From: an uncultured delta proteobacterium
GTDB taxonomy: Bacteria; Desulfobacterota; Syntrophia; Syntrophales; UBA2185
Assembly: GCA_963695875.1 (NCBI GenBank)
Contig: CAVOID010000009.1
Span: forward strand, 187,568-251,567
Reading direction: 5' to 3'
Length of the DNA: 64,000 bases
Positions 1 to 64,000 of this stretch are shown one piece after another. The notes under the pieces are model-generated. The model saw only the letters and a program-made list of their open reading frames with translations. It was not told the origin of the DNA and did no database searches. Position 1 is the stretch's first letter; each line of letters begins with the position of its first letter. The position numbers and the translations under genes are program-made.

Positions 1-2778
1 CCAGCACCTGATTCCACGGGTGTGCCACACATTCTCGAACATTCAGTACTTGCCGGTTCGGAAAGGTATCCTCTCAAGGATGTTTTCAATGAATTAATGA
101 GGGGAACGCTCCAGACCTTCATCAACGCCTTTACCTATCCCGATAAGACAATATACCCCGTGGCCAGCCAGGTGCGGGTTGATTATTTTAACCTCGCCCG
201 TGTGTATACGGATCTTGTGCTCAGGCCACGGCTGCTGAAGGAAACATTCTTTCAGGAAGGTCATCACCTGGAATTTGTCAATCCCGAAGATACCGGAAGC
301 GAGCTTACCATCTCGGGAATCGTCTACAACGAGATGAAGGGCGCATATTCCTCGCCCGAATCCCTGATGTACAAAGCCATCCAGGAACATCTCTATCCCG
401 ATACGACATATTCCTTCGATTCGGGAGGAAACCCGGATAATATTCCGCTCCTTACATACGAGCAGTTCAAGGCATTTCACCGGGCTTACTACTCGCCAAC
501 CAATGCGCGCTTCTTCCTTTACGGTGACATACCGCCGACGGATCACATGGCATTTTTGGCCGAGATGCTGGCAGGGTTTGATCGTGTGGCAGTAGACTCA
601 GCAATTAAAAGTCAGGCAAGATGGCAACAACCATCTTCAATACATGGTACCTACCCTATTGGAAATGAAGACAAGCCCGCGGGAAAAACAGTCATCAATA
701 CTGCATGGACGATGGCGGAAAACACTGATTACGAAACAGCCATTCTCCTTCAAATTACAGCCGGAATGCTGGTTGGAAGTGCCGCCGGGCCTCTTCGCAA
801 GGCCCTCATCGATTCCGGACTTGGTGAAGACCTGTCTCCCATCACCGGCGTGGAGAATGATCTGAAGCAGATTGCATTCGTCGTGGGGCTGCGGGGAACA
901 GACCCGGATAAAGCTCTGCGTATCGAAGAATTGATCATCAATACGTTAAAAAACATCGCAAAATCAGGCTTTGACCGGGAATTGATCGAAGGCACCCTTC
1001 ACCAGGTTGAATTCCACGGCAAGGAGATTGTGCGCAGCGCATACCCATATGGGATCGTACTCATGGGAAGAGCCTACCATACCTGGCTGTATGACGGAGA
1101 TCCCCTCGAAGGCTTGAACTTCGCCCGCGTCATCGAAAAAATACGAAAGAAGTGGGAAGCCAAACCTGAGCTTTTTCAGGACATCGTCCGGAAGTGGTTT
1201 CTTGACAACCCCCACCGACTGCTCTCCGTAATGGAGCCCAGCAAGACCTATCAGGCGGAGCAGGAGGAAAGATTCAAAAAAAAGATGGCCCGGCTCAAGT
1301 CATCACTATCCGGCAAGGAACTGGAAAAGATCCGGCAAGATGCTTATAACCTGAAAAAATATCAGACTGAATCGGACTTACCCGAAGCCGCGGCAAAACT
1401 TCCTAAACTGAATATCAGCGATATCACCCGGGAAATAGAGACAATCCCCACGGTCAAGTCGGCTATTGAAAACGTGCCGGCCATGATTCATGACATATTC
1501 ACCAATGGCATTGCCTATCTTGATCTGGCATTTGATGTATCCGATCTGCATGAAGACATCCAGCCATACCTCCCGCTTTTGGGAAAGCTGATCACAAACA
1601 TGGGGGCGGCAGGTTTGGACTATGAGGAGATGGCAAAGCGCATTGTATCGAAGACAGGGGGAATCAGTTATCTCCTGTCGGCAGGTCTGTCAGCGGATGG
1701 TAAAAAAAACTGGCAGAAGATGATCTTTCGCATCAAGGCACTCCATCGAAATGTCAAAGATGCGATCAACATCATCTCGGACATCCTGACATCCGGAGAC
1801 ATGTCGAATGAATCAAGGATGCGCGAACTAATCACGGAGAAGAGGAATGACCTTCAGGCAGCAGTTGTTCCTTCAGGCCATGTTTTCGCACGACGGTCAG
1901 CCGGCTCAGCTCTGTCCGTGCCGGCGTACCGCGATGAACAGTGGCACGGAAGGACACAGCTTAAGATTGTCAACAGCATCGCTGATCAATTTAACGAAAT
2001 AAAGGGCGAGTTGCTGGGTAAGCTGACTGTCCTTCAAAATATGGTATTCCGAAAAGGGAGGCTTTACATTAATTTAACGGCAGATTCAGAAGGAATCTCT
2101 CTCTTGTCGGAAAGCACAGCTGATCTGGTCAGGCGTTTATCCGGCGATGGAGGCATAGGAAACCCGAGTACCCCGGCTCTCTCACCCATCCATGCCGGGA
2201 TTGTCATTCCAGCACAGGTCTCATATGTGGCCAAGGTCCTTTCCGCACCGGCATATGCCGATCCGCTTTCCCCATCTCTGCTTGTGCTGGCTCGACAGTT
2301 GTCAACCGGGTATCTGTACAAACATATCAGGGTTCAGGGCGGTGCCTATGGGGGCATGTCACAATATGACCTGACGAGCGGCACCTTCGCCTTACTCTCA
2401 TACAGAGACCCCAATATCGTTAATACCCTCAATGTTTACCGCGGCGCCGCGGATTTCGCATCCCGGAATAAAATTTCGAGGGAAGAACTTGAAAAAACCA
2501 TAATAGGAACAATCGGTTCTCTTGACAAACCCATGGATCCGTCGAGCCGCGGATACATTGCGATGATTCGCGATTTTACAGGTATCACAGACAACGACCG
2601 CCTGAAATTCAGAAACAATATCCTCGGCATGACGCCGGAGATATTGCTGGAGGACGCTTCCCGTTACTTCGCTTCTGCCGGCGATTCCGCGGTGGTGGCC
2701 GTATACGCCTCACAAGATAGTCTTGAGAAAGCCAATAAATTACTGGAGCCAAAACTTATGTTGGAGACATTGATATGA
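1..2778 (+). CDS. M16C/insulinase-family (presequence protease-like) zinc metallopeptidase, 5' end outside the window
   Basis: Frame open from base 1 (PAPDSTGVPHILEHS); inverted Zn motif HILEH, INAFTYPDKT, VYNEMKG, RVQGGAYG and YRDPN motifs typical of PreP/Cym1. Confidence 0.93.
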   Translation, partial: PAPDSTGVPHILEHSVLAGSERYPLKDVFNELMRGTLQTFINAFTYPDKTIYPVASQVRVDYFNLARVYTDLVLRPRLLKETFFQEGHHLEFVNPEDTGSELTISGIVYNEMKGAYSSPESLMYKAIQEHLYPDTTYSFDSGGNPDNIPLLTYEQFKAFHRAYYSPTNARFFLYGDIPPTDHMAFLAEMLAGFDRVAVDSAIKSQARWQQPSSIHGTYPIGNEDKPAGKTVINTAWTMAENTDYETAILLQITAGMLVGSAAGPLRKALIDSGLGEDLSPITGVENDLKQIAFVVGLRGTDPDKALRIEELIINTLKNIAKSGFDRELIEGTLHQVEFHGKEIVRSAYPYGIVLMGRAYHTWLYDGDPLEGLNFARVIEKIRKKWEAKPELFQDIVRKWFLDNPHRLLSVMEPSKTYQAEQEERFKKKMARLKSSLSGKELEKIRQDAYNLKKYQTESDLPEAAAKLPKLNISDITREIETIPTVKSAIENVPAMIHDIFTNGIAYLDLAFDVSDLHEDIQPYLPLLGKLITNMGAAGLDYEEMAKRIVSKTGGISYLLSAGLSADGKKNWQKMIFRIKALHRNVKDAINIISDILTSGDMSNESRMRELITEKRNDLQAAVVPSGHVFARRSAGSALSVPAYRDEQWHGRTQLKIVNSIADQFNEIKGELLGKLTVLQNMVFRKGRLYINLTADSEGISLLSESTADLVRRLSGDGGIGNPSTPALSPIHAGIVIPAQVSYVAKVLSAPAYADPLSPSLLVLARQLSTGYLYKHIRVQGGAYGGMSQYDLTSGTFALLSYRDPNIVNTLNVYRGAADFASRNKISREELEKTIIGTIGSLDKPMDPSSRGYIAMIRDFTGITDNDRLKFRNNILGMTPEILLEDASRYFASAGDSAVVAVYASQDSLEKANKLLEPKLMLETLI

Positions 2779-2854
2779 TTTTTCATAGGGCGTCTCCCAT
2801 CGAGAAGAGAAGCAGGGATTATGAAAGCAATGCTTCCGTATAAAGTGATCCATA

Positions 2855-3643
2855 ATGAACGGGCATCATGATTTTCTCGAAGAGCTGAGTGCCGTCACTC
2901 GCAGGGCATGTCTCTACTTCCCCGAAATCATAGCCCCGGTAGAAGAAGCCTTTTTATGGAATGTGTCTCTTTCTCCTGAGCAGACCGATGAATATCTTGC
3001 ACAGGGATGGCGGCATGTTTCCTGGTACTTCTATCGCAACAATTGCAGTAATTGCCGGCGCTGCCTCCCGATCCGTGTGCCTGTGGACAAATTCAAACCT
3101 TCAAAGAGTCAGCGGCGTGTCCTTAAGAAAAACGTGGAGACGGAATTTAAAATGTTCGAACCTGTGGACTTTGCGGTTAAGCACATCAAGCAAAGTCTAT
3201 CACTGTACAACAGGTTTCTGGATATTCGCTATAATAAAGCACCCCGTGATTTGGGCGAATACTACAACGAGTATTTTGTATCACCGGCACAAACCCTCGT
3301 CTCTACTTTGTTCATAAATGGCGAGCTTGCAGGCAATGGATTTCTTGATCTTGGAGAAACGTCCCTCTCAACAATCTACTTTTCTTTTGACCCGCAATTC
3401 AGTTCCTTCTCTCCCGGAACCTTCTCCATCCTTAAAGAGATTGAATGGGCCCGCAAAAACGGCCTTCAATATTACTATCTTGGATATTATATACGCGAGA
3501 TCGGCGCCATGCGATACAAGGGGTTATTCAGGCCGTTCGAAATCCTTGATTTTAGCACAGGACGCTGGAACGAGACGGAACGCGATATTGGCATAGATGC
3601 GACGAGGAATACAAAACCGAAAACCAGACGATGGGTTGATTAA
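2855..3643 (+). CDS. ate: Arginyl-tRNA--protein transferase / Bpt (Asp/Glu leucyltransferase) family
   Basis: LAQGWR, CxxCxxCLPIRV, FKPSKSQRRV, SPGTFSILKEI, YYYLGYYI..MRYK..FRP motifs of the ATE_N/ATE_C domains. Confidence 0.88.
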   Translation: MNGHHDFLEELSAVTRRACLYFPEIIAPVEEAFLWNVSLSPEQTDEYLAQGWRHVSWYFYRNNCSNCRRCLPIRVPVDKFKPSKSQRRVLKKNVETEFKMFEPVDFAVKHIKQSLSLYNRFLDIRYNKAPRDLGEYYNEYFVSPAQTLVSTLFINGELAGNGFLDLGETSLSTIYFSFDPQFSSFSPGTFSILKEIEWARKNGLQYYYLGYYIREIGAMRYKGLFRPFEILDFSTGRWNETERDIGIDATRNTKPKTRRWVD

Positions 3644-3660
3644 AACAATAAATATCTCAA

Positions 3661-3773
3661 TTGAAGCTATCCGCAGTAAACTGCGGAGAATCTTCGATCC
3701 ACAAGGAATAATAATGTCTCCCCATTCGCTCGCTTGCCCCGCAGCAAGCTACAGGAATGCGCTCGCTGCCGGA
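3661..3773 (-). mobile_element. PATE-like non-autonomous IS200/IS605 derivative, copy 1 (113 bp)
   Basis: Near-identical to copies at 12810, 17849 and 24867; two subterminal hairpins; ends in TCAA; TGAA target at 3774-3777 (minus strand). Confidence 0.8.
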
Positions 3774-4510
3774 TTCAATCCTAATATCTTTTTCAATCTC
3801 GCCGCATTTTTCGGGGCATACCCGCCGAAATCGTTGTCAAAATAAACGTAAGTATCTCTGTTCCATACCAATATTTTCCGGGCCCATGTCCGTAGTTCTT
3901 CATCCGTATAGTCCGATGCATAGAGTTTTCTGGACCCGTGAAGACGGATGTAGATAAAGTCAGCCGTGACCGTTTCGCTATAGGGATAACGACCGGCGGT
4001 ATCTGATATGCAGAAGGCAATCCGATGTTTCTCCAGCTTTGCAAGAACGATTTCTTCCAGCCAGCTCTTATGGCGTACCTCAAGCGTGCAGCGATGACGG
4101 TACTTTTCCAGACTTGTGCAAAATTCTTCAAAAACACCTTCATTAAAGGCAAGGCCCGGCGGCAATTGAAAAAGGACAGGCCCAAGTTTTTCTTTCAGTA
4201 TCCCGGCAGCACTGAAAAATCGCTCCAGGGATTCACCGGTATCCTTTAAACGCTTGATATGTGTGATATACCGGCTCGCCTTGACAGCCCACAAAAACCC
4301 TTCCGGCGTTTTTCGTCTCCAGTTTTCTAAAGTTTCCGGCCTGGGCTGCCGATAAAAGGTTGTATTTACTTCGACAGTTGTGAAGTTCCGGGCATAGTAC
4401 TGAAGCCATTTGGATATCGGGCACCCATGGGGATAGAAAGCATCCCTCCAGTGAACATAATTCCAGCCCGATGTCCCGATATAAATATTGGAATTCATTT
4501 TCTTTGACAT
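3749..4510 (-). CDS. DUF72 domain protein
   Basis: IYIGTSGWNY, VEVNTTFY, KASRYITH, LFQLPP, YIRLHG, YVYFDND motifs; last codons and stop lie inside the PATE. Confidence 0.92.
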   Translation of the reverse strand: MSKKMNSNIYIGTSGWNYVHWRDAFYPHGCPISKWLQYYARNFTTVEVNTTFYRQPRPETLENWRRKTPEGFLWAVKASRYITHIKRLKDTGESLERFFSAAGILKEKLGPVLFQLPPGLAFNEGVFEEFCTSLEKYRHRCTLEVRHKSWLEEIVLAKLEKHRIAFCISDTAGRYPYSETVTADFIYIRLHGSRKLYASDYTDEELRTWARKILVWNRDTYVYFDNDFGGYAPKNAARLKKILGLNPAASAFL

Positions 4511-4630
4511 AAACCCATATTTACCCTATACTCGGAAAAAATATCGTAATATACGCCAGACACAGATTTAACATCTGTGAAATATTTGTAAAATTAGAAA
4601 AAGTACTACACTGAAAGGAGACCGAGGATA

Positions 4631-4975
4631 ATGAGAAGACTTTTTTCATGTTTCATTTTGATTTTTCTGCTTGCCACTTTCGGTTGTGCTGCAAAGCAAT
4701 CTTACTATTATGATGTAAAGATGCCAGGTGTCGAGGAAGCAATAAATTATAACTCTAATGGAATAGACCTCGCCTCGCAAGACATGCATAAAGAAGCGAT
4801 CAAGGAATTTAAAAAAGCGGTGGCACTTGATCCATTTTATTCAGAGGCATTCCTCAACATGAGCAAATCTTACTATGCCATAGATAACATTGAGTTCGCT
4901 CATTTTTACAATATTAAGTATCACGAGACCGATCAATACAGAGATTATACCTATAGATATCGGTTAGACTATTAG
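4631..4975 (+). CDS. Small TPR-containing lipoprotein
   Basis: Lipobox TFGC after a hydrophobic stretch; TPR pattern EAIKEFKKAVALDPFYSEAFLN; RBS GAGG. Confidence 0.75.
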   Translation: MRRLFSCFILIFLLATFGCAAKQSYYYDVKMPGVEEAINYNSNGIDLASQDMHKEAIKEFKKAVALDPFYSEAFLNMSKSYYAIDNIEFAHFYNIKYHETDQYRDYTYRYRLDY

Positions 4976-5540
4976 AGGGAAACTGATAGAGATAAATCGG
5001 ATCTCCGTGTAGAGAGGATTCGGGATAAAGTACTTCTGAATGCCTCCAGCCTGGAATGGGGAAGTTGCAGGAAATAACGCGGGTTCCCGGACGAAGCTCT
5101 GCTTCTAGCTTTTGAGCAAGCTTCCCCATGACGTCGGGAAAGAGGTAACAGAATACCACATCAGCATCCCGGATATTTACATTCCAGAAATTACTCAACC
5201 TCACCTCAATCCCTTCCATCCAAAGTGTACGGATACGCGCCAGGATGTAGGCCAGAGGGTTAACCTCAAACCCCAGTGCCCTGACACCGTATCGCCTCTT
5301 TGCTTCCCGGAGAACCCTTCCGTCCCCACAACCAATGTCAACGAGAAGATCGCCTATTTTCATCGGTACATGATCAAGGGATGTTCTCACCCGGACACGC
5401 GCGGACGGGTGGAACATGGCACCCTGAGTAATCGGAAACACAGTAACAATAGAAAAAGCAAGTAGTAATTTGAGGGCAAAGAGACCCCCTATTACAATGA
5501 AAGCTGCGATTATCCAGGATGGCATATCCCTTAATCCCAC
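4914..5540 (-). CDS. Membrane-anchored class I SAM-dependent methyltransferase
   Basis: N-terminal TM helix; DIGCGDGR motif I, GFEVNP, DVVFCYL, RVISCNF; 62 bp convergent overlap with the TPR gene. Confidence 0.85.
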   Translation of the reverse strand: MGLRDMPSWIIAAFIVIGGLFALKLLLAFSIVTVFPITQGAMFHPSARVRVRTSLDHVPMKIGDLLVDIGCGDGRVLREAKRRYGVRALGFEVNPLAYILARIRTLWMEGIEVRLSNFWNVNIRDADVVFCYLFPDVMGKLAQKLEAELRPGTRVISCNFPIPGWRHSEVLYPESSLHGDPIYLYQFPSNSLTDIYRYNLCIDRSRDT

Positions 5541-5565
5541 ATCTCTCTTATTCGGATATTGTCCT

Positions 5566-6243
5566 TTATGATTGTCCTTCAGACGTCAATTGTACGAAAC
5601 TTCCGGGATACGCTTTAAGTACATTTTTTTCCTTCATGTAAGTGGAAGCTTCGTCAATATTCGCAAAATGACCGAGTAAAATTCTATACCATACACCCCG
5701 CCCCTGAATATGGACTCTTTCCATGTGAACATCGGGCTGTCTTTTTCTCAGATCTGTTACAAACTCCGTTGCACCATTTTTATCGTTCTCAGGATAAGCT
5801 CTAATCTGTATAGAGTATTTCTTCTTATTTGAGGTTTTTGATGAATCACCCTTGGATATAATTTCAGTTTGACCTTTCAGTTTTGTATCTTCTATCGGTG
5901 GGACTAAAACTGATTTACCGGTCGGACTGTTAATCCTTTGCGGATAAATCCTTCCCCCAAGATTGGTGGCATCATAATGTTGAATAGTTGGCCAGATAAA
6001 AACTGCCGTAAGAATGAACAGAAGAACGGATAAAACCACCAACGCGGCGATAAATGAAAAACGAAGATTTCGCTTTTTCTTCTCCTGTGATGGTGGTTTC
6101 TCTGGTGGACATGGAAGCGTCGCCCCAGCAAGCGTCTCTGACTCTTCTATACGAGGAAACAAGCTTTTTCCACTTGCCACCTCGTGATATAGAGCTTCCA
6201 ATTCCTGCTCAAGCTCACTTTCTTCCAGGCTTTCTTGTCCCAT
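5566..6243 (-). CDS. Bitopic SPOR-domain protein
   Basis: Single TM segment; C-terminal YSIQIRAY...GVWYRILLGHF SPOR pattern. Confidence 0.8.
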   Translation of the reverse strand: MGQESLEESELEQELEALYHEVASGKSLFPRIEESETLAGATLPCPPEKPPSQEKKKRNLRFSFIAALVVLSVLLFILTAVFIWPTIQHYDATNLGGRIYPQRINSPTGKSVLVPPIEDTKLKGQTEIISKGDSSKTSNKKKYSIQIRAYPENDKNGATEFVTDLRKRQPDVHMERVHIQGRGVWYRILLGHFANIDEASTYMKEKNVLKAYPGSFVQLTSEGQS

Positions 6244-6276
6244 AACATGCTTGTTCTCGTCGACTAGCCGATAAAA

Positions 6277-6927
6277 TTAACTTCCAATGCCGAATCGCTT
6301 GATATAACCGTTGACAACGATGCTTTCATCGACCTGGAGACACCGGGCATACGATTTTAGGAAACCCTTTAAGTATACCATGGGCAGAAAGAGGTCGAAT
6401 TTATCTTCTTCGATAGCTTTAAGGATGCCAATCCTCACATTTGTAACTTCGGCAATTTTTTCAAGAGTAACTTCCAGGGCTGTTCTTATTTTCCTTAAAT
6501 CCTCTCCAGTCAGGACATCCTGAGTGAGGATCCCCTGGATCAACGAATTTTGTGAGACCCGGTTTTTCAAATCCTCCGGCCGGTTGTCCGGCCCTAACAT
6601 AACCGGATGGTTGTTCTTAAAATCGTATATTGAAATCGGTTCCTTCGCTTTGTTACTATATTGCCGGCCTTTCTCCAATACACCGAGCTCAATCAGTTTT
6701 TGATCGTATTCGGATCTCGATTCAGGGTTTATCAGGGTAAGGTAAGCCTCCTCCAGGCAGGAAATAATCTCCTTTCTCTCTTCACTGGAAAAGAATGAAT
6801 AACTTGCCATTGACCCATCCTTATAAAGCTCAAATGCTTTTTTATAAGCCCGGCCGATCTCTAATGGTGACGCATCAGGAGAAAGCTCCAGCAGCTCATA
6901 GTTGTTCTGCTCCCGGAATGGCTTCAT
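6277..6927 (-). CDS. DnaJ-like domain plus RodZ-type HTH protein
   Basis: NYELLELSPDAS..EI..AYKK and EAY.TL.NPESRSEYD (J-like, no HPD); LRKIR...TLEKIAEVT...VYLKGFLKSYA HTH. Confidence 0.82.
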   Translation of the reverse strand: MKPFREQNNYELLELSPDASPLEIGRAYKKAFELYKDGSMASYSFFSSEERKEIISCLEEAYLTLINPESRSEYDQKLIELGVLEKGRQYSNKAKEPISIYDFKNNHPVMLGPDNRPEDLKNRVSQNSLIQGILTQDVLTGEDLRKIRTALEVTLEKIAEVTNVRIGILKAIEEDKFDLFLPMVYLKGFLKSYARCLQVDESIVVNGYIKRFGIGS

Positions 6928-6959
6928 GGGGCTTTATTTTATCCTTTATGAAAATATGA

Positions 6960-7898
6960 TCAATGGTAGTTCGAAAAAAGCGATTTCTTTTCCTTTATTA
7001 TTGACTGCATGTTTTTGGAACATTCCCTGAGATCAAGGGCGGTCTGGGTATAGGGATAAAGATCAAGAAAGGGCATCTTTTTGCAGATTGAATTGTGAAC
7101 TCTATCATCAAAGCTTATACTTCCGAGAAAATGCATCTTCAAGGAAAGATGCCTTTCTATAATTTTGCAAATAAATACGCCGGTATTAGGATTATCCTGT
7201 TTTCTCAGTTGATTTAGAACCAACTTGAAATGGAATTCTTGAAGAGCCTTCTCAAGCTTCTCCCCTTTTTCCGGATCTAATTCTTTCATAATATTAAGAA
7301 GGATTTCCGGATTGTTTATGGTAGCCCTCCCGTTTCTCCTTTCAGCTTCATCAGCCAATGCCTTGTAATTATAAACATTGAGCACCTGACGAATCTTTCG
7401 GATATAGACGGAACGGATGAGACGGTAAATATTTTCTACAGAAGTCGGCTCAGGTGTAGTTACTAAAATACCTGAATTTGAAATCATTAAGAAATCAATT
7501 GTATTAAAAGATGTTCCCGCGCCCAGATCCAAGAGAATATACTCATAAGGAAGCTTGGAGATATGTCTCAACAGTTTCATTTTTTGTTCATGGGCAAGAC
7601 TGGTTATATCCAGATTATTCATCGCACTGCTGATGAAATAGAGTTCGGGAACGGACGTGGGTACAACCGTTTCTTCAAGAGAGCTCACTTTTTTATTGAT
7701 GAAATCTGAAATGCTTTTTTCAGGATGTGGAATGCCGAGGATGGTGTGTAAATTCGCTGCACCAAAGTCAATGTCGATAAGAAGTGTCCTGTACCCCTCT
7801 TTCGCAAGCAGAATTCCGAGGCTACCGGTAACAAAACTCTTACCGGATCCACCCTTTCCACCCCCAATGGGACATATATGCGTCACAGGGTTTGTCAA
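6960..7898 (-). CDS. MinD/FlhG (ParA-family) ATPase
   Basis: Deviant Walker A GKGGSGKS, DIDFGAANLH, LDLGAG, TPEPTS. Confidence 0.88.
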   Translation of the reverse strand: MTNPVTHICPIGGGKGGSGKSFVTGSLGILLAKEGYRTLLIDIDFGAANLHTILGIPHPEKSISDFINKKVSSLEETVVPTSVPELYFISSAMNNLDITSLAHEQKMKLLRHISKLPYEYILLDLGAGTSFNTIDFLMISNSGILVTTPEPTSVENIYRLIRSVYIRKIRQVLNVYNYKALADEAERRNGRATINNPEILLNIMKELDPEKGEKLEKALQEFHFKLVLNQLRKQDNPNTGVFICKIIERHLSLKMHFLGSISFDDRVHNSICKKMPFLDLYPYTQTALDLRECSKNMQSIIKEKKSLFSNYH

Positions 7899-8098
7899 AG
7901 CTCGAATCTACGTAACCATTAAAATTAAGATTAGAAAACCAGTTTCTCCCGATCCTATGGTTTTACATGCCTTCTATGTTTGCCGCCTTATATCCTGACG
8001 GTCTCGCAAATATTTAAACCAACGCCAGGTAGTACTGCCAACATAGATAATCACTTTGTCGAATCTTTCACCCTCTTCATATCATAATTATTGAGGGA

Positions 8099-8134
8099 AT
8101 ATCCATTAATTATTAGTGTTTTAAATGTTGCATA
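8099..8134. promoter_or_regulatory. Bipartite motif ATATCCATTAATTATTA-N12-TTGCATA, copy 1
   Basis: Exact 17 bp + 7 bp match with identical spacing to 8644-8679. Confidence 0.55.
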
Positions 8135-8243
8135 CTACAATGTAAAAGACATGATCGGATGCATGCATTTCAGGAATAACAGGATCTCAGTTGAGAGAAG
8201 TATTCCTTAATGTATTCTTTCACCCGGCAGAGAGTTTGAAAAT

Positions 8244-8477
8244 CTAATATTTAAGCTGCTTCAGCTTAGCAAGCATGGTTTTTTTTGTCTTTACAGCTTT
8301 TATTCCTGCTGCAGCCTTTTCATCATTCAAGCCTGTGCTAAGCCAGCTGTAAAAGTCGTTTTTGTCCTTATTACAGTGATACTTGAATGTTTCTTCGTCA
8401 AGGGTCTCAAGAACTTTAATCAATGTCTTAATAGAGTCAGCAGTCTGGCCGTTATGAAAATAGAATACCGACGTCAT
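8244..8477 (-). CDS. Small DUF5752-like protein
   Basis: FYFHNG...L..LDEETFKYH..NDFYSWL pattern; strong RBS AGGAGG. Confidence 0.7.
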   Translation of the reverse strand: MTSVFYFHNGQTADSIKTLIKVLETLDEETFKYHCNKDKNDFYSWLSTGLNDEKAAAGIKAVKTKKTMLAKLKQLKY

Positions 8478-8643
8478 AAGTTAACCTCCTATCTCTCTTA
8501 ACACTGCAAATTGAAATTTGCTTTCCCGATTTGCCGATTCGGTTCCCTGGCAGTGCCACAATCATTTCAACTACGTATTCGCTGGTTCTGTGGTCTTAAA
8601 TAACGATTTCTTTACCATGTTACATATCACAACTATTAATGAC

Positions 8644-8679
8644 ATATCCATTAATTATTACGATTAGGACGCTTGCATA
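8644..8679. promoter_or_regulatory. Bipartite motif ATATCCATTAATTATTA-N12-TTGCATA, copy 2
   Basis: Repeat of 8099-8134. Confidence 0.55.
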
Positions 8680-8845
8680 TTAATCCGAATTGAAGTTTTC
8701 CTTTTTATTTAATCAGTATACACAAAATAATTCCTTTCCTTGTGATCCCCATTACAGTTTTATTTTCTTTATATGCCGATACTATCAGCAAGTCATCGGA
8801 GTTCATATTCAGAATTTCACCCTTGGGAAGTCACATATAAAAGTT

Positions 8846-8872
8846 TAAGGAAGTTTATTAACTTGCCGAATA
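8846..8872 (+). promoter_or_regulatory. Possible sigma28/FliA-type promoter upstream of the M23 operon
   Basis: TAAG-N15-GCCGAATA versus consensus TAAA-N15-GCCGATAA. Confidence 0.3.
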
Positions 8873-9100
8873 TATAAACAGTTGCTGATCAAAAAAATTT
8901 CAGCAGATGACTGGTACATGGGCAATATGTTGATTTCTCTCATAAAATTAATTTTGATCTCAGAGAATGTCCACAAGTTATTGCAATGCACAACAGAAGG
9001 AACATTATTTGCAAAATATTCGAAATGGAGAATGGAACCAAGTGAGGCGGTGCCCTCATAGACTCCGCTTCAGAAAGAATATTTCAAATTAATTTGAAGG

Positions 9101-9958
9101 ATGGCCTTTATGCCACATTACAGAAAATTCAAAATGTTCTTCAGAAAGGCACTTATTCCCGTTACCATCATGTTTGTCCCCCATGATAATTCCCGTAGAT
9201 CTTTGAATTTGAATGTCCCTGCCATCGGTATATTTCTATCAGCCATTTGCAGTGTAATCGGTGCAGTTTATCTCCTATCCATGCTCCCTGATGCCATCAA
9301 ATATCAGGACATGGAAAAACAACTCCTTGATTATTCGAAAAAGGTCGTCGACTTCAAGGCCACACTAGTATCTTTGAAAAAAGCAGAGAAGGATCTCCAT
9401 CAACTGATCTCCCTGGGTTCCAGAGAAAGGATCTTTGAAAAGGTCGACACGTCGGACATGGGGTCATTCGACATCGATCAGGTGCAGGAGCAGATCGAAT
9501 CTTCCATGAAGACCGTCGGCGCCATCAAAGACTATCTGCGATCGCAAAAGGATCTTTATCTTGCCACCCCAACGGGCTTCCCTGTTCAGGGGCCAATCTC
9601 ATCTCCCTTCGGCAAGAGAGTCCATCCGGTTTCGGGACATTCCGAGTTTCACCGGGGTCTTGATATTTCCGCAGATGCCGGCACTCCCATCAGGACAACG
9701 GCGGACGGGGTTGTCGTCTTTTCCGGTTGGAACGGAGGCGGAGGTAATATTGTTGTGATCGCCCACGGTCACGGTTTTTCCACCTATTATGCCCACAATC
9801 GGAAGAATACTGTACAGGTGGGGCAAAGCGTCAAACGGGGAGATATCATCGGATACGTTGGTTCCACCGGTTCCACTACGGGAAGCCATGTCCATTATGC
9901 GGTATGGCTCAACGGTAAATGTAAAAATCCGATTAACTATACAGAGGGCAGATCCTGA
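9101..9958 (+). CDS. M23 family metallopeptidase
   Basis: TM + coiled coil; ISSPFGKR.HP, HRGLD, YAH, GSTGSTTGSHVHY. Confidence 0.92.
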   Translation: MAFMPHYRKFKMFFRKALIPVTIMFVPHDNSRRSLNLNVPAIGIFLSAICSVIGAVYLLSMLPDAIKYQDMEKQLLDYSKKVVDFKATLVSLKKAEKDLHQLISLGSRERIFEKVDTSDMGSFDIDQVQEQIESSMKTVGAIKDYLRSQKDLYLATPTGFPVQGPISSPFGKRVHPVSGHSEFHRGLDISADAGTPIRTTADGVVVFSGWNGGGGNIVVIAHGHGFSTYYAHNRKNTVQVGQSVKRGDIIGYVGSTGSTTGSHVHYAVWLNGKCKNPINYTEGRS

Positions 9959-10833
9959 TGCTCAATAGGAAGTCGGATAAAATGATCAATAGATGCACAA
10001 CAAAAGTCTTATGTGTCATTCTGCTCTCCATTGTATTGCTTACACCGGTGAGTGCAGAAGAAAAGAACTACCAGAATAATGCCTCGATGCAGGTTCCAAT
10101 TCTTTTGTACCATCGTTTCGGTCCGGTGGCTGCTGATGTCATGACCGTAACGACGCCGGTCTTTATGTCCCACCTCGAATACCTGAGGGCCAACGGCTAT
10201 TCGGTAATACCCCTAAGGCAGCTTGTTGACTATTATCTTGGAAAGGGCCCGCCTCCCCCGCCCAGGTCCGTCGTTATTACCGCCGATGATGGGCATAAAT
10301 CGGTCTATACCGACATGCTCCCGCTGGTAAAGAAATACCACATCCCGGTAACCATATTCATTTATCCATCTGCGATATCAAATGCTTCCTATGCCATGAC
10401 ATGGGATCAGATCAGAGAACTCAAAAAAACCGGCTTCTTCGACATTCAGTCCCACACATACTGGCACCCCAACTTCAAGAAAGAACGTGAGAGATTGAGC
10501 GCCTCAGCATACGAGAAATTCGTCGACATGCAGATGAGGAAGTCAAGAGCAAAGCTGGAGAAGGAATTTGACACTAAAATAGACATGCTTGCATGGCCTT
10601 TCGGCATTCATGATGATTTTCTTATCACAAAAGCCTCAGAAGCAGGATATGTGGGCACTTTTACTATTGATGGCCACAGTGCCAATGCTACCGATAAAGC
10701 AATGAAACTCCCCCGCCATTTATTGACAAATGCCAACAGGGGCAAGGCATTTGAATGGATATTTACAAATCCATCATATCAAAAGATGTTGTTAAGTAAG
10801 ATGACATCTGGAAACAAGGGTAAAAAGGAATGA
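9958..10833 (+). CDS. Polysaccharide deacetylase (NodB/PgaB-like)
   Basis: VPILLYHRF, ITADDG, IQSHTYWH, AWPFG; signal peptide. Confidence 0.9.
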   Translation: MLNRKSDKMINRCTTKVLCVILLSIVLLTPVSAEEKNYQNNASMQVPILLYHRFGPVAADVMTVTTPVFMSHLEYLRANGYSVIPLRQLVDYYLGKGPPPPPRSVVITADDGHKSVYTDMLPLVKKYHIPVTIFIYPSAISNASYAMTWDQIRELKKTGFFDIQSHTYWHPNFKKERERLSASAYEKFVDMQMRKSRAKLEKEFDTKIDMLAWPFGIHDDFLITKASEAGYVGTFTIDGHSANATDKAMKLPRHLLTNANRGKAFEWIFTNPSYQKMLLSKMTSGNKGKKE

Positions 10834-12162
10834 AAAGAGACAAAATAGTATTTATTGTTATACTCCTGGCAGCAGCATTCTCAATGCTGGCCTTTTACAG
10901 TAACGACCGTGTTCATTCCGGCGATAATGGTCGACCATAGTGATCAAGTTTTATCAAGTGGAAGAGTGCTTGATGCAGTTACAAACATACCGCTTAAGGG
11001 TGCCATAGTAACGCTCAACGGCAGTGAGGTGGTGGAGACTGATGAAAACGGCCTCTTCACCGTAATGTCTTCAGTGCATAAGATTGCGGCACGAGCACAC
11101 GGATATACAAGAGCAGAACTGGAGATCATCGCCCAACCAAAAATGTCACCGGTTGAGATGCGATTAAACCCATTCAAGCCAAAGGCCCTCTATCTCACGG
11201 TTTATGGCATCGGAGACAGGACACTCCGGAACTCGGCACTGAAGTTTATCAACGAAACCGAGCTGAATTCACTGGTCATTGATATGAAAGGGGACAGGGG
11301 TATTATTCCATATAAGAGTTCACTCCCTCTCGCCTCTCAGATAGGCGCCCAGCGGGTGATAACATTGAGAGATATAAACGGCACGATGCAATCCCTGAAA
11401 GAGAAAGGGATTTACACAATTGCCAGGATCGTCGTCTTCAAGGACAATCTTCTCGGCACAGCACGGCCTGATTTGACCGTAAAGACCCGTGACGGTAATA
11501 TATGGAAAGACCGAGAAGGACTTATCTGGGTGGACCCCTCCAGAAAAGAGGTCTGGGACTATAATATTGACATTGCGATAGAGGCTGCCAAAAATGGCTT
11601 TGACGAGATCCAGTTTGACTATGTCAGGTTTCCAGATCACAAAGGACTTACATTCGGTATAACAAATACAGAAGAAAACAGGGTAAAAAGTATTTCTGGG
11701 TTCCTTATGGAGGCGAAAAGGAGGCTTGCGCCGTATAACGTCTTCATTTCCGCGGACATCTTCGGGTATGTAGCATGGAATCTCGATGATACGCAAATAG
11801 GTCAAACAATCGACAATCTTGCACCCCACATTGATTATATATCCCTTATGCTCTATCCTTCTGGATTCCGTTTCGGAATACCCGGATACAGGAATCCTGT
11901 AGCGAACTCCAACAAAATTGTATTCCTCTCGCTTAAAAAGGCTGAAGAACGTACCAATCTTCCGACTGTCCGCTTCAGGCCCTGGCTGCAGGCATTCAAG
12001 GATTATGCCTTTGACAGGAGGCAATTCACCGGTGTAGAAATAAGAGAACAGATAAAGGCAGTTGAGGATTTCGGCTCTAATGGCTGGATGCTCTGGAACC
12101 CCAGAAATATCTATAGTTCTGACGGGCTGCATAAGAAGGCCGTATTAATGAGCAATTCTTAA
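10830..12162 (+). CDS. Putative glycoside hydrolase (DUF4015) with N-terminal carboxypeptidase-regulatory-like domain; apparent frameshift near 10937
   Basis: ATGA-coupled start gives signal peptide MKRDKIVFIVILLAAAF in another frame; body has VIDMKGD, IARIVVFKD, FDEIQFDYVRFP, RPWLQAF. Confidence 0.8.
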
Positions 12163-12190
12163 CACGGAAACGACGCTCAGAACGGGCTTA

Positions 12191-12565
12191 TTATTTCGTG
12201 ATGCTTTGGATGTTTTTCTTCCCTTCTTCAATGTCAGCTTCTACATTCTTTTTAGCTTCTTCGGATTTTTTCTTTATCTCTCTTCCTGCTTTCTTCAACT
12301 CCTCCGGCATTTTCTTAAATTCTTCCTTCGTTTCCTTTACCCCCTGTTGAACTTCCTCTTTAATTTCCTGAGTCTTACCGGCAATTACAAAGTCAGTCAT
12401 GACATAAAATGAAGTGAAGATAATCAGTGAAAAATAAAATAGCATCCTTGAAAGAACCAGACCTACTTTACAGCATTTCCCGAATTCATCAATTGAATCA
12501 TTTTGTTGATCCAATGCCGTAACCTCATTGGTCAGGAATCGAGAACATCTATCGACTATTCTCAT
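12191..12565 (-). CDS. Hypothetical membrane-anchored protein with Lys/Glu-rich helical repeats
   Basis: RBS AGGAG; one TM segment followed by K/E-rich amphipathic repeats. Confidence 0.55.
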   Translation of the reverse strand: MRIVDRCSRFLTNEVTALDQQNDSIDEFGKCCKVGLVLSRMLFYFSLIIFTSFYVMTDFVIAGKTQEIKEEVQQGVKETKEEFKKMPEELKKAGREIKKKSEEAKKNVEADIEEGKKNIQSITK

Positions 12566-12762
12566 CGTCTAATCTCCTTTCATTACAATACGAAGGTTGT
12601 TATGGAGACACCACTGCAGTTATACAGGTTTTTCTAACTTGGCATGGCGTTTCATAAATACCATATTACGATAGCACAAAAAGCGATTTATTCAAATGAG
12701 AGTGTTTGATATTGTGAGTGATATCTGGACAAAAGCATGCAATATTTCTCCACATAAAGGGC

Positions 12763-12791
12763 TTGACATGAAGGCCTATTCTCATTAAATT
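12763..12791 (+). promoter_or_regulatory. Candidate sigma70 promoter for menA
   Basis: TTGACA-N17-TAAATT. Confidence 0.45.
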
Positions 12792-12809
12792 GCGCGTCGA
12801 CCGATTGAA

Positions 12810-12922
12810 TCCGGCAGCGAGCACATTCCCCGTAGCTTGCTGCGGGGTAAGCGAGCGAATGGGGAACATTATTATTCCTTGTGGATCGGAGATTCTCCGC
12901 AGTTTACTGCGGAGAGTTTCAA
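12810..12922 (+). mobile_element. PATE-like IS200/IS605 derivative, copy 2 (113 bp)
   Basis: TGAA at 12806-12809; CATT + hairpin CCCCGTAGCttGCTGCGGGG; GATT + hairpin CTCCGCAGtttaCTGCGGAG; ends TCAA. Confidence 0.82.
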
Positions 12923-12948
12923 TAAAAAAAAGAATTGGCAATACTCGA

Positions 12949-13845
12949 ATGCTCAATCACATCAAGAAGTATGTTATCGCAACCCGTCCCTGGTCATTCA
13001 CGATGTCCTTCATTTCTGTTTCCACTGGAACACTTCTGGCGGCTGAAGAAGGACCTGTATCCTGGTTCTGGTTCGCCATCACCGCCGTTGGCATTATTCT
13101 TTTCCACGCCGCAGCCAATCTGATCAACGATTATTTTGATACACTCTATGAAATTGATCAGCGGGACTCGCCCACTGCGAAATACCGTCTCCAGCCGATC
13201 CTTTCGGGAATGCTCACACCGCGCCAACTCTTAGCCGAAACCTTCGTCCTCTTATCCATTACTATTGCAATCGGCATGACTGTAGCCATGATCCGTTCCT
13301 GGCATGTCTTGTGGATCGGGATCATCGGACTCTTAACAAGCATCTTCTACACGGCAGGTCCTGTCAAGTTCAAGTACCGTGCCTTCGGTGAGTTTGCCGT
13401 ATTCATGATGTGGGGCCCTCTCATGATTGAAGGAGCTTACGCAGTGCAGTGTCAGGCCCTTTCCATCAAGGCATTCTATATTTCGGTTCCCTTCGGCGTC
13501 CTCGTCGCCCTTGTTCTCTTCGCAAACAACATGCGGGACATCGACTATGATTCACGCCATAATGTAAAAACGGTGAGCATCATGCTGGGAAGCCGCAAGA
13601 GCTACATCCTTTTTACAGGACTCATCGTGCTGGCGTACGCCTACGTCCTTGGCATGATCCTCACGGGAATCATGAGCCTCTGGGGACTGCTGATCTTTCT
13701 GTCTTTTCCTAAAGCGGTAAGCCTTTTGAAAACATTCAAGAAGGGTATCCCCGATATGGCCGATGCGCTGACGGCCCAGTTTGACACTGTTTTTGGGGTT
13801 TTTCTTATCCTGGCTATTTTCCTCGAGACAAAGATTATTCTGTAA
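12949..13845 (+). CDS. menA: 1,4-dihydroxy-2-naphthoate prenyltransferase (UbiA family)
   Basis: ATRPWS, NLINDYFD, YTAGP.KY..GE, ANNMRDIDYD; multiple TM segments. Confidence 0.82.
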   Translation: MLNHIKKYVIATRPWSFTMSFISVSTGTLLAAEEGPVSWFWFAITAVGIILFHAAANLINDYFDTLYEIDQRDSPTAKYRLQPILSGMLTPRQLLAETFVLLSITIAIGMTVAMIRSWHVLWIGIIGLLTSIFYTAGPVKFKYRAFGEFAVFMMWGPLMIEGAYAVQCQALSIKAFYISVPFGVLVALVLFANNMRDIDYDSRHNVKTVSIMLGSRKSYILFTGLIVLAYAYVLGMILTGIMSLWGLLIFLSFPKAVSLLKTFKKGIPDMADALTAQFDTVFGVFLILAIFLETKIIL

Positions 13846-13944
13846 TCTTAGCTCCGGCATTCCAGCACCTGTCATCAACGTAAACGCGAATATCTACGAA
13901 TAGTAGCATGGGGATTGTTTAAAACATGTTTGGGGAAACCATTT

Positions 13945-14247
13945 ATGGGCAATAATTTGGAAAGCGAAATTAAGACGGTTCACATAATGGTAGAGATGTT
14001 TTGCAAACATCATCATTATAGAGGTGGACTCTGTGAAGACTGCCAAAAGTTATCCGATTATGCTGAAAACAGGATAAGAAAATGTACCTTCGGCGTTAAT
14101 AAACCTGTTTGTTCTGAATGCAAGATTCACTGTTTCAAGCCGGAAATGCGATCTCAAATAAAAGAGGTGATGCGATTTGCAGGACCGAGGATGAATTTCA
14201 AGCATCCTGTGCTTGCGATACATCATCTTATTCGTAAGTGCAGATGA
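13945..14247 (+). CDS. YgbA family (nitrous oxide-stimulated promoter family) protein
   Basis: MFC..HH...LCEDC..L.DYA..R...C.FG..KP.C..C.IHC..P.MR..I.EVMRFAGPRM. Confidence 0.88.
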   Translation: MGNNLESEIKTVHIMVEMFCKHHHYRGGLCEDCQKLSDYAENRIRKCTFGVNKPVCSECKIHCFKPEMRSQIKEVMRFAGPRMNFKHPVLAIHHLIRKCR

Positions 14248-14380
14248 ATGTTACCCCTTTCCTGCTAAGGAAAACCCTTGCACTCCCAAACCATTCCCAG
14301 CAACGGGGCTGCTATTATAACATGTCAATTACCGACGGTAATGATAGTCGACGTGAAGTATGGTGTCCCGAAATTCTTGC

Positions 14381-15178
14381 TTATTTAAGAATCCGCTCCA
14401 GTTCTTCCTGATAGAGTGTAAAGTCGCTCAAATCGTTGTGTCCACCACCCGGTATTTTAATCAACCTGCTTTCTGTTCTGATCAGTTTAAGGAGCCGCTC
14501 ACTTGAGCTATAGGGAACAATGTCATCTGTTGTACCATGAAACAGGTAAACAGGACAGGCTACACTAGAAATCCACATGTCCGTGCGCATCGGATATTTA
14601 AGTCCTAAATCAAGGAGAATGCCCGGTATAAATGGATAGTGATATGCCGCAATATCTCTCATACTGAGAAATGCCGACTCCAGGACAATCATGTGCGGTC
14701 TGGCCGTCTGTGCCAGATGGACTGCAATTCCAGTCCCGAGTGATCTGCCATAGAGGATAATCTGATTTTCAGGATAGTGTTCCTTCAAATAGTTGTAAGC
14801 GACTGCCGCATCACGGTGCAGCATTTCCTCATTTCTTATTTTTCCTGTACTTTTACCATACCCTCTATAATCCGGTATGAGAACATCATAACCCCGCCTG
14901 GTAAAATCGGCGGCAATATCCCCCCAGCCGCTAAGGTTACCCGCATTGCCGTGAAAGTAGAGAATGACTCCCTTGGGATTCTCTGTTTTGAAGTGAAGCG
15001 CGTTGATCGCAGCGCCATCCACAGGCAGAGTCAGCTCGTCGAAGCGGGTGGGAAAACTATATTTGAAATCAGACGGGAGGACTGATGGATAAAAAATCAT
15101 GCCTTCCTGCGTGAAATAAAAGAAACCGCAGCCGAAAGCAGAACTTACTATAATCGCCAATATAATTTTAAAAAGCAT
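14381..15178 (-). CDS. Alpha/beta hydrolase
   Basis: YFHGNAG, DYRGYG, GRSLG nucleophile elbow, HGTTDDIVP, GGHN. Confidence 0.9.
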   Translation of the reverse strand: MLFKIILAIIVSSAFGCGFFYFTQEGMIFYPSVLPSDFKYSFPTRFDELTLPVDGAAINALHFKTENPKGVILYFHGNAGNLSGWGDIAADFTRRGYDVLIPDYRGYGKSTGKIRNEEMLHRDAAVAYNYLKEHYPENQIILYGRSLGTGIAVHLAQTARPHMIVLESAFLSMRDIAAYHYPFIPGILLDLGLKYPMRTDMWISSVACPVYLFHGTTDDIVPYSSSERLLKLIRTESRLIKIPGGGHNDLSDFTLYQEELERILK

Positions 15179-15450
15179 CTTCTATAAAACTCCTTAAAGG
15201 AGATGATATCACGGAGTTCCTCCTCGGCAGGAGATGGAAACCCGCGGCAATCTCTCCAACTAAACTACAATATAGAACTAGCGTTCTACTGTCAAGGAAA
15301 AGTTTATACGATAATCGCATAGCCTCCATTAGCATCAATATGACAAGCACTAACAATTATGGTAGACTCGATGAAAAACAAGGATTCGCACCTGTTAAAT
15401 GATCTCACTATAGTTGCCTTTGTGTATGATACTCTTTTTACATATTTTCT

Positions 15451-16677
15451 ATGAAATATCTTGACAAACGTGCAGTAGTTAGGCCGATTCTAGGGCAGTT
15501 TGACCGCAACCGGAGCTACCATCAGGCAGTTATCATCCCGGCACTGGCGGAAGCAGACCACCTTCCATTGACGATACAATCTTTGTACAACAATGTTCCT
15601 AAAGGCATTCTGGACGAAACCCTTGTTCTGGTAGTCATAAATAATCGGCCTATGGAGGTAAGTGCGAAGATTAATCAGCCTGAACTTAAGGAATGGATTG
15701 AGAATAACGCACTAACTTTAAAGTGGCTGGAAGGTCAAAGCCGGGATGTTCCGTATCCGCTCGCCTGGGTGGATGCATCTTCCCCTGGAAATGAACTTCC
15801 TCCCCGGGGAGGCGTTGGGCTTGCCCGGAAAATCGGGTGCGACAGTGTTCTTGCTTTTTTATTGGGGCTGAGCAAGCCGATTATCCTGCGAGATTTCATC
15901 TTCTTCAGCCTTGATGCAGATACTCTCGTATCACCGGACTACATAAAAAATGCGGGACATGAGTTCCGCAAGAGCCAGCGTGTAGGCGGAACCATTCCTT
16001 TCAAACATCAGCGGGCAGACTCCTCTGCGAATCAGGCTGCCATCGATGCCTACGAAGCATTTTTGCATTATTATGTCGCCGGTCTGCGCTGGGCAGGTTC
16101 GCCATATGCCTTCCACACCATAGGTTCCTGTCTCTGCTTCACCGCAGACGGTTACATCCGCGCCGGCGGTTTTCCAGCCCGCAGGCAGGCAGGAGAAGAC
16201 TTTTACTTCTGCATGGAGCTTGCGAAAACAGGAGGCATTTGTGAAATAAAGAATACCATGGTCTATCCCTCCGCACGTATTTCTCACCGTGTGCCTTTCG
16301 GCACTGGCAGGAGTATGGCTGAAGCAGCGCTGAATGGTAAGAAAGATTTCCCGGTTTATGATTTCCGGGTGTTCGTCTGTTTACGTGAACTCCTTACGGC
16401 AGTTTCCACCAATGCTGACAGCGGAATCGACCGGATCTTCGCCGACCTGAAGAATCCCGTAACAAGAGAATTTTTGGAAAGTCGCGGATTCTCCGCCATA
16501 TGGGATAGATTCCAACGGCAATACAAGACCAGGGCGTCCTTGCTTAACGCTTTTCATCGCTGGTTCGATGGATTTGTCACTCTCAAGTATATCCACTTGT
16601 TGACGGAAAAAGTATGGCCCCGGCAGTCTCTCAAAGACATTCCCGAGGCCAATATTTTCCGGGACAACATTGCATAA
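15451..16677 (+). CDS. Glycosyltransferase family 2-like protein
   Basis: VIIPALAE, GVGLARKIG, LDADT, AGEDFYF, RVPFGTG. Confidence 0.75.
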   Translation: MKYLDKRAVVRPILGQFDRNRSYHQAVIIPALAEADHLPLTIQSLYNNVPKGILDETLVLVVINNRPMEVSAKINQPELKEWIENNALTLKWLEGQSRDVPYPLAWVDASSPGNELPPRGGVGLARKIGCDSVLAFLLGLSKPIILRDFIFFSLDADTLVSPDYIKNAGHEFRKSQRVGGTIPFKHQRADSSANQAAIDAYEAFLHYYVAGLRWAGSPYAFHTIGSCLCFTADGYIRAGGFPARRQAGEDFYFCMELAKTGGICEIKNTMVYPSARISHRVPFGTGRSMAEAALNGKKDFPVYDFRVFVCLRELLTAVSTNADSGIDRIFADLKNPVTREFLESRGFSAIWDRFQRQYKTRASLLNAFHRWFDGFVTLKYIHLLTEKVWPRQSLKDIPEANIFRDNIA

Positions 16678-16852
16678 CTCGAATTGATGCCTTGGCAGAA
16701 GGTGAAATTTTGTGCAAATTCAGAGATTCATCGCAAGGCGAGGAATCAGGCTCCCGATGAAGCCAAAACGGCAGGAGCCTTGCCCCTGCGAAGGCATTGG
16801 GGACTTTTTTACAATAAGGTTTATGCCTGCCGTACCGGCAGGTCGCAAATCA

Positions 16853-17182
16853 TCAGCCCTGATATATCCCGGGTATTATACCGGTTAGTTCGACATCGAT
16901 ACTATGCTCCGCAAGTGCTTTAAGAATGTCTTGCAGGCCGCATAGCCGGTCAGGAACCACTTCCACTGCAACGGACGATTGTCTTACCATGAAGCCCTTT
17001 TCCCTAAGCACACTTGCAGCCGTATCAATATCACTCACCATCAGCCGGAGAATGCCGATATCCGAGGTATACGCAAGGGGTAAAATCCTCATGTTAATAT
17101 TCGCATCATCGTGTATCCACGAGCCATTCACAATCCCGTTCTTTTTATTCTCGATGAATATGGGTATATATTCTACGTCCAT
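16853..17182 (-). pseudogene. Degenerate ACT-domain protein
   Basis: IFIENK, INMR, GILRLMVSD, AVEVVPD...DIL..L....I resemble tandem-ACT proteins but are eroded and truncated. Confidence 0.6.
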
Positions 17183-17215
17183 GCTCCTGCTTCCTTTTTA
17201 AAGACTTTGTCACAA

Positions 17216-17312
17216 TGTCACTGCGCGGGAGTGCAGCGATTGAACCCCTGTCCCGCCCATAGCGAGGGAACTCTTGAGATTGCCACGTTACCTCCGGTCA
17301 TTCGCAATTACA
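17216..17312. repeat. Degenerate GTCAT(T)GCGAG...CTCGCAATGAC-type palindromic intergenic element
   Basis: TGTCACTGCG...GAGATTGCCACG...TTCGCAATTACA; related to 22804 and 27697. Confidence 0.55.
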
Positions 17313-17326
17313 GGATAAAGTCAGCA

Positions 17327-17824
17327 TCAATCACTCCGCCTGAACATCTTACCTTTAGTTCCGCACACGGGACATACATCGGGAGCTTCCTTCTCCGCCG
17401 TCAAACCGCAGACCGGACAGATATAATAGGGATAGTTCTCCTGTGGGTTCGCCAGGCCATCCAAAAGCTTCTGATAAAGCTGGGCGTGAATTTTCTCTAC
17501 CTCGTTGGCATAGCTGAATGATCTTTCCCCCACTTTATTCCCTTCGGCCTTAGCTGCTTCGATCATTTCGGGATACATTTTCTTAAACTCATGGGTCTCA
17601 CCGGCAATGGCCTCAAGAAGGTTTTCCCTTGTGCTTCTGATTCCTTTGAGGGCCCGTAAATGGTTATGCGCGTGTACGGTTTCAGCCTCTGCTGCAGCCC
17701 GGAAGAGACGGGCAATCTGGGGATAGCCCTCCTGATCGGCCGTGGCTGCAAAGGCCAAATACCTGCGGTTTGCCTGTGATTCTCCTGCAAATGCTTCTTT
17801 CAAAAACTGCTCCGTCTTTGACAT
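17327..17824 (-). CDS. rbr: Rubrerythrin
   Basis: AFAGESQA, ETVHA, ETHE, EKIH di-iron motifs; rubredoxin CPVCG...CPVCG. Confidence 0.95.
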   Translation of the reverse strand: MSKTEQFLKEAFAGESQANRRYLAFAATADQEGYPQIARLFRAAAEAETVHAHNHLRALKGIRSTRENLLEAIAGETHEFKKMYPEMIEAAKAEGNKVGERSFSYANEVEKIHAQLYQKLLDGLANPQENYPYYICPVCGLTAEKEAPDVCPVCGTKGKMFRRSD

Positions 17825-17848
17825 AGTTCAACTCCTCCTACATATTTA

Positions 17849-17960
17849 TTGAAGCTCTCCGCAGTAACTGCGGAGAATCTTCGATCCACAAGGAATAATA
17901 ATGTTCCCCATTCACTCGCTTACCCCACAGCAAGCGAAGGTGTTTGCGCTCGCTGCCGGC
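17849..17960 (-). mobile_element. PATE-like IS200/IS605 derivative, copy 3 (112 bp)
   Basis: Same sequence family, left hairpin partly decayed; TGAA target 17961-17964 contains the perR stop codon. Confidence 0.78.
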
Positions 17961-17961
17961 T

Positions 17962-18366
17962 TCAAGTATGTTTTCCCTTTTTGCACTTCGGGCAAATTCC
18001 ATAGAAATCGACATGGTTTCCAATTATCTCGTAATCACAGCTTTCGCCTTCCTGCAAATCGAGCAAGAAATTACGATGAACGTCAATAATTGCTTTACAA
18101 TTAACACATATCAAGTGGTGATGAGGTTTCACATTTGGATCAAAGCGTTTCTTCCCGGTATCAATGGAAAGCTCAAGAACCTGACCTTTTGCTCTCAACT
18201 TTTCCATAGTGTTATATACCGTCGCGAAAGACATCATCGGGTATTTTTTAGATACCACCTTGTATATGTCAGCCGCTGACGGATGAGATTTATTCCCCTC
18301 CAGGTATTCAAGAATTGCAAGCCTCTGCGGGGTCAGTTTTATAGAGTTTTTCTTTTTTTTAAACAT
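17962..18366 (-). CDS. perR: Fur-family peroxide stress regulator
   Basis: LTPQRLAIL, HPSA, ATVYN, RFD, HHHLICxxC..IIDV, CxxC; directly upstream of rbr. Confidence 0.82.
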   Translation of the reverse strand: MFKKKKNSIKLTPQRLAILEYLEGNKSHPSAADIYKVVSKKYPMMSFATVYNTMEKLRAKGQVLELSIDTGKKRFDPNVKPHHHLICVNCKAIIDVHRNFLLDLQEGESCDYEIIGNHVDFYGICPKCKKGKHT

Positions 18367-18374
18367 TATATGCA

Positions 18375-18425
18375 AGAATGATTTTCATTTTAGAATTATT
18401 ATAATCTAATAATTATTATCGTCAA
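18375..18425 (-). promoter_or_regulatory. perR promoter with overlapping Per-box and Fur-like box
   Basis: Minus strand TTGACG-N16-TATAAT; TTAGAATTATTATAA (18390-18404) is one mismatch from TTATAATnATTATAA; AATGATTTTCATT adjacent. Confidence 0.65.
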
Positions 18426-18522
18426 GCTTTTTTAAAGACTTTTTTGATCGACACCATAAAACGCTCAACAATCCATCACATTTGCTTCTCATGTAAGCTT
18501 ATTTCTCTTCTTTTCGTTTCTC

Positions 18523-19853
18523 TGTTGTCAACAAATAGAATTGTCCTATTTTGTAGCAAATGAATTGTCCACTTTTGTGATACTATGGGAAGGGCGGTGG
18601 ACTTACGCTGCCTTTCCTTTTTTTGTTTCTTTAAACTTGCCGCGTTGATCGTAAGCGGCCAATTTGCGAGGGCCATGAAAAACAGCGAGTGATCCATCCA
18701 TATAGCGATGGACCCTTACCTTGACACGTACATAATGACAACGGTACTTGTCAGGGGGGATCTGCAAAGTCTTTCCCTCAAAGCTGACACAGTTATCCGA
18801 GGACACGGTACGCTCGTATTGTTCGCATAGGACGTCATCGATGTCTTTTCCTATCCATGTGACGAAGGCTGATCCTTCCTCTGCGGCTGGCTGCATGAAC
18901 TCGGCATTGAATGTCGGCAGATAAGTCTTAAGCAGATAACGGTTGGCGGCATCCATCATGGTGATTCCATAAGCGGCCAGTTCCTTGGTGAGCCGGTCCT
19001 GATGTGTGCGAAAAGCCCTTTCAATCCTCCCCCGTGCCTCCGGAGAATAGGCGGGGATCATCTCTATCCCCAAATGCCTCATGGCACGTCCAAATTGCGT
19101 CAGTTGGGTTTTACTTACCTTACCTCCCTCATCAGGCGTATACCAGTAATGACTCCCGCGGTCGGTATAAAGAGAGCTGAATAAACCATGCTTAAGAATT
19201 ATCTCCTTCACCCCTCGAAAACTGCTCTCCGTTCCTTCCTCGTGGACAAAAAACATCGAATAATGCTCATTAGTTGCATCGTCCATGGTTACAATCAGGT
19301 CCCACTTCTTCCCTGGCACCCATTCATGAGTGCTTCCATCCTGATGTAACATCATGCCTGGTATAGGAGATCGTTCCCGTCGTTTACGATGCGCTCCCCG
19401 CTTAGGCGCCTTGGGAACCAATCCTTGCGACTGGAGGGTGCTCTTTACCCACGTGTAACTCCTTTGACCACCATCGTGTTTATACCACCCATAAAAATGC
19501 TTTACGTTCCAACCCAGGTGCCGCCTCTTGTATCTGTCAACAAGCGCTATAACTTCATCCACGGAAGCACGACGGGAAGATATCTGCGTCAGACGCTTAT
19601 CCAACAGTCCTTCCAATCCATTCTCCTCGTAACGATTAATGTAGCGCCGAAACGTCCTGGAACATACTCCCAATAGCCTGGCTGCTTCTTCCTGGGTCAA
19701 TCGACTCTCTGTCCATCCCTCATATGACTCCTCAAATCGCATCTTCCGGATCTCCTGCATCAACTCTGTCCGTCTCATCTGTCACCTCCAGGATGACTCT
19801 TAAACCGGACAGATTATGTGCTACAACTCCGGACAGTTTATTTGCTTCTAACA
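18523..19853 (-). mobile_element. IS1202-family (ISNCY) insertion sequence with a 15-16 bp target duplication
   Basis: TGT...ACA ends with imperfect IRs and internal TGTCC repeats; flanks TTCTTTTCGTTTCTC (18508-18522) and TTCTTTTTCGTTTCTC (19854-19869). Confidence 0.85.
18603..19778 (-). CDS. ISNCY/IS1202-family DDE transposase
   Basis: N-terminal HTH TQEEAARLLGVCSRTFRR; LHQDGS, DDAT, YTDRGS, SPEARGRIER..T.QDRL. Confidence 0.92.
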   Translation of the reverse strand: MRRTELMQEIRKMRFEESYEGWTESRLTQEEAARLLGVCSRTFRRYINRYEENGLEGLLDKRLTQISSRRASVDEVIALVDRYKRRHLGWNVKHFYGWYKHDGGQRSYTWVKSTLQSQGLVPKAPKRGAHRKRRERSPIPGMMLHQDGSTHEWVPGKKWDLIVTMDDATNEHYSMFFVHEEGTESSFRGVKEIILKHGLFSSLYTDRGSHYWYTPDEGGKVSKTQLTQFGRAMRHLGIEMIPAYSPEARGRIERAFRTHQDRLTKELAAYGITMMDAANRYLLKTYLPTFNAEFMQPAAEEGSAFVTWIGKDIDDVLCEQYERTVSSDNCVSFEGKTLQIPPDKYRCHYVRVKVRVHRYMDGSLAVFHGPRKLAAYDQRGKFKETKKGKAA

Positions 19854-19869
19854 TTCTTTTTCGTTTCTC

Positions 19870-19898
19870 TTGACAGCCATTGCAGAAACACGTATATT
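19870..19898 (+). promoter_or_regulatory. Sigma70 promoter of the aor operon
   Basis: TTGACA-N17-TATATT starting immediately after the IS target duplication. Confidence 0.65.
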
Positions 19899-20062
19899 AA
19901 ATTTAACATAGGTCCATTCTTCCATATGCAATTCCATTTTTCACGCTCTCATTATTTGAATCATGGCAGTCATTAGCTTCTTACGTTTATCTAAATGTGA
20001 CAGGATTCAGCATCGAAGGCTTTTGAATCCTCGACCAATCCCACCGTGAAAGGAGGACATTT

Positions 20063-21800
20063 ATGGACAAAATTCTCAGAATCGACATGGGGGCCGCTGG
20101 CGGCCCAAAAGTGAGTACTGTTCCTTTGGGGGAATACGCCGGACTGGGGGGCCGGGCTATGACCTCCTCTGTTATTTCTAAAGAAGTACCCCCATTGTGT
20201 CATCCGTTGAGCGAGGACAATAAACTCGTTATCGCACCGGGCCTGCTGAGCGGAACGGCCGCAGCCCAGTCGGGTCGAATTTCTGTGGGCTGTAAGAGCC
20301 CGCTGACAGGCGGCATCAAAGAGTCCAACTCAGGGGGGCAGCCTTCCCAGGTGCTGGCAAGATTGGGTTATGCAGCAATCATCCTGGAAGGAAAACCCAA
20401 AACCGGTAATCTCTATAAGATCTTTATCAACAAGGACGGGGTGAAGATAACCCCCGACAACACCCTCTGTATGCTGGGCAATTACGATCTGGTGGAAAAA
20501 ATGAAGAAGGAGTATGGTGACAAGATCTGCTGCATCTCCATCGGACCGGCAGGTGAGATGAAGATGTCCGCCGCCTCGGTAGCCTTCACTGATATGGAAC
20601 AGCGGCCCACCCGCCATGCGGGACGCGGCGGAAGTGGGGCGGTGATGGGCTCCAAGGGTGTGAAGGTTATCGTTCTTGATGATGTCGGACTTACGAACCG
20701 TACTCCCAAGGATCCGGAGAAATTCACCAAGGCCAATAAGGTATGGGTTGAGGGCCTTAGAAAACACCCCGTCACCGGCGAGGGACTTCCCGCTTTTGGA
20801 ACCAACATACTGGCCAATGTAATCAATGAAGCCGGCGCATATCCGACCCATAACTTCCAGTGGGGCCGCTTTCTGGGAACCTCCAAGATCAGCGGAGAAA
20901 CGCAGGCTGAAACGGAAAAGGCCCGCGGCGGTGTTCCCACCCATGGCTGCCACCGGGGCTGTGTCATCCAATGCTCGGGAATTTATATGGATAAGGACGG
21001 CCATTACCTGACCAAACAGGTGGAATATGAGACGGTCTGGGCCCATGGCGCAAACTGCGGTATCGACGATCTGGATGCAATTGCCATGCTGGACCGCCTG
21101 GATGATGACTACGGCGTGGATACCATCGAGATGGGGGCAACCATAGCTGTCGCAATGGAGGCGGGCCTGGCGAAATTTGGAGATGCCGAAGCAGCCATCA
21201 GGCTGGTTAAGGAGGTGGGAAAAGGCACCGACCTCGGACGTATCCTCGGAAATGGGGCCGCTGTCACCGGCAAAGGTTTTCGGCATCGAAAGGGTCCCCG
21301 TGGTAAAGGGCCAGGCCATGCCGGCCTATGATCCCCGTGCGATCCAGGGCATCGGAGTTACCTATGCGACGAGCACCATGGGCGCCGATCATACGGCAGG
21401 ATATGCGGTCGCCACCAACATCCTCAAGGTGGGGGGTTATGTGGACCCACTGAAACCGGAGGGACAGGTTGAACTTTCCAGAAATCTCCAGATCGCCACC
21501 GCAGCTATTGATTCCACAGGTATGTGTCTCTTTATTGCTTTTGCAGTGCTGGATCAGCCGGATACATTCCAGGCGCTGATCGATTTGCTCAACGCATTCT
21601 ATGGTCTGAACCTGACCGCGAATGATGTGACCGAACTGGGCAAGAAGGTGCTTAAGATGGAGCGGGACTTCAATGCCCGGGCCGGTTTCACAGCAAAACA
21701 TGACCGGCTGCCGGAGTACTTCAAGAAAGAAAAACTTCCACCCCATAATGTTACGTTCCAGGTGACAGATGAAGATCTGGACAGGGTGTATAACTGGTAG
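20063..21800 (+). CDS. aor: Aldehyde:ferredoxin oxidoreductase (AOR family); apparent frameshift near 21273
   Basis: KSPLTGGIKESNSGG, AGRGGSGAVMGSKG, CxxGCxxxC, EYET, DDYGVDT; second ORF continues VKGQAMPAYDPR, GADH, DRLP. Confidence 0.9.
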
Positions 21801-21824
21801 GTAAAAGTCTTTTAGCAAGTACAT

Positions 21825-21863
21825 TGGACGGGGTGGCCTGCAACGGGCCACCCCGTTCATTTA
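21825..21863 (+). terminator. GC-rich stem-loop after aor
   Basis: TGGACGGGGTGGCC-7 nt loop-GGCCACCCCGTTCA followed by a short T run. Confidence 0.55.
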
Positions 21864-21918
21864 TGCGGAAGCAGAAATGTCGAAGATGACCCATCGCAGG
21901 AAATCAGGAATTGAGACG

Positions 21919-22526
21919 ATGGACAAGAGTATCTCTCCCGGAAATGTTTCTCTCACAATAGATACCAGCCTGATCCCGGCCTTTTCGCAACTTCTGCAGA
22001 ATGGCTTCTGGCTCAAGGGAGATGTCGAATGCAGCGTCAAATCATTCCTTTGCGAACAATTCGGCATTGAGCCTGAATACCTTGAAAAAAGGATCCAGAC
22101 GATCTTTCTGGATGGTCAGCCTGTAGATGATGTCAAAACCGCCATATTGCGGGATGGGGCAACCCTGTCACTTTCCGCCGCCATGCCGGGACTGGCCGGG
22201 GCTGTGATGCGAAAAGGGGGCTTCTATGCTCGCATGCGTGACCAGATCTCTTACAAGGGCGACAACAACGTCCTGCTCAGTAAAGCCCGGCCGGGTGTTC
22301 GTGAAACTTTTCAATCTGCCGCTTCAGGAACTGGGGCCATTTTTTTTAGAACGCGGTATCTGGATTGATGGAAACACCCTCACGAACATAATCACAGCCC
22401 GTCCGCATGATTTCCGGACCGGGTGCAAGGAAGTCCTCGTTGATAGCAGGCAATCAGAGGCGGATCAAGTTGCTGAAAATGGATTGGGGAAAGGGAGATA
22501 TCTTTTTACAGGTCAAACCTATTTAG
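21919..22526 (+). CDS. Hypothetical protein with a MoaD/ubiquitin-like segment; two apparent frameshifts (~22290, ~22470)
   Basis: RIQTIFLDGQPVDD...LRDGATLSLSAAMPGLAGA; continues VKLFNL..ELGP.FL in the next frame. Confidence 0.6.
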
Positions 22527-22765
22527 CCCCCGGCAACAGGAGGAAAAACGCCCACTCTGTCCCCATCTCTCAACACTTCATCACCCGTCGCATGCAGGCC
22601 GTTCAAAAAAATCATTTTGACTTTATCAACTGGGAGTTCCAGACCTTTAAGAAGTCTCATGATCGTGGTCCCTTCAGCCGCCTCCATTATTTGACGGCTA
22701 TGGCTGCCTGTCTTATCCGGTGCATATTGTGCAAGGGAAGCAAATAAACTTAATTCAATTTTCAT
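22523..22765 (-). CDS. MoaD/ThiS family sulfur carrier
   Basis: 80 aa beta-grasp pattern ending VFPPVAGG. Confidence 0.9.
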   Translation of the reverse strand: MKIELSLFASLAQYAPDKTGSHSRQIMEAAEGTTIMRLLKGLELPVDKVKMIFLNGLHATGDEVLRDGDRVGVFPPVAGG

Positions 22766-22803
22766 TGCTTGTCCTATAAAAGTGTTTGAAAATCTACACC
22801 CAA

Positions 22804-22858
22804 CATCATTGCGAGATACTTAGTTCACCCTGAGTAAACCGAAGGGATCGAAATGACA
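22804..22858. repeat. Short degenerate palindromic element
   Basis: ATCATTGCGAG...TCGAAATGACA ends, same family as 17216 and 27697. Confidence 0.45.
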
Positions 22859-23047
22859 GAGTGGAAATCTTCCAATTTCTTCTCATTATAAATCTTCTGA
22901 AGCTTTTCCTCAAATATTTTATCATTTATATTGCCCAATGGACAGGAATGCTTTATGAAATATCCTACATATTAAATCCATAAACCGGGAGAGCCGAAAG
23001 CGAAATGGCAAGAATTGGGTAAGTCGGAACAAAGACAAGAATAGACT

Positions 23048-24325
23048 ATGGAATTCAAATACGGACTGGAAGATAAGCCTCCTCTGGCTGAATCTCTATT
23101 AATGGGGCTTCAATGGTGCGCCCTGCTGGTGCCATTTATGATCATTTTGGGCAAGATTGCCGGTTCACTCCACTTCACCGATCCTGCCGGGCTCACTGTA
23201 TATTTGCAAAAGACAGCCTTCATAATGGCCATATTCCTTCTCCTCGAAATCATGTGGGGTCATAGCTTGCCCCTCGTCATGGGGCCGTCTTCGGTACTTC
23301 TTATCGGTATTATATCCAGCAGCGGCTTCGATATAAATACCATAAACACGGCAGTTGTGAGCTGCGGTTTGATTCTTGCCCTGGCAGGCATTACAGGCAT
23401 TTTCGGATATCTACAGTGGATCTTCACGCCCCGTGTTGTAGCAGTGGTGCTCTTGCTGATTGCCTTTACTCTGACGCCTACCGTCCTGAGGCTGGTAACG
23501 GACTCGCAAGGGATATCACCGCAGGTAAATATGGTTTATGCCTTAATACTTACAGCCGCTATTCTGGTTCTTCACCGCCTCCTCAAGGGGATATGGAAAT
23601 CTATTTTGATCCTGATTTCCATGTTTGCCGGAACTATCATCTATTTTATATTCTTTCCGGGCAACTTTGACATTACTCCGGTCGTGTCATCAAGATTCCT
23701 CTCAACCTTTTTTCAAGATATGATCGGCGGTCTTTCTTTCGACATCGGGCTATTAATCTCTTTCTTCATTTGCTTTGTGGCTTTATCTATTAATGATTTG
23801 GGCTCGATGCAGTCCATAAATGCTTTGGTGAAAACACCAGATATGGACAAGAGGGTTAACCGGGGTATTTTTTTTACGGGCCTCGCCAACGTGGCATCCG
23901 GAATCTTTTGTGTAATCGGGCAGGTCAATTATTCTGTCAGTGTTGGCGTTGTTACGGCTACAGGATGTTTGTCACGATTCACGTTAATACCGGCGGCAGC
24001 TGTTCTTCTGATAATATCCTTTTCGCCCATGATGATAGGTTTTCTTGGGATTGTCCCTCCCGTCGTGATCGGCAGTGTTATGTTCTATACACTTTGCACC
24101 CAGGTGTCTGCAGGCCTGACAGTGGCCTTCGAGGCTTTAGGGCGATTCAACCTTGATGATGGAATGATTATAGGCATGCCTATCCTCATTGCAACCGTGA
24201 TCGCTTTCATGCCTGCTGATTTTTTTCACAACTTTCCCCGGATCATGCAACCCATTGTCGGAAATGGATTTGTCATGGGGGTCGTCATCCTCCTCCTTCT
24301 GGAGCATGGTATATTCAGAAAGTGA
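23048..24325 (+). CDS. NCS2 (uracil/xanthine) permease family transporter
   Basis: YGLEDKPP, GLQW, GHSLPLVMGPS, FTPRV; many TM segments. Confidence 0.88.
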   Translation: MEFKYGLEDKPPLAESLLMGLQWCALLVPFMIILGKIAGSLHFTDPAGLTVYLQKTAFIMAIFLLLEIMWGHSLPLVMGPSSVLLIGIISSSGFDINTINTAVVSCGLILALAGITGIFGYLQWIFTPRVVAVVLLLIAFTLTPTVLRLVTDSQGISPQVNMVYALILTAAILVLHRLLKGIWKSILILISMFAGTIIYFIFFPGNFDITPVVSSRFLSTFFQDMIGGLSFDIGLLISFFICFVALSINDLGSMQSINALVKTPDMDKRVNRGIFFTGLANVASGIFCVIGQVNYSVSVGVVTATGCLSRFTLIPAAAVLLIISFSPMMIGFLGIVPPVVIGSVMFYTLCTQVSAGLTVAFEALGRFNLDDGMIIGMPILIATVIAFMPADFFHNFPRIMQPIVGNGFVMGVVILLLLEHGIFRK

Positions 24326-24390
24326 AAGAACAAAACAGTCCTTCTCCATATGAAGTTGGGCTTATTTAGATAATTGGAAAGGAATTGGAT

Positions 24391-24651
24391 ATGAAATGGT
24401 GCGTTTTTGTTAATAGACGATGTTGCGGAGATGATTGTGCCGGATGGGTAAAAGATAATTGTTTCATCCATTTATTGTTGCCAAATGATTACAGCGATAA
24501 ACAATTACAAACTGAATTCGATTGGTCGAAATATGAATCGTTAAAAGCAGCCGGCCACAATTTGATGGAAAATAGCGACGACCAATTATCCTTTTTAGAT
24601 GAACTTGAAAGGCTGATTGCTCAAAAGAACATCATAAATAAAAAAATGTAA
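24391..24651 (+). CDS. Small hypothetical protein with Cys-rich N-terminus
   Basis: RBS AAGGA; WCVFVNRRCCGDDCAGW..NC. Confidence 0.5.
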   Translation: MKWCVFVNRRCCGDDCAGWVKDNCFIHLLLPNDYSDKQLQTEFDWSKYESLKAAGHNLMENSDDQLSFLDELERLIAQKNIINKKM

Positions 24652-24866
24652 TAGAATGGAGACTATATTATTGAATGCACGTATTTATTACACGAAGGCA
24701 TAAAAAATATCAAACATGGAAAATTATTGAGACTTTAAAATACACGATTTTCGCCCTTTGTTATTGACGATTTTCACTAGCAACTAATATTGAACAATAT
24801 GGAAGGTAAATTTTTTCGATTATCTCCTATGCTGTTCGGTCTTTAATTTCAATGCCTGTACAAAAT

Positions 24867-24979
24867 TTGAAGCTCTCCGCAGTAAACTGCGGAGAATCTT
24901 CGATCCACAAGGAATAATGATATTCCCCATTCGCTCGCTTACCCCGCAGCAAGCTACGGGGAATGCGCTCGCTGCCGGA
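24867..24979 (-). mobile_element. PATE-like IS200/IS605 derivative, copy 4 (113 bp)
   Basis: Both hairpins intact; TGAA target 24980-24983; TCAA end. Confidence 0.82.
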
Positions 24980-25357
24980 TTCAAATGGTAATCAGCACCT
25001 GAAATAAAGATGCCGATTACTTAGATTCCTCCTCTTTTTAAGAAGTGACACTCTAATTGAGTCCACCGATAGAATACCGATGAATGTTCCCGCGGTATAT
25101 CAGCGATCCGACCAGATGTTACGGCGCGCTTTCATCCGTTTCTCACCGGTTTCTCCCCATGACATCGTAGACCATGTCGAAATACAGACTGACGGACATT
25201 CATCTGCAAACGAATTCATAATCAGATATAAATTTATAGATAGTCATCCCATAAATGTTAAAGGAACATTCATAGATATATACATTTAAGAGGGATATCT
25301 GTCCAACAGGTCATCGATTCACGCATCGCACCCGGAATTTTTCGTAATGTCCTATAT

Positions 25358-26703
25358 CTAATTTACACGGAGCAGATATTCCACCACTTTCTCAAGATGA
25401 CCAAGGGTGCTGCATTCACGGGCCACATTACAGTATGGAAGGTATGTCTTCATCTCCGAATCCCCAGATCCCCAGAGAGACGGCGTCTCGGGGTTGAGCC
25501 ATATCAATCGTTTGCACCTCTCAGAAATGACACGGAGCACTTCGGTCCTTGGGTTCCAATAATTGTTACGGGCATCTCCCATGATGATCACCGTCGCTCT
25601 CTTCGTAAGGCAACCGGAATATTGATCCCTGAAATCGAGAAAGGAAACCCCATAATCGGTCCGGTTCATGAGAATCGGAAGATCAGTCCCTGACCGGAGC
25701 CTGGCCAGGGCTTCCTGCAACGAGTATATTTCAAAAAGATAGCTTACTTCAACCAGGTTTGAACAGAATATGAAGGATCGGATCCTGGGAATAAACTCGT
25801 TTAAGCTGTATAAAATGAGGAGAAGAAAACGGACAACATTTGAAACAGAACGACTCACGTCGCATATAGCTATAACTTCCGGCCGATCAATCTTTTTAGA
25901 TTTCCAGCGTGTATCGAATGGGAGTCCGCCATATGTGAGACTCTGCCTTAATGTCTTCTTGAAGTCCAGGTGCCCCCTGCGGGCAGCCTTTTGTCTTCTT
26001 GAATGACGGTCTTTCAACCGCTTGATCATTCTCTGCACAATTTTATGGATACGGGCCAGATCCCGTTCCTCAAGTGATGTGAGGCTTGCTTTTTTTATAT
26101 ATCCCTCGAACTGTTCATCTGACCTTCTTGCAGCGTAAAGTTCGAGCTGCCTCTCGACGAGATTGCTTACCCATTCGATAATATTATCCCGCATGGACTG
26201 CAGGACTCTCAACTGTGCCAATGCTTCCGCTTCTCCATCTTCCGCTAGCCTCCTGATATCCCTGTCAAACCCCTCCATGCCGAGCTCTTGAAAAAGCCTC
26301 TGCATATAGAGGCCTTTCTGCATCGGGTATTGAATGTTGCGTACGTCAGCCCTTCCGGCGGCTTCATTTAATGCCAGGGCGAGACCGCCACCGTCACCTG
26401 CAAGAATCGCCCGCGTCAGGAAAGCCGCTCCCTGGATTGCAGGTGATGTGCTGCTGTTTTCCAACGGAAAATCTATCCTCGGAAATATGATCGATGTCAA
26501 AAAAGCTGCTGAAACAGACCTCAAATATCTTTTTCTCCGGCAGTGACTTGGCGAGAGAGGCAGACAGAAAATCTTCTAACAGCTGCCGGTCTATCGTAGC
26601 CGGAAAGTGCCACTGCCTGCAGTGCATCAATCGTTTCCGCTACGGATATCCTGACACCGCAACGCCGAAGAGCAGTAATAAAATTCTCAAGGGTCCTATC
26701 CAA
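25358..26703 (-). CDS. CoxE-like VWA domain protein; apparent frameshifts near 26588 and ~26470
   Basis: FITALRRCGVRISVAETIDA; LDFKKTLR, CDVSRSV MIDAS, TDYG, GDARNN, WLNPE..WGSGDSEM. Confidence 0.85.
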
Positions 26704-27649
26704 TCAGGGTGCCTCCCGGAGTGCATGCTCCGTTAATGTGTAAAGTTTTTCTTCCGCAACCCGGATGTCATCCTGCGCCTTGAGAAACGTGTTCAATGTC
26801 TCCCTGACCAGTTCCCTGTCCAGGTTTTCGGCATGGAGAATAACCAGTGTTTTCGCCCAGTCTATGGTTTCACTGACGGAGGGAAATTTTTTAATGTCGA
26901 GCTTTCTTACCTGGTGTATGAAGGAAACCAATTGCCCCGTCAGTTTTTCCGATATGCCCGGGACGCGCGTTTTGACAATTTCCCTTTCGAGTTCCTGCTC
27001 GGGAAACGAAATATAAAGATGAAGACAGCGCCTTCTCAGGGCCTCACCGAGTTCCCTCGTGCTGTTACTGGTGAGAAAAACAAAAGGTCTTGATGTGGCC
27101 TCTATTGTGCCGATCTCGGGGATGGAAACCTGGAAGTCGGAGAGAATTTCAAGAAGAAAGGCCTCAAACTCATCATCGGATTTGTCCACTTCATCCACCA
27201 GGAGGACAGCCCCTTCCTTTTCCTGAAGGGCCTTGAGAAGCGGTCTCGGTTCCAGAAACTGGGGAGAAAAAAAGATATCGTCATACGCGTGAAGTTTGTC
27301 GATGGATTCGGCCAGGCTCGTCTCCCCTTCGATGATCTTGTCGAGTTTGTCTTTCAAAAGCTGGGTATAAAGGAGCTGTTTCCCATATTTCCATTCATAA
27401 AGAGCTTTCGACTCGTCGAGCCCCTCATAGCATTGAAGCCGGATCAGGGGAACGCTCATGAAAGCTGCAGGCCGCCTTGGCAAGTTCTGTTTTGCCCACA
27501 CCTGCGGGACCCTCCACGAGTACAGGCTTTCCCAGGTGGTAAGCCAGGTATACTGTATGGGCAATTTGTCTGGTGGCTATGTAGTCCACATCCTTGAGGC
27601 CCAGGCGGACACTCTCTACGGTCGCAAATTTATCAGTCGATATGCTCAT
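26704..27649 (-). CDS. MoxR/CoxD-type AAA+ ATPase; apparent frameshift near 27470
   Basis: EGPAGVGKTELAK, RLQCYEGLD, LVDEVDK, LTSN..REL.EALRRRC. Confidence 0.9.
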
Positions 27650-27696
27650 TGTACCCCTTTCCTATCCTTGCGAAACATTCGCATTGTTACCAGCAG

Positions 27697-27780
27697 GTCA
27701 TCACGAGGAGCGTAAGCAACGCACTGATCTATCTGAATATTAATAAGTCGTTAGATTACTTCGCTCTGCTCGCAATAACA
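27697..27780. repeat. Degenerate palindromic intergenic element
   Basis: GTCATCACGAG...AGATTACTTCG...CTCGCAATAACA. Confidence 0.55.
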
Positions 27781-27791
27781 TAATACAGAAT

Positions 27792-28236
27792 TTATCCTAT
27801 CTCGAACCAGCATCGAATCTTGTGGAAAAAACTTCGAAGGATCTTCTTGAAAGATTCAAGTTCTTCCGCAGTAAACCCGTTCTTGATTTCCTGGTTTACC
27901 TTCCCGACAATCCTTTTCGCCTTGTTCATCTCCTCTATACCCTCCGGACTGACATGCACATGTGAAGCCCTGCGGTCATTGGGACTGGCATTTCTCCGGA
28001 CCAATCCCATTTTTTCGAGGCGGTCCACCAGGCCGGTGATTGTGGAATTGTCTATGGACAATATCTGGCTCAATTCGCTCATGGTCCTGCCGTCCTTTCT
28101 CCGTGAGAAGGAACAGGATGCCCGCCTGGGCCGGCGTCACCTTGACATTTTCCCTGATCATGATATTACTGAGGTGAGTCCGAAGTTTTTGCTGGGCGGT
28201 AAAGATGAGATAAATAAGTCTGTCGTCGGCGGGCAT
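27792..28236 (-). CDS. MarR family regulator; apparent frameshift near 28097
   Basis: VTPAQAGILFLL joined to MSELSQ..IDNSTITGLVDRLEK.GLV.R...DRR. Confidence 0.85.
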
Positions 28237-28272
28237 CTTAATAACCTCAGCGGAATATTTCCGTCTGCTTAT

Positions 28273-28303
28273 TTATTTGGCATACCAAATAATAAATGTC
28301 AAA
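28273..28303 (-). promoter_or_regulatory. Putative MarR operator inside its own promoter
   Basis: Perfect inverted repeat TTATTTGG-cata-CCAAATAA just downstream of a minus-strand TTGACA (28298-28303). Confidence 0.6.
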
Positions 28304-28493
28304 CAGAAATATTTATGAGGATGTGCGCATCAAACGATGGTTTGGATTTTTGAAAAGAAATTCAAAAGATACAAACAGAAAATTGAACCTCAATTTCAGA
28401 AAATCAAGCTGGGTTTAAAATTGTTCGCATGAAGTGTCAGGTTGATAGGATTTAAATACCTTTTATTATAGGTCGATATGGGTGAAAAAGTCG

Positions 28494-30024
28494 TCATATA
28501 TTAAATTTTGGATATAAAATTTTTAGACATTCAGGACATATACCATGACTGAAATCGGCGTCCGAGCGGTCACTTATATAAGTCTCTAATTGTTCCCAGT
28601 AACCCTTATCGTTACGTATCTTCTTGCAGGCAGCACAAATGGGTAAGAGTCCACTCAAAGCCCTGATTCTAGAGAGCGCATCCGTGAGCTCAAGAATTAG
28701 TCTCTCCCTTTCCTCCTCCGCCTGCTTGCGTTCCGATATGTCTTTTGAAGCTACTGTTACGGCTATTGTCGTTATTCGCTTCCTTATCCTTGACAGGACT
28801 GAATGTCCGCAGGAAATACCGGCCGTCTCTTTCACTTCTATATTCATTCTGGATAGATGTGCCGGTTTCAAATACATGTTCCACTTTCTCAATGAATTCC
28901 CTTGTGGACGTTTCGGAATGGAACTCACGATATAGTCTGCCTATGATCCTTTCTAATGGAAGGCCGAACCTCGACAAATGTTTATCGTTCATAAATAGAT
29001 ACCTGTAGCCTCTGTCCACAAGATACATCGAATCTGCGGTAGAAGCCAAAGATCGGTATTTCTCCCCAGATTCCCGCAACGCTTCTTCCGTATGCTTGCG
29101 ATCAGTGATATCCCGGATAGATTCAATAGCACCTACAATATTAGCCCCGCTATCATATAATGGCCTGGCTTTCCCCCAGAGTATGCGCTGTTGATTGTTC
29201 AGGGGTACATCAGCCTCAGTTAAAAGAATATCTCCTTTCTTTTCGATAAATCTGTACTTCTTCTCGATCTTTTCATCAGATATAAATACCAGATCAATCA
29301 GTATCGGTCTCCGCATCCCGTAGAAAGGTATGGCATATTCATAATCGCCTTTTCCTACCATGTCTTCGGCCTTGACTCCTGTCATCTCTTCAATAGCCCG
29401 GTTCCACGTGATTACTTTACCTTCTCGATCAATGGCAAAGGTTGCATCAGGCAGGAAATCAATGATATCGGATAAGCGCTGCTCCGATTCCTTCAGCGCT
29501 TCCTCCGCTCGCTTGCTGTTTGTGATGTCACGTACAATGATGACAATCTGGCTTTCCAAAAGTGGCAATAATCTTGCCTCATAATGGTATTCGTCATTCT
29601 GCTGCGCTATGGAATATTCCATGCTGACAAGGGATCTTGTTTTTTGTGCTTGATCAATTGCCTTTCCAAATTTTTTTCCGACATTTCGAGGGAATATATC
29701 ACCGATCTGTTTTCCAATCACTTTTTCCTCTAATATATGCATATTTATTCCGTTAGATGCTTGATAATCCAGAATGATGCCCTCACTGTCCGTTCGAAAC
29801 AGGAGATCCGGGAAGGCTTGAAACAATGCCCTCATTTCAGAGCTGGCCTGCAGCAATTCTTGTGAGCTGAGATCGAGGGATCTCTCTAATATCTCACGAT
29901 CGGCGTCCATCTGCCAGTAGGCTTCATTGACGGAACTAATCATTTTTTCACATCCACTTGGGACGGCATCCAAACCACCGAAATTACGAATTATTTGACG
30001 TTTCAACAAGCTGTGCAGATCCAT
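28494..30024 (-). CDS. Multi-PAS sensor protein with Cys-rich C-terminal domain; apparent frameshift near 28780
   Basis: Three PAS/PAC units (two ending RDIT, one KDIS); tail GLLPICAACKKIRND.GYW...FSHGICPEC. Confidence 0.82.
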
Positions 30025-30481
30025 GGCTACTCCGTATCTCAACTCTGTTACAATTCTTGAGTCCTTCTGTAAAACAAAGAGAGGTCAGATCTATAACGGC
30101 TGACACATTTTTCTGTGAATTTTTTTTGGATAATATTTTGCTTAGATCGTGTTTGTACATGGGACCATTTCCCAAGACGAAACAGTAGGGGAAAACCCTC
30201 TAAGAAACGGGCTTTCATAGATCAGTTCGAAGTTCATAATTGTAGATATCGGTGTAACACATACATGGTATATTTTATAAATGCAATACTAGAAAAATAC
30301 TTAAAATATACCAGGTAAGAACTCTTATGTATTAACTGGTTGTACTTTTTTTATTTGAATAAGTTTATGAATTACGGAGGGTCAGGTAAACATAAATGTC
30401 CTGTACTCACTCTTTTCTTCGCGCTGTAGTTTCCAGGAATATGTTTCTCCATTTTCAATGATTATAAGATTAGTTGTGGAA

Positions 30482-30512
30482 GTGAAGCTCCCCCCTTAGG
30501 GCGGGGCTTCCT
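30482..30512 (-). mobile_element. Orphan IS200/IS605-type right end
   Basis: Minus strand GAAG-CCCCGCCC-TAA-GGGGGGAG-CT-TCAC: guide, hairpin and TCAC cleavage site. Confidence 0.6.
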
Positions 30513-30559
30513 GAATTTGTGCTGTACGTTATGATAACGCAGAGTAGTATTATCCCAGA

Positions 30560-30672
30560 TTGAAGCTCTCCGCAGTAAACTACAGAGAAACTTCGATCTT
30601 TAGGGAATAGTAGAGTAAATGACTCGAGCGCATATCCCGCAGCTGGCCACGGGGTATGCGCTCGCTATTGGA
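30560..30672 (-). mobile_element. PATE-like IS200/IS605 derivative, diverged copy 5 (113 bp)
   Basis: Same length and ends, diverged interior; TGAA target 30673-30676 contains the Cache gene stop. Confidence 0.7.
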
Positions 30673-30673
30673 T

Positions 30674-31126
30674 TCATACCCACGTTTGGTTTGCTGACGA
30701 AATTTGAATATTATAAGAAATCAAATCCAGCCACTTTTCTATATAGATTCCACCGCAAAAGATCAGGTCATCGACCTTCTCAAAGTATACACGCTTGGGT
30801 TTTGTCTCTTTGGTTACAGGGTTATACCATTTATACTCTACAGTCCCGCTGCCTTTCTCCTCGGCTGAACCGATGATATCCCTGATAAAACTCTTGCCAT
30901 CAGAATCCTTGATGTCGTTGAAGTTCTTTCCTATATATTTTTCATTGACTCCATGAGCCATCATGGTTCCTTTCAGATCCAGCACGAAGACATACATTTC
31001 GTCCTGAACAAAAGGTCCTTTAGGATTTGTGAACTCGGCCAGAGCAATATCTCTGCCGGAATTCTTGTAAAAACTTATTGTCTTGGACACAAACTCTTTC
31101 GCTTCTTTCTTTGATTTTTCCAACAT
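30674..31126 (-). CDS. Single Cache (sCache_2-like) domain protein without signal peptide
   Basis: YVFVLD..G.M.AH...GKN...KDSDGK.FI...G.G.VEYKW.NP...K..Y. Confidence 0.85.
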   Translation of the reverse strand: MLEKSKKEAKEFVSKTISFYKNSGRDIALAEFTNPKGPFVQDEMYVFVLDLKGTMMAHGVNEKYIGKNFNDIKDSDGKSFIRDIIGSAEEKGSGTVEYKWYNPVTKETKPKRVYFEKVDDLIFCGGIYIEKWLDLISYNIQISSANQTWV

Positions 31127-31224
31127 ATTTTCCTCCTAATTTTATTGGCCGATACCGGGTTAATTTGATTATCAGCCAAGCTATAGATTTAAATCCAGTA
31201 ATTGAAACTACATCTCAGTTACAC

Positions 31225-31599
31225 TTATTCAGACACCACAAATCCCACTTCTCTCATCAGGTCTTTTACTGTCATTAGATATTTTGCAAGAATCTGCATT
31301 TCAAGGAGACCCGATGAAAGTCTCTTTTCAATCATATTCTTCGGGACAGGCGGTTCACCCAAATACATCTTGAGGTCCTTTAAGGCTTCTTCCTTTGTCT
31401 TCTCAGACATATAAATCACGTTAAATTCTCTAATTAATTCAACTGGTGACCTGCCGTATTTCACAAGCGCCTGTTGCTCGAAAAGACCGGACGAACGGTA
31501 AGAACGCCTAATATGTTCGACATCGTAGGGCGGTTTGCCGTAATACATCTTAAGGTCCTTTAAGGCTTCTTCTTTCATTTTTGCCGATAATACTTTCAT
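31225..31599 (-). CDS. Hypothetical protein made of two tandem ~60 aa repeats
   Basis: KEEALKDLKMY.G.PP and SSGL.E.Q.L.KY...L.RE each occur twice; RBS GGAGG. Confidence 0.7.
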   Translation of the reverse strand: MKVLSAKMKEEALKDLKMYYGKPPYDVEHIRRSYRSSGLFEQQALVKYGRSPVELIREFNVIYMSEKTKEEALKDLKMYLGEPPVPKNMIEKRLSSGLLEMQILAKYLMTVKDLMREVGFVVSE

Positions 31600-31656
31600 C
31601 TATTGCCTCCAATTAATTTTTAATAATTCCTTCCGCTAGTATGACGTCTGACTTGT

Positions 31657-31935
31657 TCATTTCTCTCCCAACCACACTGAATGAGAAATCAGGCCGAACT
31701 CTCTAAGCACATGAGCCAGGCATAGACCGGTGGCGCTTCCCTGAGGCTCGGCTTTGCCTGATTGCCAATACAGGTGGACAGAGAGGTCGTTATTCACCAC
31801 GGCATTGTGGTAGAGCCTTATATCTTTCATGTTGCCGTTATTGCCGAACTCCTTTATCAGCTTCTCAATTTCCTGTTCCACTAGTTCCGGGGTTTTTTCA
31901 GCAATGCGAAGTTTTATAACTTCCATCCACTCCAT
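31657..31935 (-). CDS. Hypothetical protein, first gene of a sigma54-dependent unit
   Basis: RBS GGAGG; 92 aa ending LREFGLISHSVW. Confidence 0.7.
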   Translation of the reverse strand: MEWMEVIKLRIAEKTPELVEQEIEKLIKEFGNNGNMKDIRLYHNAVVNNDLSVHLYWQSGKAEPQGSATGLCLAHVLREFGLISHSVWLGEK

Positions 31936-31971
31936 CTCTTTGACCTCCGACCTGATTTTGTAATATACTTC

Positions 31972-31987
31972 AGCATACTACGTGCCA
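31972..31987 (-). promoter_or_regulatory. Sigma54 -24/-12 promoter
   Basis: TGGCACGTAGTATGCT (GG-N10-GC), divergent from an enhancer-binding protein gene. Confidence 0.75.
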
Positions 31988-32038
31988 ATATTTAACTTAA
32001 ATGATATCAGCTATTTATAAAATGATGCTCCCGCAAAC

Positions 32039-32093
32039 TGCGAGTATTCGCAATAATGCTTGTGCTATTTCGCAATTGGGTGTTAAATTGCGA
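32039..32093. promoter_or_regulatory. Candidate upstream activator sites
   Basis: TGCGA-gtat-TCGCA and perfect TCGCAATT-N8-AATTGCGA inverted repeats. Confidence 0.5.
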
Positions 32094-32129
32094 CATACAA
32101 CAACACGAGAACCATCACTGGGGGAGACC

Positions 32130-33662
32130 ATGAGTATAGATGAAAGTGAATTTTTTCATCAGATGACCATATTGATATGCAGCAGTCTTGACATTGAGAC
32201 TGCCTTAAAGCGCTCACTAAATTATTTAGTAAAATTCATGCCCGTGGATAAGATCTACCTGCACCTGTATGAACAGAGCCTTGGCGCGATAAAGACAATA
32301 GCTGAGGTGACTACATCGGGCAGCAGAAGCCTGGAGAAGATAATACCGCTGTCTCAAGAAGGGAGGGCGAGTTTTGAAAGGCCCGGTGTACCGAATGTAA
32401 GGATCGTCAATCGTCCTGAAGCCGATCCTGTCATCAAGAAAATCGCCGAATCTTTCAAACTGCTGAACACTTCGTCTTTGGTGATGCGCCTCGTAATTGA
32501 AGGCAAGCGACTAGGTTCATTAGTTTTGACGGCTGAGGGATGGGATAGATACTCGGAAAAACACGCCCGGCTGTTCTCTCTCTTAAACGAGCCTTTCGCA
32601 ATCGCTCTGTCCAACGCGCTTACGCATCAGGAAGTTCTCAGGCTGAAAGATATGCTGACGGACGATAACCGGTATCTCCATCAGGAATTGCTGCGCCTGT
32701 CCGGAGATGAGATCATCGGCAGTGAGTTCGGATTGAAAGATGTTATGGAGATGGTCCGGAAAGTAGCGCCTCTCGACAGCCCTGTGCTTCTCTTGGGTGA
32801 AACCGGTGTCGGTAAAGGAGTCATAGCCGGCGCCATCCACTATTTATCTCCTCGAAGGAAAGGTCCCTTCATCACGGTCAATAGCGGCGCCATTCCGGAA
32901 ACCCTCATAGACAGCGAGCTTTTCGGTCACGAGAAAGGGGCCTTTACCGGGGCTATAGAGCAAAAGCGCGGGCGCTTCGAGCGTGCGAATCAGGGAACGA
33001 TTTTTCTTGATGAGATCGGAGAACTACCGGCTCACGCCCAGATTAGAATGCTGCGCGTATTGCAGGAAAAAGAAATCGAGAGGGTAGGAGGAACAAGGCC
33101 TATACCGGTTGATATAAGGACTATTGCCGCTACCCACCGTAATCTGCACGATATGGTAAAGGAAAAACAATTCCGTGAGGACCTGTGGTTTCGGATCAAC
33201 GTCTTTCCTATCAGGGTACCGCCGCTTCGGGAAAGAAAAGAGGATATTCCTTCATTAGTTTACTACTTTATCAACAAGAAATCGAAGCAGTTAAAGCTGC
33301 CAGCGGCCCCGGAATTATCACCGGGCGCAATGGAACGACTTTTAAATTACAATTGGCCGGGAAATGTCCGGGAGCTGGAAAATGTTGTGGAGCGGGAATT
33401 AATCTTAAACAAAGGGGAACCTCCGACTTTCATGGTCCTGGTTGGGATAGATAAGACAAATTATGCCACGGCTTCCATCGATCTGCCGGACAAAGCACTC
33501 ACCCTTGACAAAGTTAATGCCCTCCACATTCAGCGGGTTCTGAAAATGTCAAAGGGAATTGTACACGGCCCTGACGGGGCAGCTGCTCTGCTGGGAGTAA
33601 ACCCGAGCACATTAAGAAGCAAAATGAAAAAACTTGGGATCCCATACGGAAGAAGAAAATGA
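32130..33662 (+). CDS. Sigma54-dependent enhancer-binding protein (GAF-AAA-HTH, FhlA-like)
   Basis: GETGVGKG, ELFGHEKGAFTGA, FLDEIGE, WPGNVRELEN, C-terminal GAAALLGVNPSTLR. Confidence 0.93.
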   Translation: MSIDESEFFHQMTILICSSLDIETALKRSLNYLVKFMPVDKIYLHLYEQSLGAIKTIAEVTTSGSRSLEKIIPLSQEGRASFERPGVPNVRIVNRPEADPVIKKIAESFKLLNTSSLVMRLVIEGKRLGSLVLTAEGWDRYSEKHARLFSLLNEPFAIALSNALTHQEVLRLKDMLTDDNRYLHQELLRLSGDEIIGSEFGLKDVMEMVRKVAPLDSPVLLLGETGVGKGVIAGAIHYLSPRRKGPFITVNSGAIPETLIDSELFGHEKGAFTGAIEQKRGRFERANQGTIFLDEIGELPAHAQIRMLRVLQEKEIERVGGTRPIPVDIRTIAATHRNLHDMVKEKQFREDLWFRINVFPIRVPPLRERKEDIPSLVYYFINKKSKQLKLPAAPELSPGAMERLLNYNWPGNVRELENVVERELILNKGEPPTFMVLVGIDKTNYATASIDLPDKALTLDKVNALHIQRVLKMSKGIVHGPDGAAALLGVNPSTLRSKMKKLGIPYGRRK

Positions 33663-33730
33663 ATATCAAAGATGCACTTCTCAGCAGACGACTGAACATG
33701 GGATAAGAAATATCCGAAAGATCAGCCGTT

Positions 33731-34468
33731 TCATATAAGAATCATTTTATATCCCGCAATGACGAGCACAATAGAGAGTGCTCTCTGTATGACCAAAAGA
33801 GGAAGTCGCCTGCTGCCAAGATATGAACCTGCCAAGCCGCCGGTGACAGCCGCAATAGCTATGATCAGTGCCGTGGGCGGAATATTCTGAGCGGCACTCA
33901 TGTGACCCAGAAGCCCCGAAGAGGAGTTTACCAGAACAAAGAATGCCGAAACTGCCGCAGTCTCCTTGATCCCGGCCCACCCCATAAGGATTAAGAGAGG
34001 ACTTAAAAATATGCCGCCTCCCACACCTATAAGACCGGATGTCAAACCTATTGCCGCACCCGCGAATAGAGAAACGGAAAGCGAGGGGTGATTGATCTCA
34101 TCTTTTTGCAGGGGAGCCCGGATAAGCAGGCGCATGGCGGAAAACAACAGTGTTATCCCGACAGCCAATCTATAAACTTCAACTGGTAAGACAAATGATC
34201 CGCCAATGTATGCGAAAGGAACTGACATACATGCGAAAGGCCAAAAAAGAGACCATCGAAAATACCCGGCCCTGTAAAATTGAAAGGCCGCTATAGATGA
34301 AACCAGAATATTCAGTACCAGGGCTGTCGGTTTTGCGACCCCGGGCATAAGTCCGAAAAGCATCATAACGGCAATATAGCCGGAGGCCCCTCCGTGACCG
34401 ACGCAGGAGTATAAAAGAGCAACTAACGCAATGCATACCGCCAAAGTACTGAGAAGAAGAGGATCCAT
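33731..34468 (-). CDS. Sulfite exporter TauE/SafE family protein
   Basis: VGHGGASGY and GLIGVGGGIFLSP motifs; hydrophobic. Confidence 0.9.
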   Translation of the reverse strand: MDPLLLSTLAVCIALVALLYSCVGHGGASGYIAVMMLFGLMPGVAKPTALVLNILVSSIAAFQFYRAGYFRWSLFWPFACMSVPFAYIGGSFVLPVEVYRLAVGITLLFSAMRLLIRAPLQKDEINHPSLSVSLFAGAAIGLTSGLIGVGGGIFLSPLLILMGWAGIKETAAVSAFFVLVNSSSGLLGHMSAAQNIPPTALIIAIAAVTGGLAGSYLGSRRLPLLVIQRALSIVLVIAGYKMILI

Positions 34469-34521
34469 AGGAATTACCAGTTTCAAACGAGGACTTCGTT
34501 TATCTTTCCCCGGAGAATTAT

Positions 34522-35115
34522 CTATCTGCACCTTTCAAGTATTTTCTGATATTCCTCCGGTGTATCCATGTCCAGCACGACACCTTCATCAGCAACATGG
34601 AAAAATAATATTTTATCCTTGTGGCTGCTGATGACGTCGCGTAATGTAGAATGCTGTTTTACTTCCTCCAGAATAAAACGGGGGAAAAGCGTCGGATGTC
34701 CCCGTTGCCCCTGAAACGTCGGGATGATAATTAAATCAGGCCTTGCATCGTGCTCTCTACCCATGGCACCGAGTGTCGTCGAAGTCACCAGGGGATAGTC
34801 GCATAAACAAATGAAGATACCTGTTGAAGCGCCGTCAATGGCACTCAAGCCCACCCTTATGGATGCGGCCATGTCGCTTTCCGGCACATCATTTACTGCG
34901 ATGTTGACTGGATACTCTTTCAGCACTCTCACTATCTCATTGCCCTCCGGATTGACTACCACGACTATGTTATCGACTCCTGAATCTCTGATGCTTTCTG
35001 TGCATCGGACGATGGCAGGACGATTATCAACCGGAAGAAGCTGTTTAACTGTTCCCATCCGCAATGACCGCCCCGCGGCCAGGAGAATCGCTGACAGTTT
35101 TGTTCCCACCACCAC
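34522..35115 (-). CDS. mocA: Molybdenum cofactor cytidylyltransferase-like nucleotidyltransferase
   Basis: ILLAAGRSLRMG..KQLL, CDYP, GHPTLF, DMDTPEEY; within a Mo-hydroxylase cluster. Confidence 0.82.
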   Translation of the reverse strand: MVVGTKLSAILLAAGRSLRMGTVKQLLPVDNRPAIVRCTESIRDSGVDNIVVVVNPEGNEIVRVLKEYPVNIAVNDVPESDMAASIRVGLSAIDGASTGIFICLCDYPLVTSTTLGAMGREHDARPDLIIIPTFQGQRGHPTLFPRFILEEVKQHSTLRDVISSHKDKILFFHVADEGVVLDMDTPEEYQKILERCR

Positions 35116-35872
35116 TCCTTTTCTGAATAAGCTGGGATACTATACTTATGGCAATTTCCTCAGGCCCCTCTGCACCAATGGCAAGACCGACAGGAATAGT
35201 CAATCGAGCCATATCATCCTTTGAGAATCCTTCCTCCTCGAGAGTTTTCATCAGTACTTCCCGCTTTCGCTTGCTGCCGATTATACCAATGTAACCGGCA
35301 GGGGTTTTAAGAGCCGTGCGCACGGCTGCAAAGTCGCTTTCATAGCTCGGCGTTGCTATGACAATGTAAGTATCCGCATTGACGTGTAGCGCGGAGAGAA
35401 CCTTCTCGCTTTCCCCGATAAGAATTTCATCGGCATTCAGTATGTGATCACCTGTGGCGTATTCGGCGCGTTCATCAGACACTATCACCCTGAAACCCAC
35501 GAATTTCGCGGCCCTTGCTAAAGCATGCCCCACGTGACCTGCGCCAAAGATAAGAAGACGAGGCATCATACCGAGAGGTTCAATATAGATAAGGAGCTTC
35601 CCCCCGCATACATGACCGTATTTCTCGGTGAGAGTCAAAGAAAGAGTCTTCGGTTTGCCCTGACTAATAGCTGCAAGAGCGGCATCGATTACTTCCAACT
35701 CGACCGCGCCTCCGCCGACGGTTCCTATGATTGACCGGTCGCTCCTCACCAGCATCTTCGCTCCCGATTTTCGCGGCGCGGAACCGTTGTTCTCTACCAC
35801 CGTTGCGAGGGCGAACGGGACATTTTTTTTCGACAGCCGCACAACTTCCTCGAATATGGCAAGATCGTTCAT
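35045..35872 (-). CDS. xdhC: XdhC/CoxI family molybdoenzyme maturation factor
   Basis: GSAPRKSGAKM, GTVGGG, CGG, FGAGHVG, YIGIIGSKRK, PVGLAIGA..PEEIAISI. Confidence 0.9.
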   Translation of the reverse strand: MNDLAIFEEVVRLSKKNVPFALATVVENNGSAPRKSGAKMLVRSDRSIIGTVGGGAVELEVIDAALAAISQGKPKTLSLTLTEKYGHVCGGKLLIYIEPLGMMPRLLIFGAGHVGHALARAAKFVGFRVIVSDERAEYATGDHILNADEILIGESEKVLSALHVNADTYIVIATPSYESDFAAVRTALKTPAGYIGIIGSKRKREVLMKTLEEEGFSKDDMARLTIPVGLAIGAEGPEEIAISIVSQLIQKRSGGGNKTVSDSPGRGAVIADGNS

Positions 35873-35919
35873 CTGAATTTCTCCGATAATACCATGCACT
35901 TCCTTTCGACGCAGATTAC

Positions 35920-38085
35920 TCAAGCTTTCTTCAACTCCTCAGGACGGATCGGCAGAGTTCGGATCCGCTTTCCCGTGGCGGCAAAAACGGCATTAGCCAC
36001 TGCCGGAGCGATGGGCGGCACACCCGGTTCTCCCACACCACCGAGAGGTTTCACACTCGGCACAATATAAACTTCCACTTTGGGCATGTCGCTCATGCGA
36101 AGCATCGGGTAATTGTGGAAGTTGCTCTGCTCCACCCGGCCGTTTTTCAGGGTGATCGCGCCATAGAGTGCGGCGGTCAGGCCAAAGACGATGCCTCCCT
36201 CCATCTGGGCGGCGACGGTATCGGGGTTGACTACCCTGCCGCAGTCAATGGCACAGACTACCCGGTGTACATGGACCTTGCCGTCATTGGACACGGATAC
36301 TTCAGCGACCTGGGCGATGAAGCTCCCGAAGGATTCATGCACGGCAATACCTCTTGCCCGGCCTGCTGGTAATGTAGTACCCCAGCCGGCCTTTTGCGCA
36401 GCCAGCTCCAGTGCGCCTTTATGCCGGGGATGTTTCGAAAGCAGTTTGCGGCGGAATTCATAGGGGTCCTTTTTCGCCGCATGGGCCAGTTCGTCAATAA
36501 AGCTTTCTACTACAAATGCAGTGTGGGAATGACCCACCGAGCGCCACCACTGCACCGGAACCACATTCTTCGGGCTGTGCAGGTCCACGAGGATATTCGG
36601 GATTTCGTAGGGAATATCTTCCGCCCCTTCGACTGATGTGGCATCAATGCCGTCTTTTATCATGGCCTTGAATTGCGTTCCTTCGAGAATCGATTGCCCC
36701 ACAATCGTGTGCTGCCAGGCGATGGGATTCCCCTTGACATCAAGTGCTCCGCTGATCCGGTCATACCACATGGGACGGTAGTAACCCCCTCTGATGTCGT
36801 CTTCACGAGTCCAGACGACCTTAACAGGTTTCTTCACCGCTTTCGCCACATGGGCCGCCTCCGTAACAAAATCCGAATAGGGATTGGCGCGGCGCCCGAA
36901 ACCACCGCCCAGAAGAGTGGTATGTAATTTAACCTGGTCGGGATTGAAGCCGAGGACTTGCGCCGCGGCATTCCGGTCGGCGGTCTGTGACTGGGTACCA
37001 GTCCAGATCTCACAACCATCAGCACGATAATCAACAAGGCAGTTCAAAGGCTCCATCAAGGCATGGGAGAGATAAGGTACTTCATACTCGGCACTGATGC
37101 GCTTTGCTGCGCCCCGGAATGCCTGATCCGGACTGTCTTCTTTCCTGGCGACTTTCCCCTGGGTTTTGGCCAGACTCTTATACTGTTCCCGCAAACCCGC
37201 TGTAGAGAGCTTCGCGCCCTCTCCTTCATCCCAGACAATGTCCAGAAGATCACGCCCCTTTTTTGCCGGCCAGAAGCCATCGGCAATGACAGCCACTCCC
37301 GTCGGCACCTGCAGCACGTCCTGAACACCGGGTACGGCTTTGGTCTTATCGTCCTTGACACTTACGACCTTACCGCCGAAAACCGGGGACCGTGCAACCA
37401 GGGCCGTCAGCATACCCGGAACCTGGACGTCAATTCCGAAAATCGCCTTCCCGTCGGTCTTTTCCGGTGTGTCCAGACGCTTTCTCGGCTTGCCGATAAT
37501 TTTGAAACTGGACGGGTCTTTCAGCGTCACAGCCTTGGGTACAGGCATGTCTGCGGCCTTCCTGGCGAGCCGGCCGAAGGTCAGTGATTTTCCGCTGGTG
37601 TGGAATATACTGCCATTTTCGGCATGACAGGATGCTTCATCCACCTTCCATGTGGCTGCGGCCGCGGCAATAAGCATTTCCCGGGCGGCTGCTCCAGCCT
37701 TCCGGAAACGCTCCCACTCGCTCCGGACACTGCTGCTGCCACCGGTCCCCTGCATTGGTCCCCACTGAGTATGGTTATAAGCGGGATCGACCGGTGCTGA
37801 CTCTACGCGCACTTTATTCCAGTCGCACTCAAGCTCCTCGGCAACAAGCATCGGCAGGGAAGTATAGACGCCTTGCCCCATTTCAGACTTGTTAACAATT
37901 ATAGTCACCGTATCGTCGGCACCGATCCGGATGAATGCATTAGGTGCAAAGGGCGCTGCCGGCTGAGCATGTGCTTCGCCTGAAAGTCCCGGGGGATGAA
38001 AATGGAAACCAAGGATTAGCCCGCCGCCGAGAGAAATACCCAATTTAAGAAAGTAACGCCGGTTGACTTTGAATATCTCGTTCAT
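35920..38085 (-). CDS. iorB: Xanthine dehydrogenase family molybdopterin subunit (isoquinoline 1-oxidoreductase beta-like), Tat signal
   Basis: NRRYFLK Tat motif; [35 protein letters not shown]. Confidence 0.88.
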
Positions 38086-38582
38086 TTTTCCCCTCCTTCC
38101 GTCTTCATCCCGGCCGCGAGATGAATGGCGTGGCGTATGCGCTGATATGTCCCGCACCGGCAGATATTACCGGACATGGCATCATCAATATCAGCGTCAC
38201 TGGGTCTGCTATTTTTAGTCAATAGGGCCGCGGCCGCCATAATCTGACCGGACTGGCAATAACCGCACTGCGGTACATCCTCGGCTATCCAGGCCTTTTG
38301 CAGCGGATGGGAGCCATCGGGTGAGAGACCTTCAATAGTGAGGATATCTTTTCCGATTACAGCTGCAACGGGGGTCACACATGAACGGGTGGCCTGGCCG
38401 TTTACGAGTACCGTGCAAGCGCCGCAGAGCGCCATCCCACAGCCGTATTTCGTTCCCGTCAATCCGAGCCTCTCCCGCAGTACCCACAGGAGGGGAGTTT
38501 CGGGGACAACATCAACACCGTATTCTTTGCCGTTGACCTTGAGCATAACCGCACCCGCGGTTTGCTGTTTGTCTTCTGCCAT
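38082..38582 (-). CDS. iorA: (2Fe-2S)-binding small subunit
   Basis: [32 protein letters not shown]; its stop overlaps the iorB start (ATGA). Confidence 0.9.
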
Positions 38583-38821
38583 AACCTTCCTCCTTGTTTT
38601 ATTTCCCGGCCTTACTCAAAAGCGGACACTCTTGACCGCATCATATGCATCCGGACCTCGCTGGGATATGGATATATGCCTGCGATCAGCAGCTCAACTT
38701 TACCCATCACATAATACGGCAACAAAATGGCTGATGCTATTGGCAAATCTCTTATTTTTGATGTTTGAAATCCCTAAGTAACCCTCAGGAAAAGGATTGT
38801 TACGGTGAGCTAAGAGTTAAC

Positions 38822-38846
38822 AAAAAAAGGGGCAATTGCCCCCTTT
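38822..38846 (-). terminator. Rho-independent terminator after the activase gene
   Basis: AAAAAAAGGGGCAATTGCCCCCTTT: stem followed by a T7 tract on the minus strand. Confidence 0.55.
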
Positions 38847-38883
38847 CCCTCTCTTTGATATTCTTGTTTTTACGAATGCCCTT

Positions 38884-39654
38884 TTATTTTAGGCCCGCAG
38901 CCAGCACGGCAGCGCCAATGGCCCCGTTCACCTGCGCATATTCCGAGACCTCGATGGTCATCCCGATCTTTTTCTCAAGGGCCACGACGACGCCGATGTT
39001 CTTTGCCACGCCACCCGTCATCACGACGGGAGGTATAAGCCCCACACGGTTCGCCATGGCCGCTATCCTTGCGGCGATGGACTCGTGGATGCCCGCGATA
39101 ATGTTCTCGCGACTTTCACCCCGTGAAATAAGTGAGATGACCTCCGATTCCGCAAAGACCGTGCAAAGGCTGCTGATGCCGGATGGGTTAACAGCTTTCA
39201 GGGAAAGAGCTCCAAATCCGTCGAGGTCCACTCCCAGGGCTCTTGCCATGACCTCCAGGAAGCGGCCCGTCCCGGCGGCGCACTTGTCATTCATGGCGAA
39301 GTTTTTCACCTTTCCCTTCTCGTCGAGGAGGATGGCTTTGCTGTCCTGCCCGCCTATATCAATGACGGAGCGGATATGGGGATTCAAATAATAGGCGCCT
39401 GTGCCATGACAGATGATCTCCGTCAGGGACTTGTCCATAAACTTAACGCTGCGCCTGCCGTACCCTGTGGATACCACCCGGCTTACGGCTGATCGCTCAA
39501 GACGGATCTCTTCAAGAAGTTCTTCGTAAACCTTCCCGCCTGCTGCTTCAGAATTGTAACCGGTAAAAATTACCCGTGTGCCGAGGATCTTTCCATCGGC
39601 CAGGACAGCAGCCTTAGTGGTAATTGACCCGACATCGATTCCTGCCGTAATCAT
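38884..39654 (-). CDS. Acyl-CoA dehydratase activase (HgdC/HadI family)
   Basis: GIDVGSITTK, STGYGR, DIGGQDSK, MNDKCAAGTGRFLE, SLCTVFAESE. Confidence 0.93.
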   Translation of the reverse strand: MITAGIDVGSITTKAAVLADGKILGTRVIFTGYNSEAAGGKVYEELLEEIRLERSAVSRVVSTGYGRRSVKFMDKSLTEIICHGTGAYYLNPHIRSVIDIGGQDSKAILLDEKGKVKNFAMNDKCAAGTGRFLEVMARALGVDLDGFGALSLKAVNPSGISSLCTVFAESEVISLISRGESRENIIAGIHESIAARIAAMANRVGLIPPVVMTGGVAKNIGVVVALEKKIGMTIEVSEYAQVNGAIGAAVLAAGLK

Positions 39655-39678
39655 TGCTTATTTTCGGCCATGAATTTC

Positions 39679-40968
39679 TTAACCGCCTTTTCTCTCTTTG
39701 ATAATCTCCATGAATGCATCGATGCGCGTGGAAATCTGGCTCTCTGAGAAACTCCGCTCATCCACCATGTCCGCTTCAATTATCAGGCAGGGAATCCCCC
39801 TTTCCTTTTCTACTATCTTCCGGATATCATACTGTCCCAGGGAGTAGGGCTTGCAGCTGCGGTTCGAGTGCATCAAGAATCCGTCGACCTTGTACTTATC
39901 CACCAATGCCAGCACTATGCGGGCCATCTCATCTATGCCTATATTGAGGTAAATGCGTGTATATGCCTCGGCCATGGATTCGAAAAAGTTGTTCTCGTCG
40001 ATGTACTTCAATGTACCGCACCATGCGGAAGTATAGGTGTCCGCCACAAGGCACGCATTGTGTGACGCCAGCTTCTCGGAGAGCCAGCGCGTACGGGGCC
40101 AGATAGGAATATTGTCCCAGAGGAGCCTGTACTTTTCATTCGGAATGGCCCCGATCCCTCTGGCCACGCGATCCTTCATCTTTTCAAGAAGCTGCGTGTA
40201 ATAGTCTATGACCAGAGGAGTACCCCTCAGTGAAACTATCAGTGCCAGATGGTAGAAGGCATCGAAGGCAGTCATGGGTGCGGGCCTGTTGGCAGTCGTA
40301 TCCAGAACGGCCTGCCAGAGCCGCTGGCCTTCAACGGAGAGCTTTCCCACAACCTTGAGACGATCGTGGTCCATTTTCCTCCCGCATGCCTCTTCCAGGA
40401 AAATGACATATTCGTCAAGCTGCCTGCGGACATATTTTTGAGCCTCCTGTGTATAACCCACATGACAGAATGGCGTATCCAATATGAAGAGAGGAACATT
40501 AAAATAGCGGGCCTGAACTTCATACCACTTCACAACGGTCCCGCAGATGTTGTTGCAGCAGATGAGCATGTCAGGTCTGGGAAGACCGCCGATGGGTCCG
40601 CCGTTTACAGTTGCGCAGGAGATGTCGGAGCGGGCATAGGAACAAAGGTCGCTTGAATATCCCATGGCTTCAGCCTTTTCGCAAAGGTCCGTCCCCATTT
40701 TACTCGCCCCGATCATTGCCCCGTGGTTTTCCGGGTAAACAGGTATTACATCCATGGCAATGAGCGGCTCAACGGGGCCGCCGCTTGTAATCCAGGCAAC
40801 CTTTCTTCTGCTGATACGGGCGCTCTTGGCCTCCATGTAATAGACCATCATGATGTCTTTCATCCTCTTTTTTTTCCTGAAATGGAGGATGAGCTTTTTG
40901 ATCTTCGCAAGAAAGAAGAGCATGATCTCCGGCATTTTATTCATAGGCGCCTGATTCCCTCTTGTCAT
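39679..40968 (-). CDS. 2-hydroxyacyl-CoA dehydratase subunit
   Basis: YPENH, DLCSY, NNICGTVVKWYE, NRSCKP, EADMVDER...TRIDAF. Confidence 0.88.
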   Translation of the reverse strand: MTRGNQAPMNKMPEIMLFFLAKIKKLILHFRKKKRMKDIMMVYYMEAKSARISRRKVAWITSGGPVEPLIAMDVIPVYPENHGAMIGASKMGTDLCEKAEAMGYSSDLCSYARSDISCATVNGGPIGGLPRPDMLICCNNICGTVVKWYEVQARYFNVPLFILDTPFCHVGYTQEAQKYVRRQLDEYVIFLEEACGRKMDHDRLKVVGKLSVEGQRLWQAVLDTTANRPAPMTAFDAFYHLALIVSLRGTPLVIDYYTQLLEKMKDRVARGIGAIPNEKYRLLWDNIPIWPRTRWLSEKLASHNACLVADTYTSAWCGTLKYIDENNFFESMAEAYTRIYLNIGIDEMARIVLALVDKYKVDGFLMHSNRSCKPYSLGQYDIRKIVEKERGIPCLIIEADMVDERSFSESQISTRIDAFMEIIKERKGG

Positions 40969-41024
40969 TTATGTGAATTGTCATAACACCTCAATGAAGG
41001 TCTCAGAAAGTGTCTGTAACTGAT

Positions 41025-42755
41025 TTACTCCCCGGCATATTTCCCTGTGCGCTTCATTTTTCCGATCTCTTCCTGCTCCAGGACCTTGAAGTCGACTTTA
41101 CCCACAAGGGTTTTTGGCAGAACCTCAAGGAATTCGATCTCCCGCGGGCAGCTCCATTTGATGAGATGCTCCTGGCAATGCGCGATAAGCGCCTTTTCCA
41201 TCTCTGGGCCGGCCTTCGTTGGGTCCTTCAGGACTACGAAGCCCTTCACTCGCTGCACCTGTGCTTCGTCGGGAACACCGATGATGCATGCCCCGCTGAC
41301 TTCGGGATACAGGCAGAGAATATCTTCCACCTGGGCGGGGTAAACGTTCATCCCCGATGATTTGATCATCCGTTTCTGTCTGACCTTGAAATAGAAGAAC
41401 CCATCCTCATCCATGTACCCTATGTCGCCGGTATGGAGCCATACTTTTCCGTCAGGATGCTTCTTCAATGTCTGGGCCGTTTCTTCCGGGTTATCGAGGT
41501 ATCCCAGCATAACCGCAGGACCATGGATGCAGATCTCCCCCTCTTCCCTTACCGGGGCTTCTTCTGTTGTACCCATTATTGAGATCTTAGCAAGCATATC
41601 CGGGAAGGGAATACCGATGCTCCCTTCGCGGTATTCATCATATGGGGTTACCATGATGGCTGTCACGGCCTCCGTAAGACCATATCCCTCGAGAAGCTTG
41701 CAGGCTCCTCCCTGTTTCTTGACTACAGCTTCAAAACGCTCCTTGACGGTTCGCGGCAGGGTGTCGGCGCCGCTGAAAGTGGCCCTGAGACAGCTCAGAT
41801 CGGTCTTCTGGAAATCGGGATTACGGCTCAGAGCGTCAAAGAGGGTGGGCACCCCTATCACGAAGTTGGGGCGCCTCTTCTTGATAATCTTTGCCACTGT
41901 CTCCGGTGTAAACTGGGGGACAAGGATGCTCCTGGCTCCTCCCATGAAGCAGGCATTCACGCAAACGCCGAGGCCGAATCCATGGAAGATCGGGAGGATG
42001 GCGAGGATAGAGTCCTTCTCCGAGAGTTCTCCTACGACAGAAACCTGCATGCCTTCGCTGATGAAGTTCATATTGGAAAGCATGATCCCCTTCGGGATGC
42101 CGGTCGTCCCCCCGCTGTAAAGGATTACCGCCATGTCGTCCGTATCCATTTCGGCTTTCGTAGCTTTCGGGTGCGGCCCTTTCATGAGTTCGCTCCACCA
42201 TCTCACCGAGGGGTCTTTGGGAACCGGCGGGATCTTCCGTCCCTTCGTAAGATTGAAGCCGATCTTTTTTATTCCTTTTAGATAATCCGGGATACGGGTC
42301 AGGAGCAGGTTTTCCAGGGGCGTTTTATCTTTGACTTCCCTGAATTTGCCGTAGAATGCATCAAGGGTGAGGGCGAACCGGCTCTTGCTTGAGTTAAGGT
42401 AGAATTCTATCTCCTTTGCCGTGGAGAGAGGGTGAATCATGGCCGCTACTGCGCCGAGTTTGTTCGCCGCGTAAAAGCAGATGATTCCCTGGGGTGTCGT
42501 GGGCATGGAGATGGTAATCCGGTCTCCTTTCTTCATCCCGAGGGAGGCCAGGCCGTCTGCACAGCGGTCGACATCTTTGCCAAACTGCCTGTAAGTGGAG
42601 GTATAACCGAAAAAATCATAGGCAATGGCCTCAGGACATCGCTCCGCGGTCCTCATGACCGCCTCGTACATCGTCACTCTCGGGTAGTCGATGGATTCCG
42701 GGATGTCACCGTAAAACTTTAACCATGGCTTTTTCTCGCACATAACAGAACTCAT
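41025..42755 (-). CDS. Long-chain fatty acid--CoA ligase
   Basis: YSGGTTGIPKG, EGYGLTE, LHTGDIG, SGMNVYP, PKTLVGK. Confidence 0.92.
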   Translation of the reverse strand: MSSVMCEKKPWLKFYGDIPESIDYPRVTMYEAVMRTAERCPEAIAYDFFGYTSTYRQFGKDVDRCADGLASLGMKKGDRITISMPTTPQGIICFYAANKLGAVAAMIHPLSTAKEIEFYLNSSKSRFALTLDAFYGKFREVKDKTPLENLLLTRIPDYLKGIKKIGFNLTKGRKIPPVPKDPSVRWWSELMKGPHPKATKAEMDTDDMAVILYSGGTTGIPKGIMLSNMNFISEGMQVSVVGELSEKDSILAILPIFHGFGLGVCVNACFMGGARSILVPQFTPETVAKIIKKRRPNFVIGVPTLFDALSRNPDFQKTDLSCLRATFSGADTLPRTVKERFEAVVKKQGGACKLLEGYGLTEAVTAIMVTPYDEYREGSIGIPFPDMLAKISIMGTTEEAPVREEGEICIHGPAVMLGYLDNPEETAQTLKKHPDGKVWLHTGDIGYMDEDGFFYFKVRQKRMIKSSGMNVYPAQVEDILCLYPEVSGACIIGVPDEAQVQRVKGFVVLKDPTKAGPEMEKALIAHCQEHLIKWSCPREIEFLEVLPKTLVGKVDFKVLEQEEIGKMKRTGKYAGE

Positions 42756-42981
42756 ACCTTCCAAATCTTTTTTGCGCCGTAACTACCTGGAACAATAATG
42801 TAGAAGTCGAAACAATGTCAATAAAAAAGGGGCAATAAAATTGCGCCTCCACCCTGTGCCCTTCCGACTGGGTATGAAGGGAGTGGCTAGATGATTAAAC
42901 TACGGCTCATAAAAAAACACAGTTCAGCATTCAGGCGCAAGGCCATCAGAAACATGTTGACAGAATGATTTTGTTATTGTA

Positions 42982-42995
42982 GTTGTATATACAAC
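42982..42995. promoter_or_regulatory. Putative MarR operator (core repeated at 43494-43503)
   Basis: Perfect palindrome GTTGTATATACAAC downstream of TTGACA (42957-42962). Confidence 0.6.
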
Positions 42996-43015
42996 CAAAT
43001 TATGTGTCGCCTATC

Positions 43016-43474
43016 ATGAAGAAATCCATAGACAGGTCATCCCTGATAAAAGCAAGGTCGCGCCAGTGCATTGCCGTGCGGATACGGCTGATCAACCGCA
43101 TGGTTACCAACATCTACGATTCTGCATTGAAACCATTCGGGGTAAAGCTCAATCAGATGAGCATACTGGTGGTTGTTTATCTGGCCGGGGAGATCGGTTA
43201 TGACGCTTTGTGCAAACGGCTGAAGATGGAAAAATCAACGGCCAGCAGAAATATAGAGCGTCTGAAAAAAAAGGGGTGGCTTGCTGTCATATCAGTGAAA
43301 AATGAAAGAAGGAAATTCTTGAAAGTCACACCCCCAGGTGAGGAGCTTCTGGAAAAGGTGCATGAAGCATGGGAAGATGCACAGATAAAAGCTGTAGAAC
43401 TATTGGGAGACAAGGAAACGGAAGTGCTCTGCAATATCGCGAACGGAATATGGAAGAAAGATAAGGCAGGGTAA
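43016..43474 (+). CDS. MarR family regulator
   Basis: C...R...R..T.IYD.AL.P.G...NQ, EKSTASRNIERL...GW. Confidence 0.88.
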   Translation: MKKSIDRSSLIKARSRQCIAVRIRLINRMVTNIYDSALKPFGVKLNQMSILVVVYLAGEIGYDALCKRLKMEKSTASRNIERLKKKGWLAVISVKNERRKFLKVTPPGEELLEKVHEAWEDAQIKAVELLGDKETEVLCNIANGIWKKDKAG

Positions 43475-43518
43475 TTTTTTTTACAAATAAAGATGTATAT
43501 ACAAGAAGGAGGAACAAA

Positions 43519-44227
43519 ATGAAAAAACGCATTAAAGAATTTGCATTGGACCTCGGGGTTGATGATGTTGGAGTTGCGGCAGCCGCCGATTATCAAAGTC
43601 CCCGCTCTCCGAAGCTCGACACTATTTTTCCGGGTGTAAAATCTATCCTCGTCATGGCATTCAAAGAACCAACGAGCTGCGAGAGTTCGAATATGCAGGT
43701 TGCCATGAGCGGCAGAATGGATGTGATGGCATTTTCGCGTTCATGCAACTACAGAATGGTCCGTTTTCTGGAGAGGGAATTCGGCGCAAAGGCGATGGCC
43801 GCACCCGCTTCCTACCCTTTGGAAATGAGCATGGAAACCATGGGCTCCATCGGGGATGTCTCGCTGAGGCATGCGGCGATTGCGGCCGGCTTGGGGGCCT
43901 TCGGCCGGCACAACCTCGTCATCCACCCTAAACTCGGTACACGCGTAATCTTTACAGCAATACTGACCGATCTGGATATGCCTTCCGATGCCCGGTGCGA
44001 AGAGGAATTGTGCACCAACTGCAATGAGTGCGTCGAACAATGCCCGGCAGGAGCCCTCGACGAAGAGAACAGGACCGACATGATGAAATGCCTCCGCAAA
44101 TCCCAGCCCTATGGTATCGGCAACAGTATCCGCTTCTGGTCAAAGTTCGCCGACGGCACACCCGAGGAGAAGAAAAAAATGGTCAAGGATGTGGAGTTCT
44201 GGCGCATGTATCAGGCCGGGTTCATAG
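43519..44227 (+). CDS. Epoxyqueuosine reductase-like / reductive dehalogenase-like 4Fe-4S protein, truncated at the junction
   Basis: SLRHAAIAAGLG..GRHNL, ILTD, CTNCNECVEQCPAGAL; second Cys cluster missing after YQAGFI. Confidence 0.8.
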
Positions 44228-44839
44228 CCCCGCCGAAAAAGCCGATCGCCGAGGCGGCCAGAAGGTGCAGGCTGACGGCGGCGAGGCGCTCGCCGCGGAT
44301 CCTCCGCTGGAGCGACTCGGGATACGTCGCGGTTTCCTTTCGGGCGGCGCGGAAGTAGATCGGGAAGAGCGCGGGGGTCGCGTAGAGAAGCTTCAGCCAC
44401 CGCGCGTTCCTCTCGGCGAGAGGTGCGCACGCTTCGGGTCGTCCGTGGTCGAGCCGAGCTCGGCATGGTGATCGAGGTGCCAGCGCGTGAACTGCGCGGG
44501 CGAGATGCCGGAGGGAAGCGCGTAGACGAGGCCGAGGAGGCGATAGGCGCGCGGCCGGTCGCCGTCGAAGACGGCCTTGTGGACGACCTCGTGGAGGAGG
44601 ACCGTTCCGTCGAAGACGACGAAGCCGAGGACGAGCGCGCACGGCACGCGCACCCAGAGGCTCTCGAAGTGCCAGCCGAGGGCGAGGGCGGCGGCGAAGA
44701 GAACGAGCTGGCGGAGGGAGACCGCGAAATGCCGCGCGGGGCTCTTCCGATGCAGCTCCTTGAGGACGTCGTGTGACACGGCAGCCGTGAGCAGTTTCCG
44801 GAGGTCCCCGATCGCACGGTGGAAGTACCCGGACTTCAT
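44228..44839 (-). CDS. Fatty acid desaturase, N-terminal part only, frameshift near 44418
   Basis: His boxes LLHEVVH and WHLDHH, DPKR; very high GC3. Confidence 0.78.
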
Positions 44840-44883
44840 CCCGGGAAGAGATTACGCCGGCCGGAAAAAAAAGGCTCCTCCCC

Positions 44884-45380
44884 TCAATTCCCGTAGCGCT
44901 CCTTGTAGAACGCGTCGATCTTTCTTGCGCTCTTCCGGAGAGAGGCCCTTCTTCCACGCGTGCCGGGGATCGTCCTCGACGGCCTTGATCGCGGCCAGCA
45001 CTTTCTCGTCGCCGTGGGCCGCCTCGCTTCGCCTGCGGGAGGAATTTCGTGTAGAAGTTCTCGGCGACTTCGAAGAAGCCGTGCCACTGGACGAAGTCGG
45101 GGCCCTGCATCGAGGCGCCCATCCGAGCGCGCCGGCCTTCGTGGTGCCAAGGCCGGTAGAACGTCCACTCGATCTCCTCGTCGAACGGCGTGGGCGTGAG
45201 CTTTCCGGCCTCGCGCAGGGCAGTCATGACGCTCAGCGCGGGCCGGGCGAACTTCGTGTTCCACAGGTCGACCGTGTCGTCGTACGACTTGTAGAACGAG
45301 TCGATGAACGCGCCGCCGTGGCAGTTCGTGCAGACATCCTTCATGCCGGCGCGCTTCTTCTCCCAGTTCTCCTGCTTTTT
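44884..45380 (-). CDS. C-terminal fragment of an HAO-like multiheme c-type cytochrome, with frameshifts
   Basis: M..VCTNCH, TPFDEEIEW, WHHEGRRARMGASMQGPD..WHGFFEVA. Confidence 0.75.
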
Positions 45381-45619
45381 CGTTCGCGGGCTGGTTCTGC
45401 CGTGCCGCGTTCCTTGGTTGATGTACCGGAAGCAGTATCCCGCTGGGTCATCGGTTGACTCCTCCCGCCGTCCACGCCCTCCAAGCGAAATCTGCACCAA
45501 CTCGATGGAATTCGAGTACGCGGGCGATCTCCAGTCGCGATCACACAGGGTAGTCGCTGCCACATTTTAGAAGAAGCCATCGCGCGCGTTGTCCCCAGTT
45601 CCACGCCTCTTGGGGCGCC

Positions 45620-45842
45620 GGTTCGTGCGGCAGGCGACGAGCTGACTGCCAAGGCCGTCGAGCGCTGCGATCCAGTCGACGGACGTGGGGCGGCGATTCT
45701 CTTTGCAGCCGTCGCGGCCGAAGGCGCGCTCAAAAAGTTTGGCGAGCTCGGTCGAGGCCACGGCGAGCGGGGGCACATGCGGAGGCGGCTCCATCTGAGT
45801 GAGCCGCAGGTTGTGGCCATACGCGAAGCGGAATTGCTTGGG
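45620..45842 (-). pseudogene. Internal fragment of a YegI-like (TerY-associated) protein kinase
   Basis: QFRFAY...MEPPPH..PL...LAKLFERAF...RPTSVDWIAAL..L..QLVAC. Confidence 0.55.
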
Positions 45843-46208
45843 AAGTTGGCCGCTGTTTATTAACACCAGGGGTGCAGCCTCCTCTACGGTGTAGGATGAA
45901 CGACCCGCAGGGGTTCCGCTAGGAACGCTCAACGAAGCCCCCCTGTCGAGTGATACAACTGACTCTCGGCGCACAGAAGCTATCGGTCTTATTTTTCGGG
46001 TAAACCTGCCCTGCCGCAGCAGATCCAGCTACGACGAAAATTGGCGCGTACCGGTCCATCTGCGTTGCAAAGCCGCAAACTCCCGCGCTGGGCAAAACTG
46101 ATCCGCCCGTGAGCTTTGTAGCCGGCGCCGCCGCGGCTGCCACCTTGAACGTGGGTGTCGATCCCACCACATGACCGACCAGTCAGATCGTCTGATCGGG
46201 GTCGAGCC

Positions 46209-46313
46209 ATGGAGCCGACTAACAAGGGTATGTTGCAGGTCGCAGTGTGGGGTGCGATCGCGGCCGCGATGATTTTCGGCGCCATCTTTGCGTCTCTTGA
46301 ATCCGGCCGATAG
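46209..46313 (+). CDS. 34 aa single-TM peptide (below ORF-track cutoff)
   Basis: MEPTNKGMLQVAVWGAIAAAMIFGAIFASLESGR*, directly upstream of the sensor kinase. Confidence 0.4.
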   Translation: MEPTNKGMLQVAVWGAIAAAMIFGAIFASLESGR

Positions 46314-46354
46314 CCGAATGCAACTCGTGGGCATTCGGGCGCCGCGAGGATGAA

Positions 46355-48039
46355 TTGAGTATCGAAGCAAGACCGGTATCAGCGACCAGTCGGTCCAGGC
46401 TACAGCGCTTGCAAGCCTTGGGTTCACACCCCAACGCATTCAGCGCCGGTGCGCTTCTCGTTGCATACGTCGGCCTAGAGTGGGTGAGCTTCATCCACGA
46501 GTACAAAGGCGTTCCGGTGACGCCTTGGAATCCGGGCCTTGGGGTTGCCTTTGCCATCTTGGTGCTACGGGGAGCGCGCTATGGCCTCGTATTGTTCACC
46601 GGAGTTGTAATCGCTGAACTCTTCGTGCTGCGCACGGATTTGCCATGGCCTGTCATCGTCGGCATGGCCGCTCTCATGGCGGCGACGTTTGCGACGTCTG
46701 CCGCCGTGGCACGGCGACACCTGCGCCTCGATGTTGATCTCAGGCATGTGCGCGACATACTCGTACTGCTGGCTGCCGGCGCTGCAGCCGCCGCCACATC
46801 CGCCACACTACTGAGCGTTCTGTTGCTTATTGCAGGCGAGTTGACGACCGGCGATTTGGTGCAAGCATCCATTCCCCTCTTTGTTGGCGACGTCATCGGC
46901 ATCGCCGTGGTAACGCCGCTCCTGTTGCGCATGTCAGTGCGGTGGCCTGACATCGCGCCGCGGGCAGTTCTTTCACTCCTCCCGGAGCTGATGCTCTTCC
47001 TGGTGGTGATCGGCTTAACACTGTGGATAGCCGTGGGAGCTGGCAATCCGAACGACCACAAGCGGCTCACGGCGCTCTTTCTTCCCGTTCTGGCGGCCGC
47101 CCTGCGCCACGGCATCGATGGTTCGTGCGTAACATTGGCGGCAACGCAACTCGGCCTCCTCGTCCTGTTGCATCAATACGGATACGACGCAGCCACATTC
47201 ACCGAGTTCCAGGTGGTTATGCTGGTCCTCACGACGTCCGGCCTGCTCGTCGGAGTCGTAGTGAGCGAGCGCGAGCGGGCCGATTTGGCCGCGCGTCAGG
47301 CCGAGCAGCGCCTCAAGGAGATGCAGGCGCAGGCGGGTCGGGCCGCGCGCATCAACCTAGTGAGCGGCATGGCCTCCGCCTTGCCCACGAGATCAATCAG
47401 CCGATAACGGCGGCCCGTGCGCTCGCGCGTTCCGTGCAGCAGATTTTGCGCTCACCCGACGCCGATCGGGAGCGCGCCGACATCAACCTGACGGGCGTCA
47501 TCGCCCAGATCGACCACGCGGGCGGGGTTGTTCGCCGTATGCGCGAATTCCTGCGCCGGGGCCGTCCGCATTTCAGTACCCTTGAAGTCAGAGCGGTCTT
47601 GGATGATGCCCTCGTTCTTGCCAAGACGGATGCCGCGGCCAACAGGATCTCCATCCAGCTCGACATCGGCGACGGGCTACCCTCGATTTTTGGCGACCAC
47701 ATCCAGCTCCAGCAGGTCATCCTCAACCTCGTGCACAATGCCGTGGAGGCCATTGTCGAAACGCGCCGTCCCGACGGCAGCATCCGAATTAGCGCCCATC
47801 GGTCTCCGCACGAACCCACGGTCGAGATTGGCGTTGCCGACAACGGCGGCGGCATCTCGGCCGGCCTGACGCTGTTTGAGCCGCTGTCCTCTTCCAAGAA
47901 GGACGGACTGGGCCTAGGCCTTTCGATTTGCGCATTGATCGTGCAGGCACACGGCGGGCGCATCTGGCTGCAGTCGAGTGATGCCGGGACTACGGAGTTC
48001 CGCTTGTCGCTGCCTGTCCAAGTGAAGAGCGCCTCTTGA
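46355..48039 (+). CDS. MASE1-domain sensor histidine kinase; apparent frameshift near 47380
   Basis: MASE1 TPWNPGLG, GDVIG...TPLLL; kinase LAHEINQP, QQVILNLVHNA, DNGGG, GLGLGLSIC. Confidence 0.88.
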
Positions 48040-48041
48040 AC

Positions 48042-48656
48042 ATGGCCATCCCTTCGATCTTCGTCATCGACGACCAGCAGGCGGTGCGCGAGGCGCTGGG
48101 CGAAATGTTGCGCGTGTTCGGCCACCAAGTCGAAACCTACGACTCGGCCGATGAGTTCCTGCGGGAAATCTCGGGCTCGCCCCCGGGATGTATCGTGGCC
48201 GACGTGCGCATGCCCGGCACAGATGGCATTGAACTCGTACGCGAGCTTTCGCGCCGCCACATTTCACTGCCCGTAGTCCTGATTTCCGGGCATGCGGATG
48301 TTCCCATGGCTGTCGCCGCCATCAAGGCCGGGGCAGAGGATTTTATCGAGAAACCGGTGGACGATGCGCATCTGTTGGCCGCCATCAACAGGTGTCTTGC
48401 TCGCGGTTTCGACAAGCTCTCGCACGAGCATTCACTGGAGGAACTACACGGCCGCCTCGAGAGCCTCACGCCTAGGGAACTCGAGGTCATGGACCTCGTG
48501 GTTGAGGGGTTCACGAGCCAGGCCATCGCGCGGCGCCTTGGTATCAGCCAACGCACGGTCGAGAGCTACCGAGTCCAGATCATGGACAAGATGCAGGCCG
48601 AGACTGTCGCCGCGCTGGTGCGGCAGGCCATTCGCCTGGGCCGGATCGCTCCGTAA
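48042..48656 (+). CDS. FixJ/NodW-family response regulator
   Basis: VIDD, DVRMPG, SGHADVPMAV, DFIEKP, LTPRE LuxR HTH. Confidence 0.92.
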   Translation: MAIPSIFVIDDQQAVREALGEMLRVFGHQVETYDSADEFLREISGSPPGCIVADVRMPGTDGIELVRELSRRHISLPVVLISGHADVPMAVAAIKAGAEDFIEKPVDDAHLLAAINRCLARGFDKLSHEHSLEELHGRLESLTPRELEVMDLVVEGFTSQAIARRLGISQRTVESYRVQIMDKMQAETVAALVRQAIRLGRIAP

Positions 48657-48764
48657 AAATACCACCCGATCGGTGCGAATAGCCCGCCTGTCTGGCCATG
48701 GGCTAGCTTCTTCCTGAACTCGGCCGCATCTCGGCGGCACGTCTCAGCAAGAGGTGAGCCAGCA

Positions 48765-49127
48765 GTGAAAGCGCAACGATCCCTCGCTGGTCCCGACATC
48801 CATTGCGAGGCCAATCAACCAGCAGGACGTTGGTTCGTGAGTGTGCTTTTGGGCACGCTGATCGCCACATCTGTGCTCTCGGCCCACTTGCCGATGACGC
48901 TGGTGTTGCCGGCGCTGAGCATCTTCATGGTTGTGTCTGGCTTCGCCATCGCGGCGATCCTCTATCTGGTCGGTTACCGTATGAGCACTGGCTTTTCCCC
49001 TGCATGGGAGGCGGCAGGCGCACTGGTATTTCTCGGTTTTGCCGCCGCAATACTAACAGATGCTAGGGAAGCCTTGGCTGTGTTCGACCAGATGGAGACC
49101 CGTAGCCGAGCTGCGCTGGCGAGATAG
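48765..49127 (+). CDS. Hypothetical membrane protein (about 3 TM)
   Basis: RBS GAGGTGA; hydrophobic helices. Confidence 0.6.
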   Translation: MKAQRSLAGPDIHCEANQPAGRWFVSVLLGTLIATSVLSAHLPMTLVLPALSIFMVVSGFAIAAILYLVGYRMSTGFSPAWEAAGALVFLGFAAAILTDAREALAVFDQMETRSRAALAR

Positions 49128-49184
49128 CTCGCGACGGGCCGGGCACGACCATCGGACGACCTTCAGGCCATACCGGAAATTGTC

Positions 49185-49859
49185 GTGGAAGCACTGCAAG
49201 CAGAGTTCATCGCTCTCCTTCAGGTGATCATCATCGACCTGGTGCTTGCGGGCGACAACGCCATTGTTGTGGGCATCGCAGCATCGCGAGTGGCGCCTGA
49301 GCTGCGTGGCCGCGTCATCTTCTGGGGCATCGCGGCGGCAGTCGGCCTGCGCGTTGCGTTTGCCGCGGTGACCGTGCAGCTGCTGGCGATCATCGGTTTG
49401 ACGCTTGCCGGAGGTATCTTGCTGCTCTGGGTGTGCTGGAAAATGTATCGCGAGATTCGCTACGAACCGAGGGCGGTATCGGTCGGTGCCGCGGCGGCGA
49501 CAACCGACGCACGAACCTCGGGGACGCCGGGTTTTTGTAGCGCAGTGACGCAGATCGTAGTTGCCGACGTTTCCATGTCCCTCGACAACGTCCTGGCCGT
49601 CGCGGGAGCCGCCAAGGGCCACACCTGGGTCTTGATCGTTGGATTGGGCGTCGCCGTGGTGCTGATGGCGGTAGCGGCGAACTACATAGCCAAGCTGCTC
49701 ACCCGCTTCCCGTGGATTACCTGGGTTGGACTGCTGATCATTCTCTACGTAGCGCTCGACATGATGTGGCGCGGCTCGCTCGAAGTCGCTTGCGCGTACG
49801 TGCCCCAAGCAGTCTGCGGTCGAGGGTTGATCGCCGCTCTTGGAGACCTCCTGGGGTGA
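49185..49859 (+). CDS. TerC family (YjbE-like) membrane protein
   Basis: IDLVLAGDNAIVV and ADVSMSLDNVLAVAGAA. Confidence 0.92.
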   Translation: MEALQAEFIALLQVIIIDLVLAGDNAIVVGIAASRVAPELRGRVIFWGIAAAVGLRVAFAAVTVQLLAIIGLTLAGGILLLWVCWKMYREIRYEPRAVSVGAAAATTDARTSGTPGFCSAVTQIVVADVSMSLDNVLAVAGAAKGHTWVLIVGLGVAVVLMAVAANYIAKLLTRFPWITWVGLLIILYVALDMMWRGSLEVACAYVPQAVCGRGLIAALGDLLG

Positions 49860-49886
49860 GCTACTCCCTCGTCGATTGTCTGTCGG

Positions 49887-49958
49887 GTCTGCTGCTGGCA
49901 CGAAGCGGACCACTTCCGCAGTGCAGCGATTTCGTCCGGAATCGGGGGGTGAGCCGAC
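49887..49958. repeat. Paired GTCYG-N14/15-CSGAC palindromic units, site A
   Basis: GTCTGCTGCTGGCACGAAGCGGAC, N23, GTCCGGAATCGGGGGGTGAGCCGAC; same architecture as 63192-63262. Confidence 0.5.
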
Positions 49959-50005
49959 ATTCGCGACGATCGCCCCATCCAACCTCGGATGGACGACCAT
50001 CTTGC

Positions 50006-50641
50006 TCAGTCCTCCCAGAAGTTCTTGAAGCGGTCTGGTGACAGCTCCGTGTAGCGCACGGTGTGCATGATGTTCTTGTGGCCGAGGTAGTGCTGGAGGG
50101 CCCGCGTGTCCCTGCCATCGTTGGCGAGCTTGAAGCCACAGGCGTGCCTGAGCATGTGCGGATGCACCGAGAATTGGAACTTGGCGGCGATGGCCAGGCG
50201 CGAAAGCAGCTTGCGGAAGCCAGCGGGGGTCATTGGCGCGCCGCGCTCCGTCATGAAGATATAGCGACCAGCACCGTCTTCCCGCTTGAGGGCCCGCAGC
50301 GACCGCATCTCCTCCCCGCCAAGCTGGTGCACGCTGGGGATGCCGTTCTTCAGGCGCCGCACGTGAATGAACCCATGCGAGAAGTCGATCTGATCCCAGG
50401 TCAGAGTGCAAAGCTCGGAGACGCGCAGGCCGTGCCGGAAGGTGACCAGGATCATGGTGGCATCGCGCAGGCCGTAGCGGCGCCTGCCCTTCTTGGCGGC
50501 CGCGATCAGCCGCTCCACCTCCTTGGGCGTGAGGTATTCGCGTGGGCGAACATCCTTGTTGCGGCGCCGGGGCGGTGGCACTGTCCCATTTAGAAGAGCT
50601 GGCCGCACCTTGCGGCGACCCGATTTCGCTAAGGATTTCAT
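50006..50641 (-). CDS. FimB/FimE-like tyrosine recombinase
   Basis: REYLT..EV, RHGLRVSE, RRLKNG, HPHMLRHACG, LGHKNIMHTVRYT (R-K-H-R-H-Y complete). Confidence 0.93.
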   Translation of the reverse strand: MKSLAKSGRRKVRPALLNGTVPPPRRRNKDVRPREYLTPKEVERLIAAAKKGRRRYGLRDATMILVTFRHGLRVSELCTLTWDQIDFSHGFIHVRRLKNGIPSVHQLGGEEMRSLRALKREDGAGRYIFMTERGAPMTPAGFRKLLSRLAIAAKFQFSVHPHMLRHACGFKLANDGRDTRALQHYLGHKNIMHTVRYTELSPDRFKNFWED

Positions 50642-50687
50642 AGGGCCTGCTTTCACCACTGTCCCATGATTGAGTGTTGATGGGACA
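50579..50687. promoter_or_regulatory. Candidate recombinase binding sites
   Basis: CACTGTCCCAT at 50579 and 50657; TGTCCCAT-N12-ATGGGACA inverted pair 50660-50687. Confidence 0.5.
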
Positions 50688-50996
50688 CTACACGTTTACC
50701 GGCATGTGGTCCAGGGCTTGAGGCAGGCTGCTAGAGGCAGGCTCACCGCCCGAGCCTCGTCGCCATGTGGTTGGCGTTCCAGTTGACCGCCGAGCGCGGC
50801 GTCTACTTCGCCACCTATCGTGGCAGCTTCATCGCACCCAAGGCTGCCCCTGAGAGCGCGGCTTGCTTGCTAACCGCGGCACCACAGCCAGCCGCCTTGT
50901 CCCTGCTTTCAACCTTTGCCGTGTACCTCGACAAACCTTAACTGAACCTTAGCTTGGGGCACCAACTAACGCAGTGATGTGGGCATCGGCGCAGCC

Positions 50997-51782
50997 ATGA
51001 AGACACTCGTCACCCAACAGGACCTTCGGGGTGTGCGCAATCTTCCATTCTGCTACCTATGCGGTGCCGACTTCCAGACCAAAGAGGAGGCGGACCATGA
51101 TCATGTGCCGCCGGAGTGCGTCTTCGATAAGGGCGACCGCCAGCCTCTAAAACTGCGCACCCATGCCAAATGTAATCACGCGCACCACCTTGTGGACGAG
51201 AAGATAGGTCAGCTCATTGCGCTGCGGCGACGGAGTGGGACTGCAGACGCGCTCAGGTTTCTCCATACCGACATTGGCACCGCGTTAGTGAACTTGGATG
51301 TCGATAGCGCGGTGTGGCGTTGGATCATGGGCTTCCACGCCGCACTGTACGGCGAACCCCTTCGGTTTGGCCCCACGGGCACGATGGATCCACCTTTCTA
51401 CCGATCGCTAGTCCTCCCATTCCCGAAGGCGTCGCAAGAGACGCGGATCCCTGAACCTATTCGCATCCAGCATTTTCGCTTTGTCGAAACGATCAAGATC
51501 AACCGCTTCAAGGGGAACGTCGACCGATTGACGTGCAACAACGGGCAGGTGCGGTACGAATGCGTGTGGACTACCTATGACAAGACTCAGAATTGGTTTT
51601 GCGCTTTCGCGCTCAATGTGTGCGACTGGAAAGATCTAGGCGCCACTACCCCAAAAAACGCGCGAGGATGTGCTGGGCACTACATGACCGATACGAAACA
51701 GCATCCGGAGAACGCGACCGTCGCCAAGCGATCGCCTATCATTCTACCAAATCGCGACCCACTCGACCCTTTCGCGTCGTAA
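50997..51782 (+). CDS. Hypothetical protein with N-terminal HNH-like zinc-binding nuclease motif
   Basis: CYLCG...DHDHVPP..VF...HAKCN. Confidence 0.6.
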   Translation: MKTLVTQQDLRGVRNLPFCYLCGADFQTKEEADHDHVPPECVFDKGDRQPLKLRTHAKCNHAHHLVDEKIGQLIALRRRSGTADALRFLHTDIGTALVNLDVDSAVWRWIMGFHAALYGEPLRFGPTGTMDPPFYRSLVLPFPKASQETRIPEPIRIQHFRFVETIKINRFKGNVDRLTCNNGQVRYECVWTTYDKTQNWFCAFALNVCDWKDLGATTPKNARGCAGHYMTDTKQHPENATVAKRSPIILPNRDPLDPFAS

Positions 51783-51808
51783 GCTCTCCGCCACGATTGG
51801 GGACCGCA

Positions 51809-52186
51809 GTGCCAACTTTCAATGAACTCTCTCGCATGTACCGACTGGCCTACCGTGCGGCGCAATCTCGCGCGGCTCGCAAGATTTGGCGCTGCCTCTC
51901 AGAGCCAGAGTTCGTCACCCTTGTCGAGCGCGCTGGTGGACGATGCGAGGTGACGGGCCGGTGTTTTGACCGTATGGCCTATGTAGTCCCATGGCGCGGC
52001 CGAAAACCGTTCAAGAGCTATCCCTGGGCCCCATCCTTAGATAGGTTCGACAACTTGGCCGGGTATGAGGTTGCCAACGTGCGGTTGGTCTGCGCTCACG
52101 TAAATTCTGCGCTCAGCTACCTGCCGGATCACGTGTTCGCTGAAATGTGCCGAGCCTACGTGGCCAAACATGGGCCGGCCGCCTAG
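51809..52186 (+). CDS. Small His-Me/HNH-like endonuclease
   Basis: GRCEVTG...PSLDRFDN..GY...NVRLVC..VN. Confidence 0.6.
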   Translation: MPTFNELSRMYRLAYRAAQSRAARKIWRCLSEPEFVTLVERAGGRCEVTGRCFDRMAYVVPWRGRKPFKSYPWAPSLDRFDNLAGYEVANVRLVCAHVNSALSYLPDHVFAEMCRAYVAKHGPAA

Positions 52187-52358
52187 CGCTTCAATCGCTC
52201 TTGGTGGGCGATGGCCCCTCAATGATTGCCATATCGGGTTTTTGATGCAGCGGCTCACCCGCGCGAGTTGAACACGACGGTGCCGGCATTGGTCAGGTCG
52301 CAGCCGCCCAGTGAAGCGGCGCGACTGCGCCTGCTCACCGATGCACTCTGCGGGCGGC

Positions 52359-52529
52359 TCATCCCTTCCCGCCGGGCTCTTTGCCATCGGGCCATCGCTT
52401 GCCTTCGTAGGCTTCGATAGCGGTGACGATGGCCGCAAGCTCTCGCTCTTCATCGGACCCTTCTGAGAAACCGTCCAGCTGGTCCGCGCGTTGGACGAGA
52501 AGCGCGTGCTTTGCATCCGCCTCGCTCAT
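52359..52529 (-). CDS. Small hypothetical protein (HigA N-terminal-like)
   Basis: [24 protein letters not shown]. Confidence 0.5.
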
Positions 52530-52808
52530 TGCGTTGCGCTGAAGGCTTCCGGCCGCCGTCATAGCCCTGATGCCGCCCGGCTGATGCCGCCGAGAGACAT
52601 TCGCTGCATCCGATGGGCTAAATGGGCCTCCACTTCTCCTCGGCCAACGCTTGCTTCCTTCGTCGACGGTAAGGAAGCTTATGAAGCCAAGCGATGACCC
52701 AGGGCAAAGAACCCGCCGGGAAGGTCTCGAAGATGGGCGCAATCGGGCAGAAGAAGCTCAAGACGCCGCACTCCAGCAACCACGGCGAGGATGCACCGGA
52801 GCACTTTG

Positions 52809-53552
52809 TCAGCGTGACAAGCGCTGGGGACCGCTGTCCTCCACCTTCGGCACCTTGGCAACGAACGGATCCATGGCAATGGCTTGCAGTAGGGCAAGCA
52901 CATGCGCTCCCATGTCCGTCACGAACGTCCAGTCGACGAAGTCGATGGGTTGGCCGACTTTGAACGCATAAGTCTTGCCAGCATAGGTCGGCGTCTCGTC
53001 TCTCTCTCCTTTCCCTCCCTTGCTTGGCCGGTAAACACCGTTGTTGTGGATGGTGTTCCTGGTGAGTTGAATGAGCGTTATCAACGGTCGAAAGGAGTTC
53101 TGCGGTCTTCGCGCGAGCAAGCAACCACTCGGCGATGCTGTTGAACTCGGCGGTCGCGCCGCCGCACGCGTCTGAATCGGCAGACCGGACGATGCCTCGT
53201 AGGTCAGACTCTGCAGGCGGAGAAAATGCCTTGAAGCGCTACAAACCGCAGCAGCACGTCACCTTCTCGATAGTGGTCCTTAAAGGCCTCTGGCAACGGC
53301 GCGGCCTGAAAGAAAGCTTTCCAGAAGTTCTCTGATGGAAAAATCACGCGTTGAAACACGTACATCGCCAGGACGCTCTGGAGAATGTTGCGCAGGCGAT
53401 GAATAGCCACTAGGCGAAGATCGTTGTCAGTCCAATGATGCGCGCCCTTGATCTCCGCTACAGCGACGTCGCATGCGTGTCGAAGATCATCGAGAGCGTG
53501 GCAAATCGGATCGCTCCCGACTTGCTCCTTTTCTTTGGCGCATCGAGCCCAT
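52809..53552 (-). pseudogene. Frameshifted hypothetical protein with HEPN-like RNTIH motif
   Basis: Consecutive frames read ..AEIKGAHHWTDNDLRLVAIHRLRNIL.. and ..LIQLTRNTIHNNGVY..; start uncertain. Confidence 0.4.
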
Positions 53553-53733
53553 GACGATCTCGCCGGTCATGACGACAAGGTGATCGTTGTCGCGCTTCCA
53601 GCCGGCATCCGGGAACTGATCTGCTGAGCGTTTGAGGCGAAGGGCCATGCGCCGAGGTTAGTCCGGTTCGCGCTGTTGAAAAGCCACTAGGGATGGTTGT
53701 GAAGGGTGCCGGCGCGCCGCTATATTTTGGGTC

Positions 53734-54369
53734 GTGCCGCATACCTCGTTGTTCGTCCCGCCCTGTGAGCCGATCTTGCGCCCGCACCAGCCGCGGGGCG
53801 AAGCCTGGCTGCACGAGGTCAAGTTTGACGGCTATCGGCTGCAAATCTGCAAGGTCGGTCCAAAGGTCACGCTCTACTCGCGCCACGGCAACGAGTGGGC
53901 TGATCGGCTGTCCCATCTTGCGGCCGCGCTGACTTCGCTCGTCTGTGGCAGCGCAATCATTGATGCGGAGCTGGTGTCGACGGATAGCGACGGCATTGCC
54001 GACTTTGGCACGCTGCATCGGCTCATGAGCCGCCGGCGCGAAGATGGCTTAGTGGCGTGGGCCTTCGACATGATGATGCTCGACGGCCGAGATATCCGCG
54101 CGTTGCCCTACGTTGAGCGCAAGGCGAAGTTGGACCAAATCGTCCAGCGCTCGCGCATCGCATCCCTCTACCACAGTGAACCCTTCGACGACGGTGAGCG
54201 GCTACTGGTCGAATGTGAGCGGCGCGGGCTCGAGGGTATCGTCTCGAAGCGCCGCGACAGCCTCTATCGCTCGGGCAAGTCGAGTGCCTGGGTCAAAGTG
54301 AAATGTACCGCGTGGCGCGAGGCGAACCGCGACCGGCATGAGCTGTTCGACCAGGGGCGCTCACCCTGA
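53734..54369 (+). CDS. ATP-dependent DNA ligase, adenylation domain only (LigD-like)
   Basis: WLHEVKFDGYR, IIDAEL, AFD, LEGIVSKR, YRSG...WVKVK. Confidence 0.9.
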   Translation: MPHTSLFVPPCEPILRPHQPRGEAWLHEVKFDGYRLQICKVGPKVTLYSRHGNEWADRLSHLAAALTSLVCGSAIIDAELVSTDSDGIADFGTLHRLMSRRREDGLVAWAFDMMMLDGRDIRALPYVERKAKLDQIVQRSRIASLYHSEPFDDGERLLVECERRGLEGIVSKRRDSLYRSGKSSAWVKVKCTAWREANRDRHELFDQGRSP

Positions 54370-54427
54370 AAGCGCGGGTTTCACCTTGCGTCACGAGAAA
54401 ATCTTAACCACTGCAACGGGTGGCCGG

Positions 54428-54453
54428 GGAACCGTGTGTTCCCTCGGGTAGTT
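54428..54453 (+). promoter_or_regulatory. EcfG/RpoE2-type general stress promoter candidate
   Basis: GGAAC-N18-GTT. Confidence 0.45.
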
Positions 54454-54487
54454 TGCCTCCAGTCGTTCGCCCCAATGTGAGGCGCGC

Positions 54488-54583
54488 ATGGACTTCTTGC
54501 TCACGGAAGAGAGTCTGATCCTGCTCACGCTGCTCGTGGGCATGCTCGGAGCTGTCGTCGGCTTGAGTCGCGGCGCGTCCTAG
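54488..54583 (+). CDS. 31 aa single-TM peptide
   Basis: RBS GAGG; MDFLLTEESLILLTLLVGMLGAVVGLSRGAS*. Confidence 0.5.
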   Translation: MDFLLTEESLILLTLLVGMLGAVVGLSRGAS

Positions 54584-54693
54584 GCGGAAATGCCGTAGTG
54601 ACTCGAAGTCCCTTTATTTATGCACCTGGCTGACGCAGCCACGGGACCTATCTTTCAGGGTATCAGCTGTCGCTGGCCTGCGGCGCCAAAATC

Positions 54694-55941
54694 TTACCGG
54701 AAGCTCGCAACACGCTCGGCCTGCTCGAGCAGGAGGCGGGCGTTGTCAGCCAGCATCGTGCCGGCGGGCTCGCCCTTGACCTTGATGGTCGGGTTCGACC
54801 AGACCGGCAAGCGCGGGCAGCCGTTGCAACCGGCGCCGTAGCTCATGATGTCGCGCCACTTGGTGCCGTTGACGTAGCCGTGGCCGTAGGCGGACGCGGA
54901 CTGGGTCTGGTCGACGGCGGCGTCGTGCCGGGCGCCGATGATGTGGCCGATCTCGTGCGGGATCGAGTACATCAGGGCCGCGCAGGTGTGGTGCACGACG
55001 GCGAAGGCCTCTTCCGCATCGGCGCCAACCCGCGTGGCAAGCCCGCAGCCCGACGCATCGTCGACGATCAGGATCACGACATCGGCCCGCTTCTCGTTGC
55101 GCAGCGCGTGCACCTTCTCGAACGGCCCGACACCGTCGACCATGCGGTAGAGATGGTTGAAGTGGTCGCGCTCCGTCTCGGTGTAGTCGACGGCCTGGGT
55201 GTGGGCGAGGTTGAGCGCGATGTTGCCGATGCCGCTGTTGCGGAACGAGGCGTTTGCTTCCTCGATGGCGTGCGCGATCAGGTCCGTCTCGATGTCGACG
55301 TAGTTGGCGGCGGCCTTCTTGGTGTAGAGCACCATGACGTCGATGGTGGTCTTCCTGGCAGCGAGCTCCTGGCGCTGCGCCGGGGACAGCAGCGCGATCT
55401 GCATCGGCGGGGACTGGATGGCGTCGGACGTGGCGTCAGCCGTATCGTGATGCTGGTGATCTCGGGCCGCACGCTCCCGCAGATGCAGGAACGACGTGAT
55501 GCTCCGCGAGACGAGCGACGTCTCCTTCTGAGGCGCCTGGGCGAGCATGGCTTCGTGCTGGGCCGCGATGCGCTCGGGATCGAGTTCGGCAATCGCCTGA
55601 ATGCGACCGTTGACGCTGGCGGGCTTCTGGAAGGTGTAGACCCGGCCGCGAGAGGCGAGCATGCCGCTGGAGCGGCCGTCGTTCCAGCCCATCAGCATGG
55701 CCGGCTCGCCCGTCTCGGTCGTCTCGCCACGCCAGGTGGTGCCACTTTCGCGGGTCTCGACTGAGGTGAGGCGGACCGTGACGCGCTGCTTGTCGTTGAG
55801 GTGGACGACGATCCGGGACGTGAACAGGCGGTCCACGAGGTCGGAGACGATGCTTCCGGCTGCGAGCGCGGGGGCGATGATCAGAGCGAGAGCCACGTAC
55901 CGCACGGTAGACCTCCAGTCCTTGGCGTGAGCCCGTTGCAC
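54694..55941 (-). CDS. M12/reprolysin-like secreted zinc metallopeptidase
   Basis: IDVMVLYT, ADVV, CGLA, HEIGHIIGARHD, Met-turn DIMSY; N-terminal signal-like helix. Confidence 0.88.
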   Translation of the reverse strand: MQRAHAKDWRSTVRYVALALIIAPALAAGSIVSDLVDRLFTSRIVVHLNDKQRVTVRLTSVETRESGTTWRGETTETGEPAMLMGWNDGRSSGMLASRGRVYTFQKPASVNGRIQAIAELDPERIAAQHEAMLAQAPQKETSLVSRSITSFLHLRERAARDHQHHDTADATSDAIQSPPMQIALLSPAQRQELAARKTTIDVMVLYTKKAAANYVDIETDLIAHAIEEANASFRNSGIGNIALNLAHTQAVDYTETERDHFNHLYRMVDGVGPFEKVHALRNEKRADVVILIVDDASGCGLATRVGADAEEAFAVVHHTCAALMYSIPHEIGHIIGARHDAAVDQTQSASAYGHGYVNGTKWRDIMSYGAGCNGCPRLPVWSNPTIKVKGEPAGTMLADNARLLLEQAERVASFR

Positions 55942-56248
55942 CGGGTTTTCACGCTGGGGACGGTAGGTCCGCTGTTACCTTCGGCACTATTCTCGGAGTT
56001 TTCTGCCTTTCGCCGGAATTGTTCCGGCTTTCCTGAGCTTTCCGGTTGGGAAGCCGCTTCGGAGAGGCCCGGCAATAGGCGATCAGCTCGGATGCTCAAC
56101 GACCGTGCCCATAACAGGCTTGCCGTCGCTTCCGGGACAGGAGCAGGCATCTCCAGCTGGTTGCGCGTCTTGAAGCTTGCAAGTGATGGCCGGCGTCTTG
56201 CAGACCGTTCCCAAAGGCTTGGGAGCAAGCGAGCGTTTCTTTGGAGGC

Positions 56249-56277
56249 AGTGGCCCCCCAAACGGTCTTTCTTGAGC
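56249..56277. repeat. Intergenic motif also present at 58559-58588
   Basis: AGTGGCCCCCCAAACGGTCTTTC versus AGTGGACCGCCAAATGGTCTTTC (20/23), both followed by GAGC. Confidence 0.45.
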
Positions 56278-56414
56278 CAGACGCATCGATCTCCGGGCGG
56301 ACATGTCGTCGATTCCCTCGGCGGTATTTGTTGGAGTGAAGGAAACGCTGCACAGGACTATGAAGTTGACCCGGTTTGGTGGACACCCGACCTTTTGGGT
56401 CGAAGGAGTTCACG

Positions 56415-56729
56415 ATGTCGAAGCGAAGACCGCCCTACCCAGCAGAGTTTCGGCGTCAGATGGTCGAGCTGGCGCGAGCCGGCCGGACGCCGGAGGAGCT
56501 TTCCCGCGAGTTCGGCCCCACCGCGCAATCGATCCGCAACTGGGTCGCCCAGGCTGACCGTGACGAGGGCCGGCGCGCCGACGGCCTGACCACGCCCGAG
56601 CGCCAGGAACTGGTGCGCCTGAGGCGCGAGAACCGTCAGCTCAAGTTGGAGAGGGAGATCCTCTCAAAAGCCGCGGCCTGGTTCGCTCGGGAGACGAACA
56701 AGATCCCAGGGAAGGATGGAAGTTCGTGA
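56415..56729 (+). CDS. IS3 transposase OrfA
   Basis: YPAEFRRQMV HTH, ELVRLRREN..LK.EREIL.KAAAWF. Confidence 0.9.
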   Translation: MSKRRPPYPAEFRRQMVELARAGRTPEELSREFGPTAQSIRNWVAQADRDEGRRADGLTTPERQELVRLRRENRQLKLEREILSKAAAWFARETNKIPGKDGSS

Positions 56730-57799
56730 GCGAGAACCGGGCCAGCTACCCCGTCGCCGTGATGTGCCGCACCTTGGGTGTCTCCTCCAGCGGCTATCAC
56801 GCATGGGTCAAGCGTGCGCCATCGTCGCGTGCCGTATCGGACGCCGAGCTGACGGAGAAGATCCGCGCTGCGCACACGGCCTCGAGGGGCACCTACGGTG
56901 TGCCGCGCATCCAATTCGACCTGGCCGAGGCGGGCATCCGCGTCGGCCGGAGGCGCGTGGCGCGGCTGATGCGGACGGCAGGCCTCGCCGGCGTCAGCCG
57001 TCGCAAGTTCGTCACCACGACGGTGCGGGACGGTGGCCATCAGGCTCCCGATCTCGTCGATCGGAAGTTTGTCGCTGAAAGGCAGAATATGCTGTGGGTG
57101 GCTGATATTACGTACATACCGACGTGGGCGGGGTTCCTCTACCTCGCCGTCGTGCTCGATGTCTTCAGCCGGCGGATCGTGGGCTGGTCGATGGCCACCA
57201 CGTTGCACACGCAGATCGTGCTCGATGCGTTGAGCATGGCACTCTGGCAGCGGCGCGCGAAAGATGTGATCCACCACTCCGACCAGGGCTCGCAATATAC
57301 CTCCATCGAGTTCGGCAGGCGCTGCCGTGAGGCGGGCGTGCGCCCCTCGATGGGATCGGTCGGCGACGCCTACGACAATGCGATGGCGGAGAGTTTCTTC
57401 GCCACGCTCGAATGCGAGTTGCTGGACCGGCGGCGGTTCCGGACGCAGGCCGAGGCGCGCATGGCGGTCTTCGAGTTCATCGAGGGCTTCTACAATCCGC
57501 GCCGTCGGCACTCCTCGCTCGGCTACCTGTCGCCCGTCGAGTTCGAGCGGCAGCAGGCAGAAGGGACCCTCGATCCCGGCATACACCACCCTGCCGCCGT
57601 GCTCGGAGCCGTCAAGGTACGGCCTGGAGATGTCGCAATGGGAGGCGAGCTCAGCGCGACGGCCGACCTTGACCGCCCCTGCGCGCGACGGCTCCACGTT
57701 CGTGCAGGCCGGGACGAAAAGATGCACTCGGCCGAACCAAAAGATGGGCCCAGAAAGCAACAGAAGGAGGACACATTGCCCCCAAACCCGCTACCCTGA
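56726..57799 (+). CDS. IS3 transposase OrfB (DDE) with C-terminal extension
   Basis: WVADITY, DVFSRRIVGW, HHSDQGSQY, DNAMAESFF, YN..RRHSSLG. Confidence 0.92.
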   Translation: MSENRASYPVAVMCRTLGVSSSGYHAWVKRAPSSRAVSDAELTEKIRAAHTASRGTYGVPRIQFDLAEAGIRVGRRRVARLMRTAGLAGVSRRKFVTTTVRDGGHQAPDLVDRKFVAERQNMLWVADITYIPTWAGFLYLAVVLDVFSRRIVGWSMATTLHTQIVLDALSMALWQRRAKDVIHHSDQGSQYTSIEFGRRCREAGVRPSMGSVGDAYDNAMAESFFATLECELLDRRRFRTQAEARMAVFEFIEGFYNPRRRHSSLGYLSPVEFERQQAEGTLDPGIHHPAAVLGAVKVRPGDVAMGGELSATADLDRPCARRLHVRAGRDEKMHSAEPKDGPRKQQKEDTLPPNPLP

Positions 57800-58149
57800 T
57801 CCCAAACACTCACCTCTCCACGAAACCGGGGCAAGTCCACTATGGCTGTCACCGCAGCGATCAAACGCAACGAACTCATCGGGCTCATCCAGGATGGAGT
57901 GCACTGTGGGTCGACTTGTCGCTAGATCAAGCGGGTCCTGTTCTCGCATGGTGCTCTATCGCTCTGCCTATCCCATCACGGCCGTCAGTACCGAAAGCAG
58001 GACAACTGTGCCTCCTCGAACGGCGTGGGGGCTGCGTGGTGCATTCCTGCCCATCACAGGCCAGGGTGGCAGGGATCGCCAGAAGGCCGAACGCTGCTGC
58101 ACCGGTTGTCAGCACCTTCAAGGCGATCCCTTTTCGTTTGTTTTGCGTA

Positions 58150-58302
58150 TCAGCGGTCACCTCTTAAGAACTGTTGGTTGCTCTGGTCAGCCTGAAATTT
58201 GCTGCCGCCACCGGATGTCTCAGCAGCCGCAGCCTGCACCAGCAGAACCGAGCTCGAAATGCCCGCAATGGTTAGCGTCAGGGCGACAATGAAGGTCTTC
58301 AT
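58150..58302 (-). CDS. 50 aa secreted small protein
   Basis: RBS GGAGG; MKTFIVALTLTIAGISSSVLLVQAAAA signal peptide + ETSGGGSKFQADQSNQQFLRGDR. Confidence 0.55.
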   Translation of the reverse strand: MKTFIVALTLTIAGISSSVLLVQAAAAETSGGGSKFQADQSNQQFLRGDR

Positions 58303-58940
58303 GCGTGTCCTCCGTCTGGGTTGGGCTCACGACCCATGAGCCGATGCGAGGACCCTAGCGGCGCATAGTTTGCGCGCACATCTTCGGAGCTTTCCGCTGT
58401 TTGCCCGTTCTTTCCGGGCCGTTCCGCGTCAAGACCAGTGCCCAAGGTCACGTCGATCGACATCTGTCGGGCACGACACCCTCCACTCCGGTCGACTTGC
58501 GTGGATGTGCACGTGAGCATGCGTTTGTTGCCGATCTTCCCCTGCGCTCGAAGTGGGTAGTGGACCGCCAAATGGTCTTTCCTGGAGCAAGTAGAAGCTG
58601 CCGGTGGAACCGCTGGCAGCGGTGAGAGCCTGGTGCATTTTCTTCTCCTGTCCGCGCGATCCTTGCGAGTGACCGCGTCTTGCGGCCAGCTCTGCGCGAC
58701 ACTCGCGTTGAAAGGGGGAGCGCCCTGTCACGTGGGTTACAGGGCGGGAGATCCGGTCAGGATGTGCGGTTCGATTTTGGGAAAGACAGGGTTTTCCCGG
58801 ATGCCTCGTCGGCTCGGCGCCTCTCCGACCTCATGTTGACGGAGTCGTCGCCCGCTAGTCCCGGCCGGCGAACGCCCGTCATTGCAGCCCCCGAGTAGGC
58901 GATGCCTCGGGGGCCGCGCTCTTGCGGAGGCCGAGCCGGA

Positions 58941-59186
58941 ATGGACGACGCCCAACTCTGGCGCCGGCGTCCGTCGGAAGCCCGTCTGCGTGCTGACGCT
59001 GAGCCGGATCCCACTATCAAGCGCAAATTGAAGGGCATCTCCCGTAGTTACGAAGCGATGGCCGATCGTGCCGAAGAACGGGCCGGGCGTGGTCACGTCG
59101 CGCTATCCGGCGGTGGTCACGGCGCTCAAAGCCCGCCCTGCGCGTTCCGCGATCATCGACGCAGAGTTGACGGTGTGCGGAAGTGA
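58941..59186 (+). CDS. Small hypothetical protein, C-terminus probably read-through
   Basis: RBS GGAGG; WR.R..EAR..AD...DP..KR.L..I..SY..MA.RAE pattern. Confidence 0.5.
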   Translation: MDDAQLWRRRPSEARLRADAEPDPTIKRKLKGISRSYEAMADRAEERAGRGHVALSGGGHGAQSPPCAFRDHRRRVDGVRK

Positions 59187-59211
59187 CGGCGTGCCCCCGT
59201 TCCACCGCTTG
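59095..59211 (+). pseudogene. ATP-dependent DNA ligase remnant
   Basis: RYPAVVTAL....RSAIIDAELTV..SDGV..F..L aligns by eye with the 53734 ligase (SAIIDAELV..SDG..F..L). Confidence 0.6.
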
Positions 59212-59271
59212 CTGATTGGTGGATTCCAAAACTGTTCGACTCCGGGAATGGATCGCAACCGGGGTGCAAGC

Positions 59272-59370
59272 CCGTACAAAAACCCGTACCCAAAGAGCCC
59301 ATGAAAATCCCGCAACTGGGCCTGTTCCGACAACGTGGCAGGAGTGGTACAAAAACAGTTGATTTTGTAC
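59272..59370. promoter_or_regulatory. Candidate res site of the resolvase
   Basis: GTACAAAA-N8-TTTTGTAC (59347-59370) plus GTACAAAA half-site at 59274. Confidence 0.6.
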
Positions 59371-59425
59371 GGCACAGGGCTAGCCTACATGCTCACCATC
59401 GAGGTTCGCCCAGGGGGTAGGTCCA

Positions 59426-60079
59426 ATGGCCAAGGCACCACGCCACGCAGCGCTGTACGTGCGCGTGTCCACCGATCAGCAATCGGTCGACAACCAGATC
59501 CGGGAGCTTCGCCAGATCGCCGAGCGGCGCGGGTGGACCGTGGTCCACGTCTACTCCGACGCCGGCATTAGCGGCGCCAAGGGCCGGGACAAGCGGCCGG
59601 GGCTCGACGCAATGCTCAAGGACGCCAACCGGCGAAAGTTCGATGTGGTCATGGCCTGGGCCATCGATCGCCTAGGCCGGTCCCTGGTCGATCTGCTCGG
59701 CACCATCCAGCATCTGGAGGCGACAGGGGTGGACCTCTACCTCGACCAGCAGAACCTCGACACCACGACACCCATGGGGAAGCTGCTATTCCAGGTCACC
59801 GGGGCATTCGCTGAGTTCGAGCGAGCCATGATCCGACAGCGGGTTCGGGCCGGTCTCAGCACAATCAAGGAGAAGATTGCTCGCGACGGCAAGTTCATCA
59901 CCAAGGCTGGCAAGGTGCGCAGGCGGTTGGGGAGGCCTGGAGCGGAGCCTCAGAAGCTGGAAATAGCCCGCGCCAAGCTGGCGGAGGGTATTGGCATTGG
60001 GAAGGTGGCGAGGCTGACGGGTCTTGGAACCGGCACGGTGCACAGACTGAGACGAGAGATGGTTGCTCGCCACTTGTAA
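59426..60079 (+). CDS. Serine recombinase / resolvase
   Basis: YVRVST..Q, DAGISG, RPGL, DRLGRS, AEFERAMI..R, C-terminal HTH. Confidence 0.93.
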   Translation: MAKAPRHAALYVRVSTDQQSVDNQIRELRQIAERRGWTVVHVYSDAGISGAKGRDKRPGLDAMLKDANRRKFDVVMAWAIDRLGRSLVDLLGTIQHLEATGVDLYLDQQNLDTTTPMGKLLFQVTGAFAEFERAMIRQRVRAGLSTIKEKIARDGKFITKAGKVRRRLGRPGAEPQKLEIARAKLAEGIGIGKVARLTGLGTGTVHRLRREMVARHL

Positions 60080-60307
60080 CTTCACCGCCAGGCCGGCGGT
60101 ACCCTGGGAACAGACCAGGCGCTTTATTGCCGCCCCCTTCTTGCGCCCTGTAAAACGATGCCACTTTCCCTGGCACTTTGGCTATCGCTTTGCCGCTGTA
60201 GCCTTCAGGAGGAGTTCTCGGGGCGCAGGTCAGGGTTTGTCTCGATTCTCTTACTGCGTCCGGAAGGGCAGGGTCAAAGCTTCCACCCTCAAGAAAGGAC
60301 CTGGAAA

Positions 60308-61024
60308 ATGGCGAACGACCTAAGGAGCGTTCTCGCTGCAGCTGCGTTTATAGCAGCGGGGCTGGCACACTCGAACGCATCCGCGCAATCCAATCCTAAT
60401 GCGTCGGCTCAATCCAATCTTCGGGAGCGAATCGCCGCAGCAATTGAGATGATAGAAGGCGCCTGCGCCTCGGACGTGAGGAATTTCTGCGGCAACGTCA
60501 CGCGTGGTGAGGGTCGCCTGGTGCTGTGCATGCAGACCTACGATGATCAGTTGAGTAAGCGATGCCAGTTTGCGCTCTACCGCGTTTCGCGCAATCTCAA
60601 ATCCGTAGTAAGCCGAGTCGGCCGCATCGCTGATGCGTGCTGGAACGACATCCAAGAGAAATGCGGCGATGCGGACAAGATCGGGCAATGCGTAATAGAA
60701 AAGCGCGCCTCACTTTCGCAACCCTGCCAGACAGTCATCAACGATTTACAGCAGTCATACCAGGGTTTGGCAGCATTGAGGGGTCAGACCGTGCAAAGCG
60801 CGGACGGCAAGGAGCTCGGTCAAGTGGTCGAGGTAAAAAAGGACCCCGACGGCAAAATTCAGTCCATCCGGCTTGAGCTCGATCGGTGGCTTGGCCTTGG
60901 CTCCAAAGCCGTCACCATTACCGCCGACAAATTTGAGCAACTTGCCGACAAGGTTAGGCTACGCCTCCGGGGTGACGAGGTTCAGTCCATGCCGGACGAG
61001 ACGCAAAAACCGGCCGGCAAGTGA
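60308..61024 (+). CDS. Secreted Cys-rich-repeat plus PRC-barrel domain protein
   Basis: Signal peptide; ACASDV..FC...G...C...LS..C repeated twice; V.SADGKELG.V..V...DG...LGLGSK.V. Confidence 0.75.
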   Translation: MANDLRSVLAAAAFIAAGLAHSNASAQSNPNASAQSNLRERIAAAIEMIEGACASDVRNFCGNVTRGEGRLVLCMQTYDDQLSKRCQFALYRVSRNLKSVVSRVGRIADACWNDIQEKCGDADKIGQCVIEKRASLSQPCQTVINDLQQSYQGLAALRGQTVQSADGKELGQVVEVKKDPDGKIQSIRLELDRWLGLGSKAVTITADKFEQLADKVRLRLRGDEVQSMPDETQKPAGK

Positions 61025-61174
61025 TGCGTCACCGAGGCAATGGGATTGCGTAGCAAAGTCATCTCGTAACCATCACCTGGGTCCTGAATTGCCGGTGCCT
61101 GGGTGGTTTGTGCGCGCCCACGAAGCAGCAGCGGCCATCATGGCCACATCAGCACTGGAGGAGCCGATAAGCCC

Positions 61175-61420
61175 TCAAGGCCGTGGACCTCGTTGCAAGG
61201 ATCCGATGATTCGGTCAACCACAACGAGCGGCGGGGCAACAGCGACGAACATGGCCAGGCAGGCAGCCATGTTCATCAAGGCCTTCTGATGCCCAAGCTT
61301 TGTCACGTCGACGAATGGGTAGGGATACCAGTTAGTCAGGGCGCCGTGACCCACCGTCCAGAAGCCGTACAGGATGGGAGCGATGAGCGACGTGCCGATG
61401 ATGGATTGGTACCTTTTCAG
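61175..61420 (-). pseudogene. C-terminal fragment of a Pr6Pr-family membrane protein
   Basis: P..Y......G....WYPYPFVDV..LG. Confidence 0.55.
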
Positions 61421-61486
61421 TGAAGCTGAATATGCGGCAACCAATCGTCGCCTACACAGCCGGCGACCGATGCTGACAAGCAGGCG

Positions 61487-61705
61487 TTGGCAAAGCAATC
61501 CGACGCTCGCAAGCAGGAGATTAAGACGCGCGTTGCCGAGTGGCTAGCGACGTGTCTGACGGATTGGGATCAGGCCACGCATATGACCAAAAAGGAATGG
61601 CGAACAACATGCAACCGCGTGGCATCGGAGCGTGGCAAATTTCTGCTCGATAATCCGACTGTCGGCTCCATGTTCTTGGATGGCACAGGGGGTAAACAGC
61701 GTTGA
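61487..61705 (+). CDS. Small hypothetical protein or 5'-truncated fragment
   Basis: CLTDWDQATHMTKKEWRTTC motif; TTG start uncertain. Confidence 0.45.
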   Translation: MAKQSDARKQEIKTRVAEWLATCLTDWDQATHMTKKEWRTTCNRVASERGKFLLDNPTVGSMFLDGTGGKQR

Positions 61706-61834
61706 TGAAGCTGAGGTGCACGCGGTTCTGCGGGCGAGCGGTTGTTGTTTCGCCTGCGGCCGAGCGTGATCCCAGTTAGGCAAGCTCGCGAGTTCTCGCG
61801 CTCTAACAACAGAGCTGCGACGCCGATAAGTCGG

Positions 61835-62087
61835 CTACAGTTTCGTGATTGTTCGGCGCGCTTCACGGACCAGGGTTGCGCATGCCCGGCGAAGCACCAA
61901 CGTTTCGGCCGTGTACCGCCCATGCTTCCAGGCGCCGTTAGCCTTTCCCTCTTGGCGCCCCGCCCCGCGCCCCGTGAAACCGGCACACCTTCCACCCTCG
62001 CACCGCCGGCGCTCGGCACTTCAAACGGGAGCGCTTGCTCATGGCCGAGCAGCGCGGGGCCGCATTCATCCGCTGCACTAGGTTCAT
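61835..62087 (-). CDS. HGGxSTG-domain protein; apparent frameshift near 61943
   Basis: APRC.A.SKR....C..PAVRG..VCRFHG..GGAP.G then NGAWKHGRYT in the next frame. Confidence 0.7.
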
Positions 62088-62724
62088 GAGGTTGGCCTCC
62101 GTTTTTCTCAGTGCCCCCACCCCCCTGGCTCACGTCGCCGACGATGGCCTGGCCCCCGTCGTTGACGGTGACGTGCTGCACCTTGATCGTCTGCTCGCCG
62201 GCGGAGCGATATTTCTTCAGGGCCTCGACCTGGGCGGCGAACGTGCGCGCCAGCTTGTTGAGCATGGTGGAGGCGCTGTCTTGCTGCGGGACAGTTTCGA
62301 CGAAATTCAAGCGGCGCGCTGCGACCATGGTGGCGTTGTGGATCGCCGCCATCTGGGCCGCGAGCAGGGCCTCCGTCTCATCCTTGGGATTGATGCCGCG
62401 CACCAGGGCCAGCATGAAATCCAGTTCGCGCTTGGTTGCGATCTTTCCCGAACGTGACGCATCCACCAGCTGGGTCAGCAGGCCACTGGAAAACTCGAAG
62501 TCCCCGGTTGCGAGCGCATCAGCCAGCAGGACATGGCCCATGCGTGGATCGGGATGTTCCACGGCGATGCTGACCGTGCTCGGGCCGTTTTGTTCAATCT
62601 TGAATTGCGGGGATGGTGCCCGACGAGCGCGCCGTTCGCCAACGCGCGCTGTCGCTTCACGCTCGAGCTGGCTCGACACGTAGGGCGGTGGTTGATCGGT
62701 CGCCTTCTTTCTTCTCCCGCCCAT
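61938..62724 (-). CDS. Conserved mobile-element hypothetical protein preceding the HGGxSTG gene
   Basis: P.DETEALLAAQM..IH...M, NKLARTFAAQVEAL..YR...Q...VQHVTV..GGQAIVG.V; end inferred after one-base correction. Confidence 0.7.
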
Positions 62725-62891
62725 ACCGCCTCAAAGGACCTTGGCCAGGCTCTCGGCCACGCGGCCGGCGAGATTCTGACGGTTGTCTTCGAAACGCATG
62801 GTGGTTTGCCGACTGGCAGGCAGCCGACCGCCCGGGCCGGCATCGGCGCTGGAAGCTTGCTCGTCGGTAGATCGTGACGCTGGACATGGGC

Positions 62892-63095
62892 TCAGTCCTT
62901 GGCCTTGGCGTACTTCTTCAGGGCGTTGGCAATGGCGGCCTCCAGGATCTCGGAAACTGTCGTGTTGTGCTGGGCGGCGGCGATCTTCAGCGCTTGCCGG
63001 ATCTCCGGCTTCACGTACACGGTGACGGGGACGAGTCCTTCACGCGAGGGGGCGACATAACCGGGCTTGGGCACGGGCCTTACTCCACTCAACAT
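62892..63095 (-). CDS. Ribbon-helix-helix DNA-binding protein
   Basis: RBS AGGAGG; VTVYV.PE.RQALK..AA....TV.EIL..AI. Confidence 0.75.
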   Translation of the reverse strand: MLSGVRPVPKPGYVAPSREGLVPVTVYVKPEIRQALKIAAAQHNTTVSEILEAAIANALKKYAKAKD

Positions 63096-63191
63096 CAGGC
63101 CCTCCTGTAGCCCATATATGTTTACATGTCATCACATTGATCGGAGGCATAAGTCAAGTGTACATGTAGTCATGTGATCATTGCTGGCGAA

Positions 63192-63262
63192 GTCCGTTCT
63201 GTGGAGTGAAGCGGACATACCCTCGACACGTCGAGTTCGTCCGAGTCTGACCCTTAGCCGTT
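63192..63262. repeat. Paired GTCCG palindromic units, site B
   Basis: GTCCGTTCTGTGGAGTGAAGCGGAC, N22, GTCCGAGTCTGACCCTTAGCCGTT. Confidence 0.5.
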
Positions 63263-63513
63263 CACAAGCTTTGCGCACCGTCGCAGCGCAACATCTGCCA
63301 GGAGTAACGTTGGCGACAGCAACACGTGGCAGTCGCTGCGTCCCTGTTGTGACAAAGTACGACCGGCGCCACTGCGTCTTCCCCGGAATGGGGATACAGG
63401 TGACGAAAGATCTCGCCAAGTGAGCATCACGAGCCGGCGGGGATAAAGCTTGAGGACACAGCGTCTTTGCTCGACTAGCTCAAGTGTAGTATCTGCAGCG
63501 TTTCAGTCTGAAG

Positions 63514-64000
63514 GTGACCCGTGGCAAGCGAGTGGATTCGAGCCCTGCCAGGGGGTGGGGCACTACCAGGGATTTCGCCCAACGGTACGGCAGGAGTCGT
63601 GCTTTGGGCGATGTTAACGGTCTGTCTCGAGAAGCTATCGAGGCACTGCCTGCCGCGATCTATTGGACGGACGCCGAGGGACGCCTCATTTTTTACAACC
63701 AGGCTGCGGCCGAGCTTGGGGCTGCCGCCCCGAACTTGGCGAGAGCAAGTTCTGCGGTTCTTGGAAACTTTACTGGCCGGATGGCACGCCGCTGCCGCAT
63801 GACGAGTGCCCGATGGCGATGGCACTGCAGCAGAGGCGACCGATCCGTGGCATGGAAGCGGTAGCCGAGCGCCCCGACGGCACGCGGATTCCTTCCATCC
63901 CCTATCCGACGCCGTTGTTTGATCAATCCGGAAGATTGACCGGTGCCATCAACATGCTTGTCGATATCAGCGAGCAGGTTGAGGCGCGGCGCGCTCTTGC
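63514..64000 (+). CDS. PAS-domain sensor protein, frameshift near 63718, runs off the window
   Basis: ALPAAIY.TDAEGR..FYN.AA then PELG..FCGSWKLYWPDGTPLPHDECPMA...AERPDG...GAINMLVDIS. Confidence 0.78.

Follow-up and report, generated by a model that had tools for sequence, protein, structure and literature searches.

A 113-bp repeat without genes in Syntrophales genomes is very probably an IS200-type element moved in trans

Introduction

Within a 64,000-nucleotide stretch of DNA from an uncultured member of the Syntrophales (hereafter the window), one repeat of 112–113 bp recurs five times. It has no coding capacity and no long terminal inverted repeats, and its ends share only five complementary bases. 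The question raised by this locus is whether the repeat is a mobile element and, if so, which enzyme would move it.

Results

Five copies of a short repeat

The initial annotation had described five copies, each preceded by TGAA, ending in TCAA and containing two 8-bp hairpins; lengths, positions, flanks and hairpins proved exact when read on the active strand, which is the plus strand in copy 2 only. The copies were retrieved by nhmmer with E-values from 3.5e-39 to 3.2e-33, and their repetition in the window is far beyond chance. On the active strand the 5' flank was TGAA in all five (TTGAA in four, ATGAA in one) and the 3' end was TTCAA in all five. The features are the following:

3661..3773, minus strand: copy 1, 113 bp; 1-nt deletion in the 5' arm of its left-end hairpin
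3774..3777, minus strand: target TGAA of copy 1 (pentamer TTGAA)
12810..12922, plus strand: copy 2, 113 bp
12806..12809, plus strand: target TGAA of copy 2
12824..12827, plus strand: left guide CATT of copy 2
12828..12847, plus strand: left-end hairpin of copy 2 (CCCCGTAG, loop cttg, CTGCGGGG)
12891..12894, plus strand: right guide GATT of copy 2
12895..12914, plus strand: right-end hairpin of copy 2 (CTCCGCAG, loop ttta, CTGCGGAG)
12919..12922, plus strand: right cleavage tetranucleotide TCAA of copy 2, ending 8 nt past the hairpin foot
17849..17960, minus strand: copy 3, 112 bp; variant left-end allele, with CAAA instead of CATT and the 5' hairpin arm replaced
17961..17964, minus strand: target TGAA of copy 3
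24867..24979, minus strand: copy 4, 113 bp; the reference copy, 97.5% identical to the assembly consensus
24980..24983, minus strand: target TGAA of copy 4
24962..24965, minus strand: left guide CATT of copy 4, ending 18 nt past the left cleavage point
24942..24961, minus strand: left-end hairpin of copy 4 (stem of 8 bp, one of them a G.T pair; loop CTTG)
24895..24898, minus strand: right guide GATT of copy 4
24875..24894, minus strand: right-end hairpin of copy 4
24867..24870, minus strand: right cleavage tetranucleotide TCAA of copy 4
30560..30672, minus strand: copy 5, 113 bp; diverged furthest among the window copies (76.5% to the consensus), guides decayed to CATA and GTTT
30673..30676, minus strand: target TGAA of copy 5 (pentamer ATGAA)

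The left guide was CATT in copies 1, 2 and 4, as described before, and the right guide was GATT in copies 1–4; the GTTT of copy 5 had been missed. All five copies are intergenic or at gene ends, and both orientations relative to the adjoining genes occur. The last seven codons and the stop of a DUF72 ORF come from copy 1.

A total of 40 matches was obtained with nhmmer in the 2.86-Mb source assembly (82.6% complete), 33 of them near full length, and the copies were 76.5–98.3% identical to their consensus. The element was also present in 28 of 41 related genomes, including all 21 other sampled genomes of the same family, and in six other families of the order. Eleven scored copies were found in G007, a one-contig genome.

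Hairpins and guide sequences

The layout on the active strand is the flanking TGAA, 14 nt, CATT, an 8-bp hairpin, about 43 nt, GATT, a second 8-bp hairpin, 4 nt and the terminal TCAA. Hence CATT ends 18 nt past the left cleavage point, GATT stands just before the right hairpin, and TCAA ends 8 nt past it. In an alignment of 87 distinct full copies from many genomes, 95.7% of the cells of the two-hairpin structure were paired, versus 34–59% when the partners were slid by 1–3 columns, and its covariation score was reached by none of 500 shuffles. The 3' arm of the left hairpin was fixed by the search pattern in most rows, and the covariation evidence is that of the right hairpin, in which six of the eight pairs had changed on both sides and 96.5% of cells were paired. 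An alternative left hairpin was paired equally well (94.5% of cells), with no both-sided changes. Folds of three copies as single-stranded DNA gave z values of -2.35 to -4.57 against shuffles, and many G.T pairs were found on the active strand, where the opposite strand would have A.C mismatches.

In IS608, according to the available part of its description, the guides lie 5' of the hairpin foot and cleavage is 19 nt upstream of it at the left end and 10 nt downstream at the right, with T-4/A-34 and C-3/G-35 among the pairs (PMC3201880). The rule used here, which agrees with that text, pairs site position 1 with guide position 2, 2 with 1, and 4 with 4. CATT was present in 66 of the 87 copies and GATT in 69. 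For these guides the earlier proposal that they predict TGAA and TCAA held; it failed for a left-end allele carried by 7/40 matches of the assembly, copy 3 among them. In a sister lineage both guides read AATT, the flank is TTTA and the end TTAA. Single guide mutations of individual copies lack matching site changes, as post-insertion decay would have it, and the family proper thus offers little covariation.

Ends of tnpA-bearing IS200 relatives

Independent support for the guide rule was obtained from IS200 elements that encode a transposase and share the hairpin type. These IS200-group loci of Syntrophales and metagenomes (L083/L183, L184, L186 and L213–L292) resemble the element in their 8-bp G+C-rich stems with a CTTG loop, in the right site 8 nt past the hairpin foot and in the left site 16–19 nt before it. 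The right-end site ended exactly 8 nt past the foot for the guide-site pairs AATG-TTAC, GATA-TCAT, GATG-TCAC and CATA-TGAT, and the left-end sites of tnpA-bearing relatives lay 16–20 nt upstream. Among 80 metagenomic relatives of one such TnpA, 60 left ends could be scored (hairpin and anchor motif both present) and 55 of them obeyed the rule; 2000 shuffles of the guides gave a mean of 17.4 and a maximum of 31. Both CATT elements of this set (L283 and L287) adjoin TGAA.

In the IS200 clade to which this set belongs, the right hairpin is identical, at 20/20 positions, to the left hairpin of the element. Unlike the element, these relatives encode a TnpA of about 150 aa, with tnpA as their only gene. 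Their left spacer starts with a conserved TCTC motif and is unrelated to that of the element, and their right guide and site are GATA/TCAT or AATA/TTAT, whereas the element has GATT/TCAA. No examined IS200 relative is a simple parent of the element.

Target site, empty sites and orientation

Copies without a 5' TGAA, copies with target duplications, or a TGAA that leaves with the element, had been named in the initial annotation as observations against an IS200-type mode of insertion. TGAA was the 5' flank in 35 of the 40 matches in the assembly and in 72 of the 87 aligned copies, with three more shifted by one alignment column; the right end was TCAA in 74 copies, with four more shifted. The base preceding TGAA varied (T 40, A 14, G 11, C 7 in the 87-copy alignment), as flanking DNA should. 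Copies 1 and 3 are absent from the same sites in the congeners G001 and G002, in which the flanks are joined by a single hexamer, TTGAAT on the active strand. Conversely, one G001 copy is missing in the source assembly and in G002, which keep TTGAA followed by A and CTGAA followed by T. These three insertion-polymorphic sites show that TGAA remains in the empty site and that the TCAA end arrives with the element. At the site of copy 5, the right junction was found in congeners too and the left side could not be aligned. The flanks of the congeneric genomes are 84–89% identical, and it is only relative to this divergence that the earlier description of the family as recently mobile stands.

The absence of a target duplication, also claimed before, is probable. 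AA closes both TGAA and TCAA and is usually followed by T, so that the junctions share AA, usually AAT, and nothing beyond; a duplication of 2–3 bp (AA or AAT) is compatible with them. Such a duplication is unlikely because the element has no terminal inverted repeats and both its ends are homologous to IS200 ends. It would be expected if the repeat were a terminal-inverted-repeat MITE moved by a DDE transposase, a reading with which the empty sites are formally compatible and which could also appeal to the outermost five bases, TTGAA and TTCAA, being reverse complements. However, the inverted repeat stops after those five bases, about 20 of the 87 copies have different bases on the two sides at what would be the third duplicated position, and the homology to IS200 ends extends to sequence and spacing. 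We regard a MITE as extremely unlikely, and the copies also show an orientation bias that speaks against it.

This bias is towards the locally G-rich strand, which was the active one in 29, 26 and 28 of the 40 matches at scales of 20, 50 and 100 kb, respectively. In other genomes the same was observed at 38 of 55 loci, and at 28 of 35 where the absolute skew was at least 0.03. Its direction is the one expected when insertion takes place on the lagging-strand template, as given in the available part of PMC5027513. The bias is modest, is confounded with gene direction, and is consistent with the active strand lying on the lagging-strand template.

Search for the transposase

An element with tnpA and both ends of the repeat had been suggested as the thing to look for. 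Of the element, only the left hairpin was found again, at 20/20 positions, in the IS200 clade described above; no element with both ends was found among 29 Y1 loci of relatives plus 14 more, in 80 loci around copies of the element, in 30 loci that the closest TnpA clade has among 339 genomes of the order or in 80 metagenomic loci. Neither an IS200-type TnpA nor the hairpin-sharing TnpA was found in the source assembly at its 82.6% completeness. The further idea of a TnpB with (T)TGAA as its TAM and right-end transcripts as guide RNAs found no support, with no match to PF07282 or PF01385 in the assembly and with only tnpA in the IS200 relatives examined.

The sole Y1 gene of the assembly, on contig C4, encodes a RAYT-like protein of 236 aa, which scores 82.5 bits on the NCBIfam model REP_Tyr_transpos (cut-off 80) and 23.7 on the IS200 model (cut-off 55). 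This gene, rather than an IS200 transposase, might service the repeat as if it were a REP or REPIN. Similar genes of about 230 aa occur in several relatives, and a 5'-truncated copy of the element lies about 0.75 kb past the stop of the RAYT-like gene; with 40 matches in 2.86 Mb, the chance of a copy within about 1 kb of a given gene is estimated at a few percent. REPs are short palindromes that flank their RAYT gene and have a conserved 5' tetranucleotide. REP/REPIN systems with RAYT (TnpA-REP) share with the element high copy number, intergenic position, hairpins and a link to a Y1 HUH enzyme, but the element is an asymmetric 113-bp unit with two different guide-coded ends, not a palindromic one, and it does not flank the RAYT-like gene. 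What flanks that gene is a perfect 19-bp inverted repeat of its own, which bears no relation to the element and occurs nowhere else in the assembly. In addition, four genomes that carry the element (the one-contig G007, G002, G016 and G021) gave no Y1 match at all. Service by the RAYT-like gene is thus very unlikely.

Retention of the element and a second left-end allele

Persistence in genomes without any Y1 gene, order-wide retention with compensatory changes in the hairpins and the intergenic or gene-end position of all window copies would also suit a conserved structured RNA or regulatory module with a host function, whether once mobile or not. Against this, no Rfam family reached its gathering score anywhere in the window, the copies are insertion-polymorphic between congeners, they lie in both orientations relative to neighbouring genes in the window, and guide or site deviates from the consensus in 15–21 of the 87 copies. 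Compensatory change, moreover, is equally expected for DNA hairpins bound by a transposase. We give a host module very little credence as an explanation of the repeat.

The guide and the 5' arm of the hairpin give way to the variant left-end allele, CAAACACCTTCG, in 7 of the 40 matches in the assembly and in 6 of the 87 aligned copies. Three sequence backgrounds carry this allele, and one of its bearers, copy 3, is insertion-polymorphic. Applied to this allele, the IS608 rule predicts TGnT, and TGAA is observed. Because compensated hairpins are kept throughout the order, including the four genomes without Y1, and because this second left-end allele exists, the family may rely only in part on the two-guide IS200 mechanism in its canonical form, although we consider this unlikely. 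A second copying route might be driven by the right end alone (one-ended mobilisation), employ the alternative long left hairpin or consist in exchange between copies. The elements might also be preserved by a host role once the transposase is lost.

Discussion

The repeat is very probably a palindrome-associated transposable element (PATE) moved in trans, without genes and either left over from an insertion sequence of the IS200 group (IS200/IS605 family) or a sibling of one. The initial annotation had proposed a non-autonomous PATE of this kind, and both the TGAA flanks and the empty sites support it. By analogy with IS608, both hairpins would be bound on single-stranded DNA by a dimer of a Y1 (HUH) TnpA provided in trans, and the guide 5' of each hairpin foot would pair with its cleavage tetranucleotide, CATT with the flanking TGAA and GATT with the terminal TCAA. 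The top strand would then be released as a circle and rejoined 3' of a further TGAA, chiefly where this lies on the lagging-strand template; this would generate no duplication, and excision would leave TGAA in place. The most likely transposase would be a TnpA from the IS200 clade that has, as its right-end hairpin, one identical to the left hairpin of the element.

IS608 is about 1.8 kb in size, and the element 113 bp. The element lacks tnpA and tnpB, its target is TGAA versus TTAC in IS608, and the hairpin sequences of the two are unrelated. Nevertheless, like IS608 of Helicobacter pylori, a single-strand 'peel and paste' element, it has subterminal hairpins with 4-nt guides 5' of their feet, a left site in the flank (upstream by 19 nt in IS608 and by 18 nt in the repeat) and a right site within the element, downstream of the hairpin (by 10 nt and 8 nt, respectively), as far as the available text of PMC3201880 describes them. 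The right site TCAA is common to both, and in both A and G follow the foot of the right hairpin (PMC3201880).

A Haloquadratum study is reportedly among the reports of PATEs. Such elements from haloarchaea, Halanaerobium hydrogeniformans and Geobacillus stearothermophilus are ends-only derivatives of the IS200/IS605 family thought to be moved in trans; in the available parts of these sources, identified resident IS elements have the same ends as these PATEs, and parts of TnpB guide RNAs are present in some of the PATEs (PMC7290912, PMC10055086). The present element differs in that no resident parent or TnpB was found, and in its order-wide spread at tens of copies per genome.

The element is a well-made but ordinary new family within the known PATE class, and the known workings of such elements are unchanged by it. 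As a natural non-autonomous element whose target choice is guided by DNA, it makes a clean case that can be checked. The related IS200 clade is a natural covariation series, with six guide classes each beside its predicted target, which matches the IS608 rule in the available part of PMC3201880. In annotation, the copies should be masked or labelled as a mobile element, not left as unexplained repeats or ORF extensions. For the Syntrophales, the family marks tens of insertion-polymorphic sites per genome in metagenome-assembled genomes of the order.

Copies and layout of the element in the window

The initial annotation placed five copies of a gene-less repeat of 112-113 bp in the window, and its coordinates were matched exactly. 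All five are preceded by TGAA and end in TCAA on the active (top) strand, which is the strand read in this way (TTGAA in four copies and ATGAA in one; ends TTCAA).

Copies of the element in the window
3661-3773, active strand minus, copy 1, 113 bp
12810-12922, active strand plus (opposite to the other four), copy 2, 113 bp
17849-17960, active strand minus, copy 3, 112 bp
24867-24979, active strand minus, copy 4 (reference), 113 bp
30560-30672, active strand minus, copy 5, 113 bp

Layout of copy 4, active strand
Left end: TGAA, then the cleavage point, then TCCGGCAGCGAGCG
Left guide and hairpin: CATT, then arms CCCCGTAG / CTGCGGGG around the loop cttg
Middle: spacer of 43 nt between the left hairpin and GATT
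Right guide and hairpin: GATT, then arms CTCCGCAG / CTGCGGAG around the loop ttta
Right end: AGCT after the right hairpin, then TCAA as the terminus

Copy 1 lies between the final sense codons and the stop of a DUF72 gene (window 3749-3790, minus). The DUF72 ORF ends here in GLNPAASAFL and a stop, and the final seven codons plus the stop are contributed by the element; G001 and G002, two congeneric genomes, have at the same site TTGAAT with TAA immediately after it, the reading frame there being inferred. The window also holds two unrelated two-copy direct repeats, at 8078-8137 / 8623-8682 (60 nt, 73% identity) and at 31349-31395 / 31529-31575 (47 nt, 87% identity). Rfam gave no match at gathering score anywhere in the window.

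Target site and empty sites

Since TGAA and TCAA are near reverse complements, the arrangement "TGAA before, TCAA at the end" fits either strand, and only empty sites decide which of the two is the target. At the sites of copies 1 and 3, the DNA on either side is 84-89% identical in G001 and G002, which lack the element; there the two flanks are joined by a single hexamer that reads TTGAAT on the active strand and ATTCAA on the plus strand. The reverse case was also found: one copy of G001 is absent at the same site in this assembly and in G002, where the empty sites read TTGAA/A and CTGAA/T. Copy 5 could be aligned with the congeners at the target-side (right) junction only, and no alignable empty sites were obtained for copies 2 and 4, the intergenic DNA of the congeners being too diverged. 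The possibility that TGAA leaves with the element was checked against these comparisons; the empty sites keep TGAA and the TCAA end goes with the element. Therefore, TGAA stays behind as the target and the TCAA end travels.

The 5' TGAA expected at other genomic copies was present in 35 of the 40 matches in the assembly; of the remaining five, two have CGAA, one is a diverged copy and one a fragment, and in one the coordinates are an artefact caused by a deletion derivative. When 87 distinct full-length copies drawn from many genomes were aligned, TGAA was the flank in 72 (plus three shifted by one column), CGAA in eight and another sequence in four. No fixed base precedes TGAA (T 40, A 14, G 11, C 7). 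At the right end TCAA was found in 74 of the 87 copies, plus four shifted; of the 87, 67 have T and 15 have A directly after the element. This bias towards T or A may be either an extra target preference or a one-base ambiguity of the boundary.

Guide sequences and hairpins

According to PMC3201880, left cleavage of IS608 is 3' of TTAC, 19 nt 5' of the foot of the left hairpin, the right site is TCAA, 10 nt 3' of the foot of the right hairpin, and sites are recognised by the four bases 5' of each hairpin foot. The pairs T-4/A-34 and C-3/G-35 described there correspond to site 1/guide 2 and site 2/guide 1, in agreement with the guide rule adopted in the initial annotation (site positions 1, 2 and 4 pair with guide positions 2, 1 and 4). 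Both predictions drawn from that rule hold. From the left guide CATT, TGnA is expected, and the observed TGAA lies 18 nt upstream of the left foot; from the right guide GATT, TCnA is expected, and the observed TCAA ends 8 nt past the right foot. Among the 87 aligned copies, 66 have CATT and 69 have GATT. Individual copies of the alignment carry lone guide mutations with no matching change in the site, which we read as decay after insertion.

Folded as single-stranded DNA, three copies are more stable than their shuffles (z from -2.35 to -4.57). Pairing in the two 8-bp hairpins reaches 95.7% across the 87-copy alignment, compared with 34-59% when the partners are slid by 1-3 columns, and their covariation score was reached by none of 500 shuffles. 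In the right hairpin both sides change in six of the eight pairs, with whole-stem variants that include CCTCGCGG/CCGCGAGG, CCCTGCAG/CTGCAGGG and CTCCGGAG/CTCCGGAG. The left hairpin is 94.8% paired and shows both-sided change at one pair only, an unfair test in that its 3' arm was fixed by the search pattern in most rows.

A longer alternative left hairpin, starting one base inside the element, is 94.5% paired with no both-sided change. It stays a possible hairpin for the transposase but was not adopted as such, because it would leave the guide no room; its pairing equals that of the short one. On the active strand G.T pairs (A.C on the other strand) are numerous: 51 of 87 copies have one at a given position of the left hairpin, and 78 at a given position of the alternative stem. 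This pairing fits a strand-specific fold.

Variant left ends and deletion derivatives

A second left-end allele, in which CAAACACCTTCG stands where the guide and the left hairpin's 5' arm would be, is carried by copy 3 (window 17923-17946) and also by loci L012, L089, L121, L133 and L139. It was found in seven of the 40 assembly matches, two of them a deletion derivative and a fragment, and in six of the 87 aligned copies, on three central-sequence backgrounds each of which also exists with the CATT allele. Copy 3, with this allele, is absent from both congeners. The flank of second-allele copies is still TGAA, where the guide rule would predict TGnT; either the allele was exchanged between copies after insertion, or these copies moved by a route without a left guide or with a second functional left end.

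Three internal-deletion derivatives with both termini kept lie on contig C11, near 283.4, 313.8 and 231.7 kb. One of them is about 45 nt long and has a single hairpin, the left guide and 5' arm being fused to the right loop and 3' arm. Another, without the left guide and hairpin, has a deletion between two AGCGAGCG direct repeats.

Copy number and distribution

A profile built from the five window copies gave 40 matches in the assembly (2.86 Mb, 16 contigs, 82.6% complete), 33 of them close to full length; the five window copies were recovered with E from 3.5e-39 to 3.2e-33. The 31 best-scoring matches have 76.5-98.3% identity to the consensus and a median pairwise identity of 89.1%. Five copies in 27 kb (window 3661-30676) compare with 0.38 expected at the genome-wide density (Poisson P ~5e-5, calculated post hoc). 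The G002 contig syntenic with window 2900-31200 has no copies, all eight G002 matches being on other contigs. The clustering and the empty syntenic contig suggest a local burst or local hopping.

Of the 41 related genomes examined, 28 carry the element; these include every one of the other 21 genomes in the same family and one genome each from six further families of the order. A first look gave up to ~100 candidates per related genome. In a collection of species-representative genomes an exact 23-mer of the left end matched 85 stretches; the titles of these records are mostly those of Syntrophales, Smithella, Syntrophaceae or Smithellaceae metagenome-assembled genomes, and a few are labelled Desulfobacterales, Nitrospirae/Nitrospiria, Ignavibacteria or Bacteroides. 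Full copies were seen in records titled Nitrospirae, Bacteroides sp., Ignavibacteria and Nitrospiria (loci L105, L107, L130 and L159). Either the element has spread horizontally to these other phyla or the contigs were misbinned.

Strand bias

In sequence the lagging-strand template equals the leading strand, usually the G-rich one. In IS200/IS605 elements, according to PMC5027513, the top strand is excised and inserted, mainly at the template of the lagging strand. Across the assembly the active strand is the locally G-rich one in 29, 26 and 28 of the 40 matches at scales of 20, 50 and 100 kb, respectively. In other genomes, counting rows of the 87-copy alignment with a locus of at least 4 kb and excluding window rows, it lies on the G-rich strand at 38 of 55 loci (two-sided binomial p 0.006), and at 28 of the 35 with an absolute skew of at least 0.03. 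This modest bias in the predicted direction is consistent with insertion on the lagging-strand template rather than proof of it, because local skew also follows gene direction.

Candidate transposases

A tnpA element with both ends of the repeat was sought in four sets of loci. None was found in 29 + 14 loci of relatives carrying Y1 (HUH tyrosine transposase) genes, using nhmmer and motif scans; in 80 loci around element copies, using tblastn with three Y1 proteins; in 30 loci of the nearest TnpA clade, retrieved from a set of 339 genomes of the order; or in 80 metagenomic loci of that clade. The single Y1 gene of the assembly (236 aa; contig C4, 139.9-140.9 kb; locus L001 1411-2176) encodes a protein that scores narrowly above the threshold of the NCBIfam model for REP-associated tyrosine transposases (RAYT; 82.5 bits against a cut-off of 80) and below that of the IS200 model (23.7 bits against 55). 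On both sides this RAYT-like gene has a perfect 19-bp inverted repeat of its own; the repeat bears no relation to the element and has no further occurrence in the assembly. A truncated element copy ~0.75 kb past the stop of the gene is most simply explained by coincidence. Upstream of the gene, 1.3 kb of DNA seems to be considerably richer in G+C and has long ORFs in several reading frames; it may be foreign DNA or a chimera of the assembly.

The TnpA that shares hairpins with the element was not found in this 82.6%-complete assembly, nor was any match to the TnpB families PF07282 or PF01385. Four related genomes that carry the element, one of them a one-contig genome, gave zero Y1 matches. 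Metagenome assemblies often miss multi-copy insertion sequences, so this absence is not conclusive for the fragmented genomes. The identity of the element's mover is something that we infer.

IS200 relatives that bear tnpA

Some related genomes have IS200-type genes of ~150 aa whose ends carry hairpins of the element's type (CCCCG...CGGGG). In every case read by eye, bar two, the right-end site ends exactly 8 nt past the foot and fits the guide (guide-site pairs AATG-TTAC, GATA-TCAT, GATG-TCAC, CATA-TGAT and AATA-TTAT); both exceptions adjoin tnpA genes broken by a stop codon. While hairpins are common to these relatives and the element, the spacers and the right-end site differ. One clade, first seen in contig C12 of the related genome G013 with a TnpA of 153 aa, has a right hairpin identical at 20 of 20 positions to the left hairpin of the element, the CTTG loop included. 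In sequence as well as spacing, the element follows this clade's design.

Left ends were scored in the best 80 metagenomic relatives of this TnpA (L213-L292), the site being taken as the four bases directly before the conserved element start; 60 of them had the hairpin and the anchor motif. The guide rule was obeyed by 55 of the 60, whereas 2000 shuffles of the guides among loci gave a mean of 17.4 and a maximum of 31. The guide-site classes were AATT-TTAA (23), AGTT-CTAA (19), GATT-TCAA (8), TATT-TAAA (2), CATT-TGAA (2) and AATA-TTAT (1), and the five misfits are single cases each. At the right, an automatic hairpin finder scored 29 of 53 metagenomic ends as fitting; the 24 misses, read by eye, mostly appear to be 1-nt frame errors of the finder or 9-nt spacings rather than real exceptions. 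The rule predicting the target of the element is demonstrably in force in the hairpin-sharing IS200 clade.

The miniature element also has a sister lineage in which both guides read AATT, the flank is TTTA and the end is TTAA. The genome of that lineage has one full copy and fragments, of which one fits the right-end rule (AATT-TTAA), one fits the left-end rule and one has a hairpin that misfits.

Classification and significance

Its ends place the element in the IS200 group of the IS200/IS605 family, and it works like members of that group. It is a palindrome-associated transposable element (PATE) in the sense used for Halanaerobium and Geobacillus in PMC7290912 and PMC10055086. Two features of PATEs were not found, namely a resident parent sharing both ends and, in this 82.6%-complete assembly, a cognate TnpA in the genome; therefore, derivation from a known resident insertion sequence cannot be claimed. 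Movement by the IS200 mechanism is supported by the anatomy, the empty sites and the clade-wide rule.

A literature search for Smithella with IS200 returned no paper, and we know of no published description of this element family. The kind of element is well known all the same, and its interest is modest. The six left-guide classes of the hairpin-sharing clade, each beside its predicted target, may provide a ready data set on DNA-guided target choice.
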